Below, piece by piece: positions 1 to 64,000 of a stretch of 64,000 bases of DNA; the stretch's first letter is position 1; the number at the start of each line of letters is the position of its first letter. The stretch is taken from positions 69,799-133,798 of the forward strand of contig JAVBLR010000003.1 in NCBI GenBank assembly GCA_031553395.1, given 5' to 3'. The notes under the pieces are model-generated. The model did no database searches. It was not told the DNA's origin and saw nothing but the letters and a program-made list of their open reading frames with translations. Source of the DNA: Bacteroidales bacterium (GTDB lineage Bacteria; Bacteroidota; Bacteroidia; Bacteroidales; WRGA01). A program made the translations under genes and the position numbers.

Positions 1-794
1 TCATAATAATTAGCTAAAGATACAGCCAAATATGAATTACCGGGATCTAATTTCAATGCTTTTTGGTAATAATCGTATGCTTCTTTATTTTTTCCTGCAT
101 CTAAATATAAATCGCCCAACAAAACAACATATTTTAATTCATAAGGATATTTATTAATAAGTTGTTGAATTTCATTGAAAGCCTCTTTTTCTTTTCCCAT
201 GTATTGGTATAACTTATATTTTTGCAAGCTGATAGCTTCTGAAATGCCCATGCTCTCTTCTAATTTATTAAGAGATTTTATGGCACTTTCTGTATCTCCA
301 CTTTGGGCGTAAAGTGAAGCAAGGTTATAGTTTAACTCGGGCTTTTCGGGATAAGACGGTATCATTTGCTCATAAGTTTCAATGGCTGTAGCAAATAAAT
401 GCATTTTTTCGCATTGCTCGGCTAAAGTAATAAGATACCAGTAATTTGAACGATCTAAAGATACGGCCTTTTGTAAGGCTGCTACAGCAGCCTTATTTTT
501 ATTCATTAATTTATAATAGGAAGACATTTCATACATTACCGGCGCACTTGCCGAATCAATATCATTGCAATGCAGCAACAAATCAAATGCGCGGTCATAT
601 TCCCCTTTATTTTTAGCTTTTAATGATTCTAAAAAGAAGTAATCAAACTTGCGTTTGTCTTCATTATTTAATGTTGATTGTTTTACTTTATTCGTTTGAC
701 TTTTATCATTAGTTGCCCCATGTAACGAAACTAATGGTAGAGTGTACAATATAATGAATAAAGATATGATGATTTTATGCATAAATTTTGACAT
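1..794 (-). CDS. TPR-repeat protein with N-terminal signal/anchor; partial, runs off the left edge
   Basis: Own translation of the minus strand from ATG at 794 (alternative 782): MSKFMHKIIISLFIILYTLPLVSLHG..., followed by TPR-like helical repeats (...AIETYEQMIPSYPEKPELNYNLASLYAQSGDTESAIKSL...YYQKALKLDPGNSYLAVSLANYY). The frame stays open to position 1. It is absent from the ORF track because there is no stop inside the window. Confidence 0.7.
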   Translation of the reverse strand, partial: MSKFMHKIIISLFIILYTLPLVSLHGATNDKSQTNKVKQSTLNNEDKRKFDYFFLESLKAKNKGEYDRAFDLLLHCNDIDSASAPVMYEMSSYYKLMNKNKAAVAALQKAVSLDRSNYWYLITLAEQCEKMHLFATAIETYEQMIPSYPEKPELNYNLASLYAQSGDTESAIKSLNKLEESMGISEAISLQKYKLYQYMGKEKEAFNEIQQLINKYPYELKYVVLLGDLYLDAGKNKEAYDYYQKALKLDPGNSYLAVSLANYY

Positions 795-1001
795 AATAAA
801 AAGAAAAGTGTCTAACAATAAGAATTATAATCTGCAAAAGTACAACAAAAATAAGAACAGACTATTAATGTTTACTTTTTTTAGGACATTCGGCTGAAAG
901 GAGTTTATTATAATCATTACAAAAGGAACAAATTTTATCTATTTTCTCCTCATTTTTAATTCTTTTTATGAATGAATTGCATATTAATCATTTATATATA
1001 T

Positions 1002-1009
1002 TAATTTTG
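1002..1009 (+). promoter_or_regulatory. Candidate Bacteroidota -7 promoter box (TAnnTTTG)
   Basis: TAATTTTG lies 33 nt upstream of the ATG at 1042 and matches the Bacteroides primary-sigma -7 consensus TAnnTTTG. Chance matches are common in AT-rich DNA. Confidence 0.4.
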
Positions 1010-1041
1010 CGCCCGATAATTTTAATTTAATTATATTATTT

Positions 1042-2283
1042 ATGAAACTATTCAACTTATACAAATATGCAGCAGTAGCTGCAATTATGATTGTTGCTCA
1101 TTCCTGTGGAAGTGATGATACCGGAGGATATAAAGCCAATTGGCAACCTACCGGACAAACCTATTGTTCGAAATCGACAGACCCAGCTAAGGCTGCTGAT
1201 GAGAGCGGTCCTTATTTTTTCTATCAGGAAGAAGATAAGAATGCCTCTACCCCAACTTATCGGAATGTAAGAGATGCATCCAAAGACAATACAAAATGTG
1301 CCGTGGGTTATACACCAGTATTCAAATCTACAAATATATCTACTGGTAGCTATGTCAGTTTTGCCCTTTATGGAAAAGACAGGGTTTTTGCAGCAGGAGT
1401 AACAGAAGGTATATTGGAATATGTAAATGGGAAATGGGATACACCTCTTGGTATGTCTGACGCCGTAAAAAATGATATCTTTTATGCTCGGATGAGGCAA
1501 GGTGCAAACGGCAAATTTTTTATATCTACATCTAAAGGAGTTTATTACCAAGCTGGCGATAATGTATACAAACAAGCTACCAGTCCTTGGGATAAAGGAG
1601 ATATGGCCGGCGCTTTAGGTGGAACAGATAAAAACTTTTTTGTATCTGCAGGAAGAAATTTCCGAGGTATTTATAAATGGGATGGTGTATCTAAATTTGT
1701 TCTAACAAACCAAGTTGAAGGATGCTTTTACTCAATTGAAGCATTAGACGATAATAATGTCTTTTTTGGTTCACATACAGAATCGGATGGAACTCCGGGA
1801 AAAACTTATGGTATTCGTCGTTATAATGGATCATCTATTGTTGCTATTGATGGATTTAAAGATGGTTCGTATAATCTGGCTACCCTTAATAATAAAATGT
1901 ATGCAGTAGGAGGAGGGAAAGTATATCTATGGAATGGAACAACATTTAATCCAATTTATGAAAAGGGGGGAACCCTTCGTGTTACCGGAGGTGCTTTGTA
2001 TTTGCTTACAGCATCCGAAGTTTTAGTATATGATGAAACTGCAAAAACTTTCACTTCGACAAAACCTGCTCTTACAGGTATTTATTATGATATTGTTTAT
2101 TCAGACGGATTTACGTATGCTTTTGGAGAAACAGGTGTTAAGGCTTATGCAAACAATGCTTGGACAAATATCTCTACTCCTGCAACAAAAATAACGACCG
2201 GTATTGCTTCTACACCTGGTCTTTTTATGGGGGGATTAGGAAATAATAAAGGTATTCAGATAATGGATAAAGTCTATAATTAA
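1042..2283 (+). CDS. Hypothetical lipoprotein, repeat-rich (beta-propeller-like), paralog of 2805..3914
   Basis: 413-aa ORF with a lipoprotein-type signal (…IMIVAHSCGSDD). It shares collinear motifs with 2805..3914: YTPxFKxTNIxxGS, GDxAGALGG, GCxYSIEALDDxNVFFG, NNKMYA, NNKGIQ. Confidence 0.75.
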   Translation: MKLFNLYKYAAVAAIMIVAHSCGSDDTGGYKANWQPTGQTYCSKSTDPAKAADESGPYFFYQEEDKNASTPTYRNVRDASKDNTKCAVGYTPVFKSTNISTGSYVSFALYGKDRVFAAGVTEGILEYVNGKWDTPLGMSDAVKNDIFYARMRQGANGKFFISTSKGVYYQAGDNVYKQATSPWDKGDMAGALGGTDKNFFVSAGRNFRGIYKWDGVSKFVLTNQVEGCFYSIEALDDNNVFFGSHTESDGTPGKTYGIRRYNGSSIVAIDGFKDGSYNLATLNNKMYAVGGGKVYLWNGTTFNPIYEKGGTLRVTGGALYLLTASEVLVYDETAKTFTSTKPALTGIYYDIVYSDGFTYAFGETGVKAYANNAWTNISTPATKITTGIASTPGLFMGGLGNNKGIQIMDKVYN

Positions 2284-2291
2284 TTGAATAT

Positions 2292-2321
2292 AAATGTGGG
2301 TTGCATCAACCCACATTTTTT
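2292..2321 (+). terminator. Intrinsic terminator hairpin
   Basis: AAATGTGGGTT (2292-2302) pairs with AACCCACATTT (2308-2318), with a 5-nt loop followed by Ts. It starts 9 nt after the stop at 2283. Confidence 0.6.
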
Positions 2322-2335
2322 AATAAATCAACTAT

Positions 2336-2800
2336 ATGATTAAACTCTACACAACAATTATAATAGGATTAATTGCATTATGGAATGCGGCAGCATATCC
2401 CCAAAAAAGTACATTAAAAATAGGAGATGATTTATATCCTTTAAATGCTATCAAAAATATTACTCTTTCCAGCAACAATACTATGTTGGTGAGTTTTAAA
2501 AACGGGGCTCAACACTTTTTCTCTCCTTGTCTGACTTGTTACTTTATAGATTCTCCTTCATCTATAGATAAGGTAATGAGTTCTGATTCCTTTGAAGTAT
2601 TTCCAAATCCGGTATCCGATCTGTTGTATATAAATAGTAACAACCCTATCGGGCTTATTTCTATTTATGATATTAATGGAAAACTGATTATTAGTCAGGA
2701 GTCTGATGAGATGCAAACCTCTATAGATCTTTCAATGCTAAGGAAGGGGATTTATTTTGTGAGAACAAATCAACAAGCTGTAAAAATCTTAAAAAAATAG
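2336..2800 (+). CDS. Small secreted protein with T9SS (Por) C-terminal sorting domain
   Basis: 154-aa ORF with an N-terminal signal peptide. The C-terminus FEVFPNPVSDLLYI...ISIYDINGKLI...LRKGIYFVR...KILKK fits the T9SS type A CTD pattern. Confidence 0.7.
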   Translation: MIKLYTTIIIGLIALWNAAAYPQKSTLKIGDDLYPLNAIKNITLSSNNTMLVSFKNGAQHFFSPCLTCYFIDSPSSIDKVMSSDSFEVFPNPVSDLLYINSNNPIGLISIYDINGKLIISQESDEMQTSIDLSMLRKGIYFVRTNQQAVKILKK

Positions 2801-2804
2801 ACAA

Positions 2805-3914
2805 ATGAATAATAAGTGCTTTTTAGTTATATTTCTGATAGCATCACTATTCTCTACGAAGATAGCCGCTCAATCGACAATAATGCATATACACACAAAA
2901 AATGGAAATGTTATCCAATATGATATTGCTGATGTAGATAGTATTACGTTTCAGGAATTTAATTATACACCAGCTTTTAAAAATACAAATATAACATCCG
3001 GGAGCTGGGATAATATTGCTCTTTGTAAAAATCGCCTTTTCGCTACTCATATGATTTCTGGAACGGTTGAGTATATAGATGGTAATTGGGTTACGCTAAA
3101 TACAGGATTCAGTGGCGCAAATAATTATCCAATTATAGGAGAGAATTCAGGAAGTATTTTAATTGCATCATCTGATGGTGTCTATGCGCAAAGCCCGAAT
3201 GATGGGAATAACTTTCATGTAGCATTGAATGGAAAAGGAGATCTTGCTGGAGCCTTAGGTGGAAGTAGTAAATATTATTTTTCGACAGGAGGTACAAATG
3301 GAAATGGTATTTTCCGATTTACAGGATATTGGTTTGCAGATACAAATCAATCGCTTGGATGTTGGTATTCTATTGAGGCATTGGATGACGATAATGTGTT
3401 TTTTGGGGCAGGAGCGAGCCATGTGTCTGCAAACTATGGAGTTGTAAGATGGGATGGACCACAGCAAAAAATAATGACAACCAACCTGACATCAGGAGTA
3501 TATACATTAACTAAATTCAATGATAAAATGTATGCTCAGGGACAAGATGGAGTTTATGTTTGGGATGGAAGTTCATTCGTGAAAATACATTCGACCGGAG
3601 GTATGCTACGAGTTGCCGGAAATAACTTATATTGTTTTAATAGTGCAGGTGTGTTAAAATTCGATGTAGCATCTTCCACTTTTAATGTTTGGGCTTCAAA
3701 GGATAAAGGTTATTTCACTGAAATCGAAGAATATGACGGATGGATATATTTATTTGGAGAAAAGGTTATTGGTTATAATAGAGCTTCAGATACCTGGAAA
3801 GATATTGCTTCAGATGGAAGCTATATAACGAAGGCTTTTATTTCTCCGGTGGGATTGTTTATTTGTGGAAATAACAACAATAAAGGCATTCAGAAAATGG
3901 TGCCGAATTATTGA
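2805..3914 (+). CDS. Hypothetical secreted repeat protein, paralog of 1042..2283
   Basis: 369-aa ORF with a signal peptide (…STKIAAQS). It has the same motif series as 1042..2283 and starts 5 nt after the previous stop. Confidence 0.75.
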   Translation: MNNKCFLVIFLIASLFSTKIAAQSTIMHIHTKNGNVIQYDIADVDSITFQEFNYTPAFKNTNITSGSWDNIALCKNRLFATHMISGTVEYIDGNWVTLNTGFSGANNYPIIGENSGSILIASSDGVYAQSPNDGNNFHVALNGKGDLAGALGGSSKYYFSTGGTNGNGIFRFTGYWFADTNQSLGCWYSIEALDDDNVFFGAGASHVSANYGVVRWDGPQQKIMTTNLTSGVYTLTKFNDKMYAQGQDGVYVWDGSSFVKIHSTGGMLRVAGNNLYCFNSAGVLKFDVASSTFNVWASKDKGYFTEIEEYDGWIYLFGEKVIGYNRASDTWKDIASDGSYITKAFISPVGLFICGNNNNKGIQKMVPNY

Positions 3915-3946
3915 TTACTCTATAATTTTCTGATATTTTTAAAAGT

Positions 3947-3988
3947 AAAACGAGCAGATAAACTAATAATAGTTATCTGCTCGTTTTT
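3947..3988. terminator. Bidirectional terminator hairpin between convergent genes
   Basis: AAAACGAGCAGATAA (3947-3961) pairs with TTATCTGCTCGTTTT (3973-3987), a 15-bp perfect stem flanked by A and T runs. It lies between the stops at 3914 (+) and 4031 (-). Confidence 0.65.
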
Positions 3989-4030
3989 ATTTACAATGAA
4001 AACCTGAATAGTTTTATTAATCGAAAGAAA

Positions 4031-5680
<1,650 letters not shown>

Positions 5681-5681
5681 T

Positions 5682-5738
5682 TACGTTATACGTTTTACGT
5701 CCTACGTTTTGGAGACGTAAGAGTGATAAAACGTAGGA
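5682..5738. repeat. Heptad-periodic hairpin element, TACGTTn class (groES-groEL spacer, proximal to groEL)
   Basis: Units read TACGTTA TACGTTT TACGTCC TACGTTT... TCCTACGTTTT (5700-5710) pairs with AAAACGTAGGA (5728-5738). It shares the 16-mer GTTATACGTTTTACGT with 13005-13020. Confidence 0.7.
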
Positions 5739-5770
5739 ATGTTTTTAATTTCTTAATCGAATATTTTTGT

Positions 5771-5829
5771 TTTACGTAACTTAAAATAGAAAAAACGCAA
5801 TACTCAAAGCGTATTACGTGTTACGTAAA
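5771..5829. repeat. Second ACGT-rich hairpin in the groES-groEL spacer
   Basis: TTTACGTAAC (5771-5780) pairs with GTTACGTAAA (5820-5829). There is an inner imperfect pairing GCAATAC/GTATTAC. It ends 10 nt from the groES stop. Confidence 0.6.
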
Positions 5830-5838
5830 ACGTTTTAC

Positions 5839-6108
5839 TTAAATAATTGCCAAAACATCAGATTGGCGCATGATAAGATAAGTTGTTCCGTCGAATTCAA
5901 GTTCTGTTCCGGCATATTTACCGTACAATACGTTTTGTCCTACTTGCAATACCATTTCTTCGTCTTTTGTACCGTTTCCTACTGCGATAACTTCTCCCTT
6001 CAATGGTTTTTCTTTAGCTGAATCTGGAATAATAATTCCGCTCGCTGTTTTTTCTTCTGCCACAGCCGGTTTGATCAAAACTCTGTCTGCTAATAGTTTA
6101 ATGTTCAT
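5839..6108 (-). CDS. groES: Co-chaperonin GroES (Cpn10)
   Basis: 89 aa, [46 protein letters not shown]..., upstream of groEL on the same strand. Confidence 0.97.
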
Positions 6109-6518
6109 AATTGCTTAATTTAGAAATTATTTAGTAAAGTTTAAATTTAAAAATCCGATTTTATTATGAGCGAATTGTATGCCAAAAAATCTCATTATCG
6201 ATTAATATTCTTTATCTATCCGTATAAATGTTTTGTTTTCAGACAAATATAAGTTTTGTCGAATTCTCTGTTAATTTAATATTTTTCAAATAATCATTTT
6301 TCTGACAGTTATATGCCAATTTGATAATAGTAAAATCGTTTTTCCTGCAAAAATGACAGTCTATATAACGGCGAAAAACATGTTTCAAAACATTGTTTTA
6401 TAACATGTTTTTAGAGGTTGCTTTTTGCATTTTTTATTTATAATTTGCAAACCGTTTTAAATCGTATTGAGCATTTGCTTAAAAACGGATAATACACTTT
6501 ATTACAGAGAACTTATAC

Positions 6519-6577
6519 GGAATTAAAGATGTTCATAAATCCTTAATTCTTATTTTTTAACTCTTAATTTTAATTTA
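6519..6577 (+). repeat. CTTAATT-heptad leader immediately upstream of the EF-G paralog start
   Basis: GGAATTAAAG...TCCTTAATT CTTATTT TTTAACT CTTAATT TTAATTT ATC-ATG. GAATTAA (6520-6526) pairs with TTAATTC (6543-6549). The sense-strand unit is the same as upstream of glnN. Confidence 0.5.
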
Positions 6578-6579
6578 TC

Positions 6580-8739
6580 ATGAAGGTATATCAATCGAAT
6601 GAAATTAAAAACATTTCCTTATTGGGAAGTGCAGGATCAGGTAAGACCACCCTCGCAGAAGCTATGCTCTTCGAGAGTGGCTTGATAAAACGCCGCGGGA
6701 CAGTAGATGGAAAAAACACCGTGTCGGATTATTTTCCGGTGGAACAAGAATATGGCTATTCGGTTTTTTCCACGGTTTTTCATGTTGAATGGATGAACCG
6801 GAAGTTGAATGTAATAGATTGCCCGGGTTCGGATGATTTTGTTGGTAGTGTTATTACTGCATTAAATGTTACCGACACTGCAATTATGGTAATTAATTCT
6901 CAATATGGAATAGAGGTTGGAACGCAAAACCTATTCCGTTATACAGATAAATTGCATAAACCTGTTTTATTTGCTCTTAATCAGTTGGATAATGATAAGG
7001 CTGATTATGATAATATTATTGAACAACTTCGCGAAAATTATGGCGGACGGATTGTTCAAATCCAATATCCCATTTCATGTGGAGCATCTTTCAACGCAAT
7101 GGTCGATGTGTTGAAAATGAAAATGTATAAATGGAAGCCAGAAGGTGGTGTTCCTGAAGTTCTTGATATACCTGCAGACCAAATGGATAAAGCGCAGGAG
7201 CTACATCAAAAATTAGTTGAAGCTGCTGCTGAAAACGACGAAGCTTTGATGGAAAAATTCTTTGATCAAGGTTCCTTGACCGAAGATGAAATGCGTGAAG
7301 GAATTCGCAAAGGTTTGATAACGAGAGGGATGTTTCCCGTTTTTTGTGTTTGTGCCGGACGAGATATGGGTGTTCGCCGCATGATGGAATTTGTAGGCAA
7401 TGTAGCTCCTTTTGTAAGTGAAATGCCTAAACCAACAACCAAAGATGGAAAAGAAATAGCTCCGGATGCAAATGGCCCGACGAGTCTGTATTTCTTTAAA
7501 ACAACGGTAGAACCACATATTGGAGAGGTTTCTTACTTCAAAGTAATGTCGGGGAAAGTAAAAGAAGGAGATGATTTGGTAAATGTAAACCGTAGTTCGA
7601 AAGAACGTTTGGCTCAACTATTCTGTGTAGCAGGACAAATACGGAGTAAAGTAGAAGAATTGGTTGCAGGAGATATTGGTGTTTCAGTTAAATTGAAAGA
7701 TGTTCGCACCGGAAATACGTTAAATGAAAAAGGATGTGAGTATTTATTTGATTTTATTAAATATCCGGAGCCGAAGTATCGCCGAGCAATTCGTGCTGCA
7801 AATGAAGCAGATACGGAAAAGTTAAGTGAGGTGCTTACACGTATGCACGAAGAAGATCCAACATGGATTGTTGAGCAATCAAAAGAATTGAAACAAACAA
7901 TTATTCACGGGCAAGGCGAATTTCACCTTAAAACGCTTAAATGGCGTATCGAGAATAATGACAAAATAATGATTGAATATATCGAGCCGCGTATTCCTTA
8001 CCGCGAAACGATAACGAAAGCTGCACGTGCCGATTATCGTCACAAAAAACAATCGGGTGGGGCAGGGCAGTTTGGCGAAGTTCACTTGATTATTGAACCT
8101 TACCACGAAGGCATGCCGGTACCGGGAACATACAAATTCAATGGGCAGGAGTACAAAATAACTGCACGTGATACACAAGAATATAACTTGGATTGGGGTG
8201 GAAAACTTGTGTTTGTAAACAGTATCGTTGGAGGTTCGATTGACGCACGTTTTTTACCGGCTATACTAAAAGGTTTGATGGATAGGATAGAGCAAGGTCC
8301 TCTTACCGGTTCGTATGCACGTGATGTTCGTGTAATTGTTTACGATGGAAAAATGCACCCGGTAGATTCTAATGAAATATCTTTCCGGTTGGCAGGACGA
8401 AATGCGTTCAGTCAGGCGTTTAAAGAAGCTAACCCCAAAATTTTGGAACCGATTTATGATGTGGAAGTATTAGTTCCCGGTGATAGGATGGGAGACGTAA
8501 TGGGCGATTTGCAAGGACGTCGTGCTATTATTATGGGAATGAGCAGCGAAAAAGGCTTTGAGAAATTAATGGCTAAAGTTCCTTTAAAAGAAATGTCATC
8601 CTATTCAACTGCATTGAGTTCTTTAACCGGTGGACGGGCTTCATTTACCATGAAGTTTGCAAGTTATGAACTTGTACCATCTGATGTTCAAGAAAAACTA
8701 TTAAAAGAATACGAAGCTTCTCAACAGGATGCCGAATAA
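6580..8739 (+). CDS. Elongation factor G paralog (EF-G-like translational GTPase family)
   Basis: 719 aa with G-domain motifs GSAGSGKTT (G1, non-canonical versus AHIDAGKTT), DCPGSDDF (G3) and NQLD (G4). EF-G domain IV/V-like C-terminal sequence follows (GQFGEVHL..., GRRAIIMGM...). Confidence 0.88.
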   Translation: MKVYQSNEIKNISLLGSAGSGKTTLAEAMLFESGLIKRRGTVDGKNTVSDYFPVEQEYGYSVFSTVFHVEWMNRKLNVIDCPGSDDFVGSVITALNVTDTAIMVINSQYGIEVGTQNLFRYTDKLHKPVLFALNQLDNDKADYDNIIEQLRENYGGRIVQIQYPISCGASFNAMVDVLKMKMYKWKPEGGVPEVLDIPADQMDKAQELHQKLVEAAAENDEALMEKFFDQGSLTEDEMREGIRKGLITRGMFPVFCVCAGRDMGVRRMMEFVGNVAPFVSEMPKPTTKDGKEIAPDANGPTSLYFFKTTVEPHIGEVSYFKVMSGKVKEGDDLVNVNRSSKERLAQLFCVAGQIRSKVEELVAGDIGVSVKLKDVRTGNTLNEKGCEYLFDFIKYPEPKYRRAIRAANEADTEKLSEVLTRMHEEDPTWIVEQSKELKQTIIHGQGEFHLKTLKWRIENNDKIMIEYIEPRIPYRETITKAARADYRHKKQSGGAGQFGEVHLIIEPYHEGMPVPGTYKFNGQEYKITARDTQEYNLDWGGKLVFVNSIVGGSIDARFLPAILKGLMDRIEQGPLTGSYARDVRVIVYDGKMHPVDSNEISFRLAGRNAFSQAFKEANPKILEPIYDVEVLVPGDRMGDVMGDLQGRRAIIMGMSSEKGFEKLMAKVPLKEMSSYSTALSSLTGGRASFTMKFASYELVPSDVQEKLLKEYEASQQDAE

Positions 8740-8762
8740 TCTTTTTGATAAATAAATAAGCG

Positions 8763-8797
8763 ATAAACGAGCCTGTATTACACTTGGCTCGTTTATT
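8763..8797 (+). terminator. Intrinsic terminator of the EF-G paralog
   Basis: ATAAACGAGCC (8763-8773) pairs with GGCTCGTTTAT (8786-8796), 24 nt after the stop. Confidence 0.7.
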
Positions 8798-8956
8798 GAA
8801 GATATACTGGATAATACAAATCCACAATCAAGTGGAAATATTAAAATTGTTTCTGAGAGAGATCTTTGTGATTCATGTTCTGATGCATTAGATGAATTTA
8901 GGAAACAACGTCCAGGTATTGAAGTTGAAGTTGTATATAAAAATGAATATCCCTAA
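8798..8956 (+). pseudogene. Start-less C-terminal remnant of a nucleic-acid deaminase-type polymorphic toxin domain
   Basis: Own translation of the frame ending at TAA 8954-8956: ...DILDNTNPQSSGNIKIVSERDLCDSCSDALDEFRKQRPGIEVEVVYKNEYP*. The pattern E-x3-C-x-S-C-x6-F-x4-P-x-I-x3-V resembles the second zinc-ligand (CxxC) end of YwqJ/SCP1.201-like deaminase toxins. There is no in-frame ATG/GTG/TTG, and the HxE half is missing. It stops 3 nt before the ankyrin gene. Confidence 0.45.
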
Positions 8957-8959
8957 GTT

Positions 8960-9379
8960 ATGGAAAACTATGATTTAACAACACTGATTTTCAATGAAGA
9001 TTTTGAAAAAGCCAAAGATTATGTAATAAAGAATAGTATTGATTTGAACTATATTAACAATAAAGGGGGAACTCCCTTATTGGTAGCGATTGATACTGGA
9101 GATCTTGATATGATTAAATTTTTATTAGACCATGGGGCTAATCCTAATTTTTTATCAAAAGAAATCAATACACCTTTAATCGAAGCTATTGAAATAGCTG
9201 TAGAAGAAAGCGATTATACGTATCATGGAGAAAAAGAACCTCGCATTGATGTGATAGAATTATTGATAAAGTATGGGGCTGACATAAGATTAAAGGATGG
9301 TTTTGGCAGAACTCCGATATCATTTGCATCTCGGTATCATTTACGGGCACAGAAACTTTTTGAAGAAATGGAAAAATAA
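8960..9379 (+). CDS. Ankyrin-repeat protein (candidate orphan immunity protein)
   Basis: 139 aa with clear ANK motifs (GGTPLLVAIDTGDLDMIKFLLDHGANPN; GRTPISFA...). Its position directly after the toxin-tip remnant suggests the immunity role. Confidence 0.8.
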   Translation: MENYDLTTLIFNEDFEKAKDYVIKNSIDLNYINNKGGTPLLVAIDTGDLDMIKFLLDHGANPNFLSKEINTPLIEAIEIAVEESDYTYHGEKEPRIDVIELLIKYGADIRLKDGFGRTPISFASRYHLRAQKLFEEMEK

Positions 9380-9496
9380 GAGAGTTCTTACTCATTATAG
9401 CATGCCAAGGGTGATGAGTGCAAGTTCGGCGTTTCGCTTCGTTGCGGTTAAAAGCAGCCTTCTATATGCATTTATATCTCAAAGCTGAATAATAAT

Positions 9497-9504
9497 TAAC
9501 TTTG
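9497..9504 (+). promoter_or_regulatory. Candidate -7 promoter box (TAnnTTTG)
   Basis: TAACTTTG, 30 nt upstream of the rsmE ATG. Confidence 0.4.
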
Positions 9505-9533
9505 CCATTTCAGATACTTAATTTATTCTTAAA

Positions 9534-10229
9534 ATGTATATTTTTTATACTCCTAATATATCGACAAGCAATAGCCTTTCGGAAGAAGAATCGCGGCATG
9601 CAATAAAAGTTTTGAGATTGAAAGAAGGTGATGAAGTATTGCAAACTGATGGCAAAGGATTTTTTTACAGAACAATAATTGTCAGTGCAAATTCAAAACA
9701 TTGCATAACCGAAATAATCGAAACAATTCCTCAGAAAATCGAAAGGGATTTTCGCATTCATATTGCAGTTGCACCAACAAAGAATTTAGACCGGATCGAA
9801 TGGTTTGCCGAAAAAGCTACCGAAATTGGTATCGATGAAATTACTCCATTGCGATGTCGTTTTTCCGAACGAAAAGAATTAAAAAACGAGCGAATCGAAA
9901 AAATTCTGATATCGGCAATGAAGCAATCCCAAAAAACGAATTTGCCTGTCTTGAATTCAATAATTGATTTTAAAGATTTTGTCAAACGAGAATTTCCAGG
10001 ACAGAAATTTATTGCACATTGTTATGAAGGACAAAAAGAAGAATTAAAAAAGTTATATACAAAAGGTTCGGATGCTTTGATATTAATTGGCCCTGAAGGA
10101 GATTTCAGTCAGGAAGAAGTTCAATTGGCAATTGGAAACGGATTTATTCCGATTTCATTAGGGAATTCACGCCTACGCACAGAAACAGCCGCATTGGTTG
10201 CTTGTCATACAATACACGTAGTTAATTAA
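9534..10229 (+). CDS. rsmE: 16S rRNA (uracil1498-N3)-methyltransferase RsmE
   Basis: 231 aa with an RsmE-family pattern: N-terminal PUA-like region (EESRHAIKVLRLKEGDEV) and C-terminal SPOUT region (ILIGPEGDFSQEE...LGNSRLRTETAAL). Confidence 0.88.
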   Translation: MYIFYTPNISTSNSLSEEESRHAIKVLRLKEGDEVLQTDGKGFFYRTIIVSANSKHCITEIIETIPQKIERDFRIHIAVAPTKNLDRIEWFAEKATEIGIDEITPLRCRFSERKELKNERIEKILISAMKQSQKTNLPVLNSIIDFKDFVKREFPGQKFIAHCYEGQKEELKKLYTKGSDALILIGPEGDFSQEEVQLAIGNGFIPISLGNSRLRTETAALVACHTIHVVN

Positions 10230-10232
10230 GAA

Positions 10233-10664
10233 TTAAAAGTCAAGAATTATTTTTAGCATTTTCAATGCCTCATTTTCCTTTTCCGTCATATCTGCGCGTT
10301 CTTTGGGCGATTTGTCTTTGATGCCGCAAAGGTGCAGTATTCCGTGAATGATTACACGGTGTAATTCTTCATCATAATCTGTATTGAATTTTTCGGAATT
10401 ACTTTTCACCGTATCCAAACTGATAAATATATCTCCCGAAATATCATTTTCCACGCCATAATCAAAAGTAATGATATCGGTGTAATAGTCGTGGTTGAGA
10501 TATTCATTATTAATACGGAGAATATATTCATCCGAACAGAAAATATAGGCAACATTTTCTACTTCTTTGCCATAAGTTTCTGCTACTTTTTTAATCCATT
10601 TTGAGATTTCCCTTTTGCGGATTTTGGGAGCTTTTATTTCTTCTGCTTGATAACTGATTGCCAT
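10233..10664 (-). CDS. ybeY: rRNA maturation endoribonuclease YbeY
   Basis: 143 aa with the zinc motif HGILHLCG in ...ELHRVIIHGILHLCGIKD. Confidence 0.92.
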   Translation of the reverse strand: MAISYQAEEIKAPKIRKREISKWIKKVAETYGKEVENVAYIFCSDEYILRINNEYLNHDYYTDIITFDYGVENDISGDIFISLDTVKSNSEKFNTDYDEELHRVIIHGILHLCGIKDKSPKERADMTEKENEALKMLKIILDF

Positions 10665-10739
10665 TTTATTTTAGATTTTCATCGGTTTGACTTAATTGAT
10701 CGAATATTTTTTTTCATCTTACGCCATCCGGAAGACATT

Positions 10740-12152
10740 TTACTGTTTATACGGAACTATCCCGCGTGAGGACAGATACACTTCATTGTGATACGAACCA
10801 AAGAGGTCGTACCGCGTTTTCGAATCCCCCTCAAACAACGCTTCATAGGTTTTGTGTGTTCCGCCGGGGATGTCGTAAACGTCAATCTGAAACAACAATA
10901 CATTGTTGTATGAAAAACCGACCATGATGAACACATCGTTACCTTTCCAGAAAATATCTTCCACGCCTACCGAAGGACCGTTATAGACAAGGCTATTCTT
11001 GGTTCTTTGGCGACGGTCGACCAGATATAATTGCTGATCAACATCATAATCACCCGTATCGTACCATACACCGTCACGCATCTCGACAGGTAGCATCATA
11101 TCCACATAGCGTTGCTTATTGGGCGAATAAGACATCTGCACCAAAGACGGAGAGTCATCTTCCGATCCGAATTCCCAGTAATAGGGATCTTCTGCTGAGT
11201 CGTGCGGACAGGTGAAACAAGCGCCTTCGATCACACTCGCCTGACGTGCCCGCGAAAGATCTATGCTATAAAAGTCGAGCCACGTTTGGATAATAGGTTG
11301 AATATACGCCACCTCTTGATTGGTGATCGGAGACTCGGTTCGCTGCTCACAAAACAGTTGCCGCGCCCGCTCACACTCATTCTCCCGACGGATAGAATCG
11401 CGGACGGCCCGGACTCTCTGTTCTTCCTGTCGGGCGGCTTTTTTGTCGATCGGGCGCGGCAGGTCATACCAATCGAATTTAGTCCAATACAACCTATTGT
11501 CTTCGGTTGAAAAACCTATATCGTGTCGCCAAGATTCCCAAGTGCCGATATTTGCAGTATGCAATACATTTTGCCGTTGCTCGTCGTAGATAAACAGTTT
11601 ATATTCGGTATCATAAAAGGGCGACAACTTTTGATTAATATAGTCATAGTTATATGTTTCTATATAGTACGAATATTGCCGGTCACCGCTATATGTTTTC
11701 TCGCCGGGACTGTGAGATTGAAACAACCAGATTACCCACACCAATAAAGGCAGGACGATAACCCCAATGATCAACCACCGTTTTTTAATCGCCGGATATA
11801 TCTTTTTGGGCCAAATAGCCAAAAGTGGTAATAATAACAACAAAAGCCAAGTAAGCAACGGAACACAAAAAATGTATTCGAGAGTATCCTGTCCGATGAA
11901 CATCATTTCATCGGTACAAATACGCAACGGGCTCGCCATGTCGGCCTCGAACGTATCCTCTCGAACAAAATTTGCTCCAAACGGATTGAGTTTGAGCATT
12001 AGGTTTACGGTCGGACCACCTTCCTGTTCGCGATAGGTGTGGATGGCTAAGAAGGATTTGACCAACAAACACAATCCACAGATGACGAGTGTTGAAATAA
12101 GCACTATTTTCAAAAATCTGTTTTTCGGCATCTTTAGATATTTATTTGACAC
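10740..12152 (-). CDS. Hypothetical membrane protein, GC-rich compositional outlier
   Basis: 470-aa ORF with a GTG start at 12152; the first ATG at 12131 gives MPKNRFLKIVLIS.... It has hydrophobic segments in the N-terminal third and a soluble Y/D/W-rich C-terminal region, and I recognise no family. Hand-counted GC is 47-67% per 60-nt line across 11101-11460. Confidence 0.7.
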   Translation of the reverse strand: MSNKYLKMPKNRFLKIVLISTLVICGLCLLVKSFLAIHTYREQEGGPTVNLMLKLNPFGANFVREDTFEADMASPLRICTDEMMFIGQDTLEYIFCVPLLTWLLLLLLPLLAIWPKKIYPAIKKRWLIIGVIVLPLLVWVIWLFQSHSPGEKTYSGDRQYSYYIETYNYDYINQKLSPFYDTEYKLFIYDEQRQNVLHTANIGTWESWRHDIGFSTEDNRLYWTKFDWYDLPRPIDKKAARQEEQRVRAVRDSIRRENECERARQLFCEQRTESPITNQEVAYIQPIIQTWLDFYSIDLSRARQASVIEGACFTCPHDSAEDPYYWEFGSEDDSPSLVQMSYSPNKQRYVDMMLPVEMRDGVWYDTGDYDVDQQLYLVDRRQRTKNSLVYNGPSVGVEDIFWKGNDVFIMVGFSYNNVLLFQIDVYDIPGGTHKTYEALFEGDSKTRYDLFGSYHNEVYLSSRGIVPYKQ

Positions 12153-12187
12153 TTAGTTGTCAACTTGTTTAGTCGTTTACTTTTTCT

Positions 12188-12195
12188 TACATTTG
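12188..12195 (+). promoter_or_regulatory. Candidate -7 promoter box (TAnnTTTG)
   Basis: TACATTTG, 28 nt upstream of the ATG at 12223. Confidence 0.45.
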
Positions 12196-12222
12196 TTTTT
12201 TCTTAGACAAAAGTACATAAAA

Positions 12223-12999
12223 ATGAAGACAAAAGAAGAAATCGTTGAAAATTGGCTTCCCCGGTATACCAAACGTCCATTGGAGGATTTTTCAAAATAT
12301 ATATTACTGACAAATTTCTCGAATTATGTAAGAATATTTGCCGAGCATTTTAATGTGCCGGTATTAGGTTTGGATGGAAATATGCCTAATGCAAGCGCCG
12401 AGGGAATTACTATTATCAATTTTGGCATGGGAAGTGCAAATGCTGCTACGGTAATGGATTTGCTGGGAGCGATAAAACCTCATGCAGTACTGTTTTTAGG
12501 AAAATGTGGCGGAATTAAACACGTGAATGCGTTGGGTGATTATATCTTACCGATTGCAGCCATTCGGGGAGAAGGTACTTCGAATGACTATTTTCCGCCG
12601 GAAGTTCCTTCTTTGCCGGCATTTAACCTGCAACGTGCTGTTTCATCGACCATTCGGGATCACAGTCGCGACTATTGGACGGGAACAATCTACACAACTA
12701 ATCGCCGGGTGTGGGAATATGATGAACATTTCAAGGATTATTTGCGTAAAATTCGTTGTATGGCGGTAGATATGGAAACAGCCACGCTATTCAGTGTCGG
12801 TTTTGCCAACGAAATTCCAACAGGCGCATTATTGCTGGTTTCCGACCAACCCATGATTTCATCAGGGGTAAAAACCGATAAAAGTGATAAACTTATTACC
12901 GAGAATTATGTTAATGAACATGTTCTTATCGGCATCGAATCATTAAAAATATTAATCAAAAACGGAACAACCGTAAAACATTTACGGTTCGATTGGTAG
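12223..12999 (+). CDS. AMP nucleosidase-like / nucleoside phosphorylase family (PNP_UDP_1) protein
   Basis: The ORF-track start at 12157 is a TTG with an implausible hydrophobic leader. The ATG at 12223 gives MKTKEEIVENWLPRYTKRPLEDF.... Phosphorylase-fold motifs are present: GKCGGIK, IRGEGTSNDY, MAVDMETATLF. Confidence 0.75.
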   Translation: MKTKEEIVENWLPRYTKRPLEDFSKYILLTNFSNYVRIFAEHFNVPVLGLDGNMPNASAEGITIINFGMGSANAATVMDLLGAIKPHAVLFLGKCGGIKHVNALGDYILPIAAIRGEGTSNDYFPPEVPSLPAFNLQRAVSSTIRDHSRDYWTGTIYTTNRRVWEYDEHFKDYLRKIRCMAVDMETATLFSVGFANEIPTGALLLVSDQPMISSGVKTDKSDKLITENYVNEHVLIGIESLKILIKNGTTVKHLRFDW

Positions 13000-13001
13000 A
13001 T

Positions 13002-13054
13002 TATGTTATACGTTTTACGTTATACGTATTACGTGAAAGAGTATAAAGTATAAC
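13002..13054. repeat. Heptad-periodic element, TACGTTn class
   Basis: TATGTTA TACGTTT TACGTTA TACGTAT TACGTGA AAGAGTA TAAAGTA TAAC fills the gap between the stop at 12999 and the ATG at 13060. GTTATAC pairs with GTATAAC. It shares a 16-mer with 5685-5700. Confidence 0.6.
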
Positions 13055-13059
13055 TTTTT

Positions 13060-14082
13060 ATGGCAAAAAAGGATGGTGTAACGCACACCGAAATTTTAAA
13101 TGATATCAAACGAAAACAGTTCAAGCCTGTGTATTTTTTCATGGGTGAAGAATCGTATTATATTGATTTATTGACCGATGCAATAATAGATAATGCATTG
13201 GCGGAATCGGAACGGGATTTTAATCAAACCATTTTGTATGGTGCAGATACTAATATTGCTGAAATCATCAATGCTTCGAAACGTTATCCGATGATGGCCG
13301 AAAGGCAATTAATTGTTGTAAAGGAGGCTCAAACGCTGAAAAATATAGATGAACTTTCCTATTATCTGCAAAAACCTCAACCTACAACTGTACTGGTCTT
13401 TAATTATAAATACGGAAAATTAGACGGACGGAAAAAAGTATCAACGGATATTGCAAAAGTTGGTGTTTTATTCGAATCGAAAAAGTTATATGATAACCAA
13501 CTTCCGACTTGGATTAATGGATATGTTACTTCGAAAGGTTATACTATCGATGGTAAATCAGCCGCAATGCTTACCGAATTCTTGGGAGCAAACCTTAGTC
13601 GTGTAGCCGGAGAATTGGATAAACTGATTATTACACTTCCTCAAGGAGAAAAACGAATAACGGACAGTTTAATCGAACGTAATATCGGTATAAGCAAAGA
13701 GTACAATACATTCGAATTACAAAAAGCGTTGGCTAACAGGGATATTCTCAGAGTAAACAGAATTGTCGATTATTTCGGAAAAAATACAAAAAATAATCCG
13801 ATGGTAATGACAATGAGTTTATTATTTTCCTTTTTTTCAAATCTGATGATTTGCCATTATGCTGTAAATAAATCCGAAAACGGAATAATGAATGAGTTGG
13901 GATTCAGAACTGCTTTTCAAACGCAGGATTATAGTACTGCCATGAGAAATTACAATGCTGTGAAAACCATGCAAATCATTTCGTTGTTTAGAGAATATGA
14001 TGCTAAATATAAAGGATTTCAAAGTGTTGCAGTATCTGAAGGAGATTTGCTGAAAGAATTAATGTACAAAATAATGCATTGA
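13060..14082 (+). CDS. holA: DNA polymerase III delta subunit
   Basis: 340 aa. The N-terminus ...FKPVYFFMGEESYYIDLLTDAI... and overall length fit the HolA family. Confidence 0.82.
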   Translation: MAKKDGVTHTEILNDIKRKQFKPVYFFMGEESYYIDLLTDAIIDNALAESERDFNQTILYGADTNIAEIINASKRYPMMAERQLIVVKEAQTLKNIDELSYYLQKPQPTTVLVFNYKYGKLDGRKKVSTDIAKVGVLFESKKLYDNQLPTWINGYVTSKGYTIDGKSAAMLTEFLGANLSRVAGELDKLIITLPQGEKRITDSLIERNIGISKEYNTFELQKALANRDILRVNRIVDYFGKNTKNNPMVMTMSLLFSFFSNLMICHYAVNKSENGIMNELGFRTAFQTQDYSTAMRNYNAVKTMQIISLFREYDAKYKGFQSVAVSEGDLLKELMYKIMH

Positions 14083-14165
14083 AAGGTAAAAAGTAACAAG
14101 TAAAAGGTAAAAATGGAATAATCCTACACCTTTTACCTTTTACCTTTTACCTTTTACCTTTTTTC
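14083..14165. repeat. Heptad-periodic hairpin, GGTAAAA/CCTTTTA class
   Basis: The left arm AAGGTAAAAAGTAACAAGTAAAAGGTAAAAATGG starts at the base after the holA stop. The right arm (CCTTTTA)x4-5 ends at the base before the marC-family ATG. Confidence 0.8.
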
Positions 14166-14762
14166 ATGGAACTATATTTTGATTGGAAAGAATTTATAAG
14201 TGCTTTTGTTGTGCTTTTTGCCGTGATTGATATAACGGGTTCCATACCTATTGTTATTGATTTGCGACAAAAACACCGCACTATCAATGCCGAGCAAACA
14301 GCGATTTTTTCACTAATAATTTTAGTCGCATTTTTGTTTGTCGGAGAAGCATTGTTGGGATTATTCGGAGTGGATATATCTTCATTTGCCGTTGCCGGAG
14401 CAATTGTTATTTTTATTATGGGACTGGAAATGACGTTGGGTATTGAAATTTTTAAGAACGATGGTCCAGTTAAGACCGCAACACTTGTACCATTGGTTTT
14501 TCCGTTGATTGCCGGCGCCGGTGCATTTACTGCGTTGCTGTCCTTAAGGGCAGAATATAATTACTTAAACATCATATTAGCTGTAGTTGTCAATATGATA
14601 GTGGTGTATATAATTGTGAAAAATGTCGATTGGATTGAGAAAAAAGTGGGATTAGGAGGAATTTACATCATGCGTAAGTTTTTTGGAATTATCTTGTTGG
14701 CCATTTCAGTGAAATTGATAACCTCTAATTTGGGAATCATTTTATCAACGTTGTTGAAATAG
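14166..14762 (+). CDS. MarC family (UPF0056) integral membrane protein
   Basis: 198 aa with about 6 predicted TM helices. The N-terminus ...FVVLFAVIDITGSIPIVI... is typical of the MarC family. Confidence 0.8.
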   Translation: MELYFDWKEFISAFVVLFAVIDITGSIPIVIDLRQKHRTINAEQTAIFSLIILVAFLFVGEALLGLFGVDISSFAVAGAIVIFIMGLEMTLGIEIFKNDGPVKTATLVPLVFPLIAGAGAFTALLSLRAEYNYLNIILAVVVNMIVVYIIVKNVDWIEKKVGLGGIYIMRKFFGIILLAISVKLITSNLGIILSTLLK

Positions 14763-14764
14763 AT

Positions 14765-17218
14765 TTAACCCAATGTCGCTATTTTTATTTTTAAATCTGC
14801 CGTTAATAAATCCAATTGTTTTATAACAGAAATAAGTAATTCACTCCAATTTTCTTCGGAAAGATTATCTTTATTTTCTTCGATGGTACGCAAAGAAGCA
14901 ACAAGTTCGGAATTTCCCATCATTGTAATTACCGGGATTACTTTATGAGCGATTTGGGATGCTTTTTTCCGATCTTTTTCCTGAAGAGCCTTTTCCAACA
15001 TGGAAATATTTGTATTCGTTTCTTCAAAAAAAGTCGTTAATATTGAATGTGTTGCCTCTTTATCATCTTCGGCAAAAGCCGTAAGAGGCGAATAATCAAA
15101 TGCCGGTTTTTGTTGAATGCCAGTAGATAGCGTATTATTTAGCATTGTTATTAGCTGATTCGGAGAAAATGGTTTATTCAAGAATCCATTAAAGCCCATT
15201 TTTATATAATAATCAGAATCTTTATCGATACTTGCCGATAGCGCAATAACCGGAATCTTATCCGTATTGGGAATATTCGAATTTCGAATCTGTTCCAATA
15301 ATTGATGTCCGTCAACATGCGGCATTTGAATATCAGTCAGAATAATATCAAACGTAGTATTATTCAATAAATCCAATATAGAATGAGGATTTAAGCAAGA
15401 AGTAACTTTTACTCCAAGTTGTTTTAATAGTTCTTCGGTAAAAGCCAATTGGAACGGATCATCGTCAATCAAAAGGCAATGAATCTCTTTATTTTTTTGG
15501 ATAACTAATTCTTTATCTTGCGTTTCGAATATTTGATCTGTTTCTGATTTAGTAATGGGTAATATAACTTCAAAATCGCTTCCTTTTCCTGGAATGCTTT
15601 GCAATGTAAGTTCTCCTTTCAGTAATTCGACAAGTTTCCATGTTATTGATAAGCCCAATCCAAATCCCTCGACTTGTTCTGTCTGAGAAAGGCGGGAAAA
15701 TTCAGAAAAGATTCTTTCCTGTTCTTCTTTTGGAATTCCGGGTCCAGTATCGCTTACTGTAATTGTCAGAAAATATTCCGATATACTTTTTTCCCTGATA
15801 GATACATTTAATGTAATCTTGCCTTCCGAAGTAAATTTGATGGCATTAGATAATAAATTACCAACAATTTGGCGCAAAAGTATTGGGTCTATATCGTATG
15901 AAAGATCCAAATTGCCTTTGGTTTCAAGAAGGATTTTTAATCCTTTAGCCTCGGCAATCGGTTCGAATCCGGCATATATTTCGTTAATCAATGTTTTGAG
16001 ATTAAAAGGAACAAGGTGTACTTCCATTTCTCCTGATTCCAACCGGTGAGCATCCAATAAATTATTCACCAATGCAAGGATATGCTTGGATGAAGCAGTC
16101 ATGTTATCGAGGTAATATCGTTGCCGTTCGGCAGGATTCAACCGAGATAACAGTTCGATGTATCCGATAATTGATGAAAGTGGAGCCCGGATATCATGAC
16201 TAATCATCAACATTAACTTTTCGCGGGCATGCAGTAAATTCTCGGTATATTGGTTGGATTTTTCCAATTGTTTTCGGTAATATCTGCTTCGCGAAATATC
16301 TCTTATTATTATGAATAAAAAGATGGCTGTTATTATGATGGATAAAACAGCTATGAAAGCAAGTAGCTTTGTAGAATTTTTCAATAACGTTTCCTTTTTC
16401 GTGAAACGTTCGAATGAAGCATTCACTTCTTCTTCTTCAATAGCCCGCAATAACTGGTTTATTTTGTTGGTAATTGTATTGTTATTATATTGGATGCTAC
16501 CAAGCCGTTGAAGTAATAAATTTGAGCTTTCTTTTCGTTGTAATTCCACATTATCTTTGATATCTTTCAAAACAGATACAACTTTTTCGGAAGAAGCAAT
16601 AGCTGTAGTATCAGGAACTACTTTCCGGCTCGATTTTATTACCACATTGGAATTGTTAGAAGGAGGGTCGAAAACATCTGCCAAACGACGGAAAAATTTG
16701 CGTTGTTTTCCGGGAACTAATACAGAATCCCGTCGGATTTCAATTTTTTGTTTATCATCACTAACAGTGTCTTGTCCGGCAATTGCTTTTTCAATATTCC
16801 TTGAATAAAGGTTTCCGGTATTTATTTCATTCAATGTTTGCAATAAACGGCGCGTATTTCTCCGTTTTTGTTCTATCAATAAATTAATGGTGTCGATTTT
16901 TGTTAATTGGGTAGAATCTGTAATTAATGTACGTAAGGTATCCATGTTGCGGAGCGCCTTGTCAAACGGTTGATTGATGTAGTTGAAGTCATTATGTCCC
17001 GGCTGAATTATTTCTCCTAAGGCCTCACTTTCGTATAAAAGAGCTAATGTGTTAGTTATCAGGTATACCTTTAGTCGTGATTTATTATCAGGTTCATCTT
17101 CTCCTGCTACTTCTTTTATAGTATTATAGACATAAGTTATTGAAAATATCGCAATTAATATAATTGAGATATATCCCAAAATAACCTTTAATGTAATATT
17201 TCTGTTTTTTTCTTCCAT
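14765..17218 (-). CDS. Hybrid sensor histidine kinase / response regulator with C-terminal HPt domain
   Basis: 817 aa. Two TM segments flank a roughly 270-aa coiled region. It has HisKA (MLMISHDIRAPLSSI), HATPase_c (GPGIPKEE...GFGLGLSI), REC (LLIDDDPF...DIQMPHVDG) and an HPt-like tail (AHKVIPVITMMG). Confidence 0.9.
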   Translation of the reverse strand: MEEKNRNITLKVILGYISIILIAIFSITYVYNTIKEVAGEDEPDNKSRLKVYLITNTLALLYESEALGEIIQPGHNDFNYINQPFDKALRNMDTLRTLITDSTQLTKIDTINLLIEQKRRNTRRLLQTLNEINTGNLYSRNIEKAIAGQDTVSDDKQKIEIRRDSVLVPGKQRKFFRRLADVFDPPSNNSNVVIKSSRKVVPDTTAIASSEKVVSVLKDIKDNVELQRKESSNLLLQRLGSIQYNNNTITNKINQLLRAIEEEEVNASFERFTKKETLLKNSTKLLAFIAVLSIIITAIFLFIIIRDISRSRYYRKQLEKSNQYTENLLHAREKLMLMISHDIRAPLSSIIGYIELLSRLNPAERQRYYLDNMTASSKHILALVNNLLDAHRLESGEMEVHLVPFNLKTLINEIYAGFEPIAEAKGLKILLETKGNLDLSYDIDPILLRQIVGNLLSNAIKFTSEGKITLNVSIREKSISEYFLTITVSDTGPGIPKEEQERIFSEFSRLSQTEQVEGFGLGLSITWKLVELLKGELTLQSIPGKGSDFEVILPITKSETDQIFETQDKELVIQKNKEIHCLLIDDDPFQLAFTEELLKQLGVKVTSCLNPHSILDLLNNTTFDIILTDIQMPHVDGHQLLEQIRNSNIPNTDKIPVIALSASIDKDSDYYIKMGFNGFLNKPFSPNQLITMLNNTLSTGIQQKPAFDYSPLTAFAEDDKEATHSILTTFFEETNTNISMLEKALQEKDRKKASQIAHKVIPVITMMGNSELVASLRTIEENKDNLSEENWSELLISVIKQLDLLTADLKIKIATLG

Positions 17219-17232
17219 ATCAGTCTGAATAC

Positions 17233-17270
17233 AAAATTAGCCATTCCCGGTAAAAAGAATGGCTAATTTT
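17233..17270 (-). terminator. Intrinsic terminator downstream of the 19711..17291 operon
   Basis: AAAATTAGCCATTC (17233-17246) pairs with GAATGGCTAATTTT (17257-17270), a 14-bp perfect stem 21 nt beyond the stop at 17291. Confidence 0.7.
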
Positions 17271-17290
17271 GCATGAAAAACATCACAACG

Positions 17291-18745
17291 TTATTTCTTT
17301 AACTTTTCTACCGCCCAATAATCACCGAAATTAAACGATTGCCAATCCCGATTTTCCATTTCCGTCATATATTCATCAACACAAAATGGATAATCATCTT
17401 TATCCTTATAAACATACGGATAAGCCTGAGAAGAAAGGTCGCTTCTCATATAATTATAATCGATTTTTACAGTCGATTGAGAGGTATTGTACTTGCAAAT
17501 AATTACATCCCAATTGAAAAATCCTGCAAATAATAATGTTCCTAAAATACCCCAACCGCAAACCCGGTTATAGTAATAAAATGTCTTTTTGTTTCTGATT
17601 TTCAAATATAAAAAGAAAAGTCCTAATCCGACAATAAAAAGAAAAATAAATACGCCAATTCGTTTGTAAGTCAATCCACATTGCGTAACATAATGAAAAT
17701 TACGTAATCCTACTGACAATAATAGAAAAGCATTTTGAATAATCCATGCAGTTGATACAAATTTCAGGTTCTTGTTTTTACTATAAAGATTCAGATTATC
17801 CCGGAAAAAATATAAAATTATTCCGACAGATATTAAAACGCTTAAAATCAATAAATATGTACCATGATGAACAAATGTTGAAAGTTCGCCGGCTGTTTCG
17901 GGAATTTGTCCTAACCAAACCGTAAATATGTCGGTACAATTAACAAGCAAAAGCAATATATTTATCAAAGAGATGCTTAATAATGCTGTTTTGTATTCGT
18001 CTTTTAATTTTACACTTAATCCATTTTGATAAAAGCGAATTTTTTCTCGTACAAAATTGTTTTTACAGCTATTGTCATAATTTGAGATTGCATTCTTTTC
18101 GAATGATAAAAAGAATAATGACAAAAAGTAAACGATGAATGCAAAATGAAAAATATCGAGAAATGATATATGGGAAAATACTTCTCCCAAAAAGTCAAAT
18201 AAAGGATTAAATGCACTTTCTGCCAACTTCTTAAATTGCGCATTGGCTGTTAAGAATAATCCTAAAAATATCAGGACAAATATGCTCGCGATGAGAATAC
18301 GGGAAAAGAGAGCTTTGGCGTTTCGGGAATTTATTTTTTCACCATTTTCCTTTTTTGCAAACGGAAAAACAAGCGCGTCTTTTATCATTTTAAAATACAG
18401 TTTGATACTTTTGGGGATATTCAGCAAAAAAGAAATAAATGCAAAAAACAAAAACCGTAAAGAAGGTATTTGCACAAAACTTATAAAAACAACCAAACTT
18501 ATATAATACATTACCATACTGAAAATAATGCCATTAACAGTTACTGAAACAGCACTGAGAAAAAAAACTCCGGCAAGGCATTTTAGTAATGTATTATTAC
18601 GTAAATCTTTCCTGCACAAGAATACCGATAGTATCAGTAAAGCAGCAAAAATAACTGCATTTAAACCTAAATGTTGATACCACATTAAGTAGCAATAAGC
18701 AACACTTCCTATTAATAATCCTGCAAATAATTTTAAATTTTTCAT
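17291..18745 (-). CDS. Polytopic membrane protein of unknown function (possibly DUF4173-like)
   Basis: The ORF-track start at 18790 is a TTG. The ATG at 18745 gives MKNLKLFAGLLIGS.... There are more than 10 hydrophobic helices. The family assignment is from memory only. Confidence 0.65.
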   Translation of the reverse strand: MKNLKLFAGLLIGSVAYCYLMWYQHLGLNAVIFAALLILSVFLCRKDLRNNTLLKCLAGVFFLSAVSVTVNGIIFSMVMYYISLVVFISFVQIPSLRFLFFAFISFLLNIPKSIKLYFKMIKDALVFPFAKKENGEKINSRNAKALFSRILIASIFVLIFLGLFLTANAQFKKLAESAFNPLFDFLGEVFSHISFLDIFHFAFIVYFLSLFFLSFEKNAISNYDNSCKNNFVREKIRFYQNGLSVKLKDEYKTALLSISLINILLLLVNCTDIFTVWLGQIPETAGELSTFVHHGTYLLILSVLISVGIILYFFRDNLNLYSKNKNLKFVSTAWIIQNAFLLLSVGLRNFHYVTQCGLTYKRIGVFIFLFIVGLGLFFLYLKIRNKKTFYYYNRVCGWGILGTLLFAGFFNWDVIICKYNTSQSTVKIDYNYMRSDLSSQAYPYVYKDKDDYPFCVDEYMTEMENRDWQSFNFGDYWAVEKLKK

Positions 18746-18809
18746 TTTTAGATGTATTATTATATTTTTTAAAAGAACTTTGAATTTCAAAGTATTTGAG
18801 TAAAAAAAA

Positions 18810-19109
18810 TTATGATATTGTTTTTAGAAAATTTTCCAATGCATTCAGATGTTCGATAAATGCTTGTTTTCCTATTTCTGTTATTACGTATGAGGTATTG
18901 GGTTTCCGGCCAATAAATTGTTTTTGTACTTGGATATAATTCAGCTCTTCCAATCCCCGGATATGGCTCGCTAAATTTCCATCGGTAAGCTGAAGTAATT
19001 CTTTCAGTGTTTTGAAATCGACATTTTCATTTACCATCAATGCTGACATTATGCCTAACCTGACTTTACTTTCGAATGCTTTATTTATATGTTCGACAGG
19101 ATTCTTCAT
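18810..19109 (-). CDS. Small winged-helix transcriptional regulator
   Basis: 99 aa, ...RLGIMSALMVNENVDFKTLKELLQLTDGNLASHIRGLEELNYIQVQKQFIGRKPNTSY..., a wHTH pattern. Its ATG overlaps the upstream stop (ATGA at 19106-19109). Confidence 0.8.
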   Translation of the reverse strand: MKNPVEHINKAFESKVRLGIMSALMVNENVDFKTLKELLQLTDGNLASHIRGLEELNYIQVQKQFIGRKPNTSYVITEIGKQAFIEHLNALENFLKTIS

Positions 19110-19711
19110 TTTGCTTTTCTTTCATATTTGAAATACATTAGTATGCCGTAGAAAATATGCAAAACGCCGAAACCGAAAGTCCAGAAAAACAAACTGTATT
19201 GGGTAAGAAAGCTATTAATCATTCCTAAAGCTAACATCGAATACCCCAAATATAAAATATCCTTGAAAGTATAACGGGAAGCGGTAATCAATGCCAATCC
19301 ATAAAAGCATAACATGATTGTTGTGATGTATTGAGTATCTCCGTTTATACCCATCGCAATACATAAAGCGCCGCCGGGCAATAAACAAATAAAAATATTT
19401 GCATGTATCTTCTTGGCTGCTCCTGAAAAAATGGATTCACCTGATTTTCTTGCTTTTCTTTCGGAAAGGAATGCAGCCGTTGCAATTGCTAAGAAAAGAA
19501 CTGCTATTGCAACTAAACCAATGGACAATTTTCTTCCATCATCGCTTAATCCAAATGGATTTTGCATCAGGGATTTTGCAATAACAGCTCCTAAAATAGC
19601 ATAACTACCAAGGAAAATTCCTGAATATCTGCTTAATGAAAGGCATTTAGTGGATTTTTCCATCATGCCTTTAATATCTTTCAACGTGTCTAATGCTTCT
19701 TTATTTTTCAT
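19106..19711 (-). CDS. Hypothetical membrane protein (first gene of a 3-gene unit)
   Basis: 201 aa with 5-6 predicted TM helices and a 4-nt overlap with the wHTH gene. Confidence 0.7.
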   Translation of the reverse strand: MKNKEALDTLKDIKGMMEKSTKCLSLSRYSGIFLGSYAILGAVIAKSLMQNPFGLSDDGRKLSIGLVAIAVLFLAIATAAFLSERKARKSGESIFSGAAKKIHANIFICLLPGGALCIAMGINGDTQYITTIMLCFYGLALITASRYTFKDILYLGYSMLALGMINSFLTQYSLFFWTFGFGVLHIFYGILMYFKYERKAK

Positions 19712-19800
19712 ATAAAAGTACTTTGAGTTGCAAAGTAAATAACTATATTTGAAATAAGAAAATTTTTTGGATTTTTTTTATACAGAATGAGTCCAATATG

Positions 19801-19879
19801 TAATACGTTGTATGTTTTACGTTATACGTAAATGGTTGATGTTACCGAGGCGTAGAACGTATTACGTAAAACGTAAAAC
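19801..19879. repeat. Heptad-periodic hairpin, TACGTTn class
   Basis: TAATACGTTGTATGTTTTACGTTATACGTAAA...GTAGAACGTATTACGTAAAACGTAAAAC. GTTTTACGTT (19814-19823) pairs with AACGTAAAAC (19870-19879). It lies in a divergent intergenic region. Confidence 0.65.
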
Positions 19880-19953
19880 CTTCAAATCGGCGTCAATGTG
19901 AATATTTTATACGTTTGTTCCACAATAAAATCGAAATATTTCTGATTTACAAC

Positions 19954-19961
19954 TACATTTG
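19954..19961 (+). promoter_or_regulatory. Candidate -7 promoter box (TAnnTTTG)
   Basis: TACATTTG, 21 nt upstream of the ATG at 19982. Confidence 0.45.
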
Positions 19962-19981
19962 TACGTTTTAGAATTTACCAT

Positions 19982-20389
19982 ATGAGAAAAAAGACTTTAC
20001 GCTCCCCTTTATTGTACCTGTTTTTGATTGTTGTTACAATAATAATAGGTTTATCTTCCAGAAAATTCCCCGGATATTTTCCTGACTTTTTAGTTGAATA
20101 TTTAGGAGATGTTCTCTGGAGTTCGATGGTATATTTTGGAATTTGTTTGTTGTTTCCATCTGTAAGTATTAAAAAAGCATGCATTACAACATTGCTTTTC
20201 TCATATTTTATAGAAGTAACACAACTTTACCATGCACCGTGGATAGATTCAATCCGGAATAATCCGTTTGGCGCCTTGGTATTGGGGCATGGATTTTTGT
20301 GGAGTGATATGGTTTGCTATACAGTAGGCACGGCTTTTGCTGCCATAATGGATTGTATTTTCATTAAGATGAAAAAAGGTAAAAAGTGA
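19982..20389 (+). CDS. Small membrane protein (DUF2809-like)
   Basis: 135 aa with 4 hydrophobic helices: ...GLSSRKFPGYFPDFLVEYLGDVLWSSMVYF...GHGFLWSDMVCYTVG. The family name is from memory. Confidence 0.65.
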   Translation: MRKKTLRSPLLYLFLIVVTIIIGLSSRKFPGYFPDFLVEYLGDVLWSSMVYFGICLLFPSVSIKKACITTLLFSYFIEVTQLYHAPWIDSIRNNPFGALVLGHGFLWSDMVCYTVGTAFAAIMDCIFIKMKKGKK

Positions 20390-20408
20390 TTGTTACTTTT
20401 TACCTTTT
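20374..20408. repeat. GGTAAAA-class hairpin acting as a probable bidirectional terminator
   Basis: AAAAGGTAAAAAGT (20374-20387) pairs with ACTTTTTACCTTTT (20395-20408), a 14-bp perfect stem with a 7-nt loop. The left arm encodes the last codons (KGKK) and part of the stop codon. It shares the 13-mer AAAGGTAAAAAGT with 14082-14094. Confidence 0.75.
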
Positions 20409-20433
20409 ACTTTAATCTATTTATTAGTAATTT

Positions 20434-22623
20434 TTACCTGATAAACAACAATTCCCGATATTTAGGCAGAGTCCACATTTTATCATCAATCATTAGTTCA
20501 AGTTCATCTATGTAATGACGGATAACATCAAACAATGGCGCTACATTTCTGCAATACGCAATAGCTTTTTCCCGTTCGTTTTCGATTTTATTGGCAACTT
20601 TTCGATTTTCAATCATTTTTGTAACATTGGATTTAATCGAAGATAAAAGTTCGGCTATTTCTTCAATTGTTTCCATATCCTGATGCGCTATCTTTGCAAC
20701 TTTATCCGGAGGAAATAATTTTGTTACTTTATACACATTATCCAGCAAAATATTTTGGTAACGAGTTGCCACAGGAATAATATGGTTTGTTGCCAAATCG
20801 CCTAATACACGAGCTTCTATTTGTATCTTCTTCGTATAAATTTCCCATTTTACTTCATTGCGTGCATGCAATTCGGTTTCACTTAATACCCCTGTTTCTT
20901 TGAACATATCGATGCTGTTTTGACTTAAATAAGCATCATATATCAACGGAACATAAGTTTCACAATCCAATCCACGGCGAGCAGCTTCTTTTTTCCATTC
21001 TTCGCTGTATCCGTTTCCATCAAAGCGAATGGGTTTCGATTCCTTGATGTATTTTCGTAGTACGGAAAAAATAGCACTTTCTTTTGTTCCTCCTTGAGCA
21101 ATAAGAGCTTCCACATCCTTTTTGAATATTCTCAATTGATGTGCAACGGATGTATTCAATGCAATCATTGCTGATGCACAATTGGCAGAAGAACCGACTG
21201 CCCGGAATTCAAAGCGATTTCCGGTAAATGCGAATGGGGAAGTACGGTTACGATCGGTGTTATCAATCAATAAATCGGGAATATGACTCAAGTCCAGTTT
21301 TAATCCAACTTTATCGCCTACCTCAATGGCTTGCTCTCCATTGCTTGCTTCCAACTTGTCTAATATGGCTGAAATTTGACTTCCCAAAAACACGGAAACA
21401 ATAGCCGGCGGAGCTTCATTTGCGCCCAAACGGTGTGCATTTGTTGCGGAAGAAATACTTGCCTTTAGTAAGGCATCATTCTTGTAAACGGCCATTAATA
21501 CATTTACTAAGAAAGTAATGAATTGCAAATTTTCAGTGGATGTTTTTCCGGGAGAAAGCAGTCCAATACCAGTATCTGTGCCGATAGACCAATTGTTGTG
21601 TTTTCCCGAACCATTTACTCCTTTAAATGGTTTCTCATGTAATACAACCCTGAAATTGTGACGGCGGGCAACCTTTTTCATTATTAGCATTAATAATAAA
21701 TTATGGTCGTTTGCCAAGTTCATTTCTTCAAATATGGGCGCCAATTCAAATTGATTCGGAGCAACTTCATTATGGCGTGTTTTTACGGGAATACCTAGTT
21801 TATAAGATTCATACTCCAAATCACGCATAAATGCTGAAACACGCGTAGGAATAGAGCCAAAATAATGATCTTCTAATTGTTGATTCCGGGCGCTTTCGTG
21901 TCCCATCAATGTGCGGCCGGTAAGCATTAAATCAGGACGGGCAGCCCAAAGAGCTTCATCAACCAAAAAATATTCCTGTTCCCAGCCCAAGTATGCATAA
22001 ACCCGTTTTACATTCCGGTCGAAGTATTTACAAACTTCGGTTGCACTTGTATTTAATACTTGAATTGATTTAAGCAACGGTGTTTTATAATCCAATGCTT
22101 CGCCAGTGTAAGAGATAAAAACAGTTGGAATACACAACGTTCCATCCAAAATAAAAGCAGGAGAAGAAGGATCCCAAGCTGTATATCCGCGTGCCTCGAA
22201 TGTATTACGAATCCCGCCCGATGGAAAGCTTGAAGCATCGGGTTCTTGTTGTACCAATAATTTACCCGAAAATTCTTCAATCATTCCGCCATTTCCGTCA
22301 TGTTCTACAAACGAGTCGTGTTTTTCGGCAGTTCCGTCGGTCAATGGTTGAAACCAGTGAGAATAGTGTGTTGCGCCCATTTCCATAGCCCACATCCGCA
22401 TTCCGGCTGCAACATGATTAGCTATTTCACGGCCGAGAGGTTTTCCTTTGTCGATAGCTTCGGTCAATATCTTCATTGTTTCCTGCGAAAGATATTGATT
22501 CATTTTTGCCCTGTTAAAAACATATTTGGCATAATATTCCGAAGTTTTCCCTTCCGGAGCTTTTACTTCTACAGCCTTTCTTTTGAAAGCTTCATTTACT
22601 ACCTTAAACCGTAAACTCGACAT
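20434..22623 (-). CDS. glnN: Glutamine synthetase type III
   Basis: 729 aa, MSSLRFKVVNEAFKRK...; length and sequence pattern are typical of Bacteroidota GSIII (…NGSGKHNNWS…, …FEFRAVGSS…). Confidence 0.94.
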   Translation of the reverse strand: MSSLRFKVVNEAFKRKAVEVKAPEGKTSEYYAKYVFNRAKMNQYLSQETMKILTEAIDKGKPLGREIANHVAAGMRMWAMEMGATHYSHWFQPLTDGTAEKHDSFVEHDGNGGMIEEFSGKLLVQQEPDASSFPSGGIRNTFEARGYTAWDPSSPAFILDGTLCIPTVFISYTGEALDYKTPLLKSIQVLNTSATEVCKYFDRNVKRVYAYLGWEQEYFLVDEALWAARPDLMLTGRTLMGHESARNQQLEDHYFGSIPTRVSAFMRDLEYESYKLGIPVKTRHNEVAPNQFELAPIFEEMNLANDHNLLLMLIMKKVARRHNFRVVLHEKPFKGVNGSGKHNNWSIGTDTGIGLLSPGKTSTENLQFITFLVNVLMAVYKNDALLKASISSATNAHRLGANEAPPAIVSVFLGSQISAILDKLEASNGEQAIEVGDKVGLKLDLSHIPDLLIDNTDRNRTSPFAFTGNRFEFRAVGSSANCASAMIALNTSVAHQLRIFKKDVEALIAQGGTKESAIFSVLRKYIKESKPIRFDGNGYSEEWKKEAARRGLDCETYVPLIYDAYLSQNSIDMFKETGVLSETELHARNEVKWEIYTKKIQIEARVLGDLATNHIIPVATRYQNILLDNVYKVTKLFPPDKVAKIAHQDMETIEEIAELLSSIKSNVTKMIENRKVANKIENEREKAIAYCRNVAPLFDVIRHYIDELELMIDDKMWTLPKYRELLFIR

Positions 22624-22633
22624 AGACTTATTC

Positions 22634-22680
22634 TAATTAAGAATTAAGAATTAAGAATTAAGAATTAAGAATTAAGAATT
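22634..22680. repeat. Perfect 7-nt tandem repeat (GAATTAA)x5 plus partial copies, in the glnN 5' leader
   Basis: CTAATTAA GAATTAA x5 GAATTGG, starting 11 nt upstream of the glnN ATG (22623). On the sense strand it reads CTTAATT repeats. Confidence 0.9.
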
Positions 22681-22744
22681 GGGTTTATCCAACTGATTAA
22701 TTTTTAAACTCTTAATAAAAATGTAATCTTGAAAAATATTCGGA

Positions 22745-22752
22745 CAAAATTA
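22745..22752 (-). promoter_or_regulatory. Candidate -7 promoter box for glnN
   Basis: The forward sequence CAAAATTA equals TAATTTTG on the minus strand, 122 nt upstream of the ATG. This would place the heptad tract in the 5' UTR. Confidence 0.35.
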
Positions 22753-22796
22753 CATAAAATAATTTTTACTTTTTTATAACCAAATATATTTATTCA

Positions 22797-22863
22797 GGCA
22801 AAGGGCGAAAGGCTAATAGCAAAAGGAAATTCGTTCGCCCTTTACCATTAGCCTTTTGCCCTA
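22797..22863. repeat. Heptad-periodic hairpin, AAAGGCn/GCCTTTn class, at the 3' end of the PUL operon
   Basis: GGCAAAGGGCGAAAGGCTAATAGCAAAAGG...CGCCCTTTACCATTAGCCTTTTGCCCT. AAGGGCGAA pairs with TTCGCCCTT, and AAAGGCTAAT pairs with ATTAGCCTTT (alternative registers). It ends 4 nt from the CE8 stop. Confidence 0.7.
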
Positions 22864-22866
22864 AAG

Positions 22867-23808
22867 TCATTTGCATGTTGCAAAAAAGCTATCGGAGAAG
22901 AATCCATCTACGATAGCTTTTGCTTCTTTGTCTGTTAAAACTTTCGACCATTTGACACGGTTTGCAGTATCTGCTCCTTCACCGGAATTGTTGTATTCCA
23001 AGTACCTGGCAGTTTCTTCATTTGACTCTTTTCCCCAGTTATGCCAACCCAATGGTTTTATTTCTTTCGGTAATTCCGTATTCATGAAAAGCACCATGGC
23101 GTAAGGCCTCCAAGGCCTTCCTAAATAAACGGATGTAGCATCGTTGTCCATCGTAACATTACAATAGTTGAATATATATCCGTATGGTGAAGATTCGGGC
23201 GTGCTTGCAGCTGTTATATAGGAATTCCGTTTACAATTAATGGTACAAGTTTCAAACCATGCAGTTGCAGGCCCAAAAATAAAGTCGGTAGTACCTTCAA
23301 TATGACAGTTTTCAAAATACAGACGGGCAACATTATCTTTTCCTCCGGTATAAACTGTATCCTGATTTCCTAAAAGACGACAATTGCGGAAAACCAACCG
23401 ATCTCCCTCCGTATGTAATGCTACGGCTTGTCCAACTTGTCCTGCCGTATTTTCAATTGTAAGATTTTCTACTGTTATATCATTTCCTGCAATCATAAAA
23501 GTATAGGTTTTGAAGGTGCCCATATTGTTTAATGCAGCATAATCATTGTAGGATATAACCGTTTCATACATATTCTCTCCACGCAATATAATATTGCATT
23601 TGGTTGCAGGTAGAACTATCTTTTCATTATAAACTCCATTTTGAATGAAGATTATCGTATAATCAGGATTCGCATCACTAACAGAATTTATTGCATCCTG
23701 AACAGTTTTGAAATTACCTGTTCCATCTTGAGCAACTACAATCGTATTTGCATAAGTGGAAAAAGTATAAACAAACAGAATCAAAAAGGGAATTAAAAGC
23801 TTTTTCAT
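22867..23808 (-). CDS. Pectinesterase (carbohydrate esterase family 8)
   Basis: The ATG at 23808 gives the signal peptide MKKLLIPFLILFVYTFSTYA. CE8 motifs are present: GNQDTVY, DFIFG, YLGRPW. The longer track ORF (to 23925) adds an implausible leader that overlaps a hairpin. Confidence 0.9.
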   Translation of the reverse strand: MKKLLIPFLILFVYTFSTYANTIVVAQDGTGNFKTVQDAINSVSDANPDYTIIFIQNGVYNEKIVLPATKCNIILRGENMYETVISYNDYAALNNMGTFKTYTFMIAGNDITVENLTIENTAGQVGQAVALHTEGDRLVFRNCRLLGNQDTVYTGGKDNVARLYFENCHIEGTTDFIFGPATAWFETCTINCKRNSYITAASTPESSPYGYIFNYCNVTMDNDATSVYLGRPWRPYAMVLFMNTELPKEIKPLGWHNWGKESNEETARYLEYNNSGEGADTANRVKWSKVLTDKEAKAIVDGFFSDSFFATCK

Positions 23809-23877
23809 TGTATTAAGAAATTTGATGATGAGATTTAAAATTAAGGGTATAAATATAAGAAGAATATAGAAATTAAT

Positions 23878-23923
23878 GTGCCAATGTGCAGATATGCCAA
23901 TTAGAATACTGGCACATTGGCAC
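23878..23923. repeat. 12-bp perfect inverted repeat between the GH28 and CE8 genes
   Basis: GTGCCAATGTGC (23878-23889) pairs with GCACATTGGCAC (23912-23923), with TGCCAAT repeated in the loop. Confidence 0.7.
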
Positions 23924-23927
23924 ATTA

Positions 23928-25457
23928 TTAATCATATTGATTAAAGTTCTTTACATTGTTTAAAATAACAGGCTTTCCTTCTTTTGCTGTTATTTTTACA
24001 TTTTTGAATTTAACTCCGTCTGCTTCGGATAATTCAGCTCCGAATTTTGCGGTTATGGTTGCATTTTCCACATTGATATTTGTGATATTCATTTCCGGAA
24101 GTCCATTAAAAAACATGGCACGCCTTGCATTGTTAGATACCAAATTTTTTACATAAATATTACGAAAAACAGGCGTTTCTTCCGTAACAGGAGGAATTGT
24201 GTTTTGGATTGAAATTGTATCTCCTTCTTCCAAAACTTCTGATGCCGATTTTCCACCATAATACAAATCAAACAGGAACGAATCGGTTACAATATCAATC
24301 ATACTGATATTTTCGACATAAATATTTTCAACAACGCCACCTCGTCCGCGGCAACTTTTGAAACGTAGTCCGACATCCGTTCCCATAAACTGGCAATTCT
24401 TGACAGATACATTGCGTACGCCACCCGACATTTCGCTGCCGACAACAAAACCGCCGTGTCCTTTGAATACTTTGCAGTTATCAACGATTACATTTTCAGT
24501 CGGACGGTTCCGTTTACGCCCTTCGGCATCTTTTCCCGATTTAAGGCAAATAGCATCGTCTCCTACATCCAATGTGGAATTAACTACAAGTACATTCTTG
24601 CAAGATTCCAAATCCAACCCATCTCCGTTTTGAGCATACGCCGGATTCCGGATAAATACATTATCAACAATCACATTTTCGCACATCAACGGATGAATAT
24701 TCCAACCTGGAGAATTTTCGAACAATACTCCTTCGAGCAATACATTTTTACATTCGACAAGATTAACCATAACAGGGCGTAAGTAATCTTTAATTGAATC
24801 CCATTGAGCTTCAGTCAGGTTATTATCTTTTCCTGCCCTTGCCCAAACTTCTCCTTTAGCTGCTTTCTCGGAAGGCAACCAATAATCATCGGTCATCAAA
24901 ACACCGCCCGAAGTAGTTACCTGTTTCCAATGAGCTTCCGTAACTTTGGCTTTTTTCAATGGTCGCCAAGCTCCGCCCGAACCATTAATTGTTCCTTCTC
25001 CTGTAATAGCAATATTTTTCAGTTTTCTTCCCGAAATAGGCGATTGACAACGGTATGCTTCTTCTCCTTCGAAGGATGTTTTTACCAATGGATAAGCATT
25101 AAAATCGGGAGTAAATAGGATTAAAGCTCCTTTTTCCAAATGAAGATTTATATTCGATTGAAAAACGATAGGTCCGGTAAACCATACGCCGCAGGGAACA
25201 AGCAATATTCCTCCGCCTTGTTCGTTCAGCGATTTCATAGCTTTGTTAAACGCTTCGGTATTTAATGTGATTCCGTCACCTATTCCTCCGAAATCTTTAA
25301 TTGAAACTTTCTTATCGGGAAATACCGGACGTTGTACTTTTGGCATTTCAAAGGATAAGTCTTTATATAGATACCCATAAGGATATGATTCTTCTGTTTG
25401 GCAAGAAATACAACTTACAATTATAAGTAACAAAAAAAATAATCGATTCATATACAT
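23928..25457 (-). CDS. Polygalacturonase-type glycoside hydrolase family 28
   Basis: 509 aa with a signal peptide and GH28 motifs NGDGLD, GDDAICLKSG, GHGGFVVGSE, LRFKS. Confidence 0.9.
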   Translation of the reverse strand: MYMNRLFFLLLIIVSCISCQTEESYPYGYLYKDLSFEMPKVQRPVFPDKKVSIKDFGGIGDGITLNTEAFNKAMKSLNEQGGGILLVPCGVWFTGPIVFQSNINLHLEKGALILFTPDFNAYPLVKTSFEGEEAYRCQSPISGRKLKNIAITGEGTINGSGGAWRPLKKAKVTEAHWKQVTTSGGVLMTDDYWLPSEKAAKGEVWARAGKDNNLTEAQWDSIKDYLRPVMVNLVECKNVLLEGVLFENSPGWNIHPLMCENVIVDNVFIRNPAYAQNGDGLDLESCKNVLVVNSTLDVGDDAICLKSGKDAEGRKRNRPTENVIVDNCKVFKGHGGFVVGSEMSGGVRNVSVKNCQFMGTDVGLRFKSCRGRGGVVENIYVENISMIDIVTDSFLFDLYYGGKSASEVLEEGDTISIQNTIPPVTEETPVFRNIYVKNLVSNNARRAMFFNGLPEMNITNINVENATITAKFGAELSEADGVKFKNVKITAKEGKPVILNNVKNFNQYD

Positions 25458-25471
25458 TTTAATTGTGTTTT

Positions 25472-27934
25472 TTATTTATTTACCGAAAAAATATATTCTT
25501 TTCCGGCTTCCGTATCCATTTCTACTACCGGAATATTGATTTGCTTATCCGTATTTAATTGAGCTAACGGTGAAATCAATGGCTTGCGAATTTGTTGAAC
25601 TTCAAAAAATGGATTGTCAATTGTTTTGTCTGCTTTTTCCAACGACTTACCATCGCATTGTAAAGTAGCGGAAGTTCTTATCCGGAGCTTTCCTCCAATA
25701 GTGGATTTTATGATTAGTTTATCTATTTGATTATTTTTCCAAGACATTTCGACTATTTCAAAACCACCATGGCAACGAAGACCTTTAACAATTCCTGATT
25801 TCCATACATCGGGGAGAGCAGGCAATAAATGTATAGCGCCAGTATGACTTTGTACCAACATTTCGGCAATTCCGGCAGTACAACCAAAATTTCCATCAAT
25901 CTGGAAAGGTGGATGTGCATCAAACAAGTTCGGATAAGTACCTCCGTTTTGTCCTCGTTCTTCAGTAGTTGGTTTTATCTGGTCTGTTATTAATTTATAA
26001 GCATGATTACCATCCAGCAGGCGAGCCCAAAGACAAACTTTCCAACCCATCGACCAACCGGTAGAAGCATCTCCACGTTGAATCAGAGAATTTTTGGCTG
26101 CATCAAACAACATAGGAGAATCGTATAAGGAAATCTGATAACCGGGATACAATCCCCACAGATGAGAAACATGACGGTGATGGTCGTTTGGATTATCCCA
26201 ATCTTCCATCCACTCCTGCAACTGACTGTATTGTCCGACTTGCATGGGAGCTAAACGAACTACCATATTCTGTAATTCTTTAACAAACGAATCGTCCATA
26301 TTCAATGTTTTTGCAGCACGGATCGTATTGCTCATCAAATCGAATACCATCTGGTTATCCATTGTACAACCCGCAATGATTGAAGCATCTTGCTTTTTAT
26401 TAATTGCAGGAATATTTTCAGGAGAATACGAAGGTGCAACAACCATCCAACCGTTTTTTGGTTCCTGAACTAAGAAATCAAGGAAGAATTCACAAGCCCC
26501 TTTCATCAATGGATATACTTCGGAAAGATATTTCTGATCGCCTGAAAATAAATACCGATCCCACAAGTGCTGGCAAAACCATGCATTACAAGTTGGCCAA
26601 ACACCATAACGAGGACCGTCAACAGCTCCAGTAGAACGCCAGATATCTGTATTGTGATGCAATGCCCAACCGCGGCAACCGTACATTTTTGCAGTTTCTT
26701 GTCCGGTAACAGCGACATCTTTTATCAGTTGCAGAAAAGGTTCGTGCATTTCCATCAGGTTGGTAACTTCGGCAGGCCAATAATTCATTTCTACATTGAT
26801 ATCGGTAGTATATTTACCATCCCAAGGAGCACGTAACTGATAATTCCAAATTCCCTGAAGGTTGGCAGCCTGTCCTCCGGGTTGGGAAGAACAAATCAAT
26901 AAATAACGTCCGAATTGAAAATAAAGAGAGGCAAGTTGCGGGTCGAAGTTAGAAGCGAATTCTTTTACCCGCTGGTCTGTCGGTTTTTGTGCTTGAGCAT
27001 TGGTGCCCAAATCCAACGATACCCGGTTAAAGGATTTTTGATAAAAGGCAGTATGTTCAGTTAATGCCTTGTCGTATTTCTTTTTTTCTGCATTTGCCAT
27101 AAATTGTTCGGCACGTTGCAGAGAATTTCCCGAAATATCTTTGTAATTAATATAATTCGTTCCAACAGAGATATAGATAGTTACAGTATTTGCATTATTA
27201 ACCGAAATGATGCTGTCGGAAGCAACTTCTTGTTTTCCGCCTTCATTTACAATTTTAACCAAACTTGTAAAATTCACTTTGCCTTTAATTCCTTCATGAT
27301 CGTTGGCTGTAGCATCCAATCTCAACATTTTCTTATAAACCGATTTATCCGGTTCATTGTAAGGAGTCGTATATTTGGCATCAAATGAAATTTTTCCTTT
27401 TTGCGAAGCCGTTAATTTTATAATTACTAACTGGTCGGTAAAGGACGTAAATGCCTCGCGTTTATATTGAACACCATCGACAGTATACATAGTAGTTGCA
27501 ACAGCCTGTTGAATGTCCAAATCCCGGTAAAAATCCTGGTAATTTTCCTGTCCTTTGAAATCCAGACAAAGGCTTCCTACTGTTTGATAAGGCATTCCAT
27601 TAGCAGTTGTCGAACAGATGGTTGTGCCGCAAAGCTTTTGGGCTTCGGCATATTTTCCATCGAAAATCAATTGACGTATTTCGTTCAATGCATCTTTTGC
27701 CAACGGATTTGTGTTGTTGTAAGGACTTCCACCCCAGATGGTTTCCTCGTTCAGTTGGAACTGCTCATGAACAGGATCTCCGAATACCATTGCACCCAAA
27801 CGCCCGTTTCCGAGAGGAAGAGATTCAACCCAAAGTTTGGCTGGTTGATTATACCAAAGCTTGAGGTTTTGTTCCTGTGAAAAAATAGAACTTGAAATAA
27901 ATAAGGCAATCAATAAAAAAATGTTGTGTCTCAT
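25472..27934 (-). CDS. Glycoside hydrolase family 95 (alpha-L-fucosidase / alpha-L-galactosidase type)
   Basis: 820 aa. The N-terminus [29 protein letters not shown]...EETIWGG and the length fit GH95. Confidence 0.88.
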
Positions 27935-27973
27935 GTATTCTAATTTTTAAATTTAATAATCGAAATAGAATAA

Positions 27974-28010
27974 GAAAGCTTGCCGGGGTTATTTTGCCCG
28001 GTAAGCTTTC
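27974..28010 (-). terminator. Hairpin downstream of the beta-helix lipoprotein gene (possible attenuator/terminator)
   Basis: GAAAGCTTGCCGGG (27974-27987) pairs with CCCGGTAAGCTTTC (27997-28010), 14 bp with one mismatch. Confidence 0.5.
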
Positions 28011-28038
28011 AATATTACAAACCTAAAAACAATCTTCG

Positions 28039-29655
28039 TTATTGCCAATATCTCGGATCTCCTACAGAACCTGTTCCGGCAAATCCGGCTCCCGGTTTAA
28101 TATGGAAATCGCCATTGTCAGGATCAACAAATAAGTTGTATGCTGTACCACTGTAATTCATAATATCTGTAAAAGCAGGTGCCCCTTCTTTAAAATCAGA
28201 TGTTTTGTAAGAACTGCCAAAGGTAATAAGAAGTCCTGAATAATTACCCGCAGTTGATTTTGCCAAAGTTCCTCCGTTTGGACCTGAAAAGATACTTTTA
28301 TTAACAGATACAGTCAATGGCAAATAATTCGTATCAAAACGCATTAATTGAGACAGTTTACTTGTGTTATTGAAGAAAGTACAATAGGATACATTGATTT
28401 CTTTTGTAACACAACGAACATCCATTAATTGTGTGCCTATCTCATGTAATGTACTGTTTGTAAGAATTAAGCTATCTAAAGTAAGTGTAGCGCTGGCTGC
28501 GGTATTGAAAACACCATAACCTCCAGTATTGTAGATATAGCAATTATTTACCTTAATCTTCTCTACAGTCATTGCTGCATTTTGCAAACGAACCACACAG
28601 TTATAATCCTGAATCTTACAACCTTCGAAAACAATATTGCTAATCGGCTGATTCGTGTCAATAAACCGTTTGCTGGCATTATCAGACCCAATAAGGTTTA
28701 TATTCTCAAATTTTACTGTTGTAAGAGGAGCGGAAACAGCCAAATTATCTGTATTCAATATAGTTGAATATTGACTTGATAATCCGGTGAATGTAAGAGA
28801 AGTCATACCTGCAGGAACGGTAATGCTAGCTGCGTTGTATGTTTTACCGTATGCAAATGTTAATGTTACAGCAGATTGTCCTCCTCCATAAAGCGATGCC
28901 AATACAGTACTTAAATCATCCGCATCTTGCACCTCGTAAACGAAACTTCCTGCAGTTCCTTTGGTAGAGAACCCTTTCAGACCTCGTTTAATGTCTCCAT
29001 AATAGAGTGTCGCGGTATAAGAAGTACCTTGGTCTAATCCAGTAAATGTTTTACTTCCCAATGCAATTTCATCTGGTGTCAAACTGCCATCTCCTACTTG
29101 TTCTCCAGTTACATTATTTATCAATTCCAACTTATCGAGCTCATTGGTTGGTGTCCAATATAAAATGGCTTGAGTTAACTCGGTGTACATTTCAGGTAAA
29201 AATAAATTTTCTTCCGGAGTAACGAATGCAAACATTACATATTCCGAAGGAGGCGTTCCATCGGCACTCATAACTCGCATTCTTACAGAAACTGTCGTAT
29301 CTCTGGGCATATCTCCGAAAATTGGCCTGAAAAGTGTTCTTGTTGCCGGATTTCCTGTTGAATAAGCAGTTAATGTATCAGCCAGTAATTCAACAGTGCT
29401 AAATATATTGTTAAACTCCAGACTGTCTGTACTGAATTCAAAAACATATGAAGATGCCCTTGGCATCTTGGAAAATTCGATTTGAATATCTGTCGGATTT
29501 ACAACAACCGATCTAAAAATCAAAGACCGGAACATTTGGGAATCATCCGGATTTACCGGCCAGTCATTTGAATCATCATTGCAAGATATGAAACTTGTAG
29601 CCAGCAGGCATAATAAGCATCCTATCATGTATTTTATTTTAGCTGTATATTTCAT
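28039..29655 (-). CDS. PUL-encoded surface lipoprotein with predicted right-handed beta-helix (DUF4957/DUF5123-like)
   Basis: 538 aa with a lipoprotein signal (…LATSFISCNDD). It sits directly downstream of susD. The C-terminal half has N/T/G-rich beta-helix-like repeats. The family name is from memory. Confidence 0.6.
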   Translation of the reverse strand: MKYTAKIKYMIGCLLCLLATSFISCNDDSNDWPVNPDDSQMFRSLIFRSVVVNPTDIQIEFSKMPRASSYVFEFSTDSLEFNNIFSTVELLADTLTAYSTGNPATRTLFRPIFGDMPRDTTVSVRMRVMSADGTPPSEYVMFAFVTPEENLFLPEMYTELTQAILYWTPTNELDKLELINNVTGEQVGDGSLTPDEIALGSKTFTGLDQGTSYTATLYYGDIKRGLKGFSTKGTAGSFVYEVQDADDLSTVLASLYGGGQSAVTLTFAYGKTYNAASITVPAGMTSLTFTGLSSQYSTILNTDNLAVSAPLTTVKFENINLIGSDNASKRFIDTNQPISNIVFEGCKIQDYNCVVRLQNAAMTVEKIKVNNCYIYNTGGYGVFNTAASATLTLDSLILTNSTLHEIGTQLMDVRCVTKEINVSYCTFFNNTSKLSQLMRFDTNYLPLTVSVNKSIFSGPNGGTLAKSTAGNYSGLLITFGSSYKTSDFKEGAPAFTDIMNYSGTAYNLFVDPDNGDFHIKPGAGFAGTGSVGDPRYWQ

Positions 29656-29713
29656 TATGTATAATTTTAATTAGTGTTGTATCAATTGTAAAATGACGCA
29701 AAAAGTAGTAAAG

Positions 29714-29774
29714 AGTAGTTAGAGGTAATTATTCAGAAAGTTTATCATTGAAATGATAGCTACTTCTAACTACT
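29714..29774. repeat. Inverted repeat between susD and the downstream lipoprotein gene
   Basis: AGTAGTTAGA (29714-29723) pairs with TCTAACTACT (29765-29774). Confidence 0.45.
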
Positions 29775-29793
29775 GCTTAATAACTACATTTGA

Positions 29794-31824
29794 TTAATAA
29801 CCATAAGAATTTTTAAGCATACTTCTCGAATCAGTAATATTCTTATTGTAAATAGAGAATGGATGACGGTTGTTGCAAACGCCGTTTCCTATCGGATAAT
29901 CCTTCATCATGTCACTAATAACCGTAGCACTGTCCATCGAAGCAATCAATGCCGAGTAATCGTATGATACATTTAGTCCTGTACTTGCAATCAAAATTCG
30001 TGTAGTCCATGTTTTTGTGTTTGTACCTGACTTAGCTGCTTCACTCAACCATGTAGTTTTGTACCATCCTGAACCTGCGATACTTGCGCCCGGATCAGGT
30101 ACATCTTCATAATAGTTTATACTTGCTCTGTCTACATATTCTTCGGGTGTAGCTGTATATTTATAGTAAACCGTAGTTGGAAAATAAGTAGACGGATATG
30201 TTTTTCCAAATATTTCCACACTTCTATTTCCATTAATCATGTTGCAGAGAGCCATTTTTTGTTCTTCTATTTTATCATTGAGTATCCCCCAACGTACCAG
30301 ATCGTATTTGCGCAATGCTTCTCCTCCGAATTCCCAAGCCCGTTCATTAACAATCGCTTTGAAAAAATCAGCATCATAATCAGTAACTTTAGGATTTCCC
30401 AAACCGAAAGCTCTCTCCCGTACTCTTTCCAAGGCTTGTTTTGGCGTAATTCCTGCTGTTGTATTTGCTGTTGTTGGTCCATATAACTCATTTTGAGCTT
30501 CGGCAAACATCAAGAAAATATCCGAATAACGCATTACAATCCAGTTTATTCCTGTTGGAACACGACCGGATTTGGCAGCTTTGTGCGCGGCCTTATAAGC
30601 GTCGGTCATCCAGTATATTCTCCATTTGGCAAATTTCCAATCAGTAGGATTGCTATTGATTTTCTCTTTATTATCAGCAGAATAAGAAAAACAAGTTAAT
30701 GTAACATCTCGACGTTTATCTTCCGGATCAAAAGAATAGAAGTAATAAGATGTTGAAACAACGTTTCCACCGCCTAAGGCAATAGCTCCGTATTTACTTC
30801 CGCCATCCAGGCGCATTCCAATCAAATTTCCTATATCTCCGTTTTGGGAAAGTCCGAATGCAACTTCAAATAAATTCTCATTTACAGCATTATTTTGTAA
30901 TTGATTGACTGTTTTCCATAAATTTTCAAAATCATCCAAATGATGCGGATTGCTTGGATCTCCGATTATTTCGGCACATTTTTGAGCAGCTATTTCATAA
31001 TAGTCTTTCCAATTTGTACATCTTCCTGTAAAATAACCGTTTACTTCAGGTATATTGGGATTTACTTCAGCCGTTGTTTCAGGAAATTGATTCCTGTCCC
31101 TGATAGACCATCCCCCGGCAAATAATGCGGTACGGGCAATTAATCCTTTAACAAAACCTTTTGTAATCTTGTCGGCGCTTCCATACGATGTAGTACCAAC
31201 ACTTCCTCCCAACCAGGGAACATATTGCTCAGCTTCAAGCAAATCCTGAATAATGTACTTATAAACGGTATCCCTATCAACTTTTCCTATAAAAACATTG
31301 CTCAAATCGCTATTGGAAGGTGCATCCTTATAAGGAATATCTCCAAAATGAGTTAATAATTCCAAATACGCCAAAGATCTTAATGCTAATGCTTCGCCTA
31401 AATAGGCTTTCATTATTAAGGAGTCGCTTGTTTGCAATAACGGCGAATTTCGAACTCCGTCAATAGCTAATGCTGCATATTCAACCGTTTTATAGAGATT
31501 ATCCCACCTCAAGTTCTGGTTTTCGGCAGAAGCATAATAGTTGGAAGCTCCGGCATCCCTTGTTGGTGATTTGTAATTATCAGTACTAAGCCCTGCTATT
31601 TCAACATCTGAATTTGTAGGCCAGTTGGTGGAGATTTTTTGCCCATATACATATGTGTCGGTCAATGACGCATAGATGCCATTGATAGCAGCTTCTGCAA
31701 AAAAGGTTGTTTCAAAAACAGTCTCTTTCGTTAGTTTTGATTCGGCTTCGGTATCCAAGAAATCATCACAAGAAATGTTTACTAAAACAAGTGCTGCAAT
31801 AAATATATAAATTGTTTTTTTCAT
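29794..31824 (-). CDS. susD: SusD/RagB family nutrient-binding outer-membrane lipoprotein
   Basis: 676 aa with a lipoprotein signal (…LVNISCDDFLD), a SusD-like TPR-type N-terminal region, and a position immediately downstream of the SusC-like gene. Confidence 0.92.
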   Translation of the reverse strand: MKKTIYIFIAALVLVNISCDDFLDTEAESKLTKETVFETTFFAEAAINGIYASLTDTYVYGQKISTNWPTNSDVEIAGLSTDNYKSPTRDAGASNYYASAENQNLRWDNLYKTVEYAALAIDGVRNSPLLQTSDSLIMKAYLGEALALRSLAYLELLTHFGDIPYKDAPSNSDLSNVFIGKVDRDTVYKYIIQDLLEAEQYVPWLGGSVGTTSYGSADKITKGFVKGLIARTALFAGGWSIRDRNQFPETTAEVNPNIPEVNGYFTGRCTNWKDYYEIAAQKCAEIIGDPSNPHHLDDFENLWKTVNQLQNNAVNENLFEVAFGLSQNGDIGNLIGMRLDGGSKYGAIALGGGNVVSTSYYFYSFDPEDKRRDVTLTCFSYSADNKEKINSNPTDWKFAKWRIYWMTDAYKAAHKAAKSGRVPTGINWIVMRYSDIFLMFAEAQNELYGPTTANTTAGITPKQALERVRERAFGLGNPKVTDYDADFFKAIVNERAWEFGGEALRKYDLVRWGILNDKIEEQKMALCNMINGNRSVEIFGKTYPSTYFPTTVYYKYTATPEEYVDRASINYYEDVPDPGASIAGSGWYKTTWLSEAAKSGTNTKTWTTRILIASTGLNVSYDYSALIASMDSATVISDMMKDYPIGNGVCNNRHPFSIYNKNITDSRSMLKNSYGY

Positions 31825-31836
31825 GTTTTATATTAT

Positions 31837-34800
31837 TTAAAAAGTTATATTAACCCCGGCAATAAAGGTGCGGGATTTGGGATAAGCTGAATAGTCAACA
31901 CCCGGAGTAAGAGGAGTAGATCTTCTTGTATCTACTTCAGGGTCTTGTCCTGAATAATTAGTCCAGCAGTATAAATTATATCCTGTAAAATAAACCCTTA
32001 AAGATTCAATAAGTACTTTTTGTGAAATTGATTTCGGTAAGGTATATCCGACAGTCAAATTGTTTAACCTTAGGAAAGAGCCATCTTCAACCGCCCACGA
32101 ATGGAAAACGGTAGAGTTGATAATCGGATGCCAAATGGATGCATTTTGATTTAACTCTTGTAACCGTACAGGATCGGCATAAGCCCCGTAATAAATATTG
32201 TACCCTGTTTCGGGGTCGATTGTTGTAAAGCGTTTACCTAAACCCATTTCCGTACTCATATTCTGATACCTTTTTGAACCGGAATATGTATTATAGTCGA
32301 TTTTATTAGCATTGTAAATATCATTTCCGTATGACCAGTTGAAAAATGCAGAAGCATCAAATCCTTTGTAAGTAGCATTTAATCCAAAACCACCTGTGCT
32401 AAGTGGTTGCGCATTTCCGATAACTTTACGGTCGGCTTCCGTAATTTGTCCATCACCATCCAAGTCTTTTAATTTTAAATGTCCCGGGCCGAAATATGTA
32501 TCTTTAGAAGTAGTAATCAATGTCGTTATGTCAGGAATCTTATTACCATCGGCATCAGTAGGATTAAGAACCCATTTGTTTGCTGAGGGATTCCATGTAA
32601 AATCAGAAAACGAGTACATTTCATCTGTTACATAACCATACATTTGACCAACAGGGCCTCCTACTTCAACCAAATAATCATAAGCAGAGGTTGTTAATCC
32701 CCATCCCGAAGAATAAGTTGCGTAATTACCTTCGGCACTTACAAATTTGTCAACTTTATTCCTATTCATTGATATATTAAAATTGGCTGATAGGGTAAAG
32801 TCTTTGGTGTCTACGATATAACCGTTCAATGTTAATTCCACACCTCTATTGGAAGTTTGTCCGACATTTTGGTATTGTTGCGTATAACCTGAATGAGCTG
32901 GCAATGGTACGGCCATAATCAAATCTTTGACTGTGTTTTTATAAATTTCGAGTGTACCTGAATAACGATTGTCCAATACGCCAAAATCAATTCCGAAGTT
33001 TGTAGCTATTGTTGTTTCCCATTTTAATCCAGCATTATATAACGTAGTGCTTGGTTTCAAAGCGCTGGCCGGTTCTTCACTAGGATAAGATAATTTGGTA
33101 GCTCCGGTTTCAAAGCCAAGTTCCTGTCTCCAGTAAGAGCCAACCCTGGCATTTCCTACACTACCATAACTGAAGCGTAATTTCAAATTAGAAAGCCAAT
33201 CTTTTTGTGATTCCATAAAACTTTCTTCGGATAATCTCCATCCTGCGGCCATACCCGGGAAGAATCCCCATCGATTATCGGGAGAAAATACATTCGTTCC
33301 GTCTTCACGAGCAGTAAGGGTTAACAGATATTTATCCTTGAGTGTGTAATTGATACGTCCGAATACGGAAGATAATCTGGTCGGTTCACCTAATGTAGTA
33401 TAAGTAGGAAGAGGGTCGCCATAATTCCACATAGCTAGAATTTGCTCGGCTGTCATGTTTGCCGGAAAATATTTGGATTGGATAACAGTTTGGTCATTAT
33501 TCCTGTTGCTCATTTCTTGCCCCAATAAGAAAGTAAAACGGTGAATATCCTTTAGGGTATAATCATACGTTAGTGTATTATTGAAACTCCATTGGTCTTT
33601 TTCTTCATTTGTTTTCTTTGCAACAGGCTGGCCACCGTTTGCATTCGATTCTCCGGTACCTTTTGTCCAGATATTATCTGTATGATTTGTTATAAAAGAA
33701 TAACTTCCTTTTGTTGAAAAAGTCAATCCTTTTATAATTTTCCAGTTAATGCCCGCATTATATGTATTATTGAATTGATATTGTTTTTTGTATTCATTTT
33801 CAATATCAAACAAAGGATTCTGCAATGTGCTTATTTTTTCAGGTGAAGTATCATCCTGTGTATCCTGAACATCTTCTGAAAATCCAGTCAATCCCGCTGT
33901 TGGAGTATATTTAACTCCATCTCTCAATTTTCTTCCGGAGGATATACTCGGTCCGGTAATTGTAGCATAAGATAAGCGGGTTGCAAAATCAAAATCAATT
34001 GTTTTACTGATTTTCGCATTTGTTTTCAAATTAATATTAGTCCTTTTAAAACCCGAATTAAGCATGATATAATCTTCATTAACCTGATTAAGGCTCAGAT
34101 TATATTTGAGAGCATCGGAACCTCCACTTATACTTGCATTGTAGTTTGCTTGATTTCCGGTATTGCCGTATAATTCATTCTGCCAATCTGTTCCCGGATC
34201 CGATTTGAATATATCCTTATCCTGCCAAAGTCCGTAATACGCATAATAGCTGGTACTTTCGACAGACGCTCCCGGATCCAGTTCCTTTTGCATGTATACA
34301 TACTCGTAGGGACTCATAACGGGTGTTAGGTTATATACCTTACTCATTCCCCAATACGCATTGAAATTAACGGTAATTTTTCCCGCTTTTCCACTTTTGG
34401 TTGTAACCACAATAACCCCGTTTGCACCTTGCGCTCCATAAATAGCAGTAGAAGCCGCATCTTTCAATACGTCGATAGATTGAATATCAGTTGGCGGAAT
34501 ATCGTTGATTGAATTTACAATAAAACCGTCTACAATATACAAGGGTGAATTGTCTTGTGTAACAGAGCCGCCACCACGCACACGGATTTTGATTTCGGCA
34601 TCAGGAGAACCTTCCGTTTTGGTAATATTTACTCCGGCAAGTCGCCCTGTCATTGCTTCTGATACAGAGGTTACAGGAATATCTTTCAATACTTTTTCAC
34701 CAATAGAAGAAACAGCTCCAGTAAGGTCCTTTTTTGCAACCGTTCCGTATCCGATAACAACAACTTCATCAAGATCCGATAACGAACTTTCCATTGTAAT

Positions 34801-35091
34801 GTTAAGTACATCTCCTTTAATAGCAACCTCTTTGTCTTTCATTCCAACATAGGTAACTACAAGTGTTTTAGCTGAGGGCTCAACATTTATACTGAATTTT
34901 CCATCAATATCCGTTGTTGTACCGGTTGTTGTACCTTTTACCATGATAGAAGCACCAATGATTGGGTCTCCGTTTGCTTCACTTATTATTCCCGTAACTG
35001 TTTTTTGTTGAGCAAATGTATTTATACAACAAAAAAACAAGAATGAGAATGTAAGAAGCAACTTCCATGTTTTCTTTTTAAGTTTCTGCAT
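31837..35091 (-). CDS. susC: SusC/RagA family TonB-dependent outer-membrane transporter
   Basis: 1084 aa with a carboxypeptidase-regulatory-like N-terminal domain (VTGIISEANGDPIIGASIMVKG), a plug (IVIGYGT... DIQSIDVLKDAASTAIYG) and a terminal ...AGVNITF. Confidence 0.95.
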   Translation of the reverse strand: MQKLKKKTWKLLLTFSFLFFCCINTFAQQKTVTGIISEANGDPIIGASIMVKGTTTGTTTDIDGKFSINVEPSAKTLVVTYVGMKDKEVAIKGDVLNITMESSLSDLDEVVVIGYGTVAKKDLTGAVSSIGEKVLKDIPVTSVSEAMTGRLAGVNITKTEGSPDAEIKIRVRGGGSVTQDNSPLYIVDGFIVNSINDIPPTDIQSIDVLKDAASTAIYGAQGANGVIVVTTKSGKAGKITVNFNAYWGMSKVYNLTPVMSPYEYVYMQKELDPGASVESTSYYAYYGLWQDKDIFKSDPGTDWQNELYGNTGNQANYNASISGGSDALKYNLSLNQVNEDYIMLNSGFKRTNINLKTNAKISKTIDFDFATRLSYATITGPSISSGRKLRDGVKYTPTAGLTGFSEDVQDTQDDTSPEKISTLQNPLFDIENEYKKQYQFNNTYNAGINWKIIKGLTFSTKGSYSFITNHTDNIWTKGTGESNANGGQPVAKKTNEEKDQWSFNNTLTYDYTLKDIHRFTFLLGQEMSNRNNDQTVIQSKYFPANMTAEQILAMWNYGDPLPTYTTLGEPTRLSSVFGRINYTLKDKYLLTLTAREDGTNVFSPDNRWGFFPGMAAGWRLSEESFMESQKDWLSNLKLRFSYGSVGNARVGSYWRQELGFETGATKLSYPSEEPASALKPSTTLYNAGLKWETTIATNFGIDFGVLDNRYSGTLEIYKNTVKDLIMAVPLPAHSGYTQQYQNVGQTSNRGVELTLNGYIVDTKDFTLSANFNISMNRNKVDKFVSAEGNYATYSSGWGLTTSAYDYLVEVGGPVGQMYGYVTDEMYSFSDFTWNPSANKWVLNPTDADGNKIPDITTLITTSKDTYFGPGHLKLKDLDGDGQITEADRKVIGNAQPLSTGGFGLNATYKGFDASAFFNWSYGNDIYNANKIDYNTYSGSKRYQNMSTEMGLGKRFTTIDPETGYNIYYGAYADPVRLQELNQNASIWHPIINSTVFHSWAVEDGSFLRLNNLTVGYTLPKSISQKVLIESLRVYFTGYNLYCWTNYSGQDPEVDTRRSTPLTPGVDYSAYPKSRTFIAGVNITF

Positions 35092-35722
35092 AATTGTTTT
35101 AGATTTAATTGAGTTTTAGATTAGTATTTATTCGTAATTTGATAGGGTTTATATAAATTGTTTTTCACGATGAAAATTATGCATAGGATATTTGTTTTTC
35201 TTTATGATAAAAAATTAGCTTCTTTTGACATTTTGATATTTTATTATGCATATCTATTTTTAAATTGAACATTTTAAAATAGTTGAAAGTTTTCATAGTG
35301 CATACTTTTAACAATTCTCGTATTTTAGGCTATTTTAGATAAAAAACATATAATAACACTTAGGGGCGTTAGCTATTTGTAAAAAACAGATGTATTTTTT
35401 TTATTTACACAAATATTTAAAGATTAACTTTAATAAAAAGATTGAATGTTAAGCATTTGCAATGTTAATGCATTTAGAAAAAAAGGAGCAGGTTAATTTT
35501 GCTTTTTTCTCATAGACAAATTGACACTATGCTTATTTTATTTTACATTTTATAACATAATGTCAATTTATCTATGATAAAAAGGCAATTTGACATTCGT
35601 CAATTCTGCGAAAAAGATTAATATTGCATTAAGAAACTGTATTGGATTTTGCAAATAATAATTGGAATGGAATTATTGTTAATAAAAAGTAGGATTTACT
35701 CAAAAAACAGTCGAAAGCATAC

Positions 35723-35760
35723 GACAGAGTGTTATTGTTATGACAGAGTGTTATTGTTAT
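35723..35760. repeat. Perfect 19-bp tandem direct repeat in the PUL divergent control region
   Basis: GACAGAGTGTTATTGTTAT (35723-35741) is repeated exactly at 35742-35760, about 150 nt upstream of the esterase ATG. Confidence 0.9.
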
Positions 35761-35910
35761 AATGTACAGGAAAGAATGGTATTTTTTCAAATCTGTTAAA
35801 GTAGCTTTAATATTGCCGTTTCTTCAAAGTAAAATTATAATTTAGACGAATAATTGTGATACAGGAGTTTAATGGCACTTTGTATGACAATTATATTTAA
35901 AAATATTTGT

Positions 35911-36819
35911 ATGAGAAAAAAAGTTATTATCACAAGTTTTTTTTGTTGCTTGTTTATTAGTTTGTTTGCACAGGATTTTATGCCTGTATGGAATAGCAGA
36001 ATGCCCAATAGCAAAGGGTTACATTTAAAAGATAGCATTGCCAATGAGCGGGTTTATCAGGTTGCAATTCCCGGAGTTTATGTATTTGAACCGTCTCAGG
36101 CAGAAAATAAGCATGCGGCTGTTTTGATAATTCCAGGAGGCGGATATGCTCGTTTGGCCTATCAGATAAGCGGGTTTCAGTTGGCAAAATGGTTCAATAC
36201 TTTTGGAGTAACGGCATTTGTGCTGAATCATCGTTTACCTCAATCGCCGGACGTTGTTGAAAGTTATAAAGCTCCGCTTCAGGATGCACAGCAAGCTATC
36301 AAGTTTATCCGAAAAAATGCAAAAAAATGGGATATAAGTCCTGATAAAGTTGGGGTAATGGGCTGTTCTGCCGGAGGTCATTTGTCGGCTTGTGTTTCTA
36401 ATTTTCAAGAGGATTGGACTGATACAAAAGATACTACTAATCATATTCCTGATTTCACAATTCTTATTTCTCCGGTTATTTCAATGGATGAATATGTACA
36501 TAAAGGAAGCCGGGATAATTTATTAGGAAAAGAACCATCTCAAGAGTTGAAAAATATGTTTTCATGTAATTTGAGGGTTACGGAAAAAACGCCACCGGCT
36601 TTCGTAGTACACGCATCTGATGATAAATCGGTGTCTCCAATGAATAGTATTTTATATTATTCAGCTTTGATTCAAAATAAAATAAAACTATCAACATTAC
36701 ATATTTATCCTGAAGGAGGTCACAGCATAGCTTTACGTAACAATCCGGGAACAACTGACAGTTGGTCACAATTATGTGAAGCCTGGCTTTCCGAAATAGG
36801 GATAATACCCAAGAAGTAA
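35911..36819 (+). CDS. Alpha/beta-hydrolase esterase (candidate pectin/xylan acetyl- or feruloyl-esterase)
   Basis: The ATG at 35911 gives the signal peptide MRKKVIITSFFCCLFISLFAQ. It has the oxyanion motif PGGGY, the nucleophile elbow GCSAGG, and a C-terminal ...HASDD...GGH. Confidence 0.8.
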   Translation: MRKKVIITSFFCCLFISLFAQDFMPVWNSRMPNSKGLHLKDSIANERVYQVAIPGVYVFEPSQAENKHAAVLIIPGGGYARLAYQISGFQLAKWFNTFGVTAFVLNHRLPQSPDVVESYKAPLQDAQQAIKFIRKNAKKWDISPDKVGVMGCSAGGHLSACVSNFQEDWTDTKDTTNHIPDFTILISPVISMDEYVHKGSRDNLLGKEPSQELKNMFSCNLRVTEKTPPAFVVHASDDKSVSPMNSILYYSALIQNKIKLSTLHIYPEGGHSIALRNNPGTTDSWSQLCEAWLSEIGIIPKK

Positions 36820-36840
36820 TCTACTTTCCTAATATTTACC

Positions 36841-39800
36841 ATGAAACAAAAAACAATCGTATTCCTTTTTCTTTGTTTGTCTTTTTTAAGTAAAGCAAGT
36901 TCGTTGCCGCCCTGTTATTTTGTCCATTATTCAACAGAAGATGGATTGCCTCAGAATATAATTATGGACATGCTGCAGGATGAAAAAGGATTTATGTGGT
37001 TTGTAACATGGGATGGTTTATGCCGTTTTGATGGGTATGAATTTACTTCCTATAAGATTTATTCCGAGAATGCATATTACATGAAAAATAATCGGATAGA
37101 CAATGTTTATGAGGATAAATATGGCTATTTGTGGTTGCAATCCTACGACGGTGAGGCACATCGATTTGATCCGCACACGGAGTCATTTAAAGGATTACAA
37201 ATGGTTGAGGGATATGGTAATTTCAATTTTTTCAGGTCAAAAGTCAAATTAACACCATCAGGAAAAGTTTGGTTATTATCCGAACAAACCGGATGTATTT
37301 GTGTAGAAGACTCCATATTGACAACAACCATGTATAATATGGAAAACGGGCGATTGAAAGGCAAGCAGGTATTTGACGTTTTTGAAGACAGTAAAAAAAA
37401 TAGTTGGTTGCTTACCGATAATGGAATCAATATGGTTTCTTCGAAAAGCGGGGAATCTACTTTCTTTTTTGCCGAACAGGAATATAAGAATTCACTCAGG
37501 CAGTCCTTTTTTTGCGCTACAGAATTTGATAACGAAATCTGGTTTGGCGCGGATAACGGACGGATTTGGATTTATAATCAGCAAAGCAAAGCATTTCGTT
37601 TATTGGAAAGCGGCGTTTCGTCGGGCATCATCGAAATAAAACAAATTCCGAATAATAAAATCTTATTGGTTACTTCCCAGAATGGATTCTTACTATATGA
37701 TAAAAAAGGGCAAACATTTCAATATTTTAACAAGACCAACTATCCCGACTTGTTATCTAACACAATTGTCTCTACATATATAGATAGTCATGATAATCTT
37801 TGGATTGAAACCGATTATTTAGGTGTTTCCAAATTCAATTTAAATATATACTCCCTCAAAACATTTACTGTAAAACTGGATGGTCTCAACAGTATTATAT
37901 TTCCTCCTGCTTTTTTTGTAATTGAAGATGTGAAAGGACGAATTTGGGTGCATCCCAGAGGCGGAGGTTTTTCTTTATATGACAGTGAAACTGATGATTT
38001 AAAACCATTTCACAATAATCCAAAATCCATTGATTTTAAATTTTCAAATATAGCTCATTCGGCTTATTCCGATAAACAGGGGAATTTGTGGCTGTGTTCA
38101 CGTACACATGGACTTGAAAAGGTTGTATTTGACAGCAATGATTTTCAGATACAAACTTTTGATGCAAATCAGGAATCAGCCGTTTCCAACGATGTCCGGG
38201 CAATTTATGAAGATAAAGACGGATATCGGTGGATATCGACAAAAGATGAAAAACTCAGGGTATATGATAAACAAGAACATTTACTCGGGCATCTTCAGAA
38301 TGATGGTAATATTGGAAATGGAACTCCTTTCGTTGGAACTGTATATTGTCTGCTTCAGGATAAAACTGGAAATATATGGATTGGTACCAGGGGAGAAGGT
38401 ATTTACATTGCCCGGAGAAAAAATACACCTCATTTATCCTTTCAATTAACTCAATATAAGAAAAATATAAATGACATTTACAGCCTGACTGAAAATTCGG
38501 TGTATAGTATTTTTCAGGATAAAAAAGATCGTATATGGATTGGAACTTTTGGAGGCGGATTGAATTTAATAGAAAAGCCGGATGAAGAAAAAATCCGGTT
38601 TATCAACCATCGCAACAACCTGAAAAATTATCCGCAGGAAGCCGGATATCGTGTGCGAACTATTACCGAAGACAAACATAATAATGTGTGTGTGGGCACT
38701 ACAGTAGGAATGATTATGTTTTCATCGTCTTTTTCTTCTCCCGAAAATATCGATTATAAATATTATTCAAGAATTCCCGGCAATAGTGAAAGTTTGAGTA
38801 ATAACGATATTCTTTGTATAAAAAACACGTCTTCGGGTGATATGTATATTGGAACTTTCGGTGGCGGATTAAATAGAGTTTTGGAATATGATAAAGCAGG
38901 ATTTCCCACCCGGTTCAAATCCTATACCAAACGGGAGGGACTTCCTTCTGATGTGTGTTTCTCTATCGAAGAGGATGAAAAGCGAATGCTTTGGATTTCT
39001 ACCGAAAATAATCTGACACGATTTAATCCGAAAAATGAAATCTTCGAGACCTTCGGAGAAATTAAACGACAGATGAAATCTGCAAGTTTCTCGGAAGCAT
39101 CGAGCTTGCGCACAGATCAAAACGAAATAATCTTCGGGTTTTCCAATGGTATTTTATCATTCTTTCCAAATGAAATAAATAAAAATACCTTTAAACCATA
39201 TATTGCTTTCGAGAGTTTTCTGTTGTTTAGTAAAGAACCCGGTATTGGCAATAACTCTCCGCTATCTGAAAATATTGATGATACGGAACAATTGACTTTG
39301 AAACATAACCAAAACTTTTTTGGCATTAAATATGCAGCATTGGATTATGTAGATCCTACGAATATTATGTATGCCTATATACTGGAAGGTTTTGATAAAG
39401 AATGGAACTATGTGCAGAAACAGCGAATTGCCAACTATACGAATATTCCCAAAGGAAAATATGTTTTTCGTGTAAAATCGACCAATAGCGATGGAGTTTG
39501 GGTTGAGAACGAACGTCGGCTCGAAATTGAGGTTTTGCCTTCGTTTTGGGAAACAGCATGGGCGTATTTAATTTATCTGCTTCTTTTTTCGTTGTTGATT
39601 TTTGTTACTGTCCGTATTTTATTTGTTATTTATCGATTGAAAGATAAAGTTAAATTGGAACATCAGATTTCGGAAATGAAACTTCGTTTTTTTACAAATA
39701 TATCGCATGAAATCAGGACACCGCTTACAATGATTACTGCGCCTGTCGATTATTTACTAAAGGACAAAGAAACTCCCGAAAAGGTGAAGTCTCAACTTAA

Positions 39801-41250
39801 ATTGATTGAAACGAATACAAATCGGCTACTCCGCCTGATAAATCAAATATTGGATTTCCGGAAAATGCAACATCATAAATTGAAAATTGAGTTGGTGGAA
39901 ATCGCTCCGTTTGTGAAAGATGTTTGCAGTAATTTTGATAAAATAGCCATTGACAGGCAAATAGATTTCCAATTTATTAATCAAGTAGAAAATAAAGAAA
40001 TCTGGATTGATAAGGATTGTTTGGAAAAGATTGTCTTTAACTTGCTTTCGAATGCATTCAAATATACCTCACCGGGGAAGAAGATTTCAGTTATTATTAG
40101 TAAAAATAATAAAGGTATCTGCATTTATGTAAAAGACGAAGGAAAAGGTATAAGCCTAGAAAAGCAAAAAACACTTTTTACACGTTTTGCCTCTTTCAAC
40201 GAAGATAAGAATAATCCAAGTACGGGAATTGGGTTATCTATGGTGAAGGAATTATCCGATAAATTAAAAGCAAGCATTTCGGTCGATAGTTCATTAGGAA
40301 AAGGTACTACTTTTGGTATTTGTCTTCAGGATGGATTGGCTCATTTTGGAGATGATGTTGACGTTGTTATTAAAAATCAAAACCAAACAAGCGATGAAGA
40401 ACACGAAGATGTTGTATCAACTATAGGAACAATCGAAGACGAACCGGCAAAAAAGAACGAAAAAGCATCGGTGTTGATTGTTGAAGACGATGAAGATTTG
40501 CGATATTTTCTTAAGACTGTTTTGGAATCAGATTATAAAATTTATGAATCGCCGGATGGAATTGATGGTCTTGAAAAAGCACTAAAATTTATTCCTGACT
40601 TTATTGTCAGTGATATTATGATGCCCAAAATGGATGGTGTAGAATTGCTTCGAAACTTGAAAGATAATATCAACACCAGTCATATTCCGGTTGTATTACT
40701 AACTGCTAAAACAACGATTGAAAGTAAACTGCAAGGATTGGAATACGGTGCGGATGATTATATCACAAAACCATTCAGTGTCCCTTATTTTCGTGCTCGG
40801 ATTAAAAATTTACTTGAGCAAAGAAAACATTTGCAGGAGTTGTATAATTCTAATTTACAGATTGCAAGGAAAGATTATGGACCTCAAATACCTATGGTTA
40901 CATCACAAGATGATCTTTTCATGGAAAGAGTAATTCGGGAAATTGAGAAAAATATGGATAATAGCGATTTCTCAGTTGAAGGTTTGCATAATTCGGTTGG
41001 AATAGGAAAGACCGTATTCTTTAAAAAAATAAAAAGCCTTACAGGATTTTCTCCTATCGAGTTCATCCGTGATATAAAAATGAAGCGTGCGGCTCAATAT
41101 TTATCTACAGGAGAATATTCTGTAAAGGAAGTATCTTATATGGTTGGAATTTCCGATTCCGGTTATTTCAGAAAATGCTTTAAACAAAAATATAAGGTAA
41201 ATCCTACGGAATATCAACTGCAACAAAAAGAAAATGGGAGAAAATCCTGA
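36841..41250 (+). CDS. Hybrid two-component system (HTCS) sensor/regulator
   Basis: 1469 aa with periplasmic two-component-regulator propeller repeats (…GLPQNIIMDMLQDEKGFMWFVTWDGL…), a Y_Y_Y-like region, a TM segment, HisKA (FFTNISHEIRTPLTMI), HATPase_c, REC (VLIVEDDEDL...DIMMPKMDG) and an AraC-type HTH tail. Confidence 0.95.
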   Translation: MKQKTIVFLFLCLSFLSKASSLPPCYFVHYSTEDGLPQNIIMDMLQDEKGFMWFVTWDGLCRFDGYEFTSYKIYSENAYYMKNNRIDNVYEDKYGYLWLQSYDGEAHRFDPHTESFKGLQMVEGYGNFNFFRSKVKLTPSGKVWLLSEQTGCICVEDSILTTTMYNMENGRLKGKQVFDVFEDSKKNSWLLTDNGINMVSSKSGESTFFFAEQEYKNSLRQSFFCATEFDNEIWFGADNGRIWIYNQQSKAFRLLESGVSSGIIEIKQIPNNKILLVTSQNGFLLYDKKGQTFQYFNKTNYPDLLSNTIVSTYIDSHDNLWIETDYLGVSKFNLNIYSLKTFTVKLDGLNSIIFPPAFFVIEDVKGRIWVHPRGGGFSLYDSETDDLKPFHNNPKSIDFKFSNIAHSAYSDKQGNLWLCSRTHGLEKVVFDSNDFQIQTFDANQESAVSNDVRAIYEDKDGYRWISTKDEKLRVYDKQEHLLGHLQNDGNIGNGTPFVGTVYCLLQDKTGNIWIGTRGEGIYIARRKNTPHLSFQLTQYKKNINDIYSLTENSVYSIFQDKKDRIWIGTFGGGLNLIEKPDEEKIRFINHRNNLKNYPQEAGYRVRTITEDKHNNVCVGTTVGMIMFSSSFSSPENIDYKYYSRIPGNSESLSNNDILCIKNTSSGDMYIGTFGGGLNRVLEYDKAGFPTRFKSYTKREGLPSDVCFSIEEDEKRMLWISTENNLTRFNPKNEIFETFGEIKRQMKSASFSEASSLRTDQNEIIFGFSNGILSFFPNEINKNTFKPYIAFESFLLFSKEPGIGNNSPLSENIDDTEQLTLKHNQNFFGIKYAALDYVDPTNIMYAYILEGFDKEWNYVQKQRIANYTNIPKGKYVFRVKSTNSDGVWVENERRLEIEVLPSFWETAWAYLIYLLLFSLLIFVTVRILFVIYRLKDKVKLEHQISEMKLRFFTNISHEIRTPLTMITAPVDYLLKDKETPEKVKSQLKLIETNTNRLLRLINQILDFRKMQHHKLKIELVEIAPFVKDVCSNFDKIAIDRQIDFQFINQVENKEIWIDKDCLEKIVFNLLSNAFKYTSPGKKISVIISKNNKGICIYVKDEGKGISLEKQKTLFTRFASFNEDKNNPSTGIGLSMVKELSDKLKASISVDSSLGKGTTFGICLQDGLAHFGDDVDVVIKNQNQTSDEEHEDVVSTIGTIEDEPAKKNEKASVLIVEDDEDLRYFLKTVLESDYKIYESPDGIDGLEKALKFIPDFIVSDIMMPKMDGVELLRNLKDNINTSHIPVVLLTAKTTIESKLQGLEYGADDYITKPFSVPYFRARIKNLLEQRKHLQELYNSNLQIARKDYGPQIPMVTSQDDLFMERVIREIEKNMDNSDFSVEGLHNSVGIGKTVFFKKIKSLTGFSPIEFIRDIKMKRAAQYLSTGEYSVKEVSYMVGISDSGYFRKCFKQKYKVNPTEYQLQQKENGRKS

Positions 41251-41288
41251 GAATATCGTATTGAATTTTTTCGAATTTAATTGTAAAC

Positions 41289-41705
41289 GTGGATAAGCAG
41301 ATTATAGACAAATTGGAACACAGAGGAATAAAACCAACTGCTATGCGTATATTGGTTTTAGAAACCCTGTTGAAACAAGAATATGCAATAACGCTGAGTG
41401 ATTTGGAAATGCTGTTTGATAAAGCAGACAGAGTAACATTATTCCGAACATTAAAGACATTTGAAGAACATCGGCTAATTCATCATATCGATGATGGAAC
41501 CGGAGCGTTGAAGTATGCTTTGTGTGCAGATGATTGTAATTGTAATCCGGATGATTTGCATATTCATTTTCATTGCACCAAATGCAAGAAAACGTATTGT
41601 ATGCCGAATACAGGCATTCCAGAAATTCAATTACCTGTGAGGTTTCAGGCTGAAGAAATAAATATTGTAATTAAAGGACTTTGTGAGAAATGTGCTGAGT
41701 TTTGA
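41289..41705 (+). CDS. Fur-family metal-responsive transcriptional repressor
   Basis: 138 aa from a GTG start, ...LEHRGIKPTAMRILVLETLL..., with structural Cys pairs HCTKCKKTYC and GLCEKC. Confidence 0.8.
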   Translation: MDKQIIDKLEHRGIKPTAMRILVLETLLKQEYAITLSDLEMLFDKADRVTLFRTLKTFEEHRLIHHIDDGTGALKYALCADDCNCNPDDLHIHFHCTKCKKTYCMPNTGIPEIQLPVRFQAEEINIVIKGLCEKCAEF

Positions 41706-41737
41706 TCTAAGACTATATTGGTAATTAGGGAATTCTA

Positions 41738-43138
41738 TTAATATGCATTTTCTTCCCCACTTATTGCATTAACTACAGTTGTAAGTATAATTTTTATATC
41801 CAATAATATCGACCAGTTTTCAATATACCATACATCCCGTTCTACACGTCCTTCCATTTGGTCTAATGTGTTGGTTTCACCTCGGTATCCCGTAACTTGC
41901 GCCCATCCGGTAATACCTGGCTTTACCATGTGACGGAACATATATTTATCAATTAATTGGGAATACTCTTCCGTATGTTTTGTCATGTGTGGGCGTGGAC
42001 CGACTACCGACATATCTCCTTTTATCACATTGATAAATTGAGGCATTTCATCTAGACTCGTTTTTCTTAAAAAAGCTCCAACCTTAGTAATACGAGCATC
42101 TCCCTTGGTTGCTTGAAGTTTATCAGCATCTTTATTTACTGACATGCTTCTGAATTTGTAACAAACAAAATCTTCACCTTTTAATCCCGTTCGTTCTTGC
42201 TTAAAGAAAATCGGACCGGGAGATGATAGTTTTATTAATGGTACTAAAATTAAAAACAGAGGCGGATAAATAATAACAACAACTCCAAGTGCAAAGACAA
42301 TATCCAATACTCTTTTGACTGTTCGGTTACCCCTTTTAGCTAAAGGTTCCGAACTAAATTTTAATAAAGGTATATTGTCTAGAAATAATAAATCAATTTT
42401 TCTTTTTAGAATACGGCTAAAATCAGGAACGACAAAGAAATTTATCATATTTATCCGTGCAAAACGGATAAGAGGAGTGAAATTTTGTCCTGTTGTGATA
42501 GGTAATGTATAATAAATTTCATCAATTCTATTCTCTTGACTATATGTAGGTAAATCTTGCAAGGTACCTAAATAATTAGGCAAATTTACTTTCGAATCTT
42601 TATTGTTGTCAAAAAAACCTAAGACTTTGAATCCGGAAGATACATCTCCTTTCATTTCCTCATATAATTGTTTTGCAACTTCCCCGGTTCCAATGATTAC
42701 GACATTAATAAAGTTTCCACCTTTTTTTCGGTAAGTTTTTAAAATTAAACGCATTGATACTCGCCAGCCAATTAATAGCAAACACATGAGCGCAGAGAAA
42801 ATCAAACTAACCCATCGGGATACACCAATTATATTTAATAGAGCGAAACAGCTATTGACGAGAATGTAATGAAGGAGGACAATGTAGAAGGCGTTTTTTA
42901 CAATTTTTTCAACACCGACAACCCTGTCAACTAATTTAACTCCAAATATTGATACAGACACAGCATAACATAAGTTCGTTACTATCCAAATAGCTTTGAC
43001 ATTGTAGGCAACATCTGTTGAAAAATAGTTTTTAAAGATAAAATATACAGCAATCAAGAGTAGATTCAGTAACACGAAGTCACCGACTTTTACTCCAAAA
43101 GAAATAAACGGACCTAACCCTCTCTTAATTTTAGACAT
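41738..43138 (-). CDS. Undecaprenyl-phosphate sugar phosphotransferase (WbaP/WcaJ-type initiating transferase)
   Basis: 466 aa with N-terminal TM helices and the C-terminal bacterial sugar transferase motif ...PGPIFFKQERTGLKGEDFVCYKFRSM...DEMPQFINVIKGDMSVVGPRP. Confidence 0.9.
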   Translation of the reverse strand: MSKIKRGLGPFISFGVKVGDFVLLNLLLIAVYFIFKNYFSTDVAYNVKAIWIVTNLCYAVSVSIFGVKLVDRVVGVEKIVKNAFYIVLLHYILVNSCFALLNIIGVSRWVSLIFSALMCLLLIGWRVSMRLILKTYRKKGGNFINVVIIGTGEVAKQLYEEMKGDVSSGFKVLGFFDNNKDSKVNLPNYLGTLQDLPTYSQENRIDEIYYTLPITTGQNFTPLIRFARINMINFFVVPDFSRILKRKIDLLFLDNIPLLKFSSEPLAKRGNRTVKRVLDIVFALGVVVIIYPPLFLILVPLIKLSSPGPIFFKQERTGLKGEDFVCYKFRSMSVNKDADKLQATKGDARITKVGAFLRKTSLDEMPQFINVIKGDMSVVGPRPHMTKHTEEYSQLIDKYMFRHMVKPGITGWAQVTGYRGETNTLDQMEGRVERDVWYIENWSILLDIKIILTTVVNAISGEENAY

Positions 43139-44231
43139 ACGGGAATTCTTTTTTATAAACAGATAAAGTTTGGGATGCTATCTTATCCCAATTATACAAA
43201 TCCAAAGAGTATGGAACATCTCTTTTTTCTTCTGATAATTTTTCCATTAACTTTTGAGATAATTCTTCCCTGTTTCCAGTTTTAAAATAATCTTTTGCCG
43301 GAAGATTTACCGCTAAATTGGCAGGAATGTCACTAACTAATGTATCCAAACTAAAGCTCATAGCTTCCAACAAACAAATAGGCAATCCTTCATGGAAAGA
43401 TGGTAATACAAATAATCGGGCATTTGTATAAATCTGATTTAATTTTTCTCCTGTGATGAAACCAGGCAGAACTGTTCCTTTTTCTTTTGCTAAGGCTTCC
43501 AATTTTCGTGTGTATTCAGTTTCGTGCAAGGCTCCACCTGCAATAACTAATTTGTATTCTTTAGCTAAAGGCAATTTTGAAAAAACGTCTATTAAAATGT
43601 CGAATCCTTTTTCTTCAACGAATCTTCCTACAGTTAAAATGTATTTATCTTTTTTAAGCCCTAATCGTTCTATATAATCAGTTTGCTGAGATTTAACAGG
43701 AATATTAACGCCATTAAATATCAACGTAGCGTCTGTTCTATTGTATCTTATTTTTAGAATATTATTAATAACTTCAGAAATAACAATAATGCTATTAGCA
43801 TATTTAGCACCCATGTATTCGCCAGCCTTAAGTGCCGTTTTTGCAAGTTTTCCCCACTTTTGGCGATTGTAATCCGGTCCATGATGAGTCATTACAACTT
43901 TTAATCCTAATAACCGAGCAAAAGGAATCATTAGAGCCGGCCCAATAGCATGAACATGCAAAATATCTGCTTTTTCTCTCCAAGCATAACATACAGCTAA
44001 AAAAGTGTGAGTAATAGCTTCCAAACTTTTTCTTTTTGGAGCAAAAATATCCTTGAGTTTTACACCTTTATAACTTGTCACTTTATTATCAGACGTAACA
44101 TAACAAGACCTACGCACAACAGTTACATCACATCCCATTTTTACTAAACGAGGATAAAGTTCTTCGCAATGAGTTTCCACACCTCCTTGTATCTTCGGTA
44201 TTCCTCTTGTTCCAATAACTATAATCTTCAT
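43131..44231 (-). CDS. Glycosyltransferase (GT4-like, DUF1972-type N-terminus)
   Basis: 366 aa, MKIIVIGTRGIPKIQGGVETHCEELYPRL..., with a C-terminal ...PSFHEGLPICLLEAM motif. It overlaps the downstream transferase gene by 8 nt. Confidence 0.85.
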   Translation of the reverse strand: MKIIVIGTRGIPKIQGGVETHCEELYPRLVKMGCDVTVVRRSCYVTSDNKVTSYKGVKLKDIFAPKRKSLEAITHTFLAVCYAWREKADILHVHAIGPALMIPFARLLGLKVVMTHHGPDYNRQKWGKLAKTALKAGEYMGAKYANSIIVISEVINNILKIRYNRTDATLIFNGVNIPVKSQQTDYIERLGLKKDKYILTVGRFVEEKGFDILIDVFSKLPLAKEYKLVIAGGALHETEYTRKLEALAKEKGTVLPGFITGEKLNQIYTNARLFVLPSFHEGLPICLLEAMSFSLDTLVSDIPANLAVNLPAKDYFKTGNREELSQKLMEKLSEEKRDVPYSLDLYNWDKIASQTLSVYKKEFPYV

Positions 44232-44302
44232 TCAGTAATTAATCTTTTTATCAAAATTCTGATAATTAATGATTTAAATCGTATTTGTATGGTTTTATGA
44301 AA

Positions 44303-44310
44303 CAAATATA
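44303..44310 (-). promoter_or_regulatory. Candidate -7 promoter box for the GT operon
   Basis: The forward sequence CAAATATA equals TATATTTG on the minus strand, 72 nt upstream of the ATG at 44231. Confidence 0.3.
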
Positions 44311-44929
44311 AATAAATATAATACATTAACCAAAAGAGTCTTTTAAATCCTTAATTTGGGTTTTTAAATTTAAGTTGCAAAAGTAGTAATTTATTGTTGT
44401 TATGTTTCTATGAAAATTCTTAAAATGTAGATACTTTTATCATAAGGATAATTTATCGGCCTTGTTAAGGTTGCTATTTACCATGAATTAATTAAATTCG
44501 AAAATAAGCATAGATTCACGTTTTATTATAGTGGTTTTTATTGGTTGCCTGTGATAAACTATTGTGAGTGATTACATCCCCTTATGATAATGTAATATTA
44601 TGTAATTTTAACAAATGAAAATGTATAATTATTTTGTTTTTTATTTCTTATTATCAGTTGTTTATGTATTAAGTGTGAAAAATGTCATAATAATATAAAA
44701 ATGTATGAATTATTTCTGTTTTTATAGTCAATGATAAGTTTATTAAAACATTAAAGTGTAAAATATATTTTAATCTAATCTATGTGTTAAATTTATATTT
44801 TTAAAAATTCACATATATTATGCTATATAACATAGTACTTGCAAAGAGGATATATTGTTAATTTACTACCTTTACAGGCATTTTATCCAATCTTAATCCT
44901 TTTTATTAACATGAAAAACAAATTGTAAT

Positions 44930-46006
44930 ATGAATTTAAATTCAAACATGTTATCCGGCTTAAATAAATTAGATTTTCAGAAGTTAGTTGATGGAAAACA
45001 AACAGATTTATTTGTATTGAAAAACACCTCAGGAATGGAGGTTTGCATCACTAATTACGGTGCAAAAATCGTATCGGTAATGGTTCCCGACAAAAACAAG
45101 AAAATGGTTGATGTTGTATTGGGACATCCTTCCATTGATGAATATTTAACTTCTCAAGAACCTTATTTCGGAGCTATTTGTGGTCGTACAGGAAATCGTA
45201 TAGCAAAAGGCAAATTTACCTTAGATGGCAATGAATATACATTAGCGATCAACAATGGACCTAATAACTTGCATGGTGGATTAAAAGGTTTCAATGCTGT
45301 TGTTTGGGATGCTAAACAAATTAATAATCAAACCATTCAATTAACGTATTTGTCGAAAGATGGAGAAGAAGGGTTTCCCGGAAATCTTACCACGATTCTT
45401 ACCTACACATTAGCAGATGATAATGCCATAGAAATTGACTACAAGGCAACTACCGATAAGCCTACTATCATCAACCTTACAAATCATTCTTATTTTAATC
45501 TTTCCGGAGCTGGAGATTCGTATATTGGAGATCATTTATTGACAATTAATGCTGATACATACCTTCCAACCGATGATACGGCAATTCCTTACGGTAAGCC
45601 CGAAAAAGTAAAAGGAACTCCGATGGATTTTAGTACTCCACATGAAATAGGTGCCCGCATAGAAGAAAATTTTCAACAATTGATTTTTGGAAAAGGGTAT
45701 GACCATACCTATATTTTGAATAAAGAAAAAGATGAACTTTCACTTTGCTCAACGGCAGTTTCTCCAAAAACAAATATTGTAATGGAAACGTACACAACAG
45801 AACCCGGAGTACAATTATACACAGGAAACTGGATGACTGGCGAATTTGCGGCAAAAGAAGGAAAACATTATCCGATGCGTTCTGCATTTTGCCTGGAAAC
45901 ACAACATTTTCCCGACAGCATTAATAAACCGGAATATCCATCTGTGATCCTTCGTCCGGGAGAAACTTTCGAATCAAAGACTATTTATAAATTTTCTGTC
46001 AAATAA
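44930..46006 (+). CDS. galM: Aldose 1-epimerase (galactose mutarotase)
   Basis: 358 aa with ...GRTGNRIAKGKFTLDGNEYTLAINNGPNNLHGG... and ...FCLETQHFPDS... motifs. Confidence 0.92.
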   Translation: MNLNSNMLSGLNKLDFQKLVDGKQTDLFVLKNTSGMEVCITNYGAKIVSVMVPDKNKKMVDVVLGHPSIDEYLTSQEPYFGAICGRTGNRIAKGKFTLDGNEYTLAINNGPNNLHGGLKGFNAVVWDAKQINNQTIQLTYLSKDGEEGFPGNLTTILTYTLADDNAIEIDYKATTDKPTIINLTNHSYFNLSGAGDSYIGDHLLTINADTYLPTDDTAIPYGKPEKVKGTPMDFSTPHEIGARIEENFQQLIFGKGYDHTYILNKEKDELSLCSTAVSPKTNIVMETYTTEPGVQLYTGNWMTGEFAAKEGKHYPMRSAFCLETQHFPDSINKPEYPSVILRPGETFESKTIYKFSVK

Positions 46007-46047
46007 TTCATAATCCAATATCAATTTTAAAAAATAACATTTTTATC

Positions 46048-47505
46048 ATGGAACAGAAACAAAAAAGTTACGCATTGCCTATTGCAATGATGTTCGCTCT
46101 TTTCTTTATGATTGCTTTTGTTACAGGGTTACCCAGTCCGATGGGGGTAATTGTGGCAAAGCAATTTGGAGCTTCCAATTTTGAATCCCAACTTGGATTC
46201 TTTGCAAATTTCTTAGCTTATGCCTTTATGGGAATTCCTGCAGGGTTAATGCTAAAAAAGATTGGTTACAAAAAAACGGCTTTAGCAGCAATTGTTGTAG
46301 GCTTTGTTGGAGTAGGTGTACAATACCTTTCCGGAGCTGTTGGTAGTTTTTCCGTTTATTTAACAGGTGCTTTTATCTCTGGATTCTCTATGTGTATGTT
46401 GAATACAGTAGTAAATCCAATGTTAAACACACTTGGAGGCGAAGGAAAAAAAGGAAATCAATTATTGCAATTCGGAGGTTCTATCAATTCAATCGCAGCG
46501 ACTATCACTCCAATGCTTGTTGGATATTTGATGGGAGCAGAAGCCGGACGTACCATTGAAAAAGCCAATCCGGCATTATTTTTGGCGATGGGTATTTTTG
46601 CATTGGCATTTATCGTTCTTTCATTTGTGAAAATTCCGGAACCTCATGTTGAAGTGGAAAAAAAGGATACTCCAAAAATAAAAGACAAATACAGTCCTCT
46701 TTCATTCCGTCACTTTGTTTTAGGTATAATTGCGATTTTTGTATACGTAGGTGTTGAAATTGGTATCCCAAGTACAGCAAACTTATACATGACAACTTTT
46801 ACAGAAGAAACAGCTATTCAGAAAATAGACGAATACAATAAGCAACAAGCGGATGCAGATTATCTTGCTTCATTAAAAACTGTGGATGATGCCAATAAGG
46901 AAACAAAGGGTTACGCACCGAAAGTTATCGATAAGAGTTCGTATGAAAAAGCGGTAAAAGTAAAAGAAGGAAAGCTTAATCCGGGATTAGGCATCGATGC
47001 AGGAATAGCAGGATTTATCGTTGGTATTTATTGGTTCTTAATGTTAGTAGGCCGTTTACTTGGTGGTGCGCTTGGAGCGAAATTCTCCAGTAGAAGCATG
47101 ATGATTTTTGTTTCAACATTAGGATGTATTCTTTTATTGTTGGCAATATTTATCGATCCGAAAGCAAGCACTATTAATATTTCGGGATTGGTCGGAGGTT
47201 CAGGTGTTGTAAATGTTCCTATCAATATTATTTTTATTATTCTTTGTGGATTGTGTACATCGGTAATGTGGGGCGGAATATTTAACCTTGCAGTCGAAGG
47301 ATTAGGAAAATATGTAGCTGCAGCATCCGGTATTTTCATGGTAATGGTGTGTGGTGGAGGTATCGTTCCTTTGATTCAAGGATTTGTTGCCGATAATGCA
47401 GGATATCTAACCAGTTACTGGGTAATGTTTATTTGCGTGGCATATATGTTATATTATGCAGTGATTGGATGCAAGAATGTAAATAAAGACATTCCTGTTA
47501 ATTAA
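46048..47505 (+). CDS. MFS glucose/galactose (FucP/GluP family) transporter
   Basis: 485 aa with 12 hydrophobic segments, placed between galM and galK. It has a long hydrophilic central loop (about residues 250-320). Confidence 0.85.
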   Translation: MEQKQKSYALPIAMMFALFFMIAFVTGLPSPMGVIVAKQFGASNFESQLGFFANFLAYAFMGIPAGLMLKKIGYKKTALAAIVVGFVGVGVQYLSGAVGSFSVYLTGAFISGFSMCMLNTVVNPMLNTLGGEGKKGNQLLQFGGSINSIAATITPMLVGYLMGAEAGRTIEKANPALFLAMGIFALAFIVLSFVKIPEPHVEVEKKDTPKIKDKYSPLSFRHFVLGIIAIFVYVGVEIGIPSTANLYMTTFTEETAIQKIDEYNKQQADADYLASLKTVDDANKETKGYAPKVIDKSSYEKAVKVKEGKLNPGLGIDAGIAGFIVGIYWFLMLVGRLLGGALGAKFSSRSMMIFVSTLGCILLLLAIFIDPKASTINISGLVGGSGVVNVPINIIFIILCGLCTSVMWGGIFNLAVEGLGKYVAAASGIFMVMVCGGGIVPLIQGFVADNAGYLTSYWVMFICVAYMLYYAVIGCKNVNKDIPVN

Positions 47506-47659
47506 TCTTATAGCAATTATCTTCGCGCAATTATTGCAATTAGTTGTGCGAAGTTTAATGAAATTAAAACTTATAACTTAATACTTAACTATTATTAAAC
47601 CCATTTGAATCTCTCGTCTTGTTCTCTTTGAGGAATTCAAAACAAACTAAAAAAATAAC

Positions 47660-48808
47660 ATGGATATTTACGAAATTCGAAAAAAATTCAGAGAATTATT
47701 TAAAACAGAAGGTGTTGTTTATGCATCTCCCGGCCGTATTAATTTAATTGGCGAACATACTGATTACAATGGTGGTTTCGTTCTTCCCGGCGCTATCGAT
47801 AAAGGTATGGTAGCTGAAATTAAGCCGAATAATACTGATAGAATCCGTGCTTTCTCAATGGATTATGATGAAATGTGCGAATTTGGAATGAGTGAAAAAG
47901 ACCTTCCTGAAAAAGGTTGGGCAAAATACATTTTTGGTGTTGTTCGTGAGATGGAAAAAAGAGGATACAAAGTAAGTGGCTTTGATGCTGTTTTTGCCGG
48001 TGATGTTCCTCTTGGTGCTGGATTGTCATCCTCTGCAGCTCTCGAAAGCACTTTTGCATTTGCATTGAATGATATTTTTTATTTGAATATTGATAAATTC
48101 GAATTGGCAAAAATAGGTCAATCTACAGAACACAATTATGTTGGTGTTAAGTGTGGTATTATGGACCAGTTTGTATCTTTATTCGGTAAAAAAGGCCATT
48201 TGATTAAGTTGGATTGCCGCTCACTGGAATACGAATATGAACCATTCGATCCAAAAGGTTACAAAATGGTTTTAATTGATTCGGTTGTAAAGCATGAATT
48301 GGCTTCTTCTGCTTATAACAAAAGACGTGAATCGTGTGAAAGAGCGGTTGCTGCTATTCAAAAAAATCATCCGAATGTAGAATTACTTCGTGATGCAAAT
48401 ATGAATATGCTTAAAGAAGTAAAAAGTGTTATTTCGGAAGAAGATTACATGCGTGCTGAATATGTAATTGAAGAAATTCAACGTTTATTGGACGCTTGTG
48501 ATGCCTTGAAGAAAGGTGATTATGAAACCGTTGGGCAAAAAATGTACGAAACACATCATGGCATGAGCAAATTATATGAAGTAAGTTGTGAAGAACTTGA
48601 TTTCTTGAATGATTGTGCTAAGAAAAACGGTGTTACCGGTTCTCGCGTAATGGGAGGCGGATTTGGCGGTTGTACTATCAACATGGTGAAAGAAGAATTG
48701 TATGATGCGTTTATTGCAGATGCTGTTTCCTCATTCAAAGCAAAATTCGGAAAAGAACCTAAAATTTATGATGTTGTTATCAGTGACGGAGCAAGAAGAA
48801 TCGCTTAA
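47660..48808 (+). CDS. galK: Galactokinase
   Basis: 382 aa with the galactokinase signature GRINLIGEHTDYNGG and the GHMP motif PLGAGLSSSAA. Confidence 0.96.
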   Translation: MDIYEIRKKFRELFKTEGVVYASPGRINLIGEHTDYNGGFVLPGAIDKGMVAEIKPNNTDRIRAFSMDYDEMCEFGMSEKDLPEKGWAKYIFGVVREMEKRGYKVSGFDAVFAGDVPLGAGLSSSAALESTFAFALNDIFYLNIDKFELAKIGQSTEHNYVGVKCGIMDQFVSLFGKKGHLIKLDCRSLEYEYEPFDPKGYKMVLIDSVVKHELASSAYNKRRESCERAVAAIQKNHPNVELLRDANMNMLKEVKSVISEEDYMRAEYVIEEIQRLLDACDALKKGDYETVGQKMYETHHGMSKLYEVSCEELDFLNDCAKKNGVTGSRVMGGGFGGCTINMVKEELYDAFIADAVSSFKAKFGKEPKIYDVVISDGARRIA

Positions 48809-48831
48809 TTACAGAAACAATTTAAAAATAG

Positions 48832-48867
48832 AAAACTGCTGAAGGTTTATCCTGTCAGCAGTTTTTT
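48832..48867. terminator. Bidirectional terminator between galK and mutL
   Basis: AAAACTGCTGA (48832-48842) pairs with TCAGCAGTTTT (48855-48865), followed by Ts. Confidence 0.7.
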
Positions 48868-48885
48868 GTTATTCTAATAGTTGGT

Positions 48886-50724
48886 TTATCTAAACCATTT
48901 GTCAATTTCCTCATTGATAAGTATATGAATAATAGTTTTACCATCAGGCGTATGATTGGGCATGCTTGTGGAAAAAAGCGAATCAATTAAATGTTGCATT
49001 TCTTCAGTTGTCATTTTCTTGCCATAAGGAATAGCCGCACTTTTAGCTAAACTCAAAGCCAAACTTTCACTTAACTCATTTTTAATATTCACTTCTTTTT
49101 CTTTGATGGAATGAATCATATCTTTGATGACTTCAACGGGGTTCAGGTCGCAAATGCTGGATGGTATGCCGGTTATATTGAAGGAATTATCATCCATATT
49201 ATTCAATTCAAAGCCCATATAATGCAAATCCTCGGACAAAACAGGAAATAACGCAACTTCTTCTGGTGTAAATTCTACAGTTTCGGGAAATAGTAAACGT
49301 TGAGAAACTCCTTTTTTATGTTGAATATAAGACAAATATTCCTGATATAAAATCCGGATATGCGCCCTGCGTTGATCGATAAGCATCAATCCCGACTTTA
49401 TCGAAGTGAGGATATATTTTCCTTTAAATTGCAGATGTTGACTGGATATTTCGTTTGTTTCTAAATTTGCAGACAACTGCTTCTCTTCTTCTTCAAATTT
49501 CTTCAAATCCAATACGGATGTTTGAGGTTCGGATTTATCTTTTTCAAATCCTTCGTAAAGCTTTTCCCAATTCATATCAGGACGCTTATAATCCGGTGAT
49601 GATTTAAATGGATTGTAACTGGAATTAAACGTTGGTTGTGGTGCAGCAGGTGGTATATGCGAAGAAAAAACCGGAATTTCCGGAGCATCATCCCTGTCAA
49701 AATCAATACTTGGGACTACATTAAATTTTCCCAGCGCTTCTTTTATTGCAGCTGATAAGATTGGCCACAAAGCCTGTTCATTTTCAAATTTAATTTCCGT
49801 TTTAGTCGGATGAATATTTATATCGATTGTTGATGGATCAACGGTAAAGTAGATAAAATAAGAAGGCATATCTCCCTGAGGAATAAGTGGCTCGTATGCT
49901 TGCATCACAGCCTTGTGAAAATACGGATGCCGCATATAACGTCCATTAACAAAAAAGAACTGTTGATCATTCCGTTTTTTTGCAGTTTCAGGCTTGCCAA
50001 TAAATCCGGATATGTTTGCGATAGAAGTCTCAACATCAATACTCAATAAATGCTGATTTAGTTGCTTTTGCTGATTAATACTTTTTCCGAAAATCTTTAC
50101 AATTCGTTGGCGAATATTTGCTGCCGGAAGATTGAATATTTCCGTATCGTTATGAATTAATGCAAAAGAAATAGTCGGATTAACCAATGCTATTCGCTGA
50201 AATTCAGATAAAATATGCGCAAATTCCCTTTCGTTTGATTTCAAAAATTTACGTCGGGCAGGAATATTAAAGAAAATATTCTTTACCATAAAATTGCAGC
50301 CTGTAGCACAAGCTATTGGTTCGGATATTTCGATAGCAGAACCCGAGATACAAATTTTTACTCCTAACTCATTCTCCGCCAAACGGGTTTTGAGTTCCAC
50401 CTGCGATACTGCTGCGATGGAAGCCAATGCTTCGCCTCTGAATCCCATTGTTGTAAGGGCGAATAAGTCATGTGCTGATGTTATTTTGGATGTAGCGTGC
50501 CGTTCAAAAGCCATGCGGGCATCTGTTTCGGACATGCCTTTACCATTATCTATAACTTGAATTAACGTTCTTCCTGCATCTTTGATTATTACCTGAATGT
50601 CTGTTGCACCTGCATCGATCGAATTTTCGACCAATTCCTTTACAACAGATGACGGGCGCTGTACCACTTCTCCGGCAGCAATCTGGTTACTTACCGAATC
50701 GGGTAATAAACGAATAATATCCAT
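48886..50724 (-). CDS. mutL: DNA mismatch repair protein MutL
   Basis: 612 aa, [40 protein letters not shown]..., with the GHKL ATPase N-terminus. Confidence 0.96.
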
Positions 50725-50767
50725 GTATATATTTACTATTTAAGCTTGTTTTGGTTTTTCATTTTTT

Positions 50768-50875
50768 AGATAAAAGAACAAAGACTAAAGAAGAAAGAAA
50801 TAGATTTTGGAAGACAAGTAACAAAGGTCTCGCTGTCTTTTATATCTTTTTCGTCTGTCTTGTGTCTTTTGTCTG
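50768..50875. repeat. Heptad-periodic purine/pyrimidine hairpin, AAAGAAC / GTCTTTT class
   Basis: AGATAAAAGAACAAAGACTAAAGAAGAAAGAAATAG...GTCTTTTATATCTTTTTCGTCTGTCTTGTGTCTTTTGTCTG. The arms are imperfectly complementary. It lies between the stop at 50884 and the mutL start. Confidence 0.6.
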
Positions 50876-50883
50876 AATTCCAA

Positions 50884-51189
50884 TTAAAGAATACCTTTTC
50901 TTATCAGCAAAAAGAACAATATTGCCAACAATGCAATCAGGATGGAAAGATATGTTCCATTAAAAAATATCCGGCGAATATTTCCGGAATTCTTTTTCCT
51001 TCGCAAGTGTATGGATGATTTTACAAAAGTTCCTTTTATGTTGTTTTTAGGAAAATTATCATTCTCTGTCAACCCTAATTGGGAAGATATCCTTTGTTCA
51101 CGTTCATTCCGTTCTTCTTTTTGAGGATTCCAGTAAATTGGATTATGGGTAAATTGGCGTGGTTTACGGGGATTGAACAAAGACTTCAT
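50884..51189 (-). CDS. Small basic protein with C-terminal membrane anchor, unknown function
   Basis: The track start (51213) is a TTG. The ATG at 51189 gives MKSLFNPRKPRQFTHNPIYW... with a C-terminal hydrophobic helix YLSILIALLAILFFLLI. A TAnnTTTG box lies 22 nt upstream. Confidence 0.5.
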   Translation of the reverse strand: MKSLFNPRKPRQFTHNPIYWNPQKEERNEREQRISSQLGLTENDNFPKNNIKGTFVKSSIHLRRKKNSGNIRRIFFNGTYLSILIALLAILFFLLIRKGIL

Positions 51190-51210
51190 CGCAGTTTCCT
51201 TTTCTTTTCG

Positions 51211-51218
51211 CAAAAGTA
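51211..51218 (-). promoter_or_regulatory. Candidate -7 promoter box
   Basis: The forward sequence CAAAAGTA equals TACTTTTG on the minus strand, 22 nt upstream of the ATG at 51189. Confidence 0.4.
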
Positions 51219-51307
51219 ATTATTTATTCGGAATTCGAAAAGTAAAAAACAGATGTATATTTGAATTCAAAAAGGAGCAAAGTCTTTGTATTACCATATT
51301 TTATAAG

Positions 51308-51315
51308 TAGTTTTG
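51308..51315 (+). promoter_or_regulatory. Candidate -7 promoter box for speA
   Basis: TAGTTTTG, 51 nt upstream of the ATG at 51366. Confidence 0.35.
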
Positions 51316-51365
51316 CTGCAATTTTTACAAAAATTTAATTGTGAATTTGTAATCTTATAGTTGGA

Positions 51366-53255
51366 ATGAGAAAGTGGCGTATTGAGGATTCTACCGAGTT
51401 GTATAACATCAATGGTTGGGGATTAAATTATTTTTCGATTAATGAAAAAGGGAATGTTGCTGTAACACCTAAAAAAGACTGCACTGCTGTTGATTTGAAA
51501 GATTTGATGGATGAATTGCAAATCCGGGATGTCAGTGCACCTGTTTTAGTTCGTTTCCCTGATATTTTGGATAATCGGATTGAAAAGATTTCGAATTGTT
51601 TCAAACAGGCTTCGGAAGAATATGGTTATCAGGCAAATAATTTCATCATTTATCCGATTAAGGTAAATCAAATGCGTCCTGTGGTGGAAGAAATTGTGAG
51701 CCACGGGAAAAAATTCAATATTGGATTGGAGGCAGGTTCCAAACCCGAACTTCATGCTGTATTGGCGATTAATACAGATGCCGATTCATTAATTATTTGT
51801 AATGGTTATAAAGATGAAAATTATATAGAATTAGCGCTTTTAGCCCAGAAAATGGGAAAAAGGATATTTCTGGTAGTTGAAAAATTAAATGAATTAAAAC
51901 TGATTGCCACGATATCCAAACGATTAAAAATAAAACCGAATATTGGAATTAGGATTAAATTAGCAAGTTCGGGAAGCGGTAAATGGGAAGAATCGGGTGG
52001 CGATGTGAGTAAATTCGGGTTGAATTCCAGCGAATTACTCGAAGCATTGGATTTTTTAAATAAAAATTCGATGCGTGATTGCTTGAAACTTATTCATTTT
52101 CATATAGGTAGCCAAATTACAAAAATCCGTCGGATTAAAAATGCGCTTCGCGAAGCATCCCAATTCTATGTACAATTGAGAAATTTGGATTACAATGTTG
52201 AGTTTGTGGATATTGGTGGCGGATTGGGGGTCGATTACGATGGAACCCGTTCTTCGGGCGAAAGCAGCATGAACTATTCCATTCAGGAATATGTAAATGA
52301 CTCCATAGCAACATTGGTTGATGCTTGTACAAAAAATGATATTCCTCAACCGAATATCATTACCGAATCGGGACGTTCGCTGACGGCACATCATTCAGTT
52401 TTGATTTTTGAAGTATTGGAAACAGCCACATTGCCTTCATGGGATGATGATGAAGAAGTGGGTGAAGAAGATCATGAATTGGTAAGAGAATTGTATGATT
52501 TGTGGGATAACCTCAATCAACCTCGTGTACTTGAAACATGGCACGATGCCCTACAAATCAGGGAAGAAGCATTGGATTTATTTAGTTTGGGATTGGTTGA
52601 TTTGCGTACAAGGGCGCAAGTGGAGCGATTGTTTTGGTCAATTGCTCGCGAAGTTCATCAAATATCAATGCAGATAAAACATGCTCCGGATGAATTAAAA
52701 AAAATATCAAAAATGTTGCCGGATAAATATTTTTGCAACTTTTCATTGTTTCAATCGTTACCGGATTCTTGGGCTATTGATCAGATATTTCCGATTATGC
52801 CGATTTCTTTTCTGAATGAACAGCCGGATAGAACAGCTTCATTACAAGATATTACATGTGATTCGGATGGAAAAATAGATAATTTCATTTCAACCAAAAA
52901 TTTCTCCTATCACTTACCTGTTCATGCACTGCCGAAAAAAGGAGCTTATTATATAGGTGTATTTTTAGTTGGTGCTTATCAGGAAATTTTGGGCGATTTG
53001 CATAACTTATTTGGAGATACGAATGCTGTTCATGTAAGTGTTTATAAAGATAAATACGAAGTGGACAAAATTATTGATGGTGAAACGGTTGCCGAAGTAT
53101 TGGATTATGTACAATATAACCCGAAGAAATTAGTTCGTACAGTAGAAACTTGGGTAACATCATCTGTAAAAGAAGGCGTTATTACGGCAGAAGAAGGACG
53201 GGAATTTTTGTCGAATTATCGTTCGGGATTATATGGATATACATACTTGGAATAA
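51366..53255 (+). CDS. speA: Biosynthetic arginine decarboxylase
   Basis: 629 aa, MRKWRIEDSTELYNINGWGLNYFSINEKGNV...PIKVNQ..., SpeA-typical in length and N-terminus. Confidence 0.95.
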   Translation: MRKWRIEDSTELYNINGWGLNYFSINEKGNVAVTPKKDCTAVDLKDLMDELQIRDVSAPVLVRFPDILDNRIEKISNCFKQASEEYGYQANNFIIYPIKVNQMRPVVEEIVSHGKKFNIGLEAGSKPELHAVLAINTDADSLIICNGYKDENYIELALLAQKMGKRIFLVVEKLNELKLIATISKRLKIKPNIGIRIKLASSGSGKWEESGGDVSKFGLNSSELLEALDFLNKNSMRDCLKLIHFHIGSQITKIRRIKNALREASQFYVQLRNLDYNVEFVDIGGGLGVDYDGTRSSGESSMNYSIQEYVNDSIATLVDACTKNDIPQPNIITESGRSLTAHHSVLIFEVLETATLPSWDDDEEVGEEDHELVRELYDLWDNLNQPRVLETWHDALQIREEALDLFSLGLVDLRTRAQVERLFWSIAREVHQISMQIKHAPDELKKISKMLPDKYFCNFSLFQSLPDSWAIDQIFPIMPISFLNEQPDRTASLQDITCDSDGKIDNFISTKNFSYHLPVHALPKKGAYYIGVFLVGAYQEILGDLHNLFGDTNAVHVSVYKDKYEVDKIIDGETVAEVLDYVQYNPKKLVRTVETWVTSSVKEGVITAEEGREFLSNYRSGLYGYTYLE

Positions 53256-53283
53256 GAGAAGTTAATCGGAAGGTGCCGGAAGT

Positions 53284-53309
53284 TATCAGAATTTTCCAAA
53301 ATTCTGATA
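53284..53309 (+). terminator. Hairpin terminator after speA
   Basis: TATCAGAATTTT pairs with AAAATTCTGATA around a short loop, 29 nt after the stop. Confidence 0.55.
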
Positions 53310-53353
53310 GCATATTAATTTTTAGATAGCGTATTAAATCATTGTAATCACTC

Positions 53354-54031
53354 ATGAAAAGATTTATAGTTGCATTCATTATAGCTTTTATAAGCATTAT
53401 GTTTTGTTCTCCGGTAATCAAAGCGGGGGAGCAAAACATATCCGAAGATGTAATTTCATCAAAAACGGCTTTGGATAAAGCGATTGATGATTATGAGAAA
53501 TTGATTGATGATTATATTGTAATTTATCGCAGAATACAATCCGGAGATGCCGAAGCTAATAAAGAACTTGAAGCTTTTTCATCCCGGGCGGCAGAAATAG
53601 CTCAAGTTTTTCAGGATGATGCAAATGGAATGACGCCGGAACAAACAAAAAGACTACAAAAGATTGCCGAAAAGATGCAGGAAGTTTTTGCTGAAGAAAA
53701 TAATGACGATTCTGATTCTGATTCAGTTGAAGATGTAGAAGATGATGGCTATGAGCAATCAGAAGGAGAGCAATCTATCTTTTCAGCAAAGGCTTTAGAT
53801 CAGGCAATATCCGATTACGAAAAACTTGTAGATGATTATATTATAATTTATAACAGAATAAAATCCGGAGACACAGATGCAAATAAAGAGATTGAATCGT
53901 TATCATCTCGTGCAGCAGAAATTGCCCAAGTTTTGCAAGATAATGCAAGCGGAATGACACCGGAACACGCCGAAAGAATGACTAAAATTGCTGAAAAAAT
54001 GCAAAAAGCTTTTGCAGAAGATTCAGAATAA
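53354..54031 (+). CDS. Secreted protein built from two tandem ~80-aa helical repeats joined by an acidic linker
   Basis: 225 aa with a signal peptide. Repeat 1 is ALDKAIDDYEKLIDDYIVIYRRIQSGDAEANKELEAFSSRAAEIAQVFQDDANGMTPEQTKRLQKIAEKMQ. Repeat 2 is ALDQAISDYEKLVDDYIIIYNRIKSGDTDANKEIESLSSRAAEIAQVLQDNASGMTPEHAERMTKIAEKMQ. Confidence 0.7.
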   Translation: MKRFIVAFIIAFISIMFCSPVIKAGEQNISEDVISSKTALDKAIDDYEKLIDDYIVIYRRIQSGDAEANKELEAFSSRAAEIAQVFQDDANGMTPEQTKRLQKIAEKMQEVFAEENNDDSDSDSVEDVEDDGYEQSEGEQSIFSAKALDQAISDYEKLVDDYIIIYNRIKSGDTDANKEIESLSSRAAEIAQVLQDNASGMTPEHAERMTKIAEKMQKAFAEDSE

Positions 54032-54038
54032 ATTTTCA

Positions 54039-54767
54039 TTAAAAACCAAAAGTATACCCTACCGTATAAAAGACATTGTTTCCATACGGCGAATAATCAT
54101 CCTGAATCACATCATATTGTAACATCATAACCATTCCACCTACATTGCCTACAGGAAAACGAACCCCGGCGCCAATTACAAGAGCAGGTACAAATCTGTT
54201 ATCAGAAACTTCATATCCGGGATATTTATCTTTTCCCCATAAATAATTAGCTTCAGGCTGAACAGCCAAAATAATATTTCGAATAGGATAAACCTGTGCA
54301 AATAGGTTTATTCCGGCATAACTACGAGAGTATTCGTAATTATAATAATCACTGTTCAAATAAGTATAAGTAAGTCCCAATCCTGCGGCAAAATACTGAT
54401 TAAAAGCATATCCTACTTGTGGAGAAATATCAACCAATGTATAATCGCCGAATTGTAATCCCAAATTACCCCCAAAGAATAATTTATTTTTATCGAATGA
54501 TGATTTGGTTTGCGTAGGAATTGATGATTTGGATTTGCTTGCAGATGAATTAGTTACCCGCTGATTTCCGTACCTGTTTTGTGTAGAAGAATTCGAACTT
54601 CTGATTGTATCGTAACGAAATGACGGTTCCCCATATACAGGGCTTTGCGGAGTATTCCTGTTTGCAGGAGTATTCGTCCTTATTGTGTCGTAACGAAAAG
54701 CTTGTTGTGCATTTGCTGTCAACAGAAAAATAAAACTACTTGCTATGGTTAAGACGATATGCTTCAT
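54039..54767 (-). CDS. Outer-membrane beta-barrel (porin-family) protein
   Basis: 242 aa with a signal peptide, an N-terminal low-complexity region containing FRYDTIR twice, a C-terminal region of alternating aromatic/Gly beta-strands, and a terminal F. Confidence 0.65.
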   Translation of the reverse strand: MKHIVLTIASSFIFLLTANAQQAFRYDTIRTNTPANRNTPQSPVYGEPSFRYDTIRSSNSSTQNRYGNQRVTNSSASKSKSSIPTQTKSSFDKNKLFFGGNLGLQFGDYTLVDISPQVGYAFNQYFAAGLGLTYTYLNSDYYNYEYSRSYAGINLFAQVYPIRNIILAVQPEANYLWGKDKYPGYEVSDNRFVPALVIGAGVRFPVGNVGGMVMMLQYDVIQDDYSPYGNNVFYTVGYTFGF

Positions 54768-54792
54768 ATTCGTATTTATTTATGTTAAAGGA

Positions 54793-54800
54793 CAAACTTA
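54793..54800 (-). promoter_or_regulatory. Candidate -7 promoter box
   Basis: The forward sequence CAAACTTA equals TAAGTTTG on the minus strand, 26 nt upstream of the ATG at 54767. A second match (CAAAAGTA) lies at 54810-54817. Confidence 0.35.
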
Positions 54801-54884
54801 AATCATCAACAAAAGTATACATGTTTTTTTAAAATACAAATTTATTGTTCCCTTCCTATTCATATGGAGATACATCGTTTTTGT

Positions 54885-54892
54885 TATCTTTG
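54885..54892 (+). promoter_or_regulatory. Candidate -7 promoter box for ligA
   Basis: TATCTTTG, 31 nt upstream of the ATG at 54923. Confidence 0.45.
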
Positions 54893-54922
54893 TAAGTCAG
54901 AACTGATTTTAAAAAAGAAAAT

Positions 54923-56926
54923 ATGATTGATTTTAAGCAAAGGATACAGGAACTTCGAGATGAACTTCACAAACACAATTATAATTATTATGTTTTATCA
55001 ACCCCTATGATATCTGATTATGAATTTGATCAGAAAATGAAGCAGTTACAGGATCTAGAAGTGGCTCATCCCGAATTGTATGATGCCAATTCTCCTACAC
55101 AACGTGTAGGGAGCGACTTAAATAGCGAGTTTAAACAGATAAAACATCGTTATCCGATGTTGTCGCTGGCGAATACATATTCGGAAGGAGAAATAAGCGA
55201 CTTTTATAATCGTGTAAAGAAAGGATTAAACGAAGATTTTGAGATTGTTTGTGAATTAAAATATGATGGAACATCTATTTCTCTGACATACAAAAACGGA
55301 CTTCTTGTACAAGCTGTAACCCGTGGAGACGGAATACAAGGTGATGATGTTACAGATAATGTACGTACTATAAAATCAATTCCGTTAAAATTACATGGAA
55401 GCGGTTATCCCGAAGAATTTGAAATACGAGGGGAAATAATGATGCCTTGGAAAGTTTTTGATGCGTTGAATAAAGAACGGGAAGAGCAAGAAGAACCACT
55501 GTTTGCCAATCCCCGGAATGCTGCTGCCGGAACACTAAAATTACTAAATCCTTCTGTCGTGGCAACTCGTCAATTAGATGCTTATTTTTATTATTTATTG
55601 GGTGAGAATTTACCCGGAGATAAACATTATGAAAATCTTCAAAAGGTCAGGGAATGGGGATTTAAGATTCCGGATACAATGAAAAAATGCGCCACATTGG
55701 ATGAAATATATACTTATATTAATTATTGGAATGAAGAACGAAAAAATCTACCGGTGGCTACAGATGGGATTGTATTGAAGGTAAATTCGCTTTTACAACA
55801 AAAGAACCTTGGATTTACGGCAAAATCTCCCCGATGGGCAATTTCGTATAAATTTCAGGCAGAGCAAGCATTAACTACGTTACGTTCGGTTTCTTATCAG
55901 GTTGGCCGGACAGGCACTATAACTCCGGTTGCCAATTTAGATGCTGTTCAATTATCCGGAACTACGGTTAGAAGAGCATCTTTGCATAATGCTGATATAA
56001 TAGAAGGGTTGGATTTACATGTATTGGATAAGGTATTCGTAGAGAAAGGAGGCGAAATAATACCCAAAATTGTAGGCGTTGATTTTGATGCTCGGACTTC
56101 TGATTTAGGTGAAAAGGTAGAATTTATCAAGAATTGTCCAGAATGTGGAACACCTCTTATTCGTTATGAAGGAGAAGCTGCACATTACTGTCCGAATGAA
56201 ACCGGATGTGCTCCTCAGATAAAAGGAAAAATTGAGCATTTTGTCAGCCGCCGGGCGATGAATATCGATGGGCTGGGAGAGGAGACGGTTGATTTACTCT
56301 TCCGTATTGGTATGTTGAAAAATACGAGCGATTTGTATCACCTTAAATGGCAAGAGTTGACAAGATTGGAACGATTAGGCGAAAAATCAGCTCAAAACAT
56401 TATTAATGAGGTTGAAAAGTCTAAGCAAGTACCTTTCGAACGAGTATTATTTGCATTGGGAATTCGCTTTGTCGGAGAAACTGTTGCAAAAAGATTAGCA
56501 AAAAATATGAAAAATATTGAAGCTATCAAAAATGCCACAGTTGAAGAATTAGTAGAAATTGATGAAGTAGGCATTCGCATAGCTCAAAGCTTGAAAGATT
56601 ATTTTTCGAAGGATTATAATAATGAATTAATTGATAAATTAAAATCAGCCGGATTACAATTTGAACTGGAAGAAAGTATTTTAGCCAATCAAACTGAGAA
56701 ATTGAAAGGCTTGACAATAGTTATCAGTGGAACATTCTCCAAATATTCCCGGGATGAATACAAAGCGATGATTGAACAACACGGCGGAAAAAGCTCCGGA
56801 GCTGTTTCCAAGAAAACCAGCTTGTTATTAGCCGGAGAAAATATGGGCCCATCAAAATTAGAAAAAGCCCAAGCCTTTAAAATTAAAATGATAAATGAAG
56901 ATGAATTCTTGAAAATGATTGAGTAG
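54923..56926 (+). CDS. ligA: NAD-dependent DNA ligase
   Basis: 667 aa with the adenylation motif CELKYDG, a Zn finger CPECGTPL...CPNETGC, HhH repeats and a BRCT tail. Confidence 0.97.
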
Positions 56927-56937
56927 AAAACTAAAAT

Positions 56938-58086
56938 TTAATAGATGAAATTAGGTCTAATTTCAAGTAATGGTACTTCACATGCCAAATTGATTTCGTA
57001 AGGATTTGATCGATTTATTACATACATATTTCTGGAAATACCAAAATGTGTATTTATTTCATACCATGTAATAAAGCAATAATTTTCATATAAACAGATA
57101 ATTGGCTCAGGGTTTATTCCTTTTAGTTCATTCAATTTTAGCGTGTCGCAGCTAAATAGTCTATTGTTTTTGTATTCTTTTATGATTTTATCGATTTGAT
57201 TTTTTGTACAAATCAGATATTTTTCACGGTATAACTCATGCCACGATAATGCGAATTGCTCTCCGAATTCATGAAAAAATAAATATTGAAAATATCCTTT
57301 TTCATTGTCTTTGGGAACAATATGATTATATGCCCTATTGTTTTTATCATTCAGAAATTTGTATAAATAATCGCGATCATTAATGTTTAAATCTTCGGAA
57401 TTCTTTTTTGCATAAATGCGAGGGCTCGAACCATATAGGGTATTATAATAATAGCAGTAATATTCTAGTTGATAGTTATCTAAAGACAGAGAATTAAACA
57501 TTTTCATGTACTCTGTTATGTCAAAAGTCTCTAGATCAATTGTATTGTAGTAGTTTTGCTCATTGTGTTTGATTTTAATACCCTTTTGATAAGTTTGAAT
57601 TTTATCGACAAATGTTGTTATTTGTGTATAAGAGTAAAGATCATTATAGATTAATCTATTGTCCCAAATTCTAAATTCCTCATTTGGTAATATGACCGGA
57701 ATCGACAATTTTTCATCTGATATTTTGTTGATAGAATCAAAATTAATACCCATTCGAGAAATAGACACATAATCAACCAATTCGTGTTCTTTTGTAAAAA
57801 GTAGAGTAATGATACCATCATTATCAGAATTGTGACGAAGTTTTTCCTTTACTATTTCTGGTATAGTTAGTTTCTTTTCTTTCAGAATAAAATATTGATA
57901 AGGATACATTATATAAAGTGTATCCCAAGAATTAGTCGTAAGATCTTTGAATGTGAAAATAGTTCCCGGTTTAGTCGCAATAAGTTTTTCCCTGATGCTA
58001 TCTCTTTCAGTTTTGTAATTAAACAATGTAAAGAGTAACAATGCAACTATGATTATTCCTGTTATTGCTAAGATTGTTTTTTTCAT
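56938..58086 (-). CDS. Hypothetical N-terminally anchored protein, very AT-rich orphan
   Basis: The track start at 58122 is a TTG. The ATG at 58086 gives MKKTILAITGIIIVALLLFTLF.... The composition is Y/N/K-rich. Hand-counted GC is about 25-27% in 57001-57060 and 57301-57360. I recognise no family. Confidence 0.6.
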   Translation of the reverse strand: MKKTILAITGIIIVALLLFTLFNYKTERDSIREKLIATKPGTIFTFKDLTTNSWDTLYIMYPYQYFILKEKKLTIPEIVKEKLRHNSDNDGIITLLFTKEHELVDYVSISRMGINFDSINKISDEKLSIPVILPNEEFRIWDNRLIYNDLYSYTQITTFVDKIQTYQKGIKIKHNEQNYYNTIDLETFDITEYMKMFNSLSLDNYQLEYYCYYYNTLYGSSPRIYAKKNSEDLNINDRDYLYKFLNDKNNRAYNHIVPKDNEKGYFQYLFFHEFGEQFALSWHELYREKYLICTKNQIDKIIKEYKNNRLFSCDTLKLNELKGINPEPIICLYENYCFITWYEINTHFGISRNMYVINRSNPYEINLACEVPLLEIRPNFIY

Positions 58087-58118
58087 AATATCACGTTCAA
58101 ACCAAAAAAATAACCTCC

Positions 58119-59231
58119 TCAAATAATTATTACCTTATAATTACTTGAACCTAAGCCTATTTTTTCGGCATGTTCTAACCCGACTCTCCAATCTGTATTT
58201 GGATGAACATGATGAAATTTATCTTCTCCGGCTAAGTCTTCCTTTTCTTTCAGGTTAATGGCACTACCTTTGATAGCAGGCGCTTCTTTTACCATTTCGG
58301 TACAAGCATAATCCAACGCAACAGGATCAAAAGAAGCTGCAATTCCGATATTCGGAACAATAGGCATATCATTGTGTCCCCAACAATCACAATCCGGAGA
58401 AACATCCATTATAAAACTAATGTGAAAATGAGGTTTATCTTTTAAAATAGCCAATGTATATTCTGCTATTTTTTTATTCAAAATATCAACGGAATTATCC
58501 CAAACAGGTTGTGCTGCATCGTATCGGCAAACAGCGATACATTGTCCGCACCCAACACAAATATCATAATCAATAACAGCCTTTCGTTCTTCATTTAACG
58601 TAATTGCACCATAATTGCAATCTTTTACGCATTGGCGGCAACCAGTGCAATTCTCTTTGTCTATTCTGGGTTTGGAAGACGAATGTAAATCCAATTTTCC
58701 ACCTCTGCTGGCAGCACCCATTCCGATATTTTTCAAAACTCCACCAAATCCGGTTTGTTCATGTCCTTTGAAATGATTCATGGATATAATAATATCGGCA
58801 TCGGCAATGGCACTTCCAATTTTTGCTGATTTACAAATGTCAGAATTAACCGAAATTTCCCGATATTCGGTGCCTTTTAATCCGTCGGCGATAATCACCG
58901 GTGCTTTTACAGAAATAGGATTAAATCCGTTTTCTCCTGCACTAATCAAATGATCTATCGCATTCGAACGTCTGCCTGAATACAATGTATTAGCATCAGT
59001 AATAAATACTTTAGCGCCTAAATTTTGTAAAATATCAACCATGCAATTGACATAATTATGGCGAATGTATGCCAAATTTCCCGGTTCTCCGAAATGTATT
59101 TTAATTGCTGTAAAATTGTCTTTAAAATTTATATCCTTAATACCGGCTGCATATACCAATTTTTTCAATTTGTCCAATAAATTGATGGATGAATTGGTTC
59201 GCAAATTGGTAAAATAAACTTTTGATTTCAT
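58119..59231 (-). CDS. DUF362-family protein with 4Fe-4S dicluster ferredoxin insert
   Basis: 370 aa, MKSKVYFTNLRT..., with two CxxCxxCxxxC motifs (CTGCRQCVKDC, CVGCGQCIAVC). Confidence 0.82.
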   Translation of the reverse strand: MKSKVYFTNLRTNSSINLLDKLKKLVYAAGIKDINFKDNFTAIKIHFGEPGNLAYIRHNYVNCMVDILQNLGAKVFITDANTLYSGRRSNAIDHLISAGENGFNPISVKAPVIIADGLKGTEYREISVNSDICKSAKIGSAIADADIIISMNHFKGHEQTGFGGVLKNIGMGAASRGGKLDLHSSSKPRIDKENCTGCRQCVKDCNYGAITLNEERKAVIDYDICVGCGQCIAVCRYDAAQPVWDNSVDILNKKIAEYTLAILKDKPHFHISFIMDVSPDCDCWGHNDMPIVPNIGIAASFDPVALDYACTEMVKEAPAIKGSAINLKEKEDLAGEDKFHHVHPNTDWRVGLEHAEKIGLGSSNYKVIII

Positions 59232-59264
59232 AAGTGGATTGTTTTAGACTTATTTTGATGTAAG

Positions 59265-59272
59265 CAAAAATA
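59265..59272 (-). promoter_or_regulatory. Candidate -7 promoter box
   Basis: The forward sequence CAAAAATA equals TATTTTTG on the minus strand, 34 nt upstream of the ATG at 59231. Confidence 0.4.
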
Positions 59273-59339
59273 GAACATTATCTTTAATTGTCAATACTTA
59301 CTTGAAATATAAATCTTATGGAGATAATTAGTATCATAA

Positions 59340-59383
59340 AAGTAGAAAAAGTTGTTAAGGTTACTTAGCAACTTTTTCTACTT
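59340..59383 (-). terminator. Intrinsic terminator after the 922-aa T9SS protein gene
   Basis: AAGTAGAAAAAGTTG pairs with CAACTTTTTCTACTT, a 15-bp perfect stem ending 15 nt beyond the stop at 59398. Confidence 0.7.
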
Positions 59384-59397
59384 AAAATCAAAAAATA

Positions 59398-62166
59398 TTA
59401 TTTTTTGACAAATTTCTTCACTTCCTTATTACCCATTTTATCTACAATGCAAATAACATATACGCCCTTTGCAAGTTGTTGTGTTCCGACAAATTGGGAC
59501 ATAGCTGATTGAGTAACTATTTGTCCTGATAAATTGAATATCTTCAAAGAAGCAACATCTCCGTATACAACCAATCCGGTCTCTGTTTGGTAAAAATCGA
59601 AAGATATCATCTCTTGTTGGATATTTTCGATGGCAGAATAACCACTTTCTGTAGGAGTTCCTTCGGGATCGACGGTTTCCGGTTCCAGATCAGCATATGT
59701 AACTGCTAAAATATCATGAATATTAAAGTTTCCACCATCAGAACGTGTGTTGCATATTTTTACAACTACATGTTTTTTTACATTTATAGCAGGTATCAAT
59801 GCAACAACATCTATAGTACCGTTTCCTGATTTAAAGCTCTTACTGTCACCCGAAGAATATGATTCTCCTTCCACTCCGTCGATAGAATATTTTATTGTTA
59901 ATTGACGGTCACCTGTATTGTACCAATTGAATTTCAGTTCGTCGACACCATTCGGGAAATTTAACGTAATAATTCCGTTACCTTTGGAAAGTTGTAAAGC
60001 TCCTGTTGAACAAGTTCCTAAAGATGATTTTCCATCGCCTGCATATTCATTGCTCCAAAGAGATTCTGTATTGTATGACAAGAATTCTGCAATTTTATCA
60101 GGTATCTCGGGATTTTGGAAATTATACCAATCTGCAAGAATAGCAGAAGGTTGTTTAATTGAAATAGCGCCACTGTAAGTAATTACGCCATCACCTCCGG
60201 TTGTGTGGATTTTGAAAGTTCCTTCAGCTGTTGGCAATCCGGCAATGGTTACTATTTTATTATTTGCATCTACATACGCACTTAGTCCGGCCGGTAAATT
60301 TTCAACAATAGCGCCTGTTGCACCTCCACTCCAAGTGAAAACAATATGGCTGATAAATTTACCTTGTTCTACTACTTGACTTATTTTGTCATTATGAACT
60401 AAAGTGGCTGCTAATTCGGTTGCAATAGTAACATTTCCTTCAAGCGTAACATCCGGATTTCCTCCTGTTGTAGATACAGAATATGTTCCTTCGGCAGTAG
60501 GTATTCCTGTAATGGTAAGCGTTTTTTTGTCGTTATCAATTACCTTTTCCAATCCGGCAGGTAGATTATTTACTGTTACACCGGTAGCTGCAACACCCCA
60601 AGTGAAAGTAACCGGCTGAATAGCAGTTCCTGTATATACCCGTTGAGTTTTATTGTTGCTGTTGTTTGTTAATGTTGCATAAGAAGCTATTCCCGATTCA
60701 AAAGCACCCATATCGGCTGATGCGTCATTATAATAAATTGTAACATTTGGAAGAGTCAAACCATTAGGACTATGTGCCGCAGGTATAAAATCCTTGATAA
60801 TTTGTCCTTTATCGATAAATACACTTCCTGCTTTTAATTTTGCAAAGTCATTATCCGGTAAACTTCCGTCAGCTTGGCGTTCTGCTAAAAATAATGCAGA
60901 TGATAAACTTTTGAATTCACTTGTATAATCCTTTGTTTTATTGGCAGCTTTACCCACTTTTGTACTTTCTTTATATGGACTTGAATTATCTAAAGTTGTC
61001 CATGAATTATAATCCGTGTTAGGAACTACGGAACCGTCTTTATCGGCCGATAAAAATTCATGATTCTCTTTACTTGCATTGAATCCAATATTATTTCTCA
61101 TATACATGCTTCCATATTGGAAAATAGTTGGGAAACGGTAGTTGTATTCGTTGTTGAATGATACGTTATTAAACAAATACATTCCCTCATACGCATTATT
61201 TTGATCGAATCCTTTATGCAGACAATCAAATGCAACACAATTTGTTACAACGTGAGCACCAACTGATTGAGCAAAAGCTGCACCGCCAGCAGTACCGCCA
61301 CCACCTAATTTAAATCCGTTACCATTTACACCTGCTGCACCGGATTCCAAATATCCGGCTTTCCAAGACCAGCAATTATCAATAATAATAGGATGATATA
61401 CCATATACAAATCCCAGTTGTCATCAGAGTTCTGCCATGCACGGCATCCATGAAATTCGGTTCCCGGACCGGGGAATAATTTAGCTGCGAATCCGTCTGC
61501 ATCACCGCCATCATCTTTTCCACCATTCCAAGTTTTGGAATCGTAATTATAATAGGCATCACAATTGATAATAATATTATATTTACAGAATTGATATCCG
61601 GGATTAAATTCGGGAGTGCCTTTTGGAAGAGATTTAGTTTCCTCTATTTTGAAATCTTTATACATACCGATTTGAAGTCCGGTATCATTATTTCTATAAA
61701 ATTTGCAATTTTCCACAATGGTGTAACTGCCTTCCAATTTCATTCCATTGTCTTTGGCATTGCATAATTCCAGATTTTTGAAGTGCCAGTAGTTTGCTTC
61801 ATGGTTTACATAAATACAACGAGCCATTTTAAATTCAGCCTCTGTTGTTGTAGCTATTTGGCTACCATCAATAACAACCTTTTCGCCCGGATATCCCCAC
61901 ATATAAATACGGGCATCGGCACGAGCACAATGTTTCGCTTTAAGTTTAATCCCTTGGGTAAGCATGTAAGTTCCTCCGCGCAAAAAAATACTATCGCCGG
62001 GTTGTACAACGTCCACAGCTTTGTTCGGAGTTAGGAAAGGAGATTCATTTGTCCCGGGATTGTTGTCGTTACCCGTTGTGGAAACAAAGTACGTTTTTGC
62101 CGGGAGATAAGTAAAAACTGAAAGAAAAAATACAGATAAAATTAGTTTAGTCCAATTTCTTTTCAT
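59398..62166 (-). CDS. Large T9SS-secreted right-handed beta-helix protein (pectate-lyase-like fold) with two tandem Ig-like domains
   Basis: 922 aa with a signal peptide. The N-terminus KTYFVSTTGNDNNPGTNESPFLTPNKAVDVVQPGDSIFLRGGTY is typical of DUF1565/PL9-like beta-helix proteins. There are two ~70-aa repeats (…FTWGVAATGVTVNNLPAGLEKV…TITGIPTAEGTYSVSTTGG / …FTWSGGATGAIVENLPAGLSAY…TIAGLPTAEGTFKIHTTGG). The C-terminal T9SS CTD is ...LKIFNLSGQIV...LAKGVYVICIV...KKFVKK. Confidence 0.8.
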   Translation of the reverse strand: MKRNWTKLILSVFFLSVFTYLPAKTYFVSTTGNDNNPGTNESPFLTPNKAVDVVQPGDSIFLRGGTYMLTQGIKLKAKHCARADARIYMWGYPGEKVVIDGSQIATTTEAEFKMARCIYVNHEANYWHFKNLELCNAKDNGMKLEGSYTIVENCKFYRNNDTGLQIGMYKDFKIEETKSLPKGTPEFNPGYQFCKYNIIINCDAYYNYDSKTWNGGKDDGGDADGFAAKLFPGPGTEFHGCRAWQNSDDNWDLYMVYHPIIIDNCWSWKAGYLESGAAGVNGNGFKLGGGGTAGGAAFAQSVGAHVVTNCVAFDCLHKGFDQNNAYEGMYLFNNVSFNNEYNYRFPTIFQYGSMYMRNNIGFNASKENHEFLSADKDGSVVPNTDYNSWTTLDNSSPYKESTKVGKAANKTKDYTSEFKSLSSALFLAERQADGSLPDNDFAKLKAGSVFIDKGQIIKDFIPAAHSPNGLTLPNVTIYYNDASADMGAFESGIASYATLTNNSNNKTQRVYTGTAIQPVTFTWGVAATGVTVNNLPAGLEKVIDNDKKTLTITGIPTAEGTYSVSTTGGNPDVTLEGNVTIATELAATLVHNDKISQVVEQGKFISHIVFTWSGGATGAIVENLPAGLSAYVDANNKIVTIAGLPTAEGTFKIHTTGGDGVITYSGAISIKQPSAILADWYNFQNPEIPDKIAEFLSYNTESLWSNEYAGDGKSSLGTCSTGALQLSKGNGIITLNFPNGVDELKFNWYNTGDRQLTIKYSIDGVEGESYSSGDSKSFKSGNGTIDVVALIPAINVKKHVVVKICNTRSDGGNFNIHDILAVTYADLEPETVDPEGTPTESGYSAIENIQQEMISFDFYQTETGLVVYGDVASLKIFNLSGQIVTQSAMSQFVGTQQLAKGVYVICIVDKMGNKEVKKFVKK

Positions 62167-62272
62167 GGTTTTTCAATTTAGATTTTAATGTTAAAATTAA
62201 TTGATGCAAAGATTGGATGTAAAAAAACTTTTTATGTGGAATTTTTGACGAAAAAAGAGGAGTTTTTTAGAA

Positions 62273-62374
62273 AGTTATTTGTTTGCTAGTTATTTGTTTG
62301 ATTTTTAGTTCGTTGCTATAGCGTGACTATCATTTATTATCAAATAACAAATAACCAACTACCCAATAACTAAA
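62273..62374. repeat. Heptad-periodic hairpin, GTTATTT / AAATAAC class, downstream of tsaD
   Basis: AGTTATTTGTTTGCTAGTTATTTGTTTGATTTTTAGTTCGTTG...TATCAAATAACAAATAACCAACTACCCAATAAC. GTTATTTGTT (62274-62283 and 62289-62298) pairs with AACAAATAAC (62346-62355). Confidence 0.7.
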
Positions 62375-62404
62375 ATGTGGATAAATTATGATTTCTTAGC
62401 AGAC

Positions 62405-63436
62405 CTAAATTTCCACCCTTGCGAAAGCAGTAGCATCCATCGGGCAAAAATCTTTTTTTAAATATTTAAAATACCCTGAAATTGCAACCATTGCCGCATT
62501 ATCAGTTGTAAAGGAAAATGGCGGAATAAAAACTTCCCAATTATTTTTCTTTCCGTAATCGATAAATGCATTTCGTAAAGCCGAGTTGGCAGAAACGCCT
62601 CCGGCAACAGCTACTTGATTGATTTTTAAATTAGTTGCTGCTTTTTGCAATTTATTCATCAAAATATCTACAATTGTTGCCTGCAATGAAGCGCACAAAT
62701 CATGTTGATTTTTTTCGATAAATTGAGAATCTTCCTTTATTTTATCTCGAAGTAAATATAAAAATGAAGTTTTTAATCCGCTGAAACTGTAATTATAACC
62801 ATCAATTTGTGGTTTGCTGAATTTAAAAGTATTCGGGTTTCCTTCTTTGGCCAAACGATCAATAACCGGTCCGCCAGGATATGGCAGCCCCATTACCTTT
62901 GCACATTTGTCAAACGCTTCTCCGGCAGCATCATCTATGGTTTGTCCGACAACTTCCATATCATCCGGAGCTTTTACCAAAATGATTTGGGAATTTCCAC
63001 CGGAAACCAATAAGCAGAGAAATGGAAATTGTGGTTGGTGTATATCGGTTTCGTTTTGTTTGATGAAATGAGCCAATACATGTGCCTGCAAATGATTTAC
63101 ATCAATCATTGGAATTTGTAATGCTGAAGCAAAACCTTTGGCAAATGAAGTTCCTACTAATAAAGAACCCATTAATCCTGGGCCACGAGTAAAAGCAACG
63201 GCTGATAATTGATCTTTCGAAATATTAGCTCTTTGTAATGCTTCATGTACAACCGGAATAATATTTTGTTGATGTGCGCGGGAAGCTAGTTCCGGAACTA
63301 CACCGCCATACTTTTGATGCACTTCCTGATTTGTTATCACATTCGACAATAAAATATCATTTTTAATAACAGCTGCAGAAGTATCGTCGCAAGAAGATTC
63401 AATTCCGAGAATATAAATGTCTTTATTTTGAACCAT
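62405..63436 (-). CDS. tsaD: tRNA N6-adenosine threonylcarbamoyltransferase
   Basis: 343 aa, ...ILGIESSCDDTSAAV...GVVPELASRAHQ...VAGGVSAN..., a Kae1/TsaD pattern. Confidence 0.95.
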   Translation of the reverse strand: MVQNKDIYILGIESSCDDTSAAVIKNDILLSNVITNQEVHQKYGGVVPELASRAHQQNIIPVVHEALQRANISKDQLSAVAFTRGPGLMGSLLVGTSFAKGFASALQIPMIDVNHLQAHVLAHFIKQNETDIHQPQFPFLCLLVSGGNSQIILVKAPDDMEVVGQTIDDAAGEAFDKCAKVMGLPYPGGPVIDRLAKEGNPNTFKFSKPQIDGYNYSFSGLKTSFLYLLRDKIKEDSQFIEKNQHDLCASLQATIVDILMNKLQKAATNLKINQVAVAGGVSANSALRNAFIDYGKKNNWEVFIPPFSFTTDNAAMVAISGYFKYLKKDFCPMDATAFARVEI

Positions 63437-63449
63437 AAAATTAGTCTAT

Positions 63450-63550
63450 GGTTACAAGTTACAAGTTACGAGTTACAGGGTAGCTTCTTTTGAAATTTGA
63501 ATATAACTTTAAAGATTTCTCCTTGTAACTTGTAACTTGTAACTCGTAAC
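63450..63550. repeat. Heptad-periodic hairpin, GTTACAA / TTGTAAC class (longest arms in the window)
   Basis: The left arm GGTTACAAGTTACAAGTTACGAGTTACAGGG (63450-63480) pairs with the right arm CCTTGTAACTTGTAACTTGTAACTCGTAAC (63521-63550), with a 40-nt loop. It spans almost the whole gap between the stop at 63550 and the tsaD ATG at 63436. Confidence 0.85.
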
Positions 63551-64000
63551 TAAATTACTTTTCCAGCCATTGCTTGGGCTAATGTAATACAAGCTTCGTA
63601 TTTATCAGGTGTTAATGTGAATTTTTGTTCGACCGGATCGCCCACAACTTCCCAACCAACACGTTCGGCAAAAAGGCCTAATCGTTTTGCCGCAGCTCCG
63701 GCCCATGCAAACGAACCGAAATATCCAAAATACCGATTTTTGATATCCCGTGTTTCAATTTTATCCAGAAGGGATTGAACTTGAGGAAACAATTCATTAC
63801 TGTATGTTGGGCTACCGATAATTAATCCGTTGTATTTGAATATGTCCTTAATAATATAAGACAGATGCGTTTTACTTACATTATGCATCACAATATCCCG
63901 GACTCCACAAGCTGCAAGTTCACTCGCAATAACTTCGGCAGTTTGTTCGGTATTTCCATACATACTTCCATAAGCAATAACAACGCCGGATTCACCTTCG
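63550..64000 (-). CDS. Flavodoxin-like C-terminal domain of an FprA-type (flavodiiron) flavoprotein; partial, continues beyond the right edge
   Basis: The frame is open to position 64000 (…GESGVVIAYGSMYGNTEQTAEVIASELAACG…GSPTYSNELFPQV…), a flavodoxin-like FMN-binding pattern. The N-terminal part lies outside the window. Confidence 0.6.
   Translation of the reverse strand, partial: EGESGVVIAYGSMYGNTEQTAEVIASELAACGVRDIVMHNVSKTHLSYIIKDIFKYNGLIIGSPTYSNELFPQVQSLLDKIETRDIKNRYFGYFGSFAWAGAAAKRLGLFAERVGWEVVGDPVEQKFTLTPDKYEACITLAQAMAGKVI

What the first reader, a model, noticed from the sequence alone, without database searches (positions are those of the whole stretch)
5682..63550. Dispersed family of intergenic hairpins whose arms are 7-nt tandem repeats
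At least 12 intergenic sites carry 35-110 nt elements with the same architecture but different sequence. Two arms are reverse complements of each other, and each arm is itself 3-6 imperfect copies of a heptamer. The unit classes seen are listed here. TACGTTn: 5682-5738, 5771-5829, 13002-13054, 19801-19879. GGTAAAA/CCTTTTA: 14083-14165, 20374-20408. GAATTAA/CTTAATT: 22634-22680, 6519-6577. AAAGGCn/GCCTTTn: 22797-22863. TGCCAAT-type: 23878-23923. AAAGAAC/GTCTTTT: 50768-50875. GTTATTT/AAATAAC: 62273-62374. GTTACAA/TTGTAAC: 63450-63550. A weaker ACTTAnn run lies at about 47568-47598. Members of one class share exact strings at loci kilobases apart: the 16-mer GTTATACGTTTTACGT at 5685 and 13005, and the 13-mer AAAGGTAAAAAGT at 14082 and 20375. 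They are therefore related copies rather than independently evolved terminators. All lie outside CDSs or clip only a stop codon, and they often fill the gap from stop to next start almost exactly. Ordinary unique-sequence terminators with T tracts coexist in the same window (2292, 3947, 8763, 17233, 48832, 53284, 59340), so this looks like a separate class. The architecture does not match REP/BIME, MITEs with TIR plus target-site duplication, or CRISPR, and I do not know of a formal description.
Basis: seen in the sequence. Interest (0 to 1): 0.72.

Follow-up and report, generated by a model that had tools for sequence, protein, structure and literature searches.

The report
Intergenic hairpins built from 7-nt repeats
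About a third of the gaps between genes in this Bacteroidales genome piece carry short DNA elements made of a 7-base unit repeated in tandem, usually on both arms of a hairpin; these are a fast-changing repeat class known from Xanthomonas and cyanobacteria, seemingly undescribed in Bacteroidales, and also found here in common human-gut Bacteroides.

Summary
Lag-7 self-similarity marks 8 of 31 intergenic gaps (0.15 expected from per-gap shuffles), and no other lag from 4 to 12 gives any. Of the 14 listed sites, 9 are hairpins with 7-nt-periodic arms, two of them weak. One hairpin has period 8, and four are one-armed arrays that do not fold. Two unit classes are true paralogues, sharing 16-18-nt strings that include irregular units. 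No close relative of the window organism could be found. At 81-86% TsaD identity the two tsaD-flanking hairpins are absent. The same architecture occurs in other Bacteroidales, including Bacteroides cellulosilyticus, B. nordii and B. xylanisolvens. Near-identical contigs of those species differ by one 7-nt unit in one arm, by loss of the hairpin apex, and by inversion of the loop. Mismatches show no G·U excess on the sense strand, and only three window elements carry a terminator T-run. Best reading: DNA-level heptanucleotide-repeat palindromes, resized by slippage, homogenised by recombination between arms, and occasionally copied to new sites. Their RNA effects are probably secondary and REP-like. 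Paired heptamer arrays were described in Xanthomonas (Rehm 2015), so this is a new variant of a known kind.

The parts
5678..5738 (-). Element A. An array of (TTTTACG/TTATACG) units whose inner units pair with 5716-5738. It lies in the groES-groEL spacer and ends 10-14 nt before the groEL start codon. No T-run follows it.
   Evidence: TRF period 7 and 14. RNA fold -17.5 kcal/mol, z -4.6. Lag-7 identity 0.60.
5769..5838 (-). Element B. An outer stem of ACGTAAn units encloses an inner hairpin at 5795-5819 that is followed by TTTTTT, which looks like a terminator or attenuator just after groES.
   Evidence: RNA fold -23 kcal/mol, z -4.1. The terminator scan hits 5819-5795. TRF array at 5810-5843.
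6519..6577 (+). Element H. A mostly one-armed CTTAATT-type array (6538-6575) that ends 2 nt before the start codon of the EF-G-like gene. The hairpin is weak.
   Evidence: TRF 5.6 copies at 75% matches. Fold z -1.8. Lag-7 identity 0.63.
10224..10249 (.). Extra weak AATTAAG-type array at the junction of two convergent gene ends.
   Evidence: TRF 3.7 copies at 68% matches. Shares the 14-mer TAATTAAGAATTAA with element G.
13001..13054 (+). Element C. A one-armed (TTACGTT/TTATACG) array of 4.9 copies that fills the 60-nt gap before holA. It is not a significant hairpin.
   Evidence: TRF. Fold z -0.7. Shares 16-17-mers with elements A and D.
14082..14165 (+). Element E. A hairpin with an imperfect (AAAGGTA)4.6 arm and a perfect (ACCTTTT)5 arm. 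It fills the holA-marC gap exactly and is followed by a T-run, so it looks like a terminator.
   Evidence: TRF 100% matches on the 3' arm. Fold -28.6 kcal/mol, z -4.6. The arms pair at 0.73-0.88 in registers shifted by 7, 14 or 21 nt either way.
19801..19879 (.). Element D. A hairpin of TACGTTn / ACGTAAA units in a 270-nt divergent promoter region, so it has no upstream gene to terminate.
   Evidence: Fold -28.4 kcal/mol, z -3.3. Matches the ACGT-N3-ACGT pattern. Gene map.
20374..20408 (.). Element F. A short hairpin with two units per arm (AAAAGGT AAAAAGT) between convergent genes. It has an A-run before it and a T-run after it, like a bidirectional terminator. It is a paralogue of element E.
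   Evidence: Fold z -5.2. The terminator scan hits both strands. Shares an 18-mer with E.
22634..22680 (-). Element G. A perfect direct array (AATTAAG)6.6 lying 10 nt upstream of the start codon of the type III glutamine synthetase gene. It has no inverted partner.
   Evidence: TRF 100% matches, score 92. Fold z +0.5.
22797..22863 (-). Element J. A hairpin of GGCnAAn units that begins right after the pectinesterase stop codon. Irregular units pair in register (GGCTAAT with ATTAGCC).
   Evidence: Fold -36 kcal/mol, z -6.0. Three co-variant positions.
23875..23926 (-). Element K. A hairpin of the same design but with an 8-nt unit (GTGCCAAT), beginning right after the GH28 stop codon.
   Evidence: TRF period 8. 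Lag 8 = 0.78 against lag 7 = 0.21. Fold z -6.4. Intergenic once the pectinesterase start is corrected.
47561..47598 (+). Element O. A weak one-armed ACTTAAn array upstream of galK.
   Evidence: TRF 3.6 copies. Fold z +0.4.
50768..50875 (-). Element L. A weak purine-rich (AAAGAAC) arm facing a (GTCTTTT) arm, upstream of mutL.
   Evidence: TRF arrays at 50773 and 50856. Fold z -2.1. Lag-7 identity 0.69.
62273..62374 (-). Element M. A long imperfect hairpin (GTTATTT / AAATAAC) downstream of tsaD. Its 7-nt periodicity is weak.
   Evidence: Fold z -2.8. Lag 7 = 0.61 but lag 4 = 0.58. No counterpart in relatives L082, L084 or L085.
63450..63551 (-). Element N. The strongest hairpin, (GTTACAA)4 facing (TTGTAAC)4, filling the gap between the flavodiiron gene and tsaD. 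The upstream stop codon overlaps the first unit.
   Evidence: Fold -41.4 kcal/mol, z -8.8. TRF 90-95% matches. In relatives this junction is a 4-nt overlap, a 19-nt gap or a 75-nt gap, with no hairpin.

Best explanation
These are heptanucleotide-repeat palindromes. They are short intergenic DNA elements in which a 7-nt unit has been tandemly amplified on both arms of an inverted repeat, or on one side only. I read them as a DNA-level repeat class with fast turnover.

Proposed workings:
1. Units are gained and lost in 7-nt steps by slipped-strand mispairing.
2. The two arms are kept alike by recombination or template switching between them, which also flips the loop.
3. Whole elements are occasionally copied to other intergenic sites.
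4. They survive only outside reading frames, because 7 is not a multiple of 3.
5. They often abut stop and start codons because they have expanded into, or inserted into, very short gene spacers.

They are transcribed as 3'UTR, intercistronic or leader RNA, where they can fold into long stem-loops that pair in several registers. A minority (E, F and the inner hairpin of B) look like intrinsic terminators. The rest, if they do anything, most likely act like REP sequences, as barriers protecting RNA 3' ends or as spacers.

Shown here: the periodicity, the folding potential, the restriction to intergenic DNA, the paralogy between copies, the turnover seen in relatives, and the lack of an RNA-specific mismatch bias.
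Inferred: slippage, template switching, the copying mechanism, and any RNA role.
For: 1. Period 7 is specific and far above chance.
2. Across 2.59 Mb of Bacteroidota DNA there are 71 lag-7 arrays, 58 of them in the 13.7% that is non-coding.
3. Perfect 7-nt tandem duplications in non-coding DNA number 138, against 105 for 6-nt and 28 for 8-nt units. Arrays of three or more copies number 15 for 7-nt units against 0-4 for any other unit length. This fits the known heptanucleotide slippage bias (Mrazek 2007).
4. 45% of non-coding lag-7 arrays have an inverted partner within 160 nt, against 6% of random non-coding 35-mers.
5. The arms pair almost as well when shifted by 7 or 14 nt, but only at about 0.25 at other offsets.
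6. One arm can be homogenised on its own: element E has a perfect (ACCTTTT)5 arm opposite an imperfect arm.
7. Polymorphism in Bacteroides contigs whose glutamine synthetase genes are 97-99% identical (species), read from the alignments and the element sequences (the loop inversions were checked by eye in those sequences): one extra 7-nt unit in one arm only (B. xylanisolvens group L103/L110 against L099/L100/L102); deletion of the hairpin apex (B. cellulosilyticus L140 and L142 against L137 and L146); and loop inversion at three loci (L127 against L125; L140 against L137; L125 against L132).
8. The hairpins flanking tsaD in the window are absent from relatives at 81-86% TsaD identity.
9. Mismatches on the transcribed strand are 11 G·U against 12 A·C in the window, and 37 against 39 overall. 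There is therefore no RNA-level signature.
10. Only 3 of about 10 window hairpins are followed by a T-run. Element D sits in a divergent promoter region.
11. The window encodes no transposase or recombinase.
Against: - Slippage alone cannot explain shared irregular unit order at loci 6-14 kb apart. Nor can it explain the Bacteroides TAGTGAT family, whose ends are conserved (TAGTGATTAG...CTAATCACTA) and whose loops share a motif (..ATGCCGCAT..AGCGCAGCC) across loci and species. Some copying mechanism is needed and I have not identified it.
- The placement at stop codons, a weak tendency for the purine-rich or G-rich arm to come first, and a paired change between orthologous hairpins in L137 and L130 could all reflect selection for function.
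- No population data exist for the window's own species. All evidence for turnover comes from relatives at about 70% glutamine synthetase identity.
- The G·U against A·C test rests on only about 76 mismatches.
Confidence: 0.5

Rival explanations
1. They are non-autonomous mobile elements, like MITEs or REPINs, whose terminal inverted repeats happen to be heptamer arrays. An enzyme encoded elsewhere in the genome moves them. Slippage only modifies them after insertion.
For: - Copies share irregular unit order.
- The Bacteroides TAGTGAT family has 6 copies in 22 kb, with conserved ends and a conserved loop motif, in several species and in 34 IMG/VR contigs.
- A whole 76-83-nt hairpin is present or absent within an A-run in sister species (L099 against L101 and L108).
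- A 101-nt hairpin sits where relatives have overlapping genes.
- Bacteroidota genomes are reported to be rich in MITEs (PMC11602168).
Against: - The window holds at least 8 different unit classes, most seen at only one locus. Copies share 16-18 nt, not full length, and their loops are unrelated.
- One-armed arrays exist.
- No target-site duplication could be defined. The flanks are AT-rich, and the apparent TA ends are part of the repeat unit itself.
- The window encodes no transposase.
- A true pair of filled and empty sites within one species was not found. The site upstream of glnA differs by replacement of the whole allele.
Confidence: 0.22
2. They are selected RNA structures: terminators, intercistronic stabilisers or processing sites. 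In this view the periodic arms are an adaptation, for example a stem that tolerates register shifts or whose length can be tuned.
For: - Ten elements fold with z of -2.1 or lower.
- They lie exactly between stop and start codons.
- Elements E, F and the inner hairpin of B have T-runs.
- In many Bacteroides species some kind of hairpin, periodic or unique in sequence, occupies the same spot after glnA.
- Orthologous hairpins show a paired change, GGTTAG/CTAACC against GTTTAG/CTAAAC.
Against: - There is no excess of G·U over A·C on the sense strand.
- Most elements lack a T-run.
- In Bacteroides a canonical terminator lies further downstream of the glnA hairpin, and the hairpin is deleted or absent in contigs 99% identical in that gene.
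- Element D is in a divergent promoter region, and four arrays do not fold at all.
- The hairpins are absent at orthologous junctions in relatives.
Confidence: 0.2
3. The arrays are binding sites for a protein that reads 7-nt repeats on RNA or single-stranded DNA, such as a cold-shock or S1-like OB-fold protein, as was speculated for the TAACTGA repeats.
For: - Several arrays end a few nucleotides before a start codon (A, C, E, G, H), as TAACTGA repeats do in Beggiatoaceae.
- ACGT spaced 7 nt apart occurs 11 times against 0.44 expected.
Against: - At least 8 unrelated units occur within 64 kb, so a single sequence-specific reader is unlikely.
- Most arrays would be locked into a duplex by their partner arm.
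- No candidate protein was identified.
Confidence: 0.06
4. They are ordinary intrinsic terminators, or an assembly artefact, and the periodicity is accidental.
For: Elements F and E look like terminators.
Against: - Lag-7 runs occur in 8 gaps against 0.15 expected, with nothing at other lags.
- The seven ordinary terminators in the window show no periodicity.
- An independent assembly gives an identical sequence.
- The same architecture appears in many independent assemblies.
Confidence: 0.02

Closest known systems
Paired GGGAATC heptamer arrays of Xanthomonas campestris and X. axonopodis (Rehm et al. 2015, PLoS One 10:e0144275, PMC4692102)
   Same: - Tandem 7-nt units, typically about 4 copies.
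- Dispersed, intergenic, and within about 50 bp of stop or start codons.
- In 70-75 cases per genome two arrays lie in convergent orientation and can form a stem-loop.
- Extensive length and sequence variation between related species.
- Function unknown.
   Different: - Xanthomonas has one dominant G-rich unit per genome with G-quadruplex potential. The window has at least 8 AT-rich unit classes, none able to form a G-quadruplex.
- The proportion that is paired is higher here.
- The phylum is different.
- The same preference for about 4-5 units appears here without G-tracts, which argues that it is not caused by G-quadruplex formation.
Cyanobacterial STRR heptanucleotide repeats and prokaryotic long simple-sequence repeats with 5-11-nt units (Mazel et al. 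1990, from my own knowledge; Mrazek et al. 2007, as summarised in PMC4679880 and PMC4692102)
   Same: Tandemly amplified heptanucleotides in non-coding DNA. Seven is the favoured unit length. Polymerase slippage has been proposed as the cause.
   Different: Those repeats are described as direct arrays. A hairpin arrangement is not a defining feature. Each genome has a few genome-wide unit families.
TAACTGA direct repeats of Beggiatoaceae, cyanobacteria and five Bacteroidetes (MacGregor 2015, PMC4679880)
   Same: Heptamer arrays of 2-6 copies, intergenic, often ending a few nucleotides before a start codon. Some occur in Bacteroidetes.
   Different: A single unit sequence. Nearly all are direct repeats, with one inverted case among 170 sets. 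None of the window's units is TAACTGA.
REP and REPIN elements with their RAYT transposases
   Same: Short intergenic palindromes, transcribed with the flanking genes, lying between co-directional genes. This is the likely functional analogy: mRNA 3'-end barriers of selfish origin.
   Different: - No conserved GTAG or CGTC tag.
- No near-identical high-copy sequence in the window.
- The arms are tandem repeats.
- No RAYT gene is seen in the window.
BrickBuilt minisatellite inside MITE239 of Porphyromonas gingivalis (Klein et al. 2015, PMC4596501; title and abstract only)
   Same: A Bacteroidales intergenic element that combines inverted repeats with tandem repeats.
   Different: From my own knowledge, the unit there is 23 nt and lies inside the MITE rather than forming its arms.
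Canonical intrinsic terminators
   Same: Elements E, F and the inner hairpin of B have a stem followed by a T-run. F and E even carry the A-run and T-run of bidirectional terminators.
   Different: Most elements lack a T-run, have stems of 20-35 bp with low G+C, and sit in leaders or promoter regions. The ordinary terminators in the same window are not periodic.

Membership tests
Heptanucleotide simple-sequence repeats (STRR / long SSR type) | Head-to-tail copies of a 7-nt unit, three or more copies | tested here: met
   TRF period-7 arrays of 2.7-6.6 copies. Lag-7 identity 0.55-0.97. Exception: element K has period 8.
Heptanucleotide simple-sequence repeats (STRR / long SSR type) | Over-represented against chance and against other unit lengths | tested here: met
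   9 runs against 0.0 expected. 8 gaps against 0.15 expected, with other lags at 0. Excess of 7-nt units across 2.59 Mb.
Heptanucleotide simple-sequence repeats (STRR / long SSR type) | Located in non-coding DNA | tested here: met
   All window arrays are intergenic. 58 of 71 arrays lie in the 13.7% of bases that are non-coding.
Xanthomonas-type paired heptamer arrays (Rehm 2015) | Two arrays of the same unit on opposite strands, close together, able to form a stem-loop | tested here: met
   Nine window hairpins with heptamer arms. Partner rate 45% against 6% in controls.
Xanthomonas-type paired heptamer arrays (Rehm 2015) | G-rich unit GGGNATC with G-quadruplex potential | tested here: not met
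   The units are TTTTACG, GGTAAAA, AATTAAG, GGCAAAG, AAAGAAC, GTTATTT and GTTACAA. None contains a G-tract.
Xanthomonas-type paired heptamer arrays (Rehm 2015) | One dominant unit family genome-wide (about 180 sites) | tested here: not met
   The 64-kb window holds at least 8 unit classes. The genome-wide census could not be made because the rest of the genome is not available.
Xanthomonas-type paired heptamer arrays (Rehm 2015) | Length and sequence variation between close relatives | tested here: inconclusive
   Met in Bacteroides relatives, which show a 7-nt unit difference, apex deletions and loop inversion. No close strain of the window organism was found.
REP / REPIN | Many near-identical imperfect palindromes of 20-40 nt | tested here: not met
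   Window copies share at most 16-18 nt, and their loops are unrelated.
REP / REPIN | Conserved GTAG or CGTC tag at one end | tested here: not met
   Inspection of the element ends shows no such tag. Definition taken from PMC3733652.
REP / REPIN | A cognate RAYT (Y1 transposase) gene in the genome | tested here: inconclusive
   None among the 40 window proteins scanned against Pfam; a few genes were not scanned. The rest of the genome is not available.
MITE | Terminal inverted repeats | tested here: met
   Trivially met by any hairpin.
MITE | Target-site duplication flanking the element | tested here: inconclusive
   The flanks are AT-rich. The B. xylanisolvens hairpin sits inside an A-run. 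The TA at the ends of the TAGTGAT family belongs to the repeat unit itself.
MITE | Multicopy family that is homologous over its full length | tested here: not met
   Not met in the window. It is met for the TAGTGAT family in B. cellulosilyticus and B. nordii loci.
MITE | A parent insertion sequence with matching ends | not testable with these tools
   This needs whole genomes.
Intrinsic terminator | G+C-rich stem immediately followed by a U-run | tested here: not met
   Met only by E, F and the inner hairpin of B. A, D, J, M and N have no U-run directly after the stem; K is followed only by a loosely U-rich stretch.
Intrinsic terminator | Located at the 3' end of a transcription unit | tested here: inconclusive
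   J, K, F, E and N follow stop codons. D is in a divergent promoter region. A, C, G and H lie just before start codons. No transcript data are available.
CRISPR | Identical repeats separated by unique spacers of constant length | tested here: not met
   The units are contiguous, with one loop per element.
Any Rfam family | Score at or above the family's gathering threshold | tested here: not met
   No match anywhere in the window.

The most novel reading that the evidence does not exclude
Bacteroidales may carry a self-propagating class of 'sliding-register palindromes'. In this reading, heptamer-armed hairpins are generated and dispersed by a dedicated mechanism that is still unknown. That mechanism could be an enzyme that recognises 7-nt arrays, or a lineage-specific form of replication template switching. 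The elements would seed new stem-loops at gene ends at densities of about one per 4-7 kb, even in major human-gut Bacteroides, and so serve as an evolvable source of terminators or insulators and of small invertible loops.
Probability: 0.2. Interest if true: 0.8.

Novelty: new variant of a known kind. Interest (0 to 1): 0.6.

Why it matters
- These elements make up roughly 17% of the intergenic DNA in this window (my sum of the listed elements against the gaps), and they occur in about a third of gaps of 40 nt or more.
- The same design recurs in cultivable, genetically tractable gut Bacteroides (B. cellulosilyticus, B. nordii, B. xylanisolvens). Questions left open since the Xanthomonas and cyanobacterial reports could therefore be tested there: why 7 nt, why about 4-5 units, how copies spread, and what they do.
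- They are also a practical concern. They are likely hotspots for 7-nt indels, for small inversions, and for mis-assembly or mis-called gene starts. They could serve as high-resolution strain markers.
- The preference for about 4-5 units without any G-tracts questions the G-quadruplex explanation offered for the Xanthomonas repeats.

Tried and rejected
1. Search for close relatives, to look for polymorphism in the window's own species.
- A genome-contig scan with holA gave at best 55-59% identity.
- A metagenome scan with glutamine synthetase gave at best 75%.
- Exact-protein look-ups returned only an identical 1.66-kb contig for GroES and nothing for MarC or the DUF2809 protein.
- TsaD homologues reach 86% identity. 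Their loci lack the hairpins.

2. Rfam at gathering thresholds found nothing in the window.

3. The sigma-70 promoter and terminator consensus scan was uninformative apart from elements F and B. Bacteroidota promoters are not covered by it.

4. The window's 16-mer has 5 exact hits in viral contigs, all chance matches in coding sequence.

5. The search for target-site duplications and for paired filled and empty sites was inconclusive.

6. Arm polarity, meaning whether the purine-rich arm comes first, shows only a trend over too few independent families.

7. An in-register co-variation count gave mixed results. It was strong in several Bacteroides elements and in J, and absent in D and E; N's three counted positions lie in the flanks, not in its repeat units.

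8. Ten literature searches found no description of these elements in Bacteroidales. Mrazek 2007 is not held in the library.

9. Ideas considered and dropped:
- Integron attC sites: the flanking genes are housekeeping genes.
- Inverted repeats of the B. fragilis Mpi invertase, of the form ARACGTWCGT (from my own knowledge): the spacing does not fit.
- IS608-type TTAC targets: TTAC is not present in all units.

Full report
**Context**

The window has about 35% G+C. It encodes housekeeping genes: groES/groEL, an EF-G-like protein, holA, type III glutamine synthetase, mutL, ligA, tsaD and speA. It also holds a pectin-type polysaccharide utilisation locus with SusC/SusD, GH28, GH95, a pectinesterase and a hybrid two-component regulator. 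No transposase or recombinase is present.

The nearest proteins found are from Bacteroidales. TsaD is 86% identical to a 'Candidatus' MAG and 77-80% to Paludibacter. HolA reaches only 55-59% in the genome collection. Glutamine synthetase reaches 75% in metagenomes. So no close relative was available. An independent Logan assembly of the same strain is identical over 1.1 kb that includes three of the elements, which rules out an assembly artefact.

Yes, in its core.
- TRF reports 16 period-7 arrays at the listed sites.
- A lag scan finds 9 runs at lag 7 and none at lags 4-6 or 8-13. Whole-window dinucleotide shuffles give 0.0.
- When each intergenic gap is shuffled separately, 8 of 31 gaps carry a lag-7 run against 0.15 expected, with a maximum of 2 in 100 shuffles. 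No other lag gives any.
- Lag-7 self-identity of the arms is 0.55-0.97 in 13 of 14 sites. It is 0.23-0.48 in the seven ordinary terminators of the window.
- All sites are intergenic. The apparent overlap of 23878-23923 with the pectinesterase ORF disappears once the start is moved to the signal peptide at about 23808.

Several details need correcting.
- RNA folding gives clear hairpins for 5682, 5771, 14083, 19801, 20374, 22797, 23878 and 63450 (z -3.3 to -8.8). 62273 (z -2.8) and 50768 (z -2.1) are weaker.
- 13002, 22634, 6519 and 47568 fold no better than shuffles. They are one-armed direct arrays.
- 23878 has an 8-nt unit. 62273 is only weakly heptameric.
- A further weak array lies at 10224-10249.
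- So 9 sites have the full architecture, one is an octamer hairpin, and 4-5 are one-armed arrays.
- By my count from the gene map, about a third of gaps of 40 nt or more are occupied, and the elements make up about 0.9 kb of roughly 5.5 kb of intergenic DNA.

**Are the copies related?**

For two classes, yes.
- ACGT spaced at 7 nt occurs 11 times against 0.44 expected, all at four loci between 5.6 and 19.9 kb.
- Elements A, C and D share the 16-17-mer GTTTTACGTTATACGT(A), which is an alternation of two variant units.
- Elements E and F share the 18-mer AAAGGTAAAAAGTAACAA in opposite orientation.
- Shuffled elements share 7.4 nt on average and 12 at most.
- Shared irregular unit order indicates copying rather than convergence. 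The loops, however, are unrelated, and most unit classes occur at a single locus.

**Anatomy and likely RNA role**

- The arms pair almost equally well when shifted by 7 or 14 nt (0.64-0.88 complementarity). At other offsets they pair at about 0.25. The minimum-energy fold accounts for under 1% of the DNA folding ensemble for N and E. These are stems that can slide between registers.
- Only E, F and the inner hairpin of B are followed by a T-run.
- A, C, E, G and H end within 14 nt of a start codon.
- D lies in a divergent promoter region.
- On the transcribed strand, mismatches are 11 G·U against 12 A·C in the window and 37 against 39 over 24 elements. This is the symmetry expected of a DNA-level palindrome, not of a selected RNA helix.
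- One arm can be homogenised independently of the other: E has a perfect (ACCTTTT)5 arm opposite an imperfect arm.

**Evidence from relatives**

- In contigs at 81-86% TsaD identity, the flavodiiron-tsaD junction is a 4-nt overlap, a 19-nt gap or a 75-nt gap, with no hairpin. In L082, tsaD is followed by a classical GC-rich terminator. Lag-7 arrays number 0-2 per 21 kb. The strongest window hairpins are therefore lineage-specific gains.
- Across 2.59 Mb of Bacteroidota DNA fetched here, 71 lag-7 arrays were found. Of these, 58 lie in the 13.7% that is non-coding.
- 45% of the non-coding arrays have an inverted partner, against 6% of random non-coding 35-mers.
- Perfect 7-nt duplications exceed 6-nt and 8-nt ones in non-coding DNA: 138 against 105 and 28.
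- Some genomes are as rich as the window or richer: a rumen Bacteroidales MAG (L040) has 9 arrays in 21 kb.

The most informative site is the spacer after the type III glutamine synthetase gene in human-gut Bacteroides. Between the stop codon and a conserved downstream block, different species carry one of the following:
- nothing;
- a unique-sequence hairpin;
- a hairpin with GAACGGT arms (B. xylanisolvens group);
- a hairpin with TAGTGAT arms (B. cellulosilyticus and B. nordii).

Contigs whose glutamine synthetase genes are 97-99% identical differ in three ways:
- by exactly one 7-nt unit in one arm (L103 and L110 against L099, L100 and L102);
- by deletion of the hairpin apex (L140 and L142 against L137 and L146);
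- by inversion of the loop, seen at three loci when the sequences are compared by eye (L127 against L125; L140 against L137; L125 against L132).

A canonical terminator lies further downstream. The hairpin is therefore inside the 3'UTR and is dispensable.

The TAGTGAT family has 6 copies in 22 kb of B. cellulosilyticus. The order is always (TAGTGAT)n, then the loop, then (ATCACTA)n. Each copy starts at or overlaps the upstream stop codon. The ends are conserved, and many of the loops share a motif. In several copies the two arms are exact inverted copies that include irregular units. Orthologous hairpins in L137 and L130 show a paired change. This looks like a true dispersed family. It also occurs in 34 IMG/VR contigs.

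**Interpretation**

The simplest account that covers all of this is a DNA-level class of heptanucleotide-repeat palindromes.
- Slippage in 7-nt steps resizes each arm. This is seen directly in relatives.
- Recombination or template switching between the arms keeps them alike and flips the loop. Inversions and exact arm identity are seen in relatives.
- Palindrome instability removes the hairpin apex. This too is seen in relatives.
- Elements are occasionally copied to new intergenic sites. This is inferred from paralogy, and the mechanism is unknown.
- Frameshifting confines them to non-coding DNA.
- Their RNA stem-loops probably have REP-like side effects, and a few serve as terminators.

I put this at about 0.5. 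The main rival is a MITE- or REPIN-like element mobilised by an enzyme encoded elsewhere (about 0.22). The Bacteroides family makes this plausible, but the many single-locus unit classes in the window do not. A primarily RNA-level function is about 0.2. A protein that reads heptads is about 0.06.

**Relation to what is known**

- Heptanucleotide arrays are the commonest long-unit simple-sequence repeat in prokaryotes (Mrazek 2007).
- They are known as STRR in cyanobacteria (from my own knowledge, and reference 39 of PMC4692102).
- TAACTGA arrays occur in Beggiatoaceae, cyanobacteria and five Bacteroidetes.
- In Xanthomonas, Rehm et al. reported 70-75 convergent pairs of GGGAATC arrays per genome that can form stem-loops. 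These are intergenic, lie near stop and start codons, vary between species, and have no known function.
- So the architecture itself has been described.

What differs here:
- the phylum;
- many AT-rich unit classes within one genome;
- the high proportion of paired arrays;
- the absence of G-quadruplex potential, while the size of about 4-5 units is kept;
- the polymorphism types documented in Bacteroides.

I found no description for Bacteroidales in ten full-text searches. Automated MITE censuses of Bacteroidota exist, however.

Verdict: a new variant of a known kind, with interest about 0.6.

Noticed in passing
L137 about 12290-12370; also L099-L167 just after the glutamine synthetase match (sequences): Downstream of the type III glutamine synthetase gene lies a conserved block of about 35 nt (TTATCTATTTCTTTTGTTGGTTGTTTTAAGTTTGC). 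It is followed by a species-variable GC-rich hairpin and a T-run. It is shared by contigs assigned to Bacteroides and Phocaeicola, with a diverged form in further, unassigned contigs. This pattern suggests a conserved 3'UTR-derived or independent small RNA, reminiscent of enterobacterial GlnZ (from my own knowledge).
   Followed up: partly
L125 4153-4267 against L132 4170-4277; L137 5748-5842 against L140 2734-2821; L125 against L127 at about 12181-12291: The 20-30-nt loops of heptamer-armed hairpins are inverted between Bacteroides contigs whose glutamine synthetase genes are 97-99% identical. These are very small natural invertible segments.
   Followed up: partly
window 35499-35588 and 35723-35760: The 780-nt divergent region between the SusC-like gene and the esterase and hybrid two-component regulator genes holds a long non-periodic inverted repeat (33-nt arms, 88% complementary). 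It also holds a perfect 19-nt tandem duplication (GACAGAGTGTTATTGTTAT x2). These could be regulatory sites of the polysaccharide utilisation locus.
   Followed up: no
window 6367-6419: Three copies of a 12-nt palindromic unit (AAAACATGTTTT) form a near-perfect palindrome about 260 nt upstream of groES, in the divergent region. It could be an operator.
   Followed up: no
window 29706-29782: An inverted repeat between the SusD-like gene and the DUF5123 gene has arms with a period of about 10 nt (lag-10 identity 0.68). It follows the same design principle with a different unit length.
   Followed up: partly
window 22867-23925: The mechanical ORF start at 23925 is probably wrong. A typical signal peptide (MKKLLIPFLILFV...) starts at about 23808, which leaves a 119-nt spacer holding hairpin K.
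   Followed up: yes
L173-L206 (IMG/VR contigs): (TAGTGAT)n arrays occur in 34 viral-collection contigs. In L188, L189 and L199 matches lie on opposite strands, about 170 nt apart in L188 and L189. Whether these contigs are phages of Bacteroides or host fragments was not checked.
   Followed up: no
L082 (8817-10004 and 10001-11023) against window 63437-63549: In the nearest relative the flavodiiron gene overlaps tsaD by 4 nt, which suggests translational coupling. In the window a 101-nt hairpin separates the two genes.
   Followed up: partly
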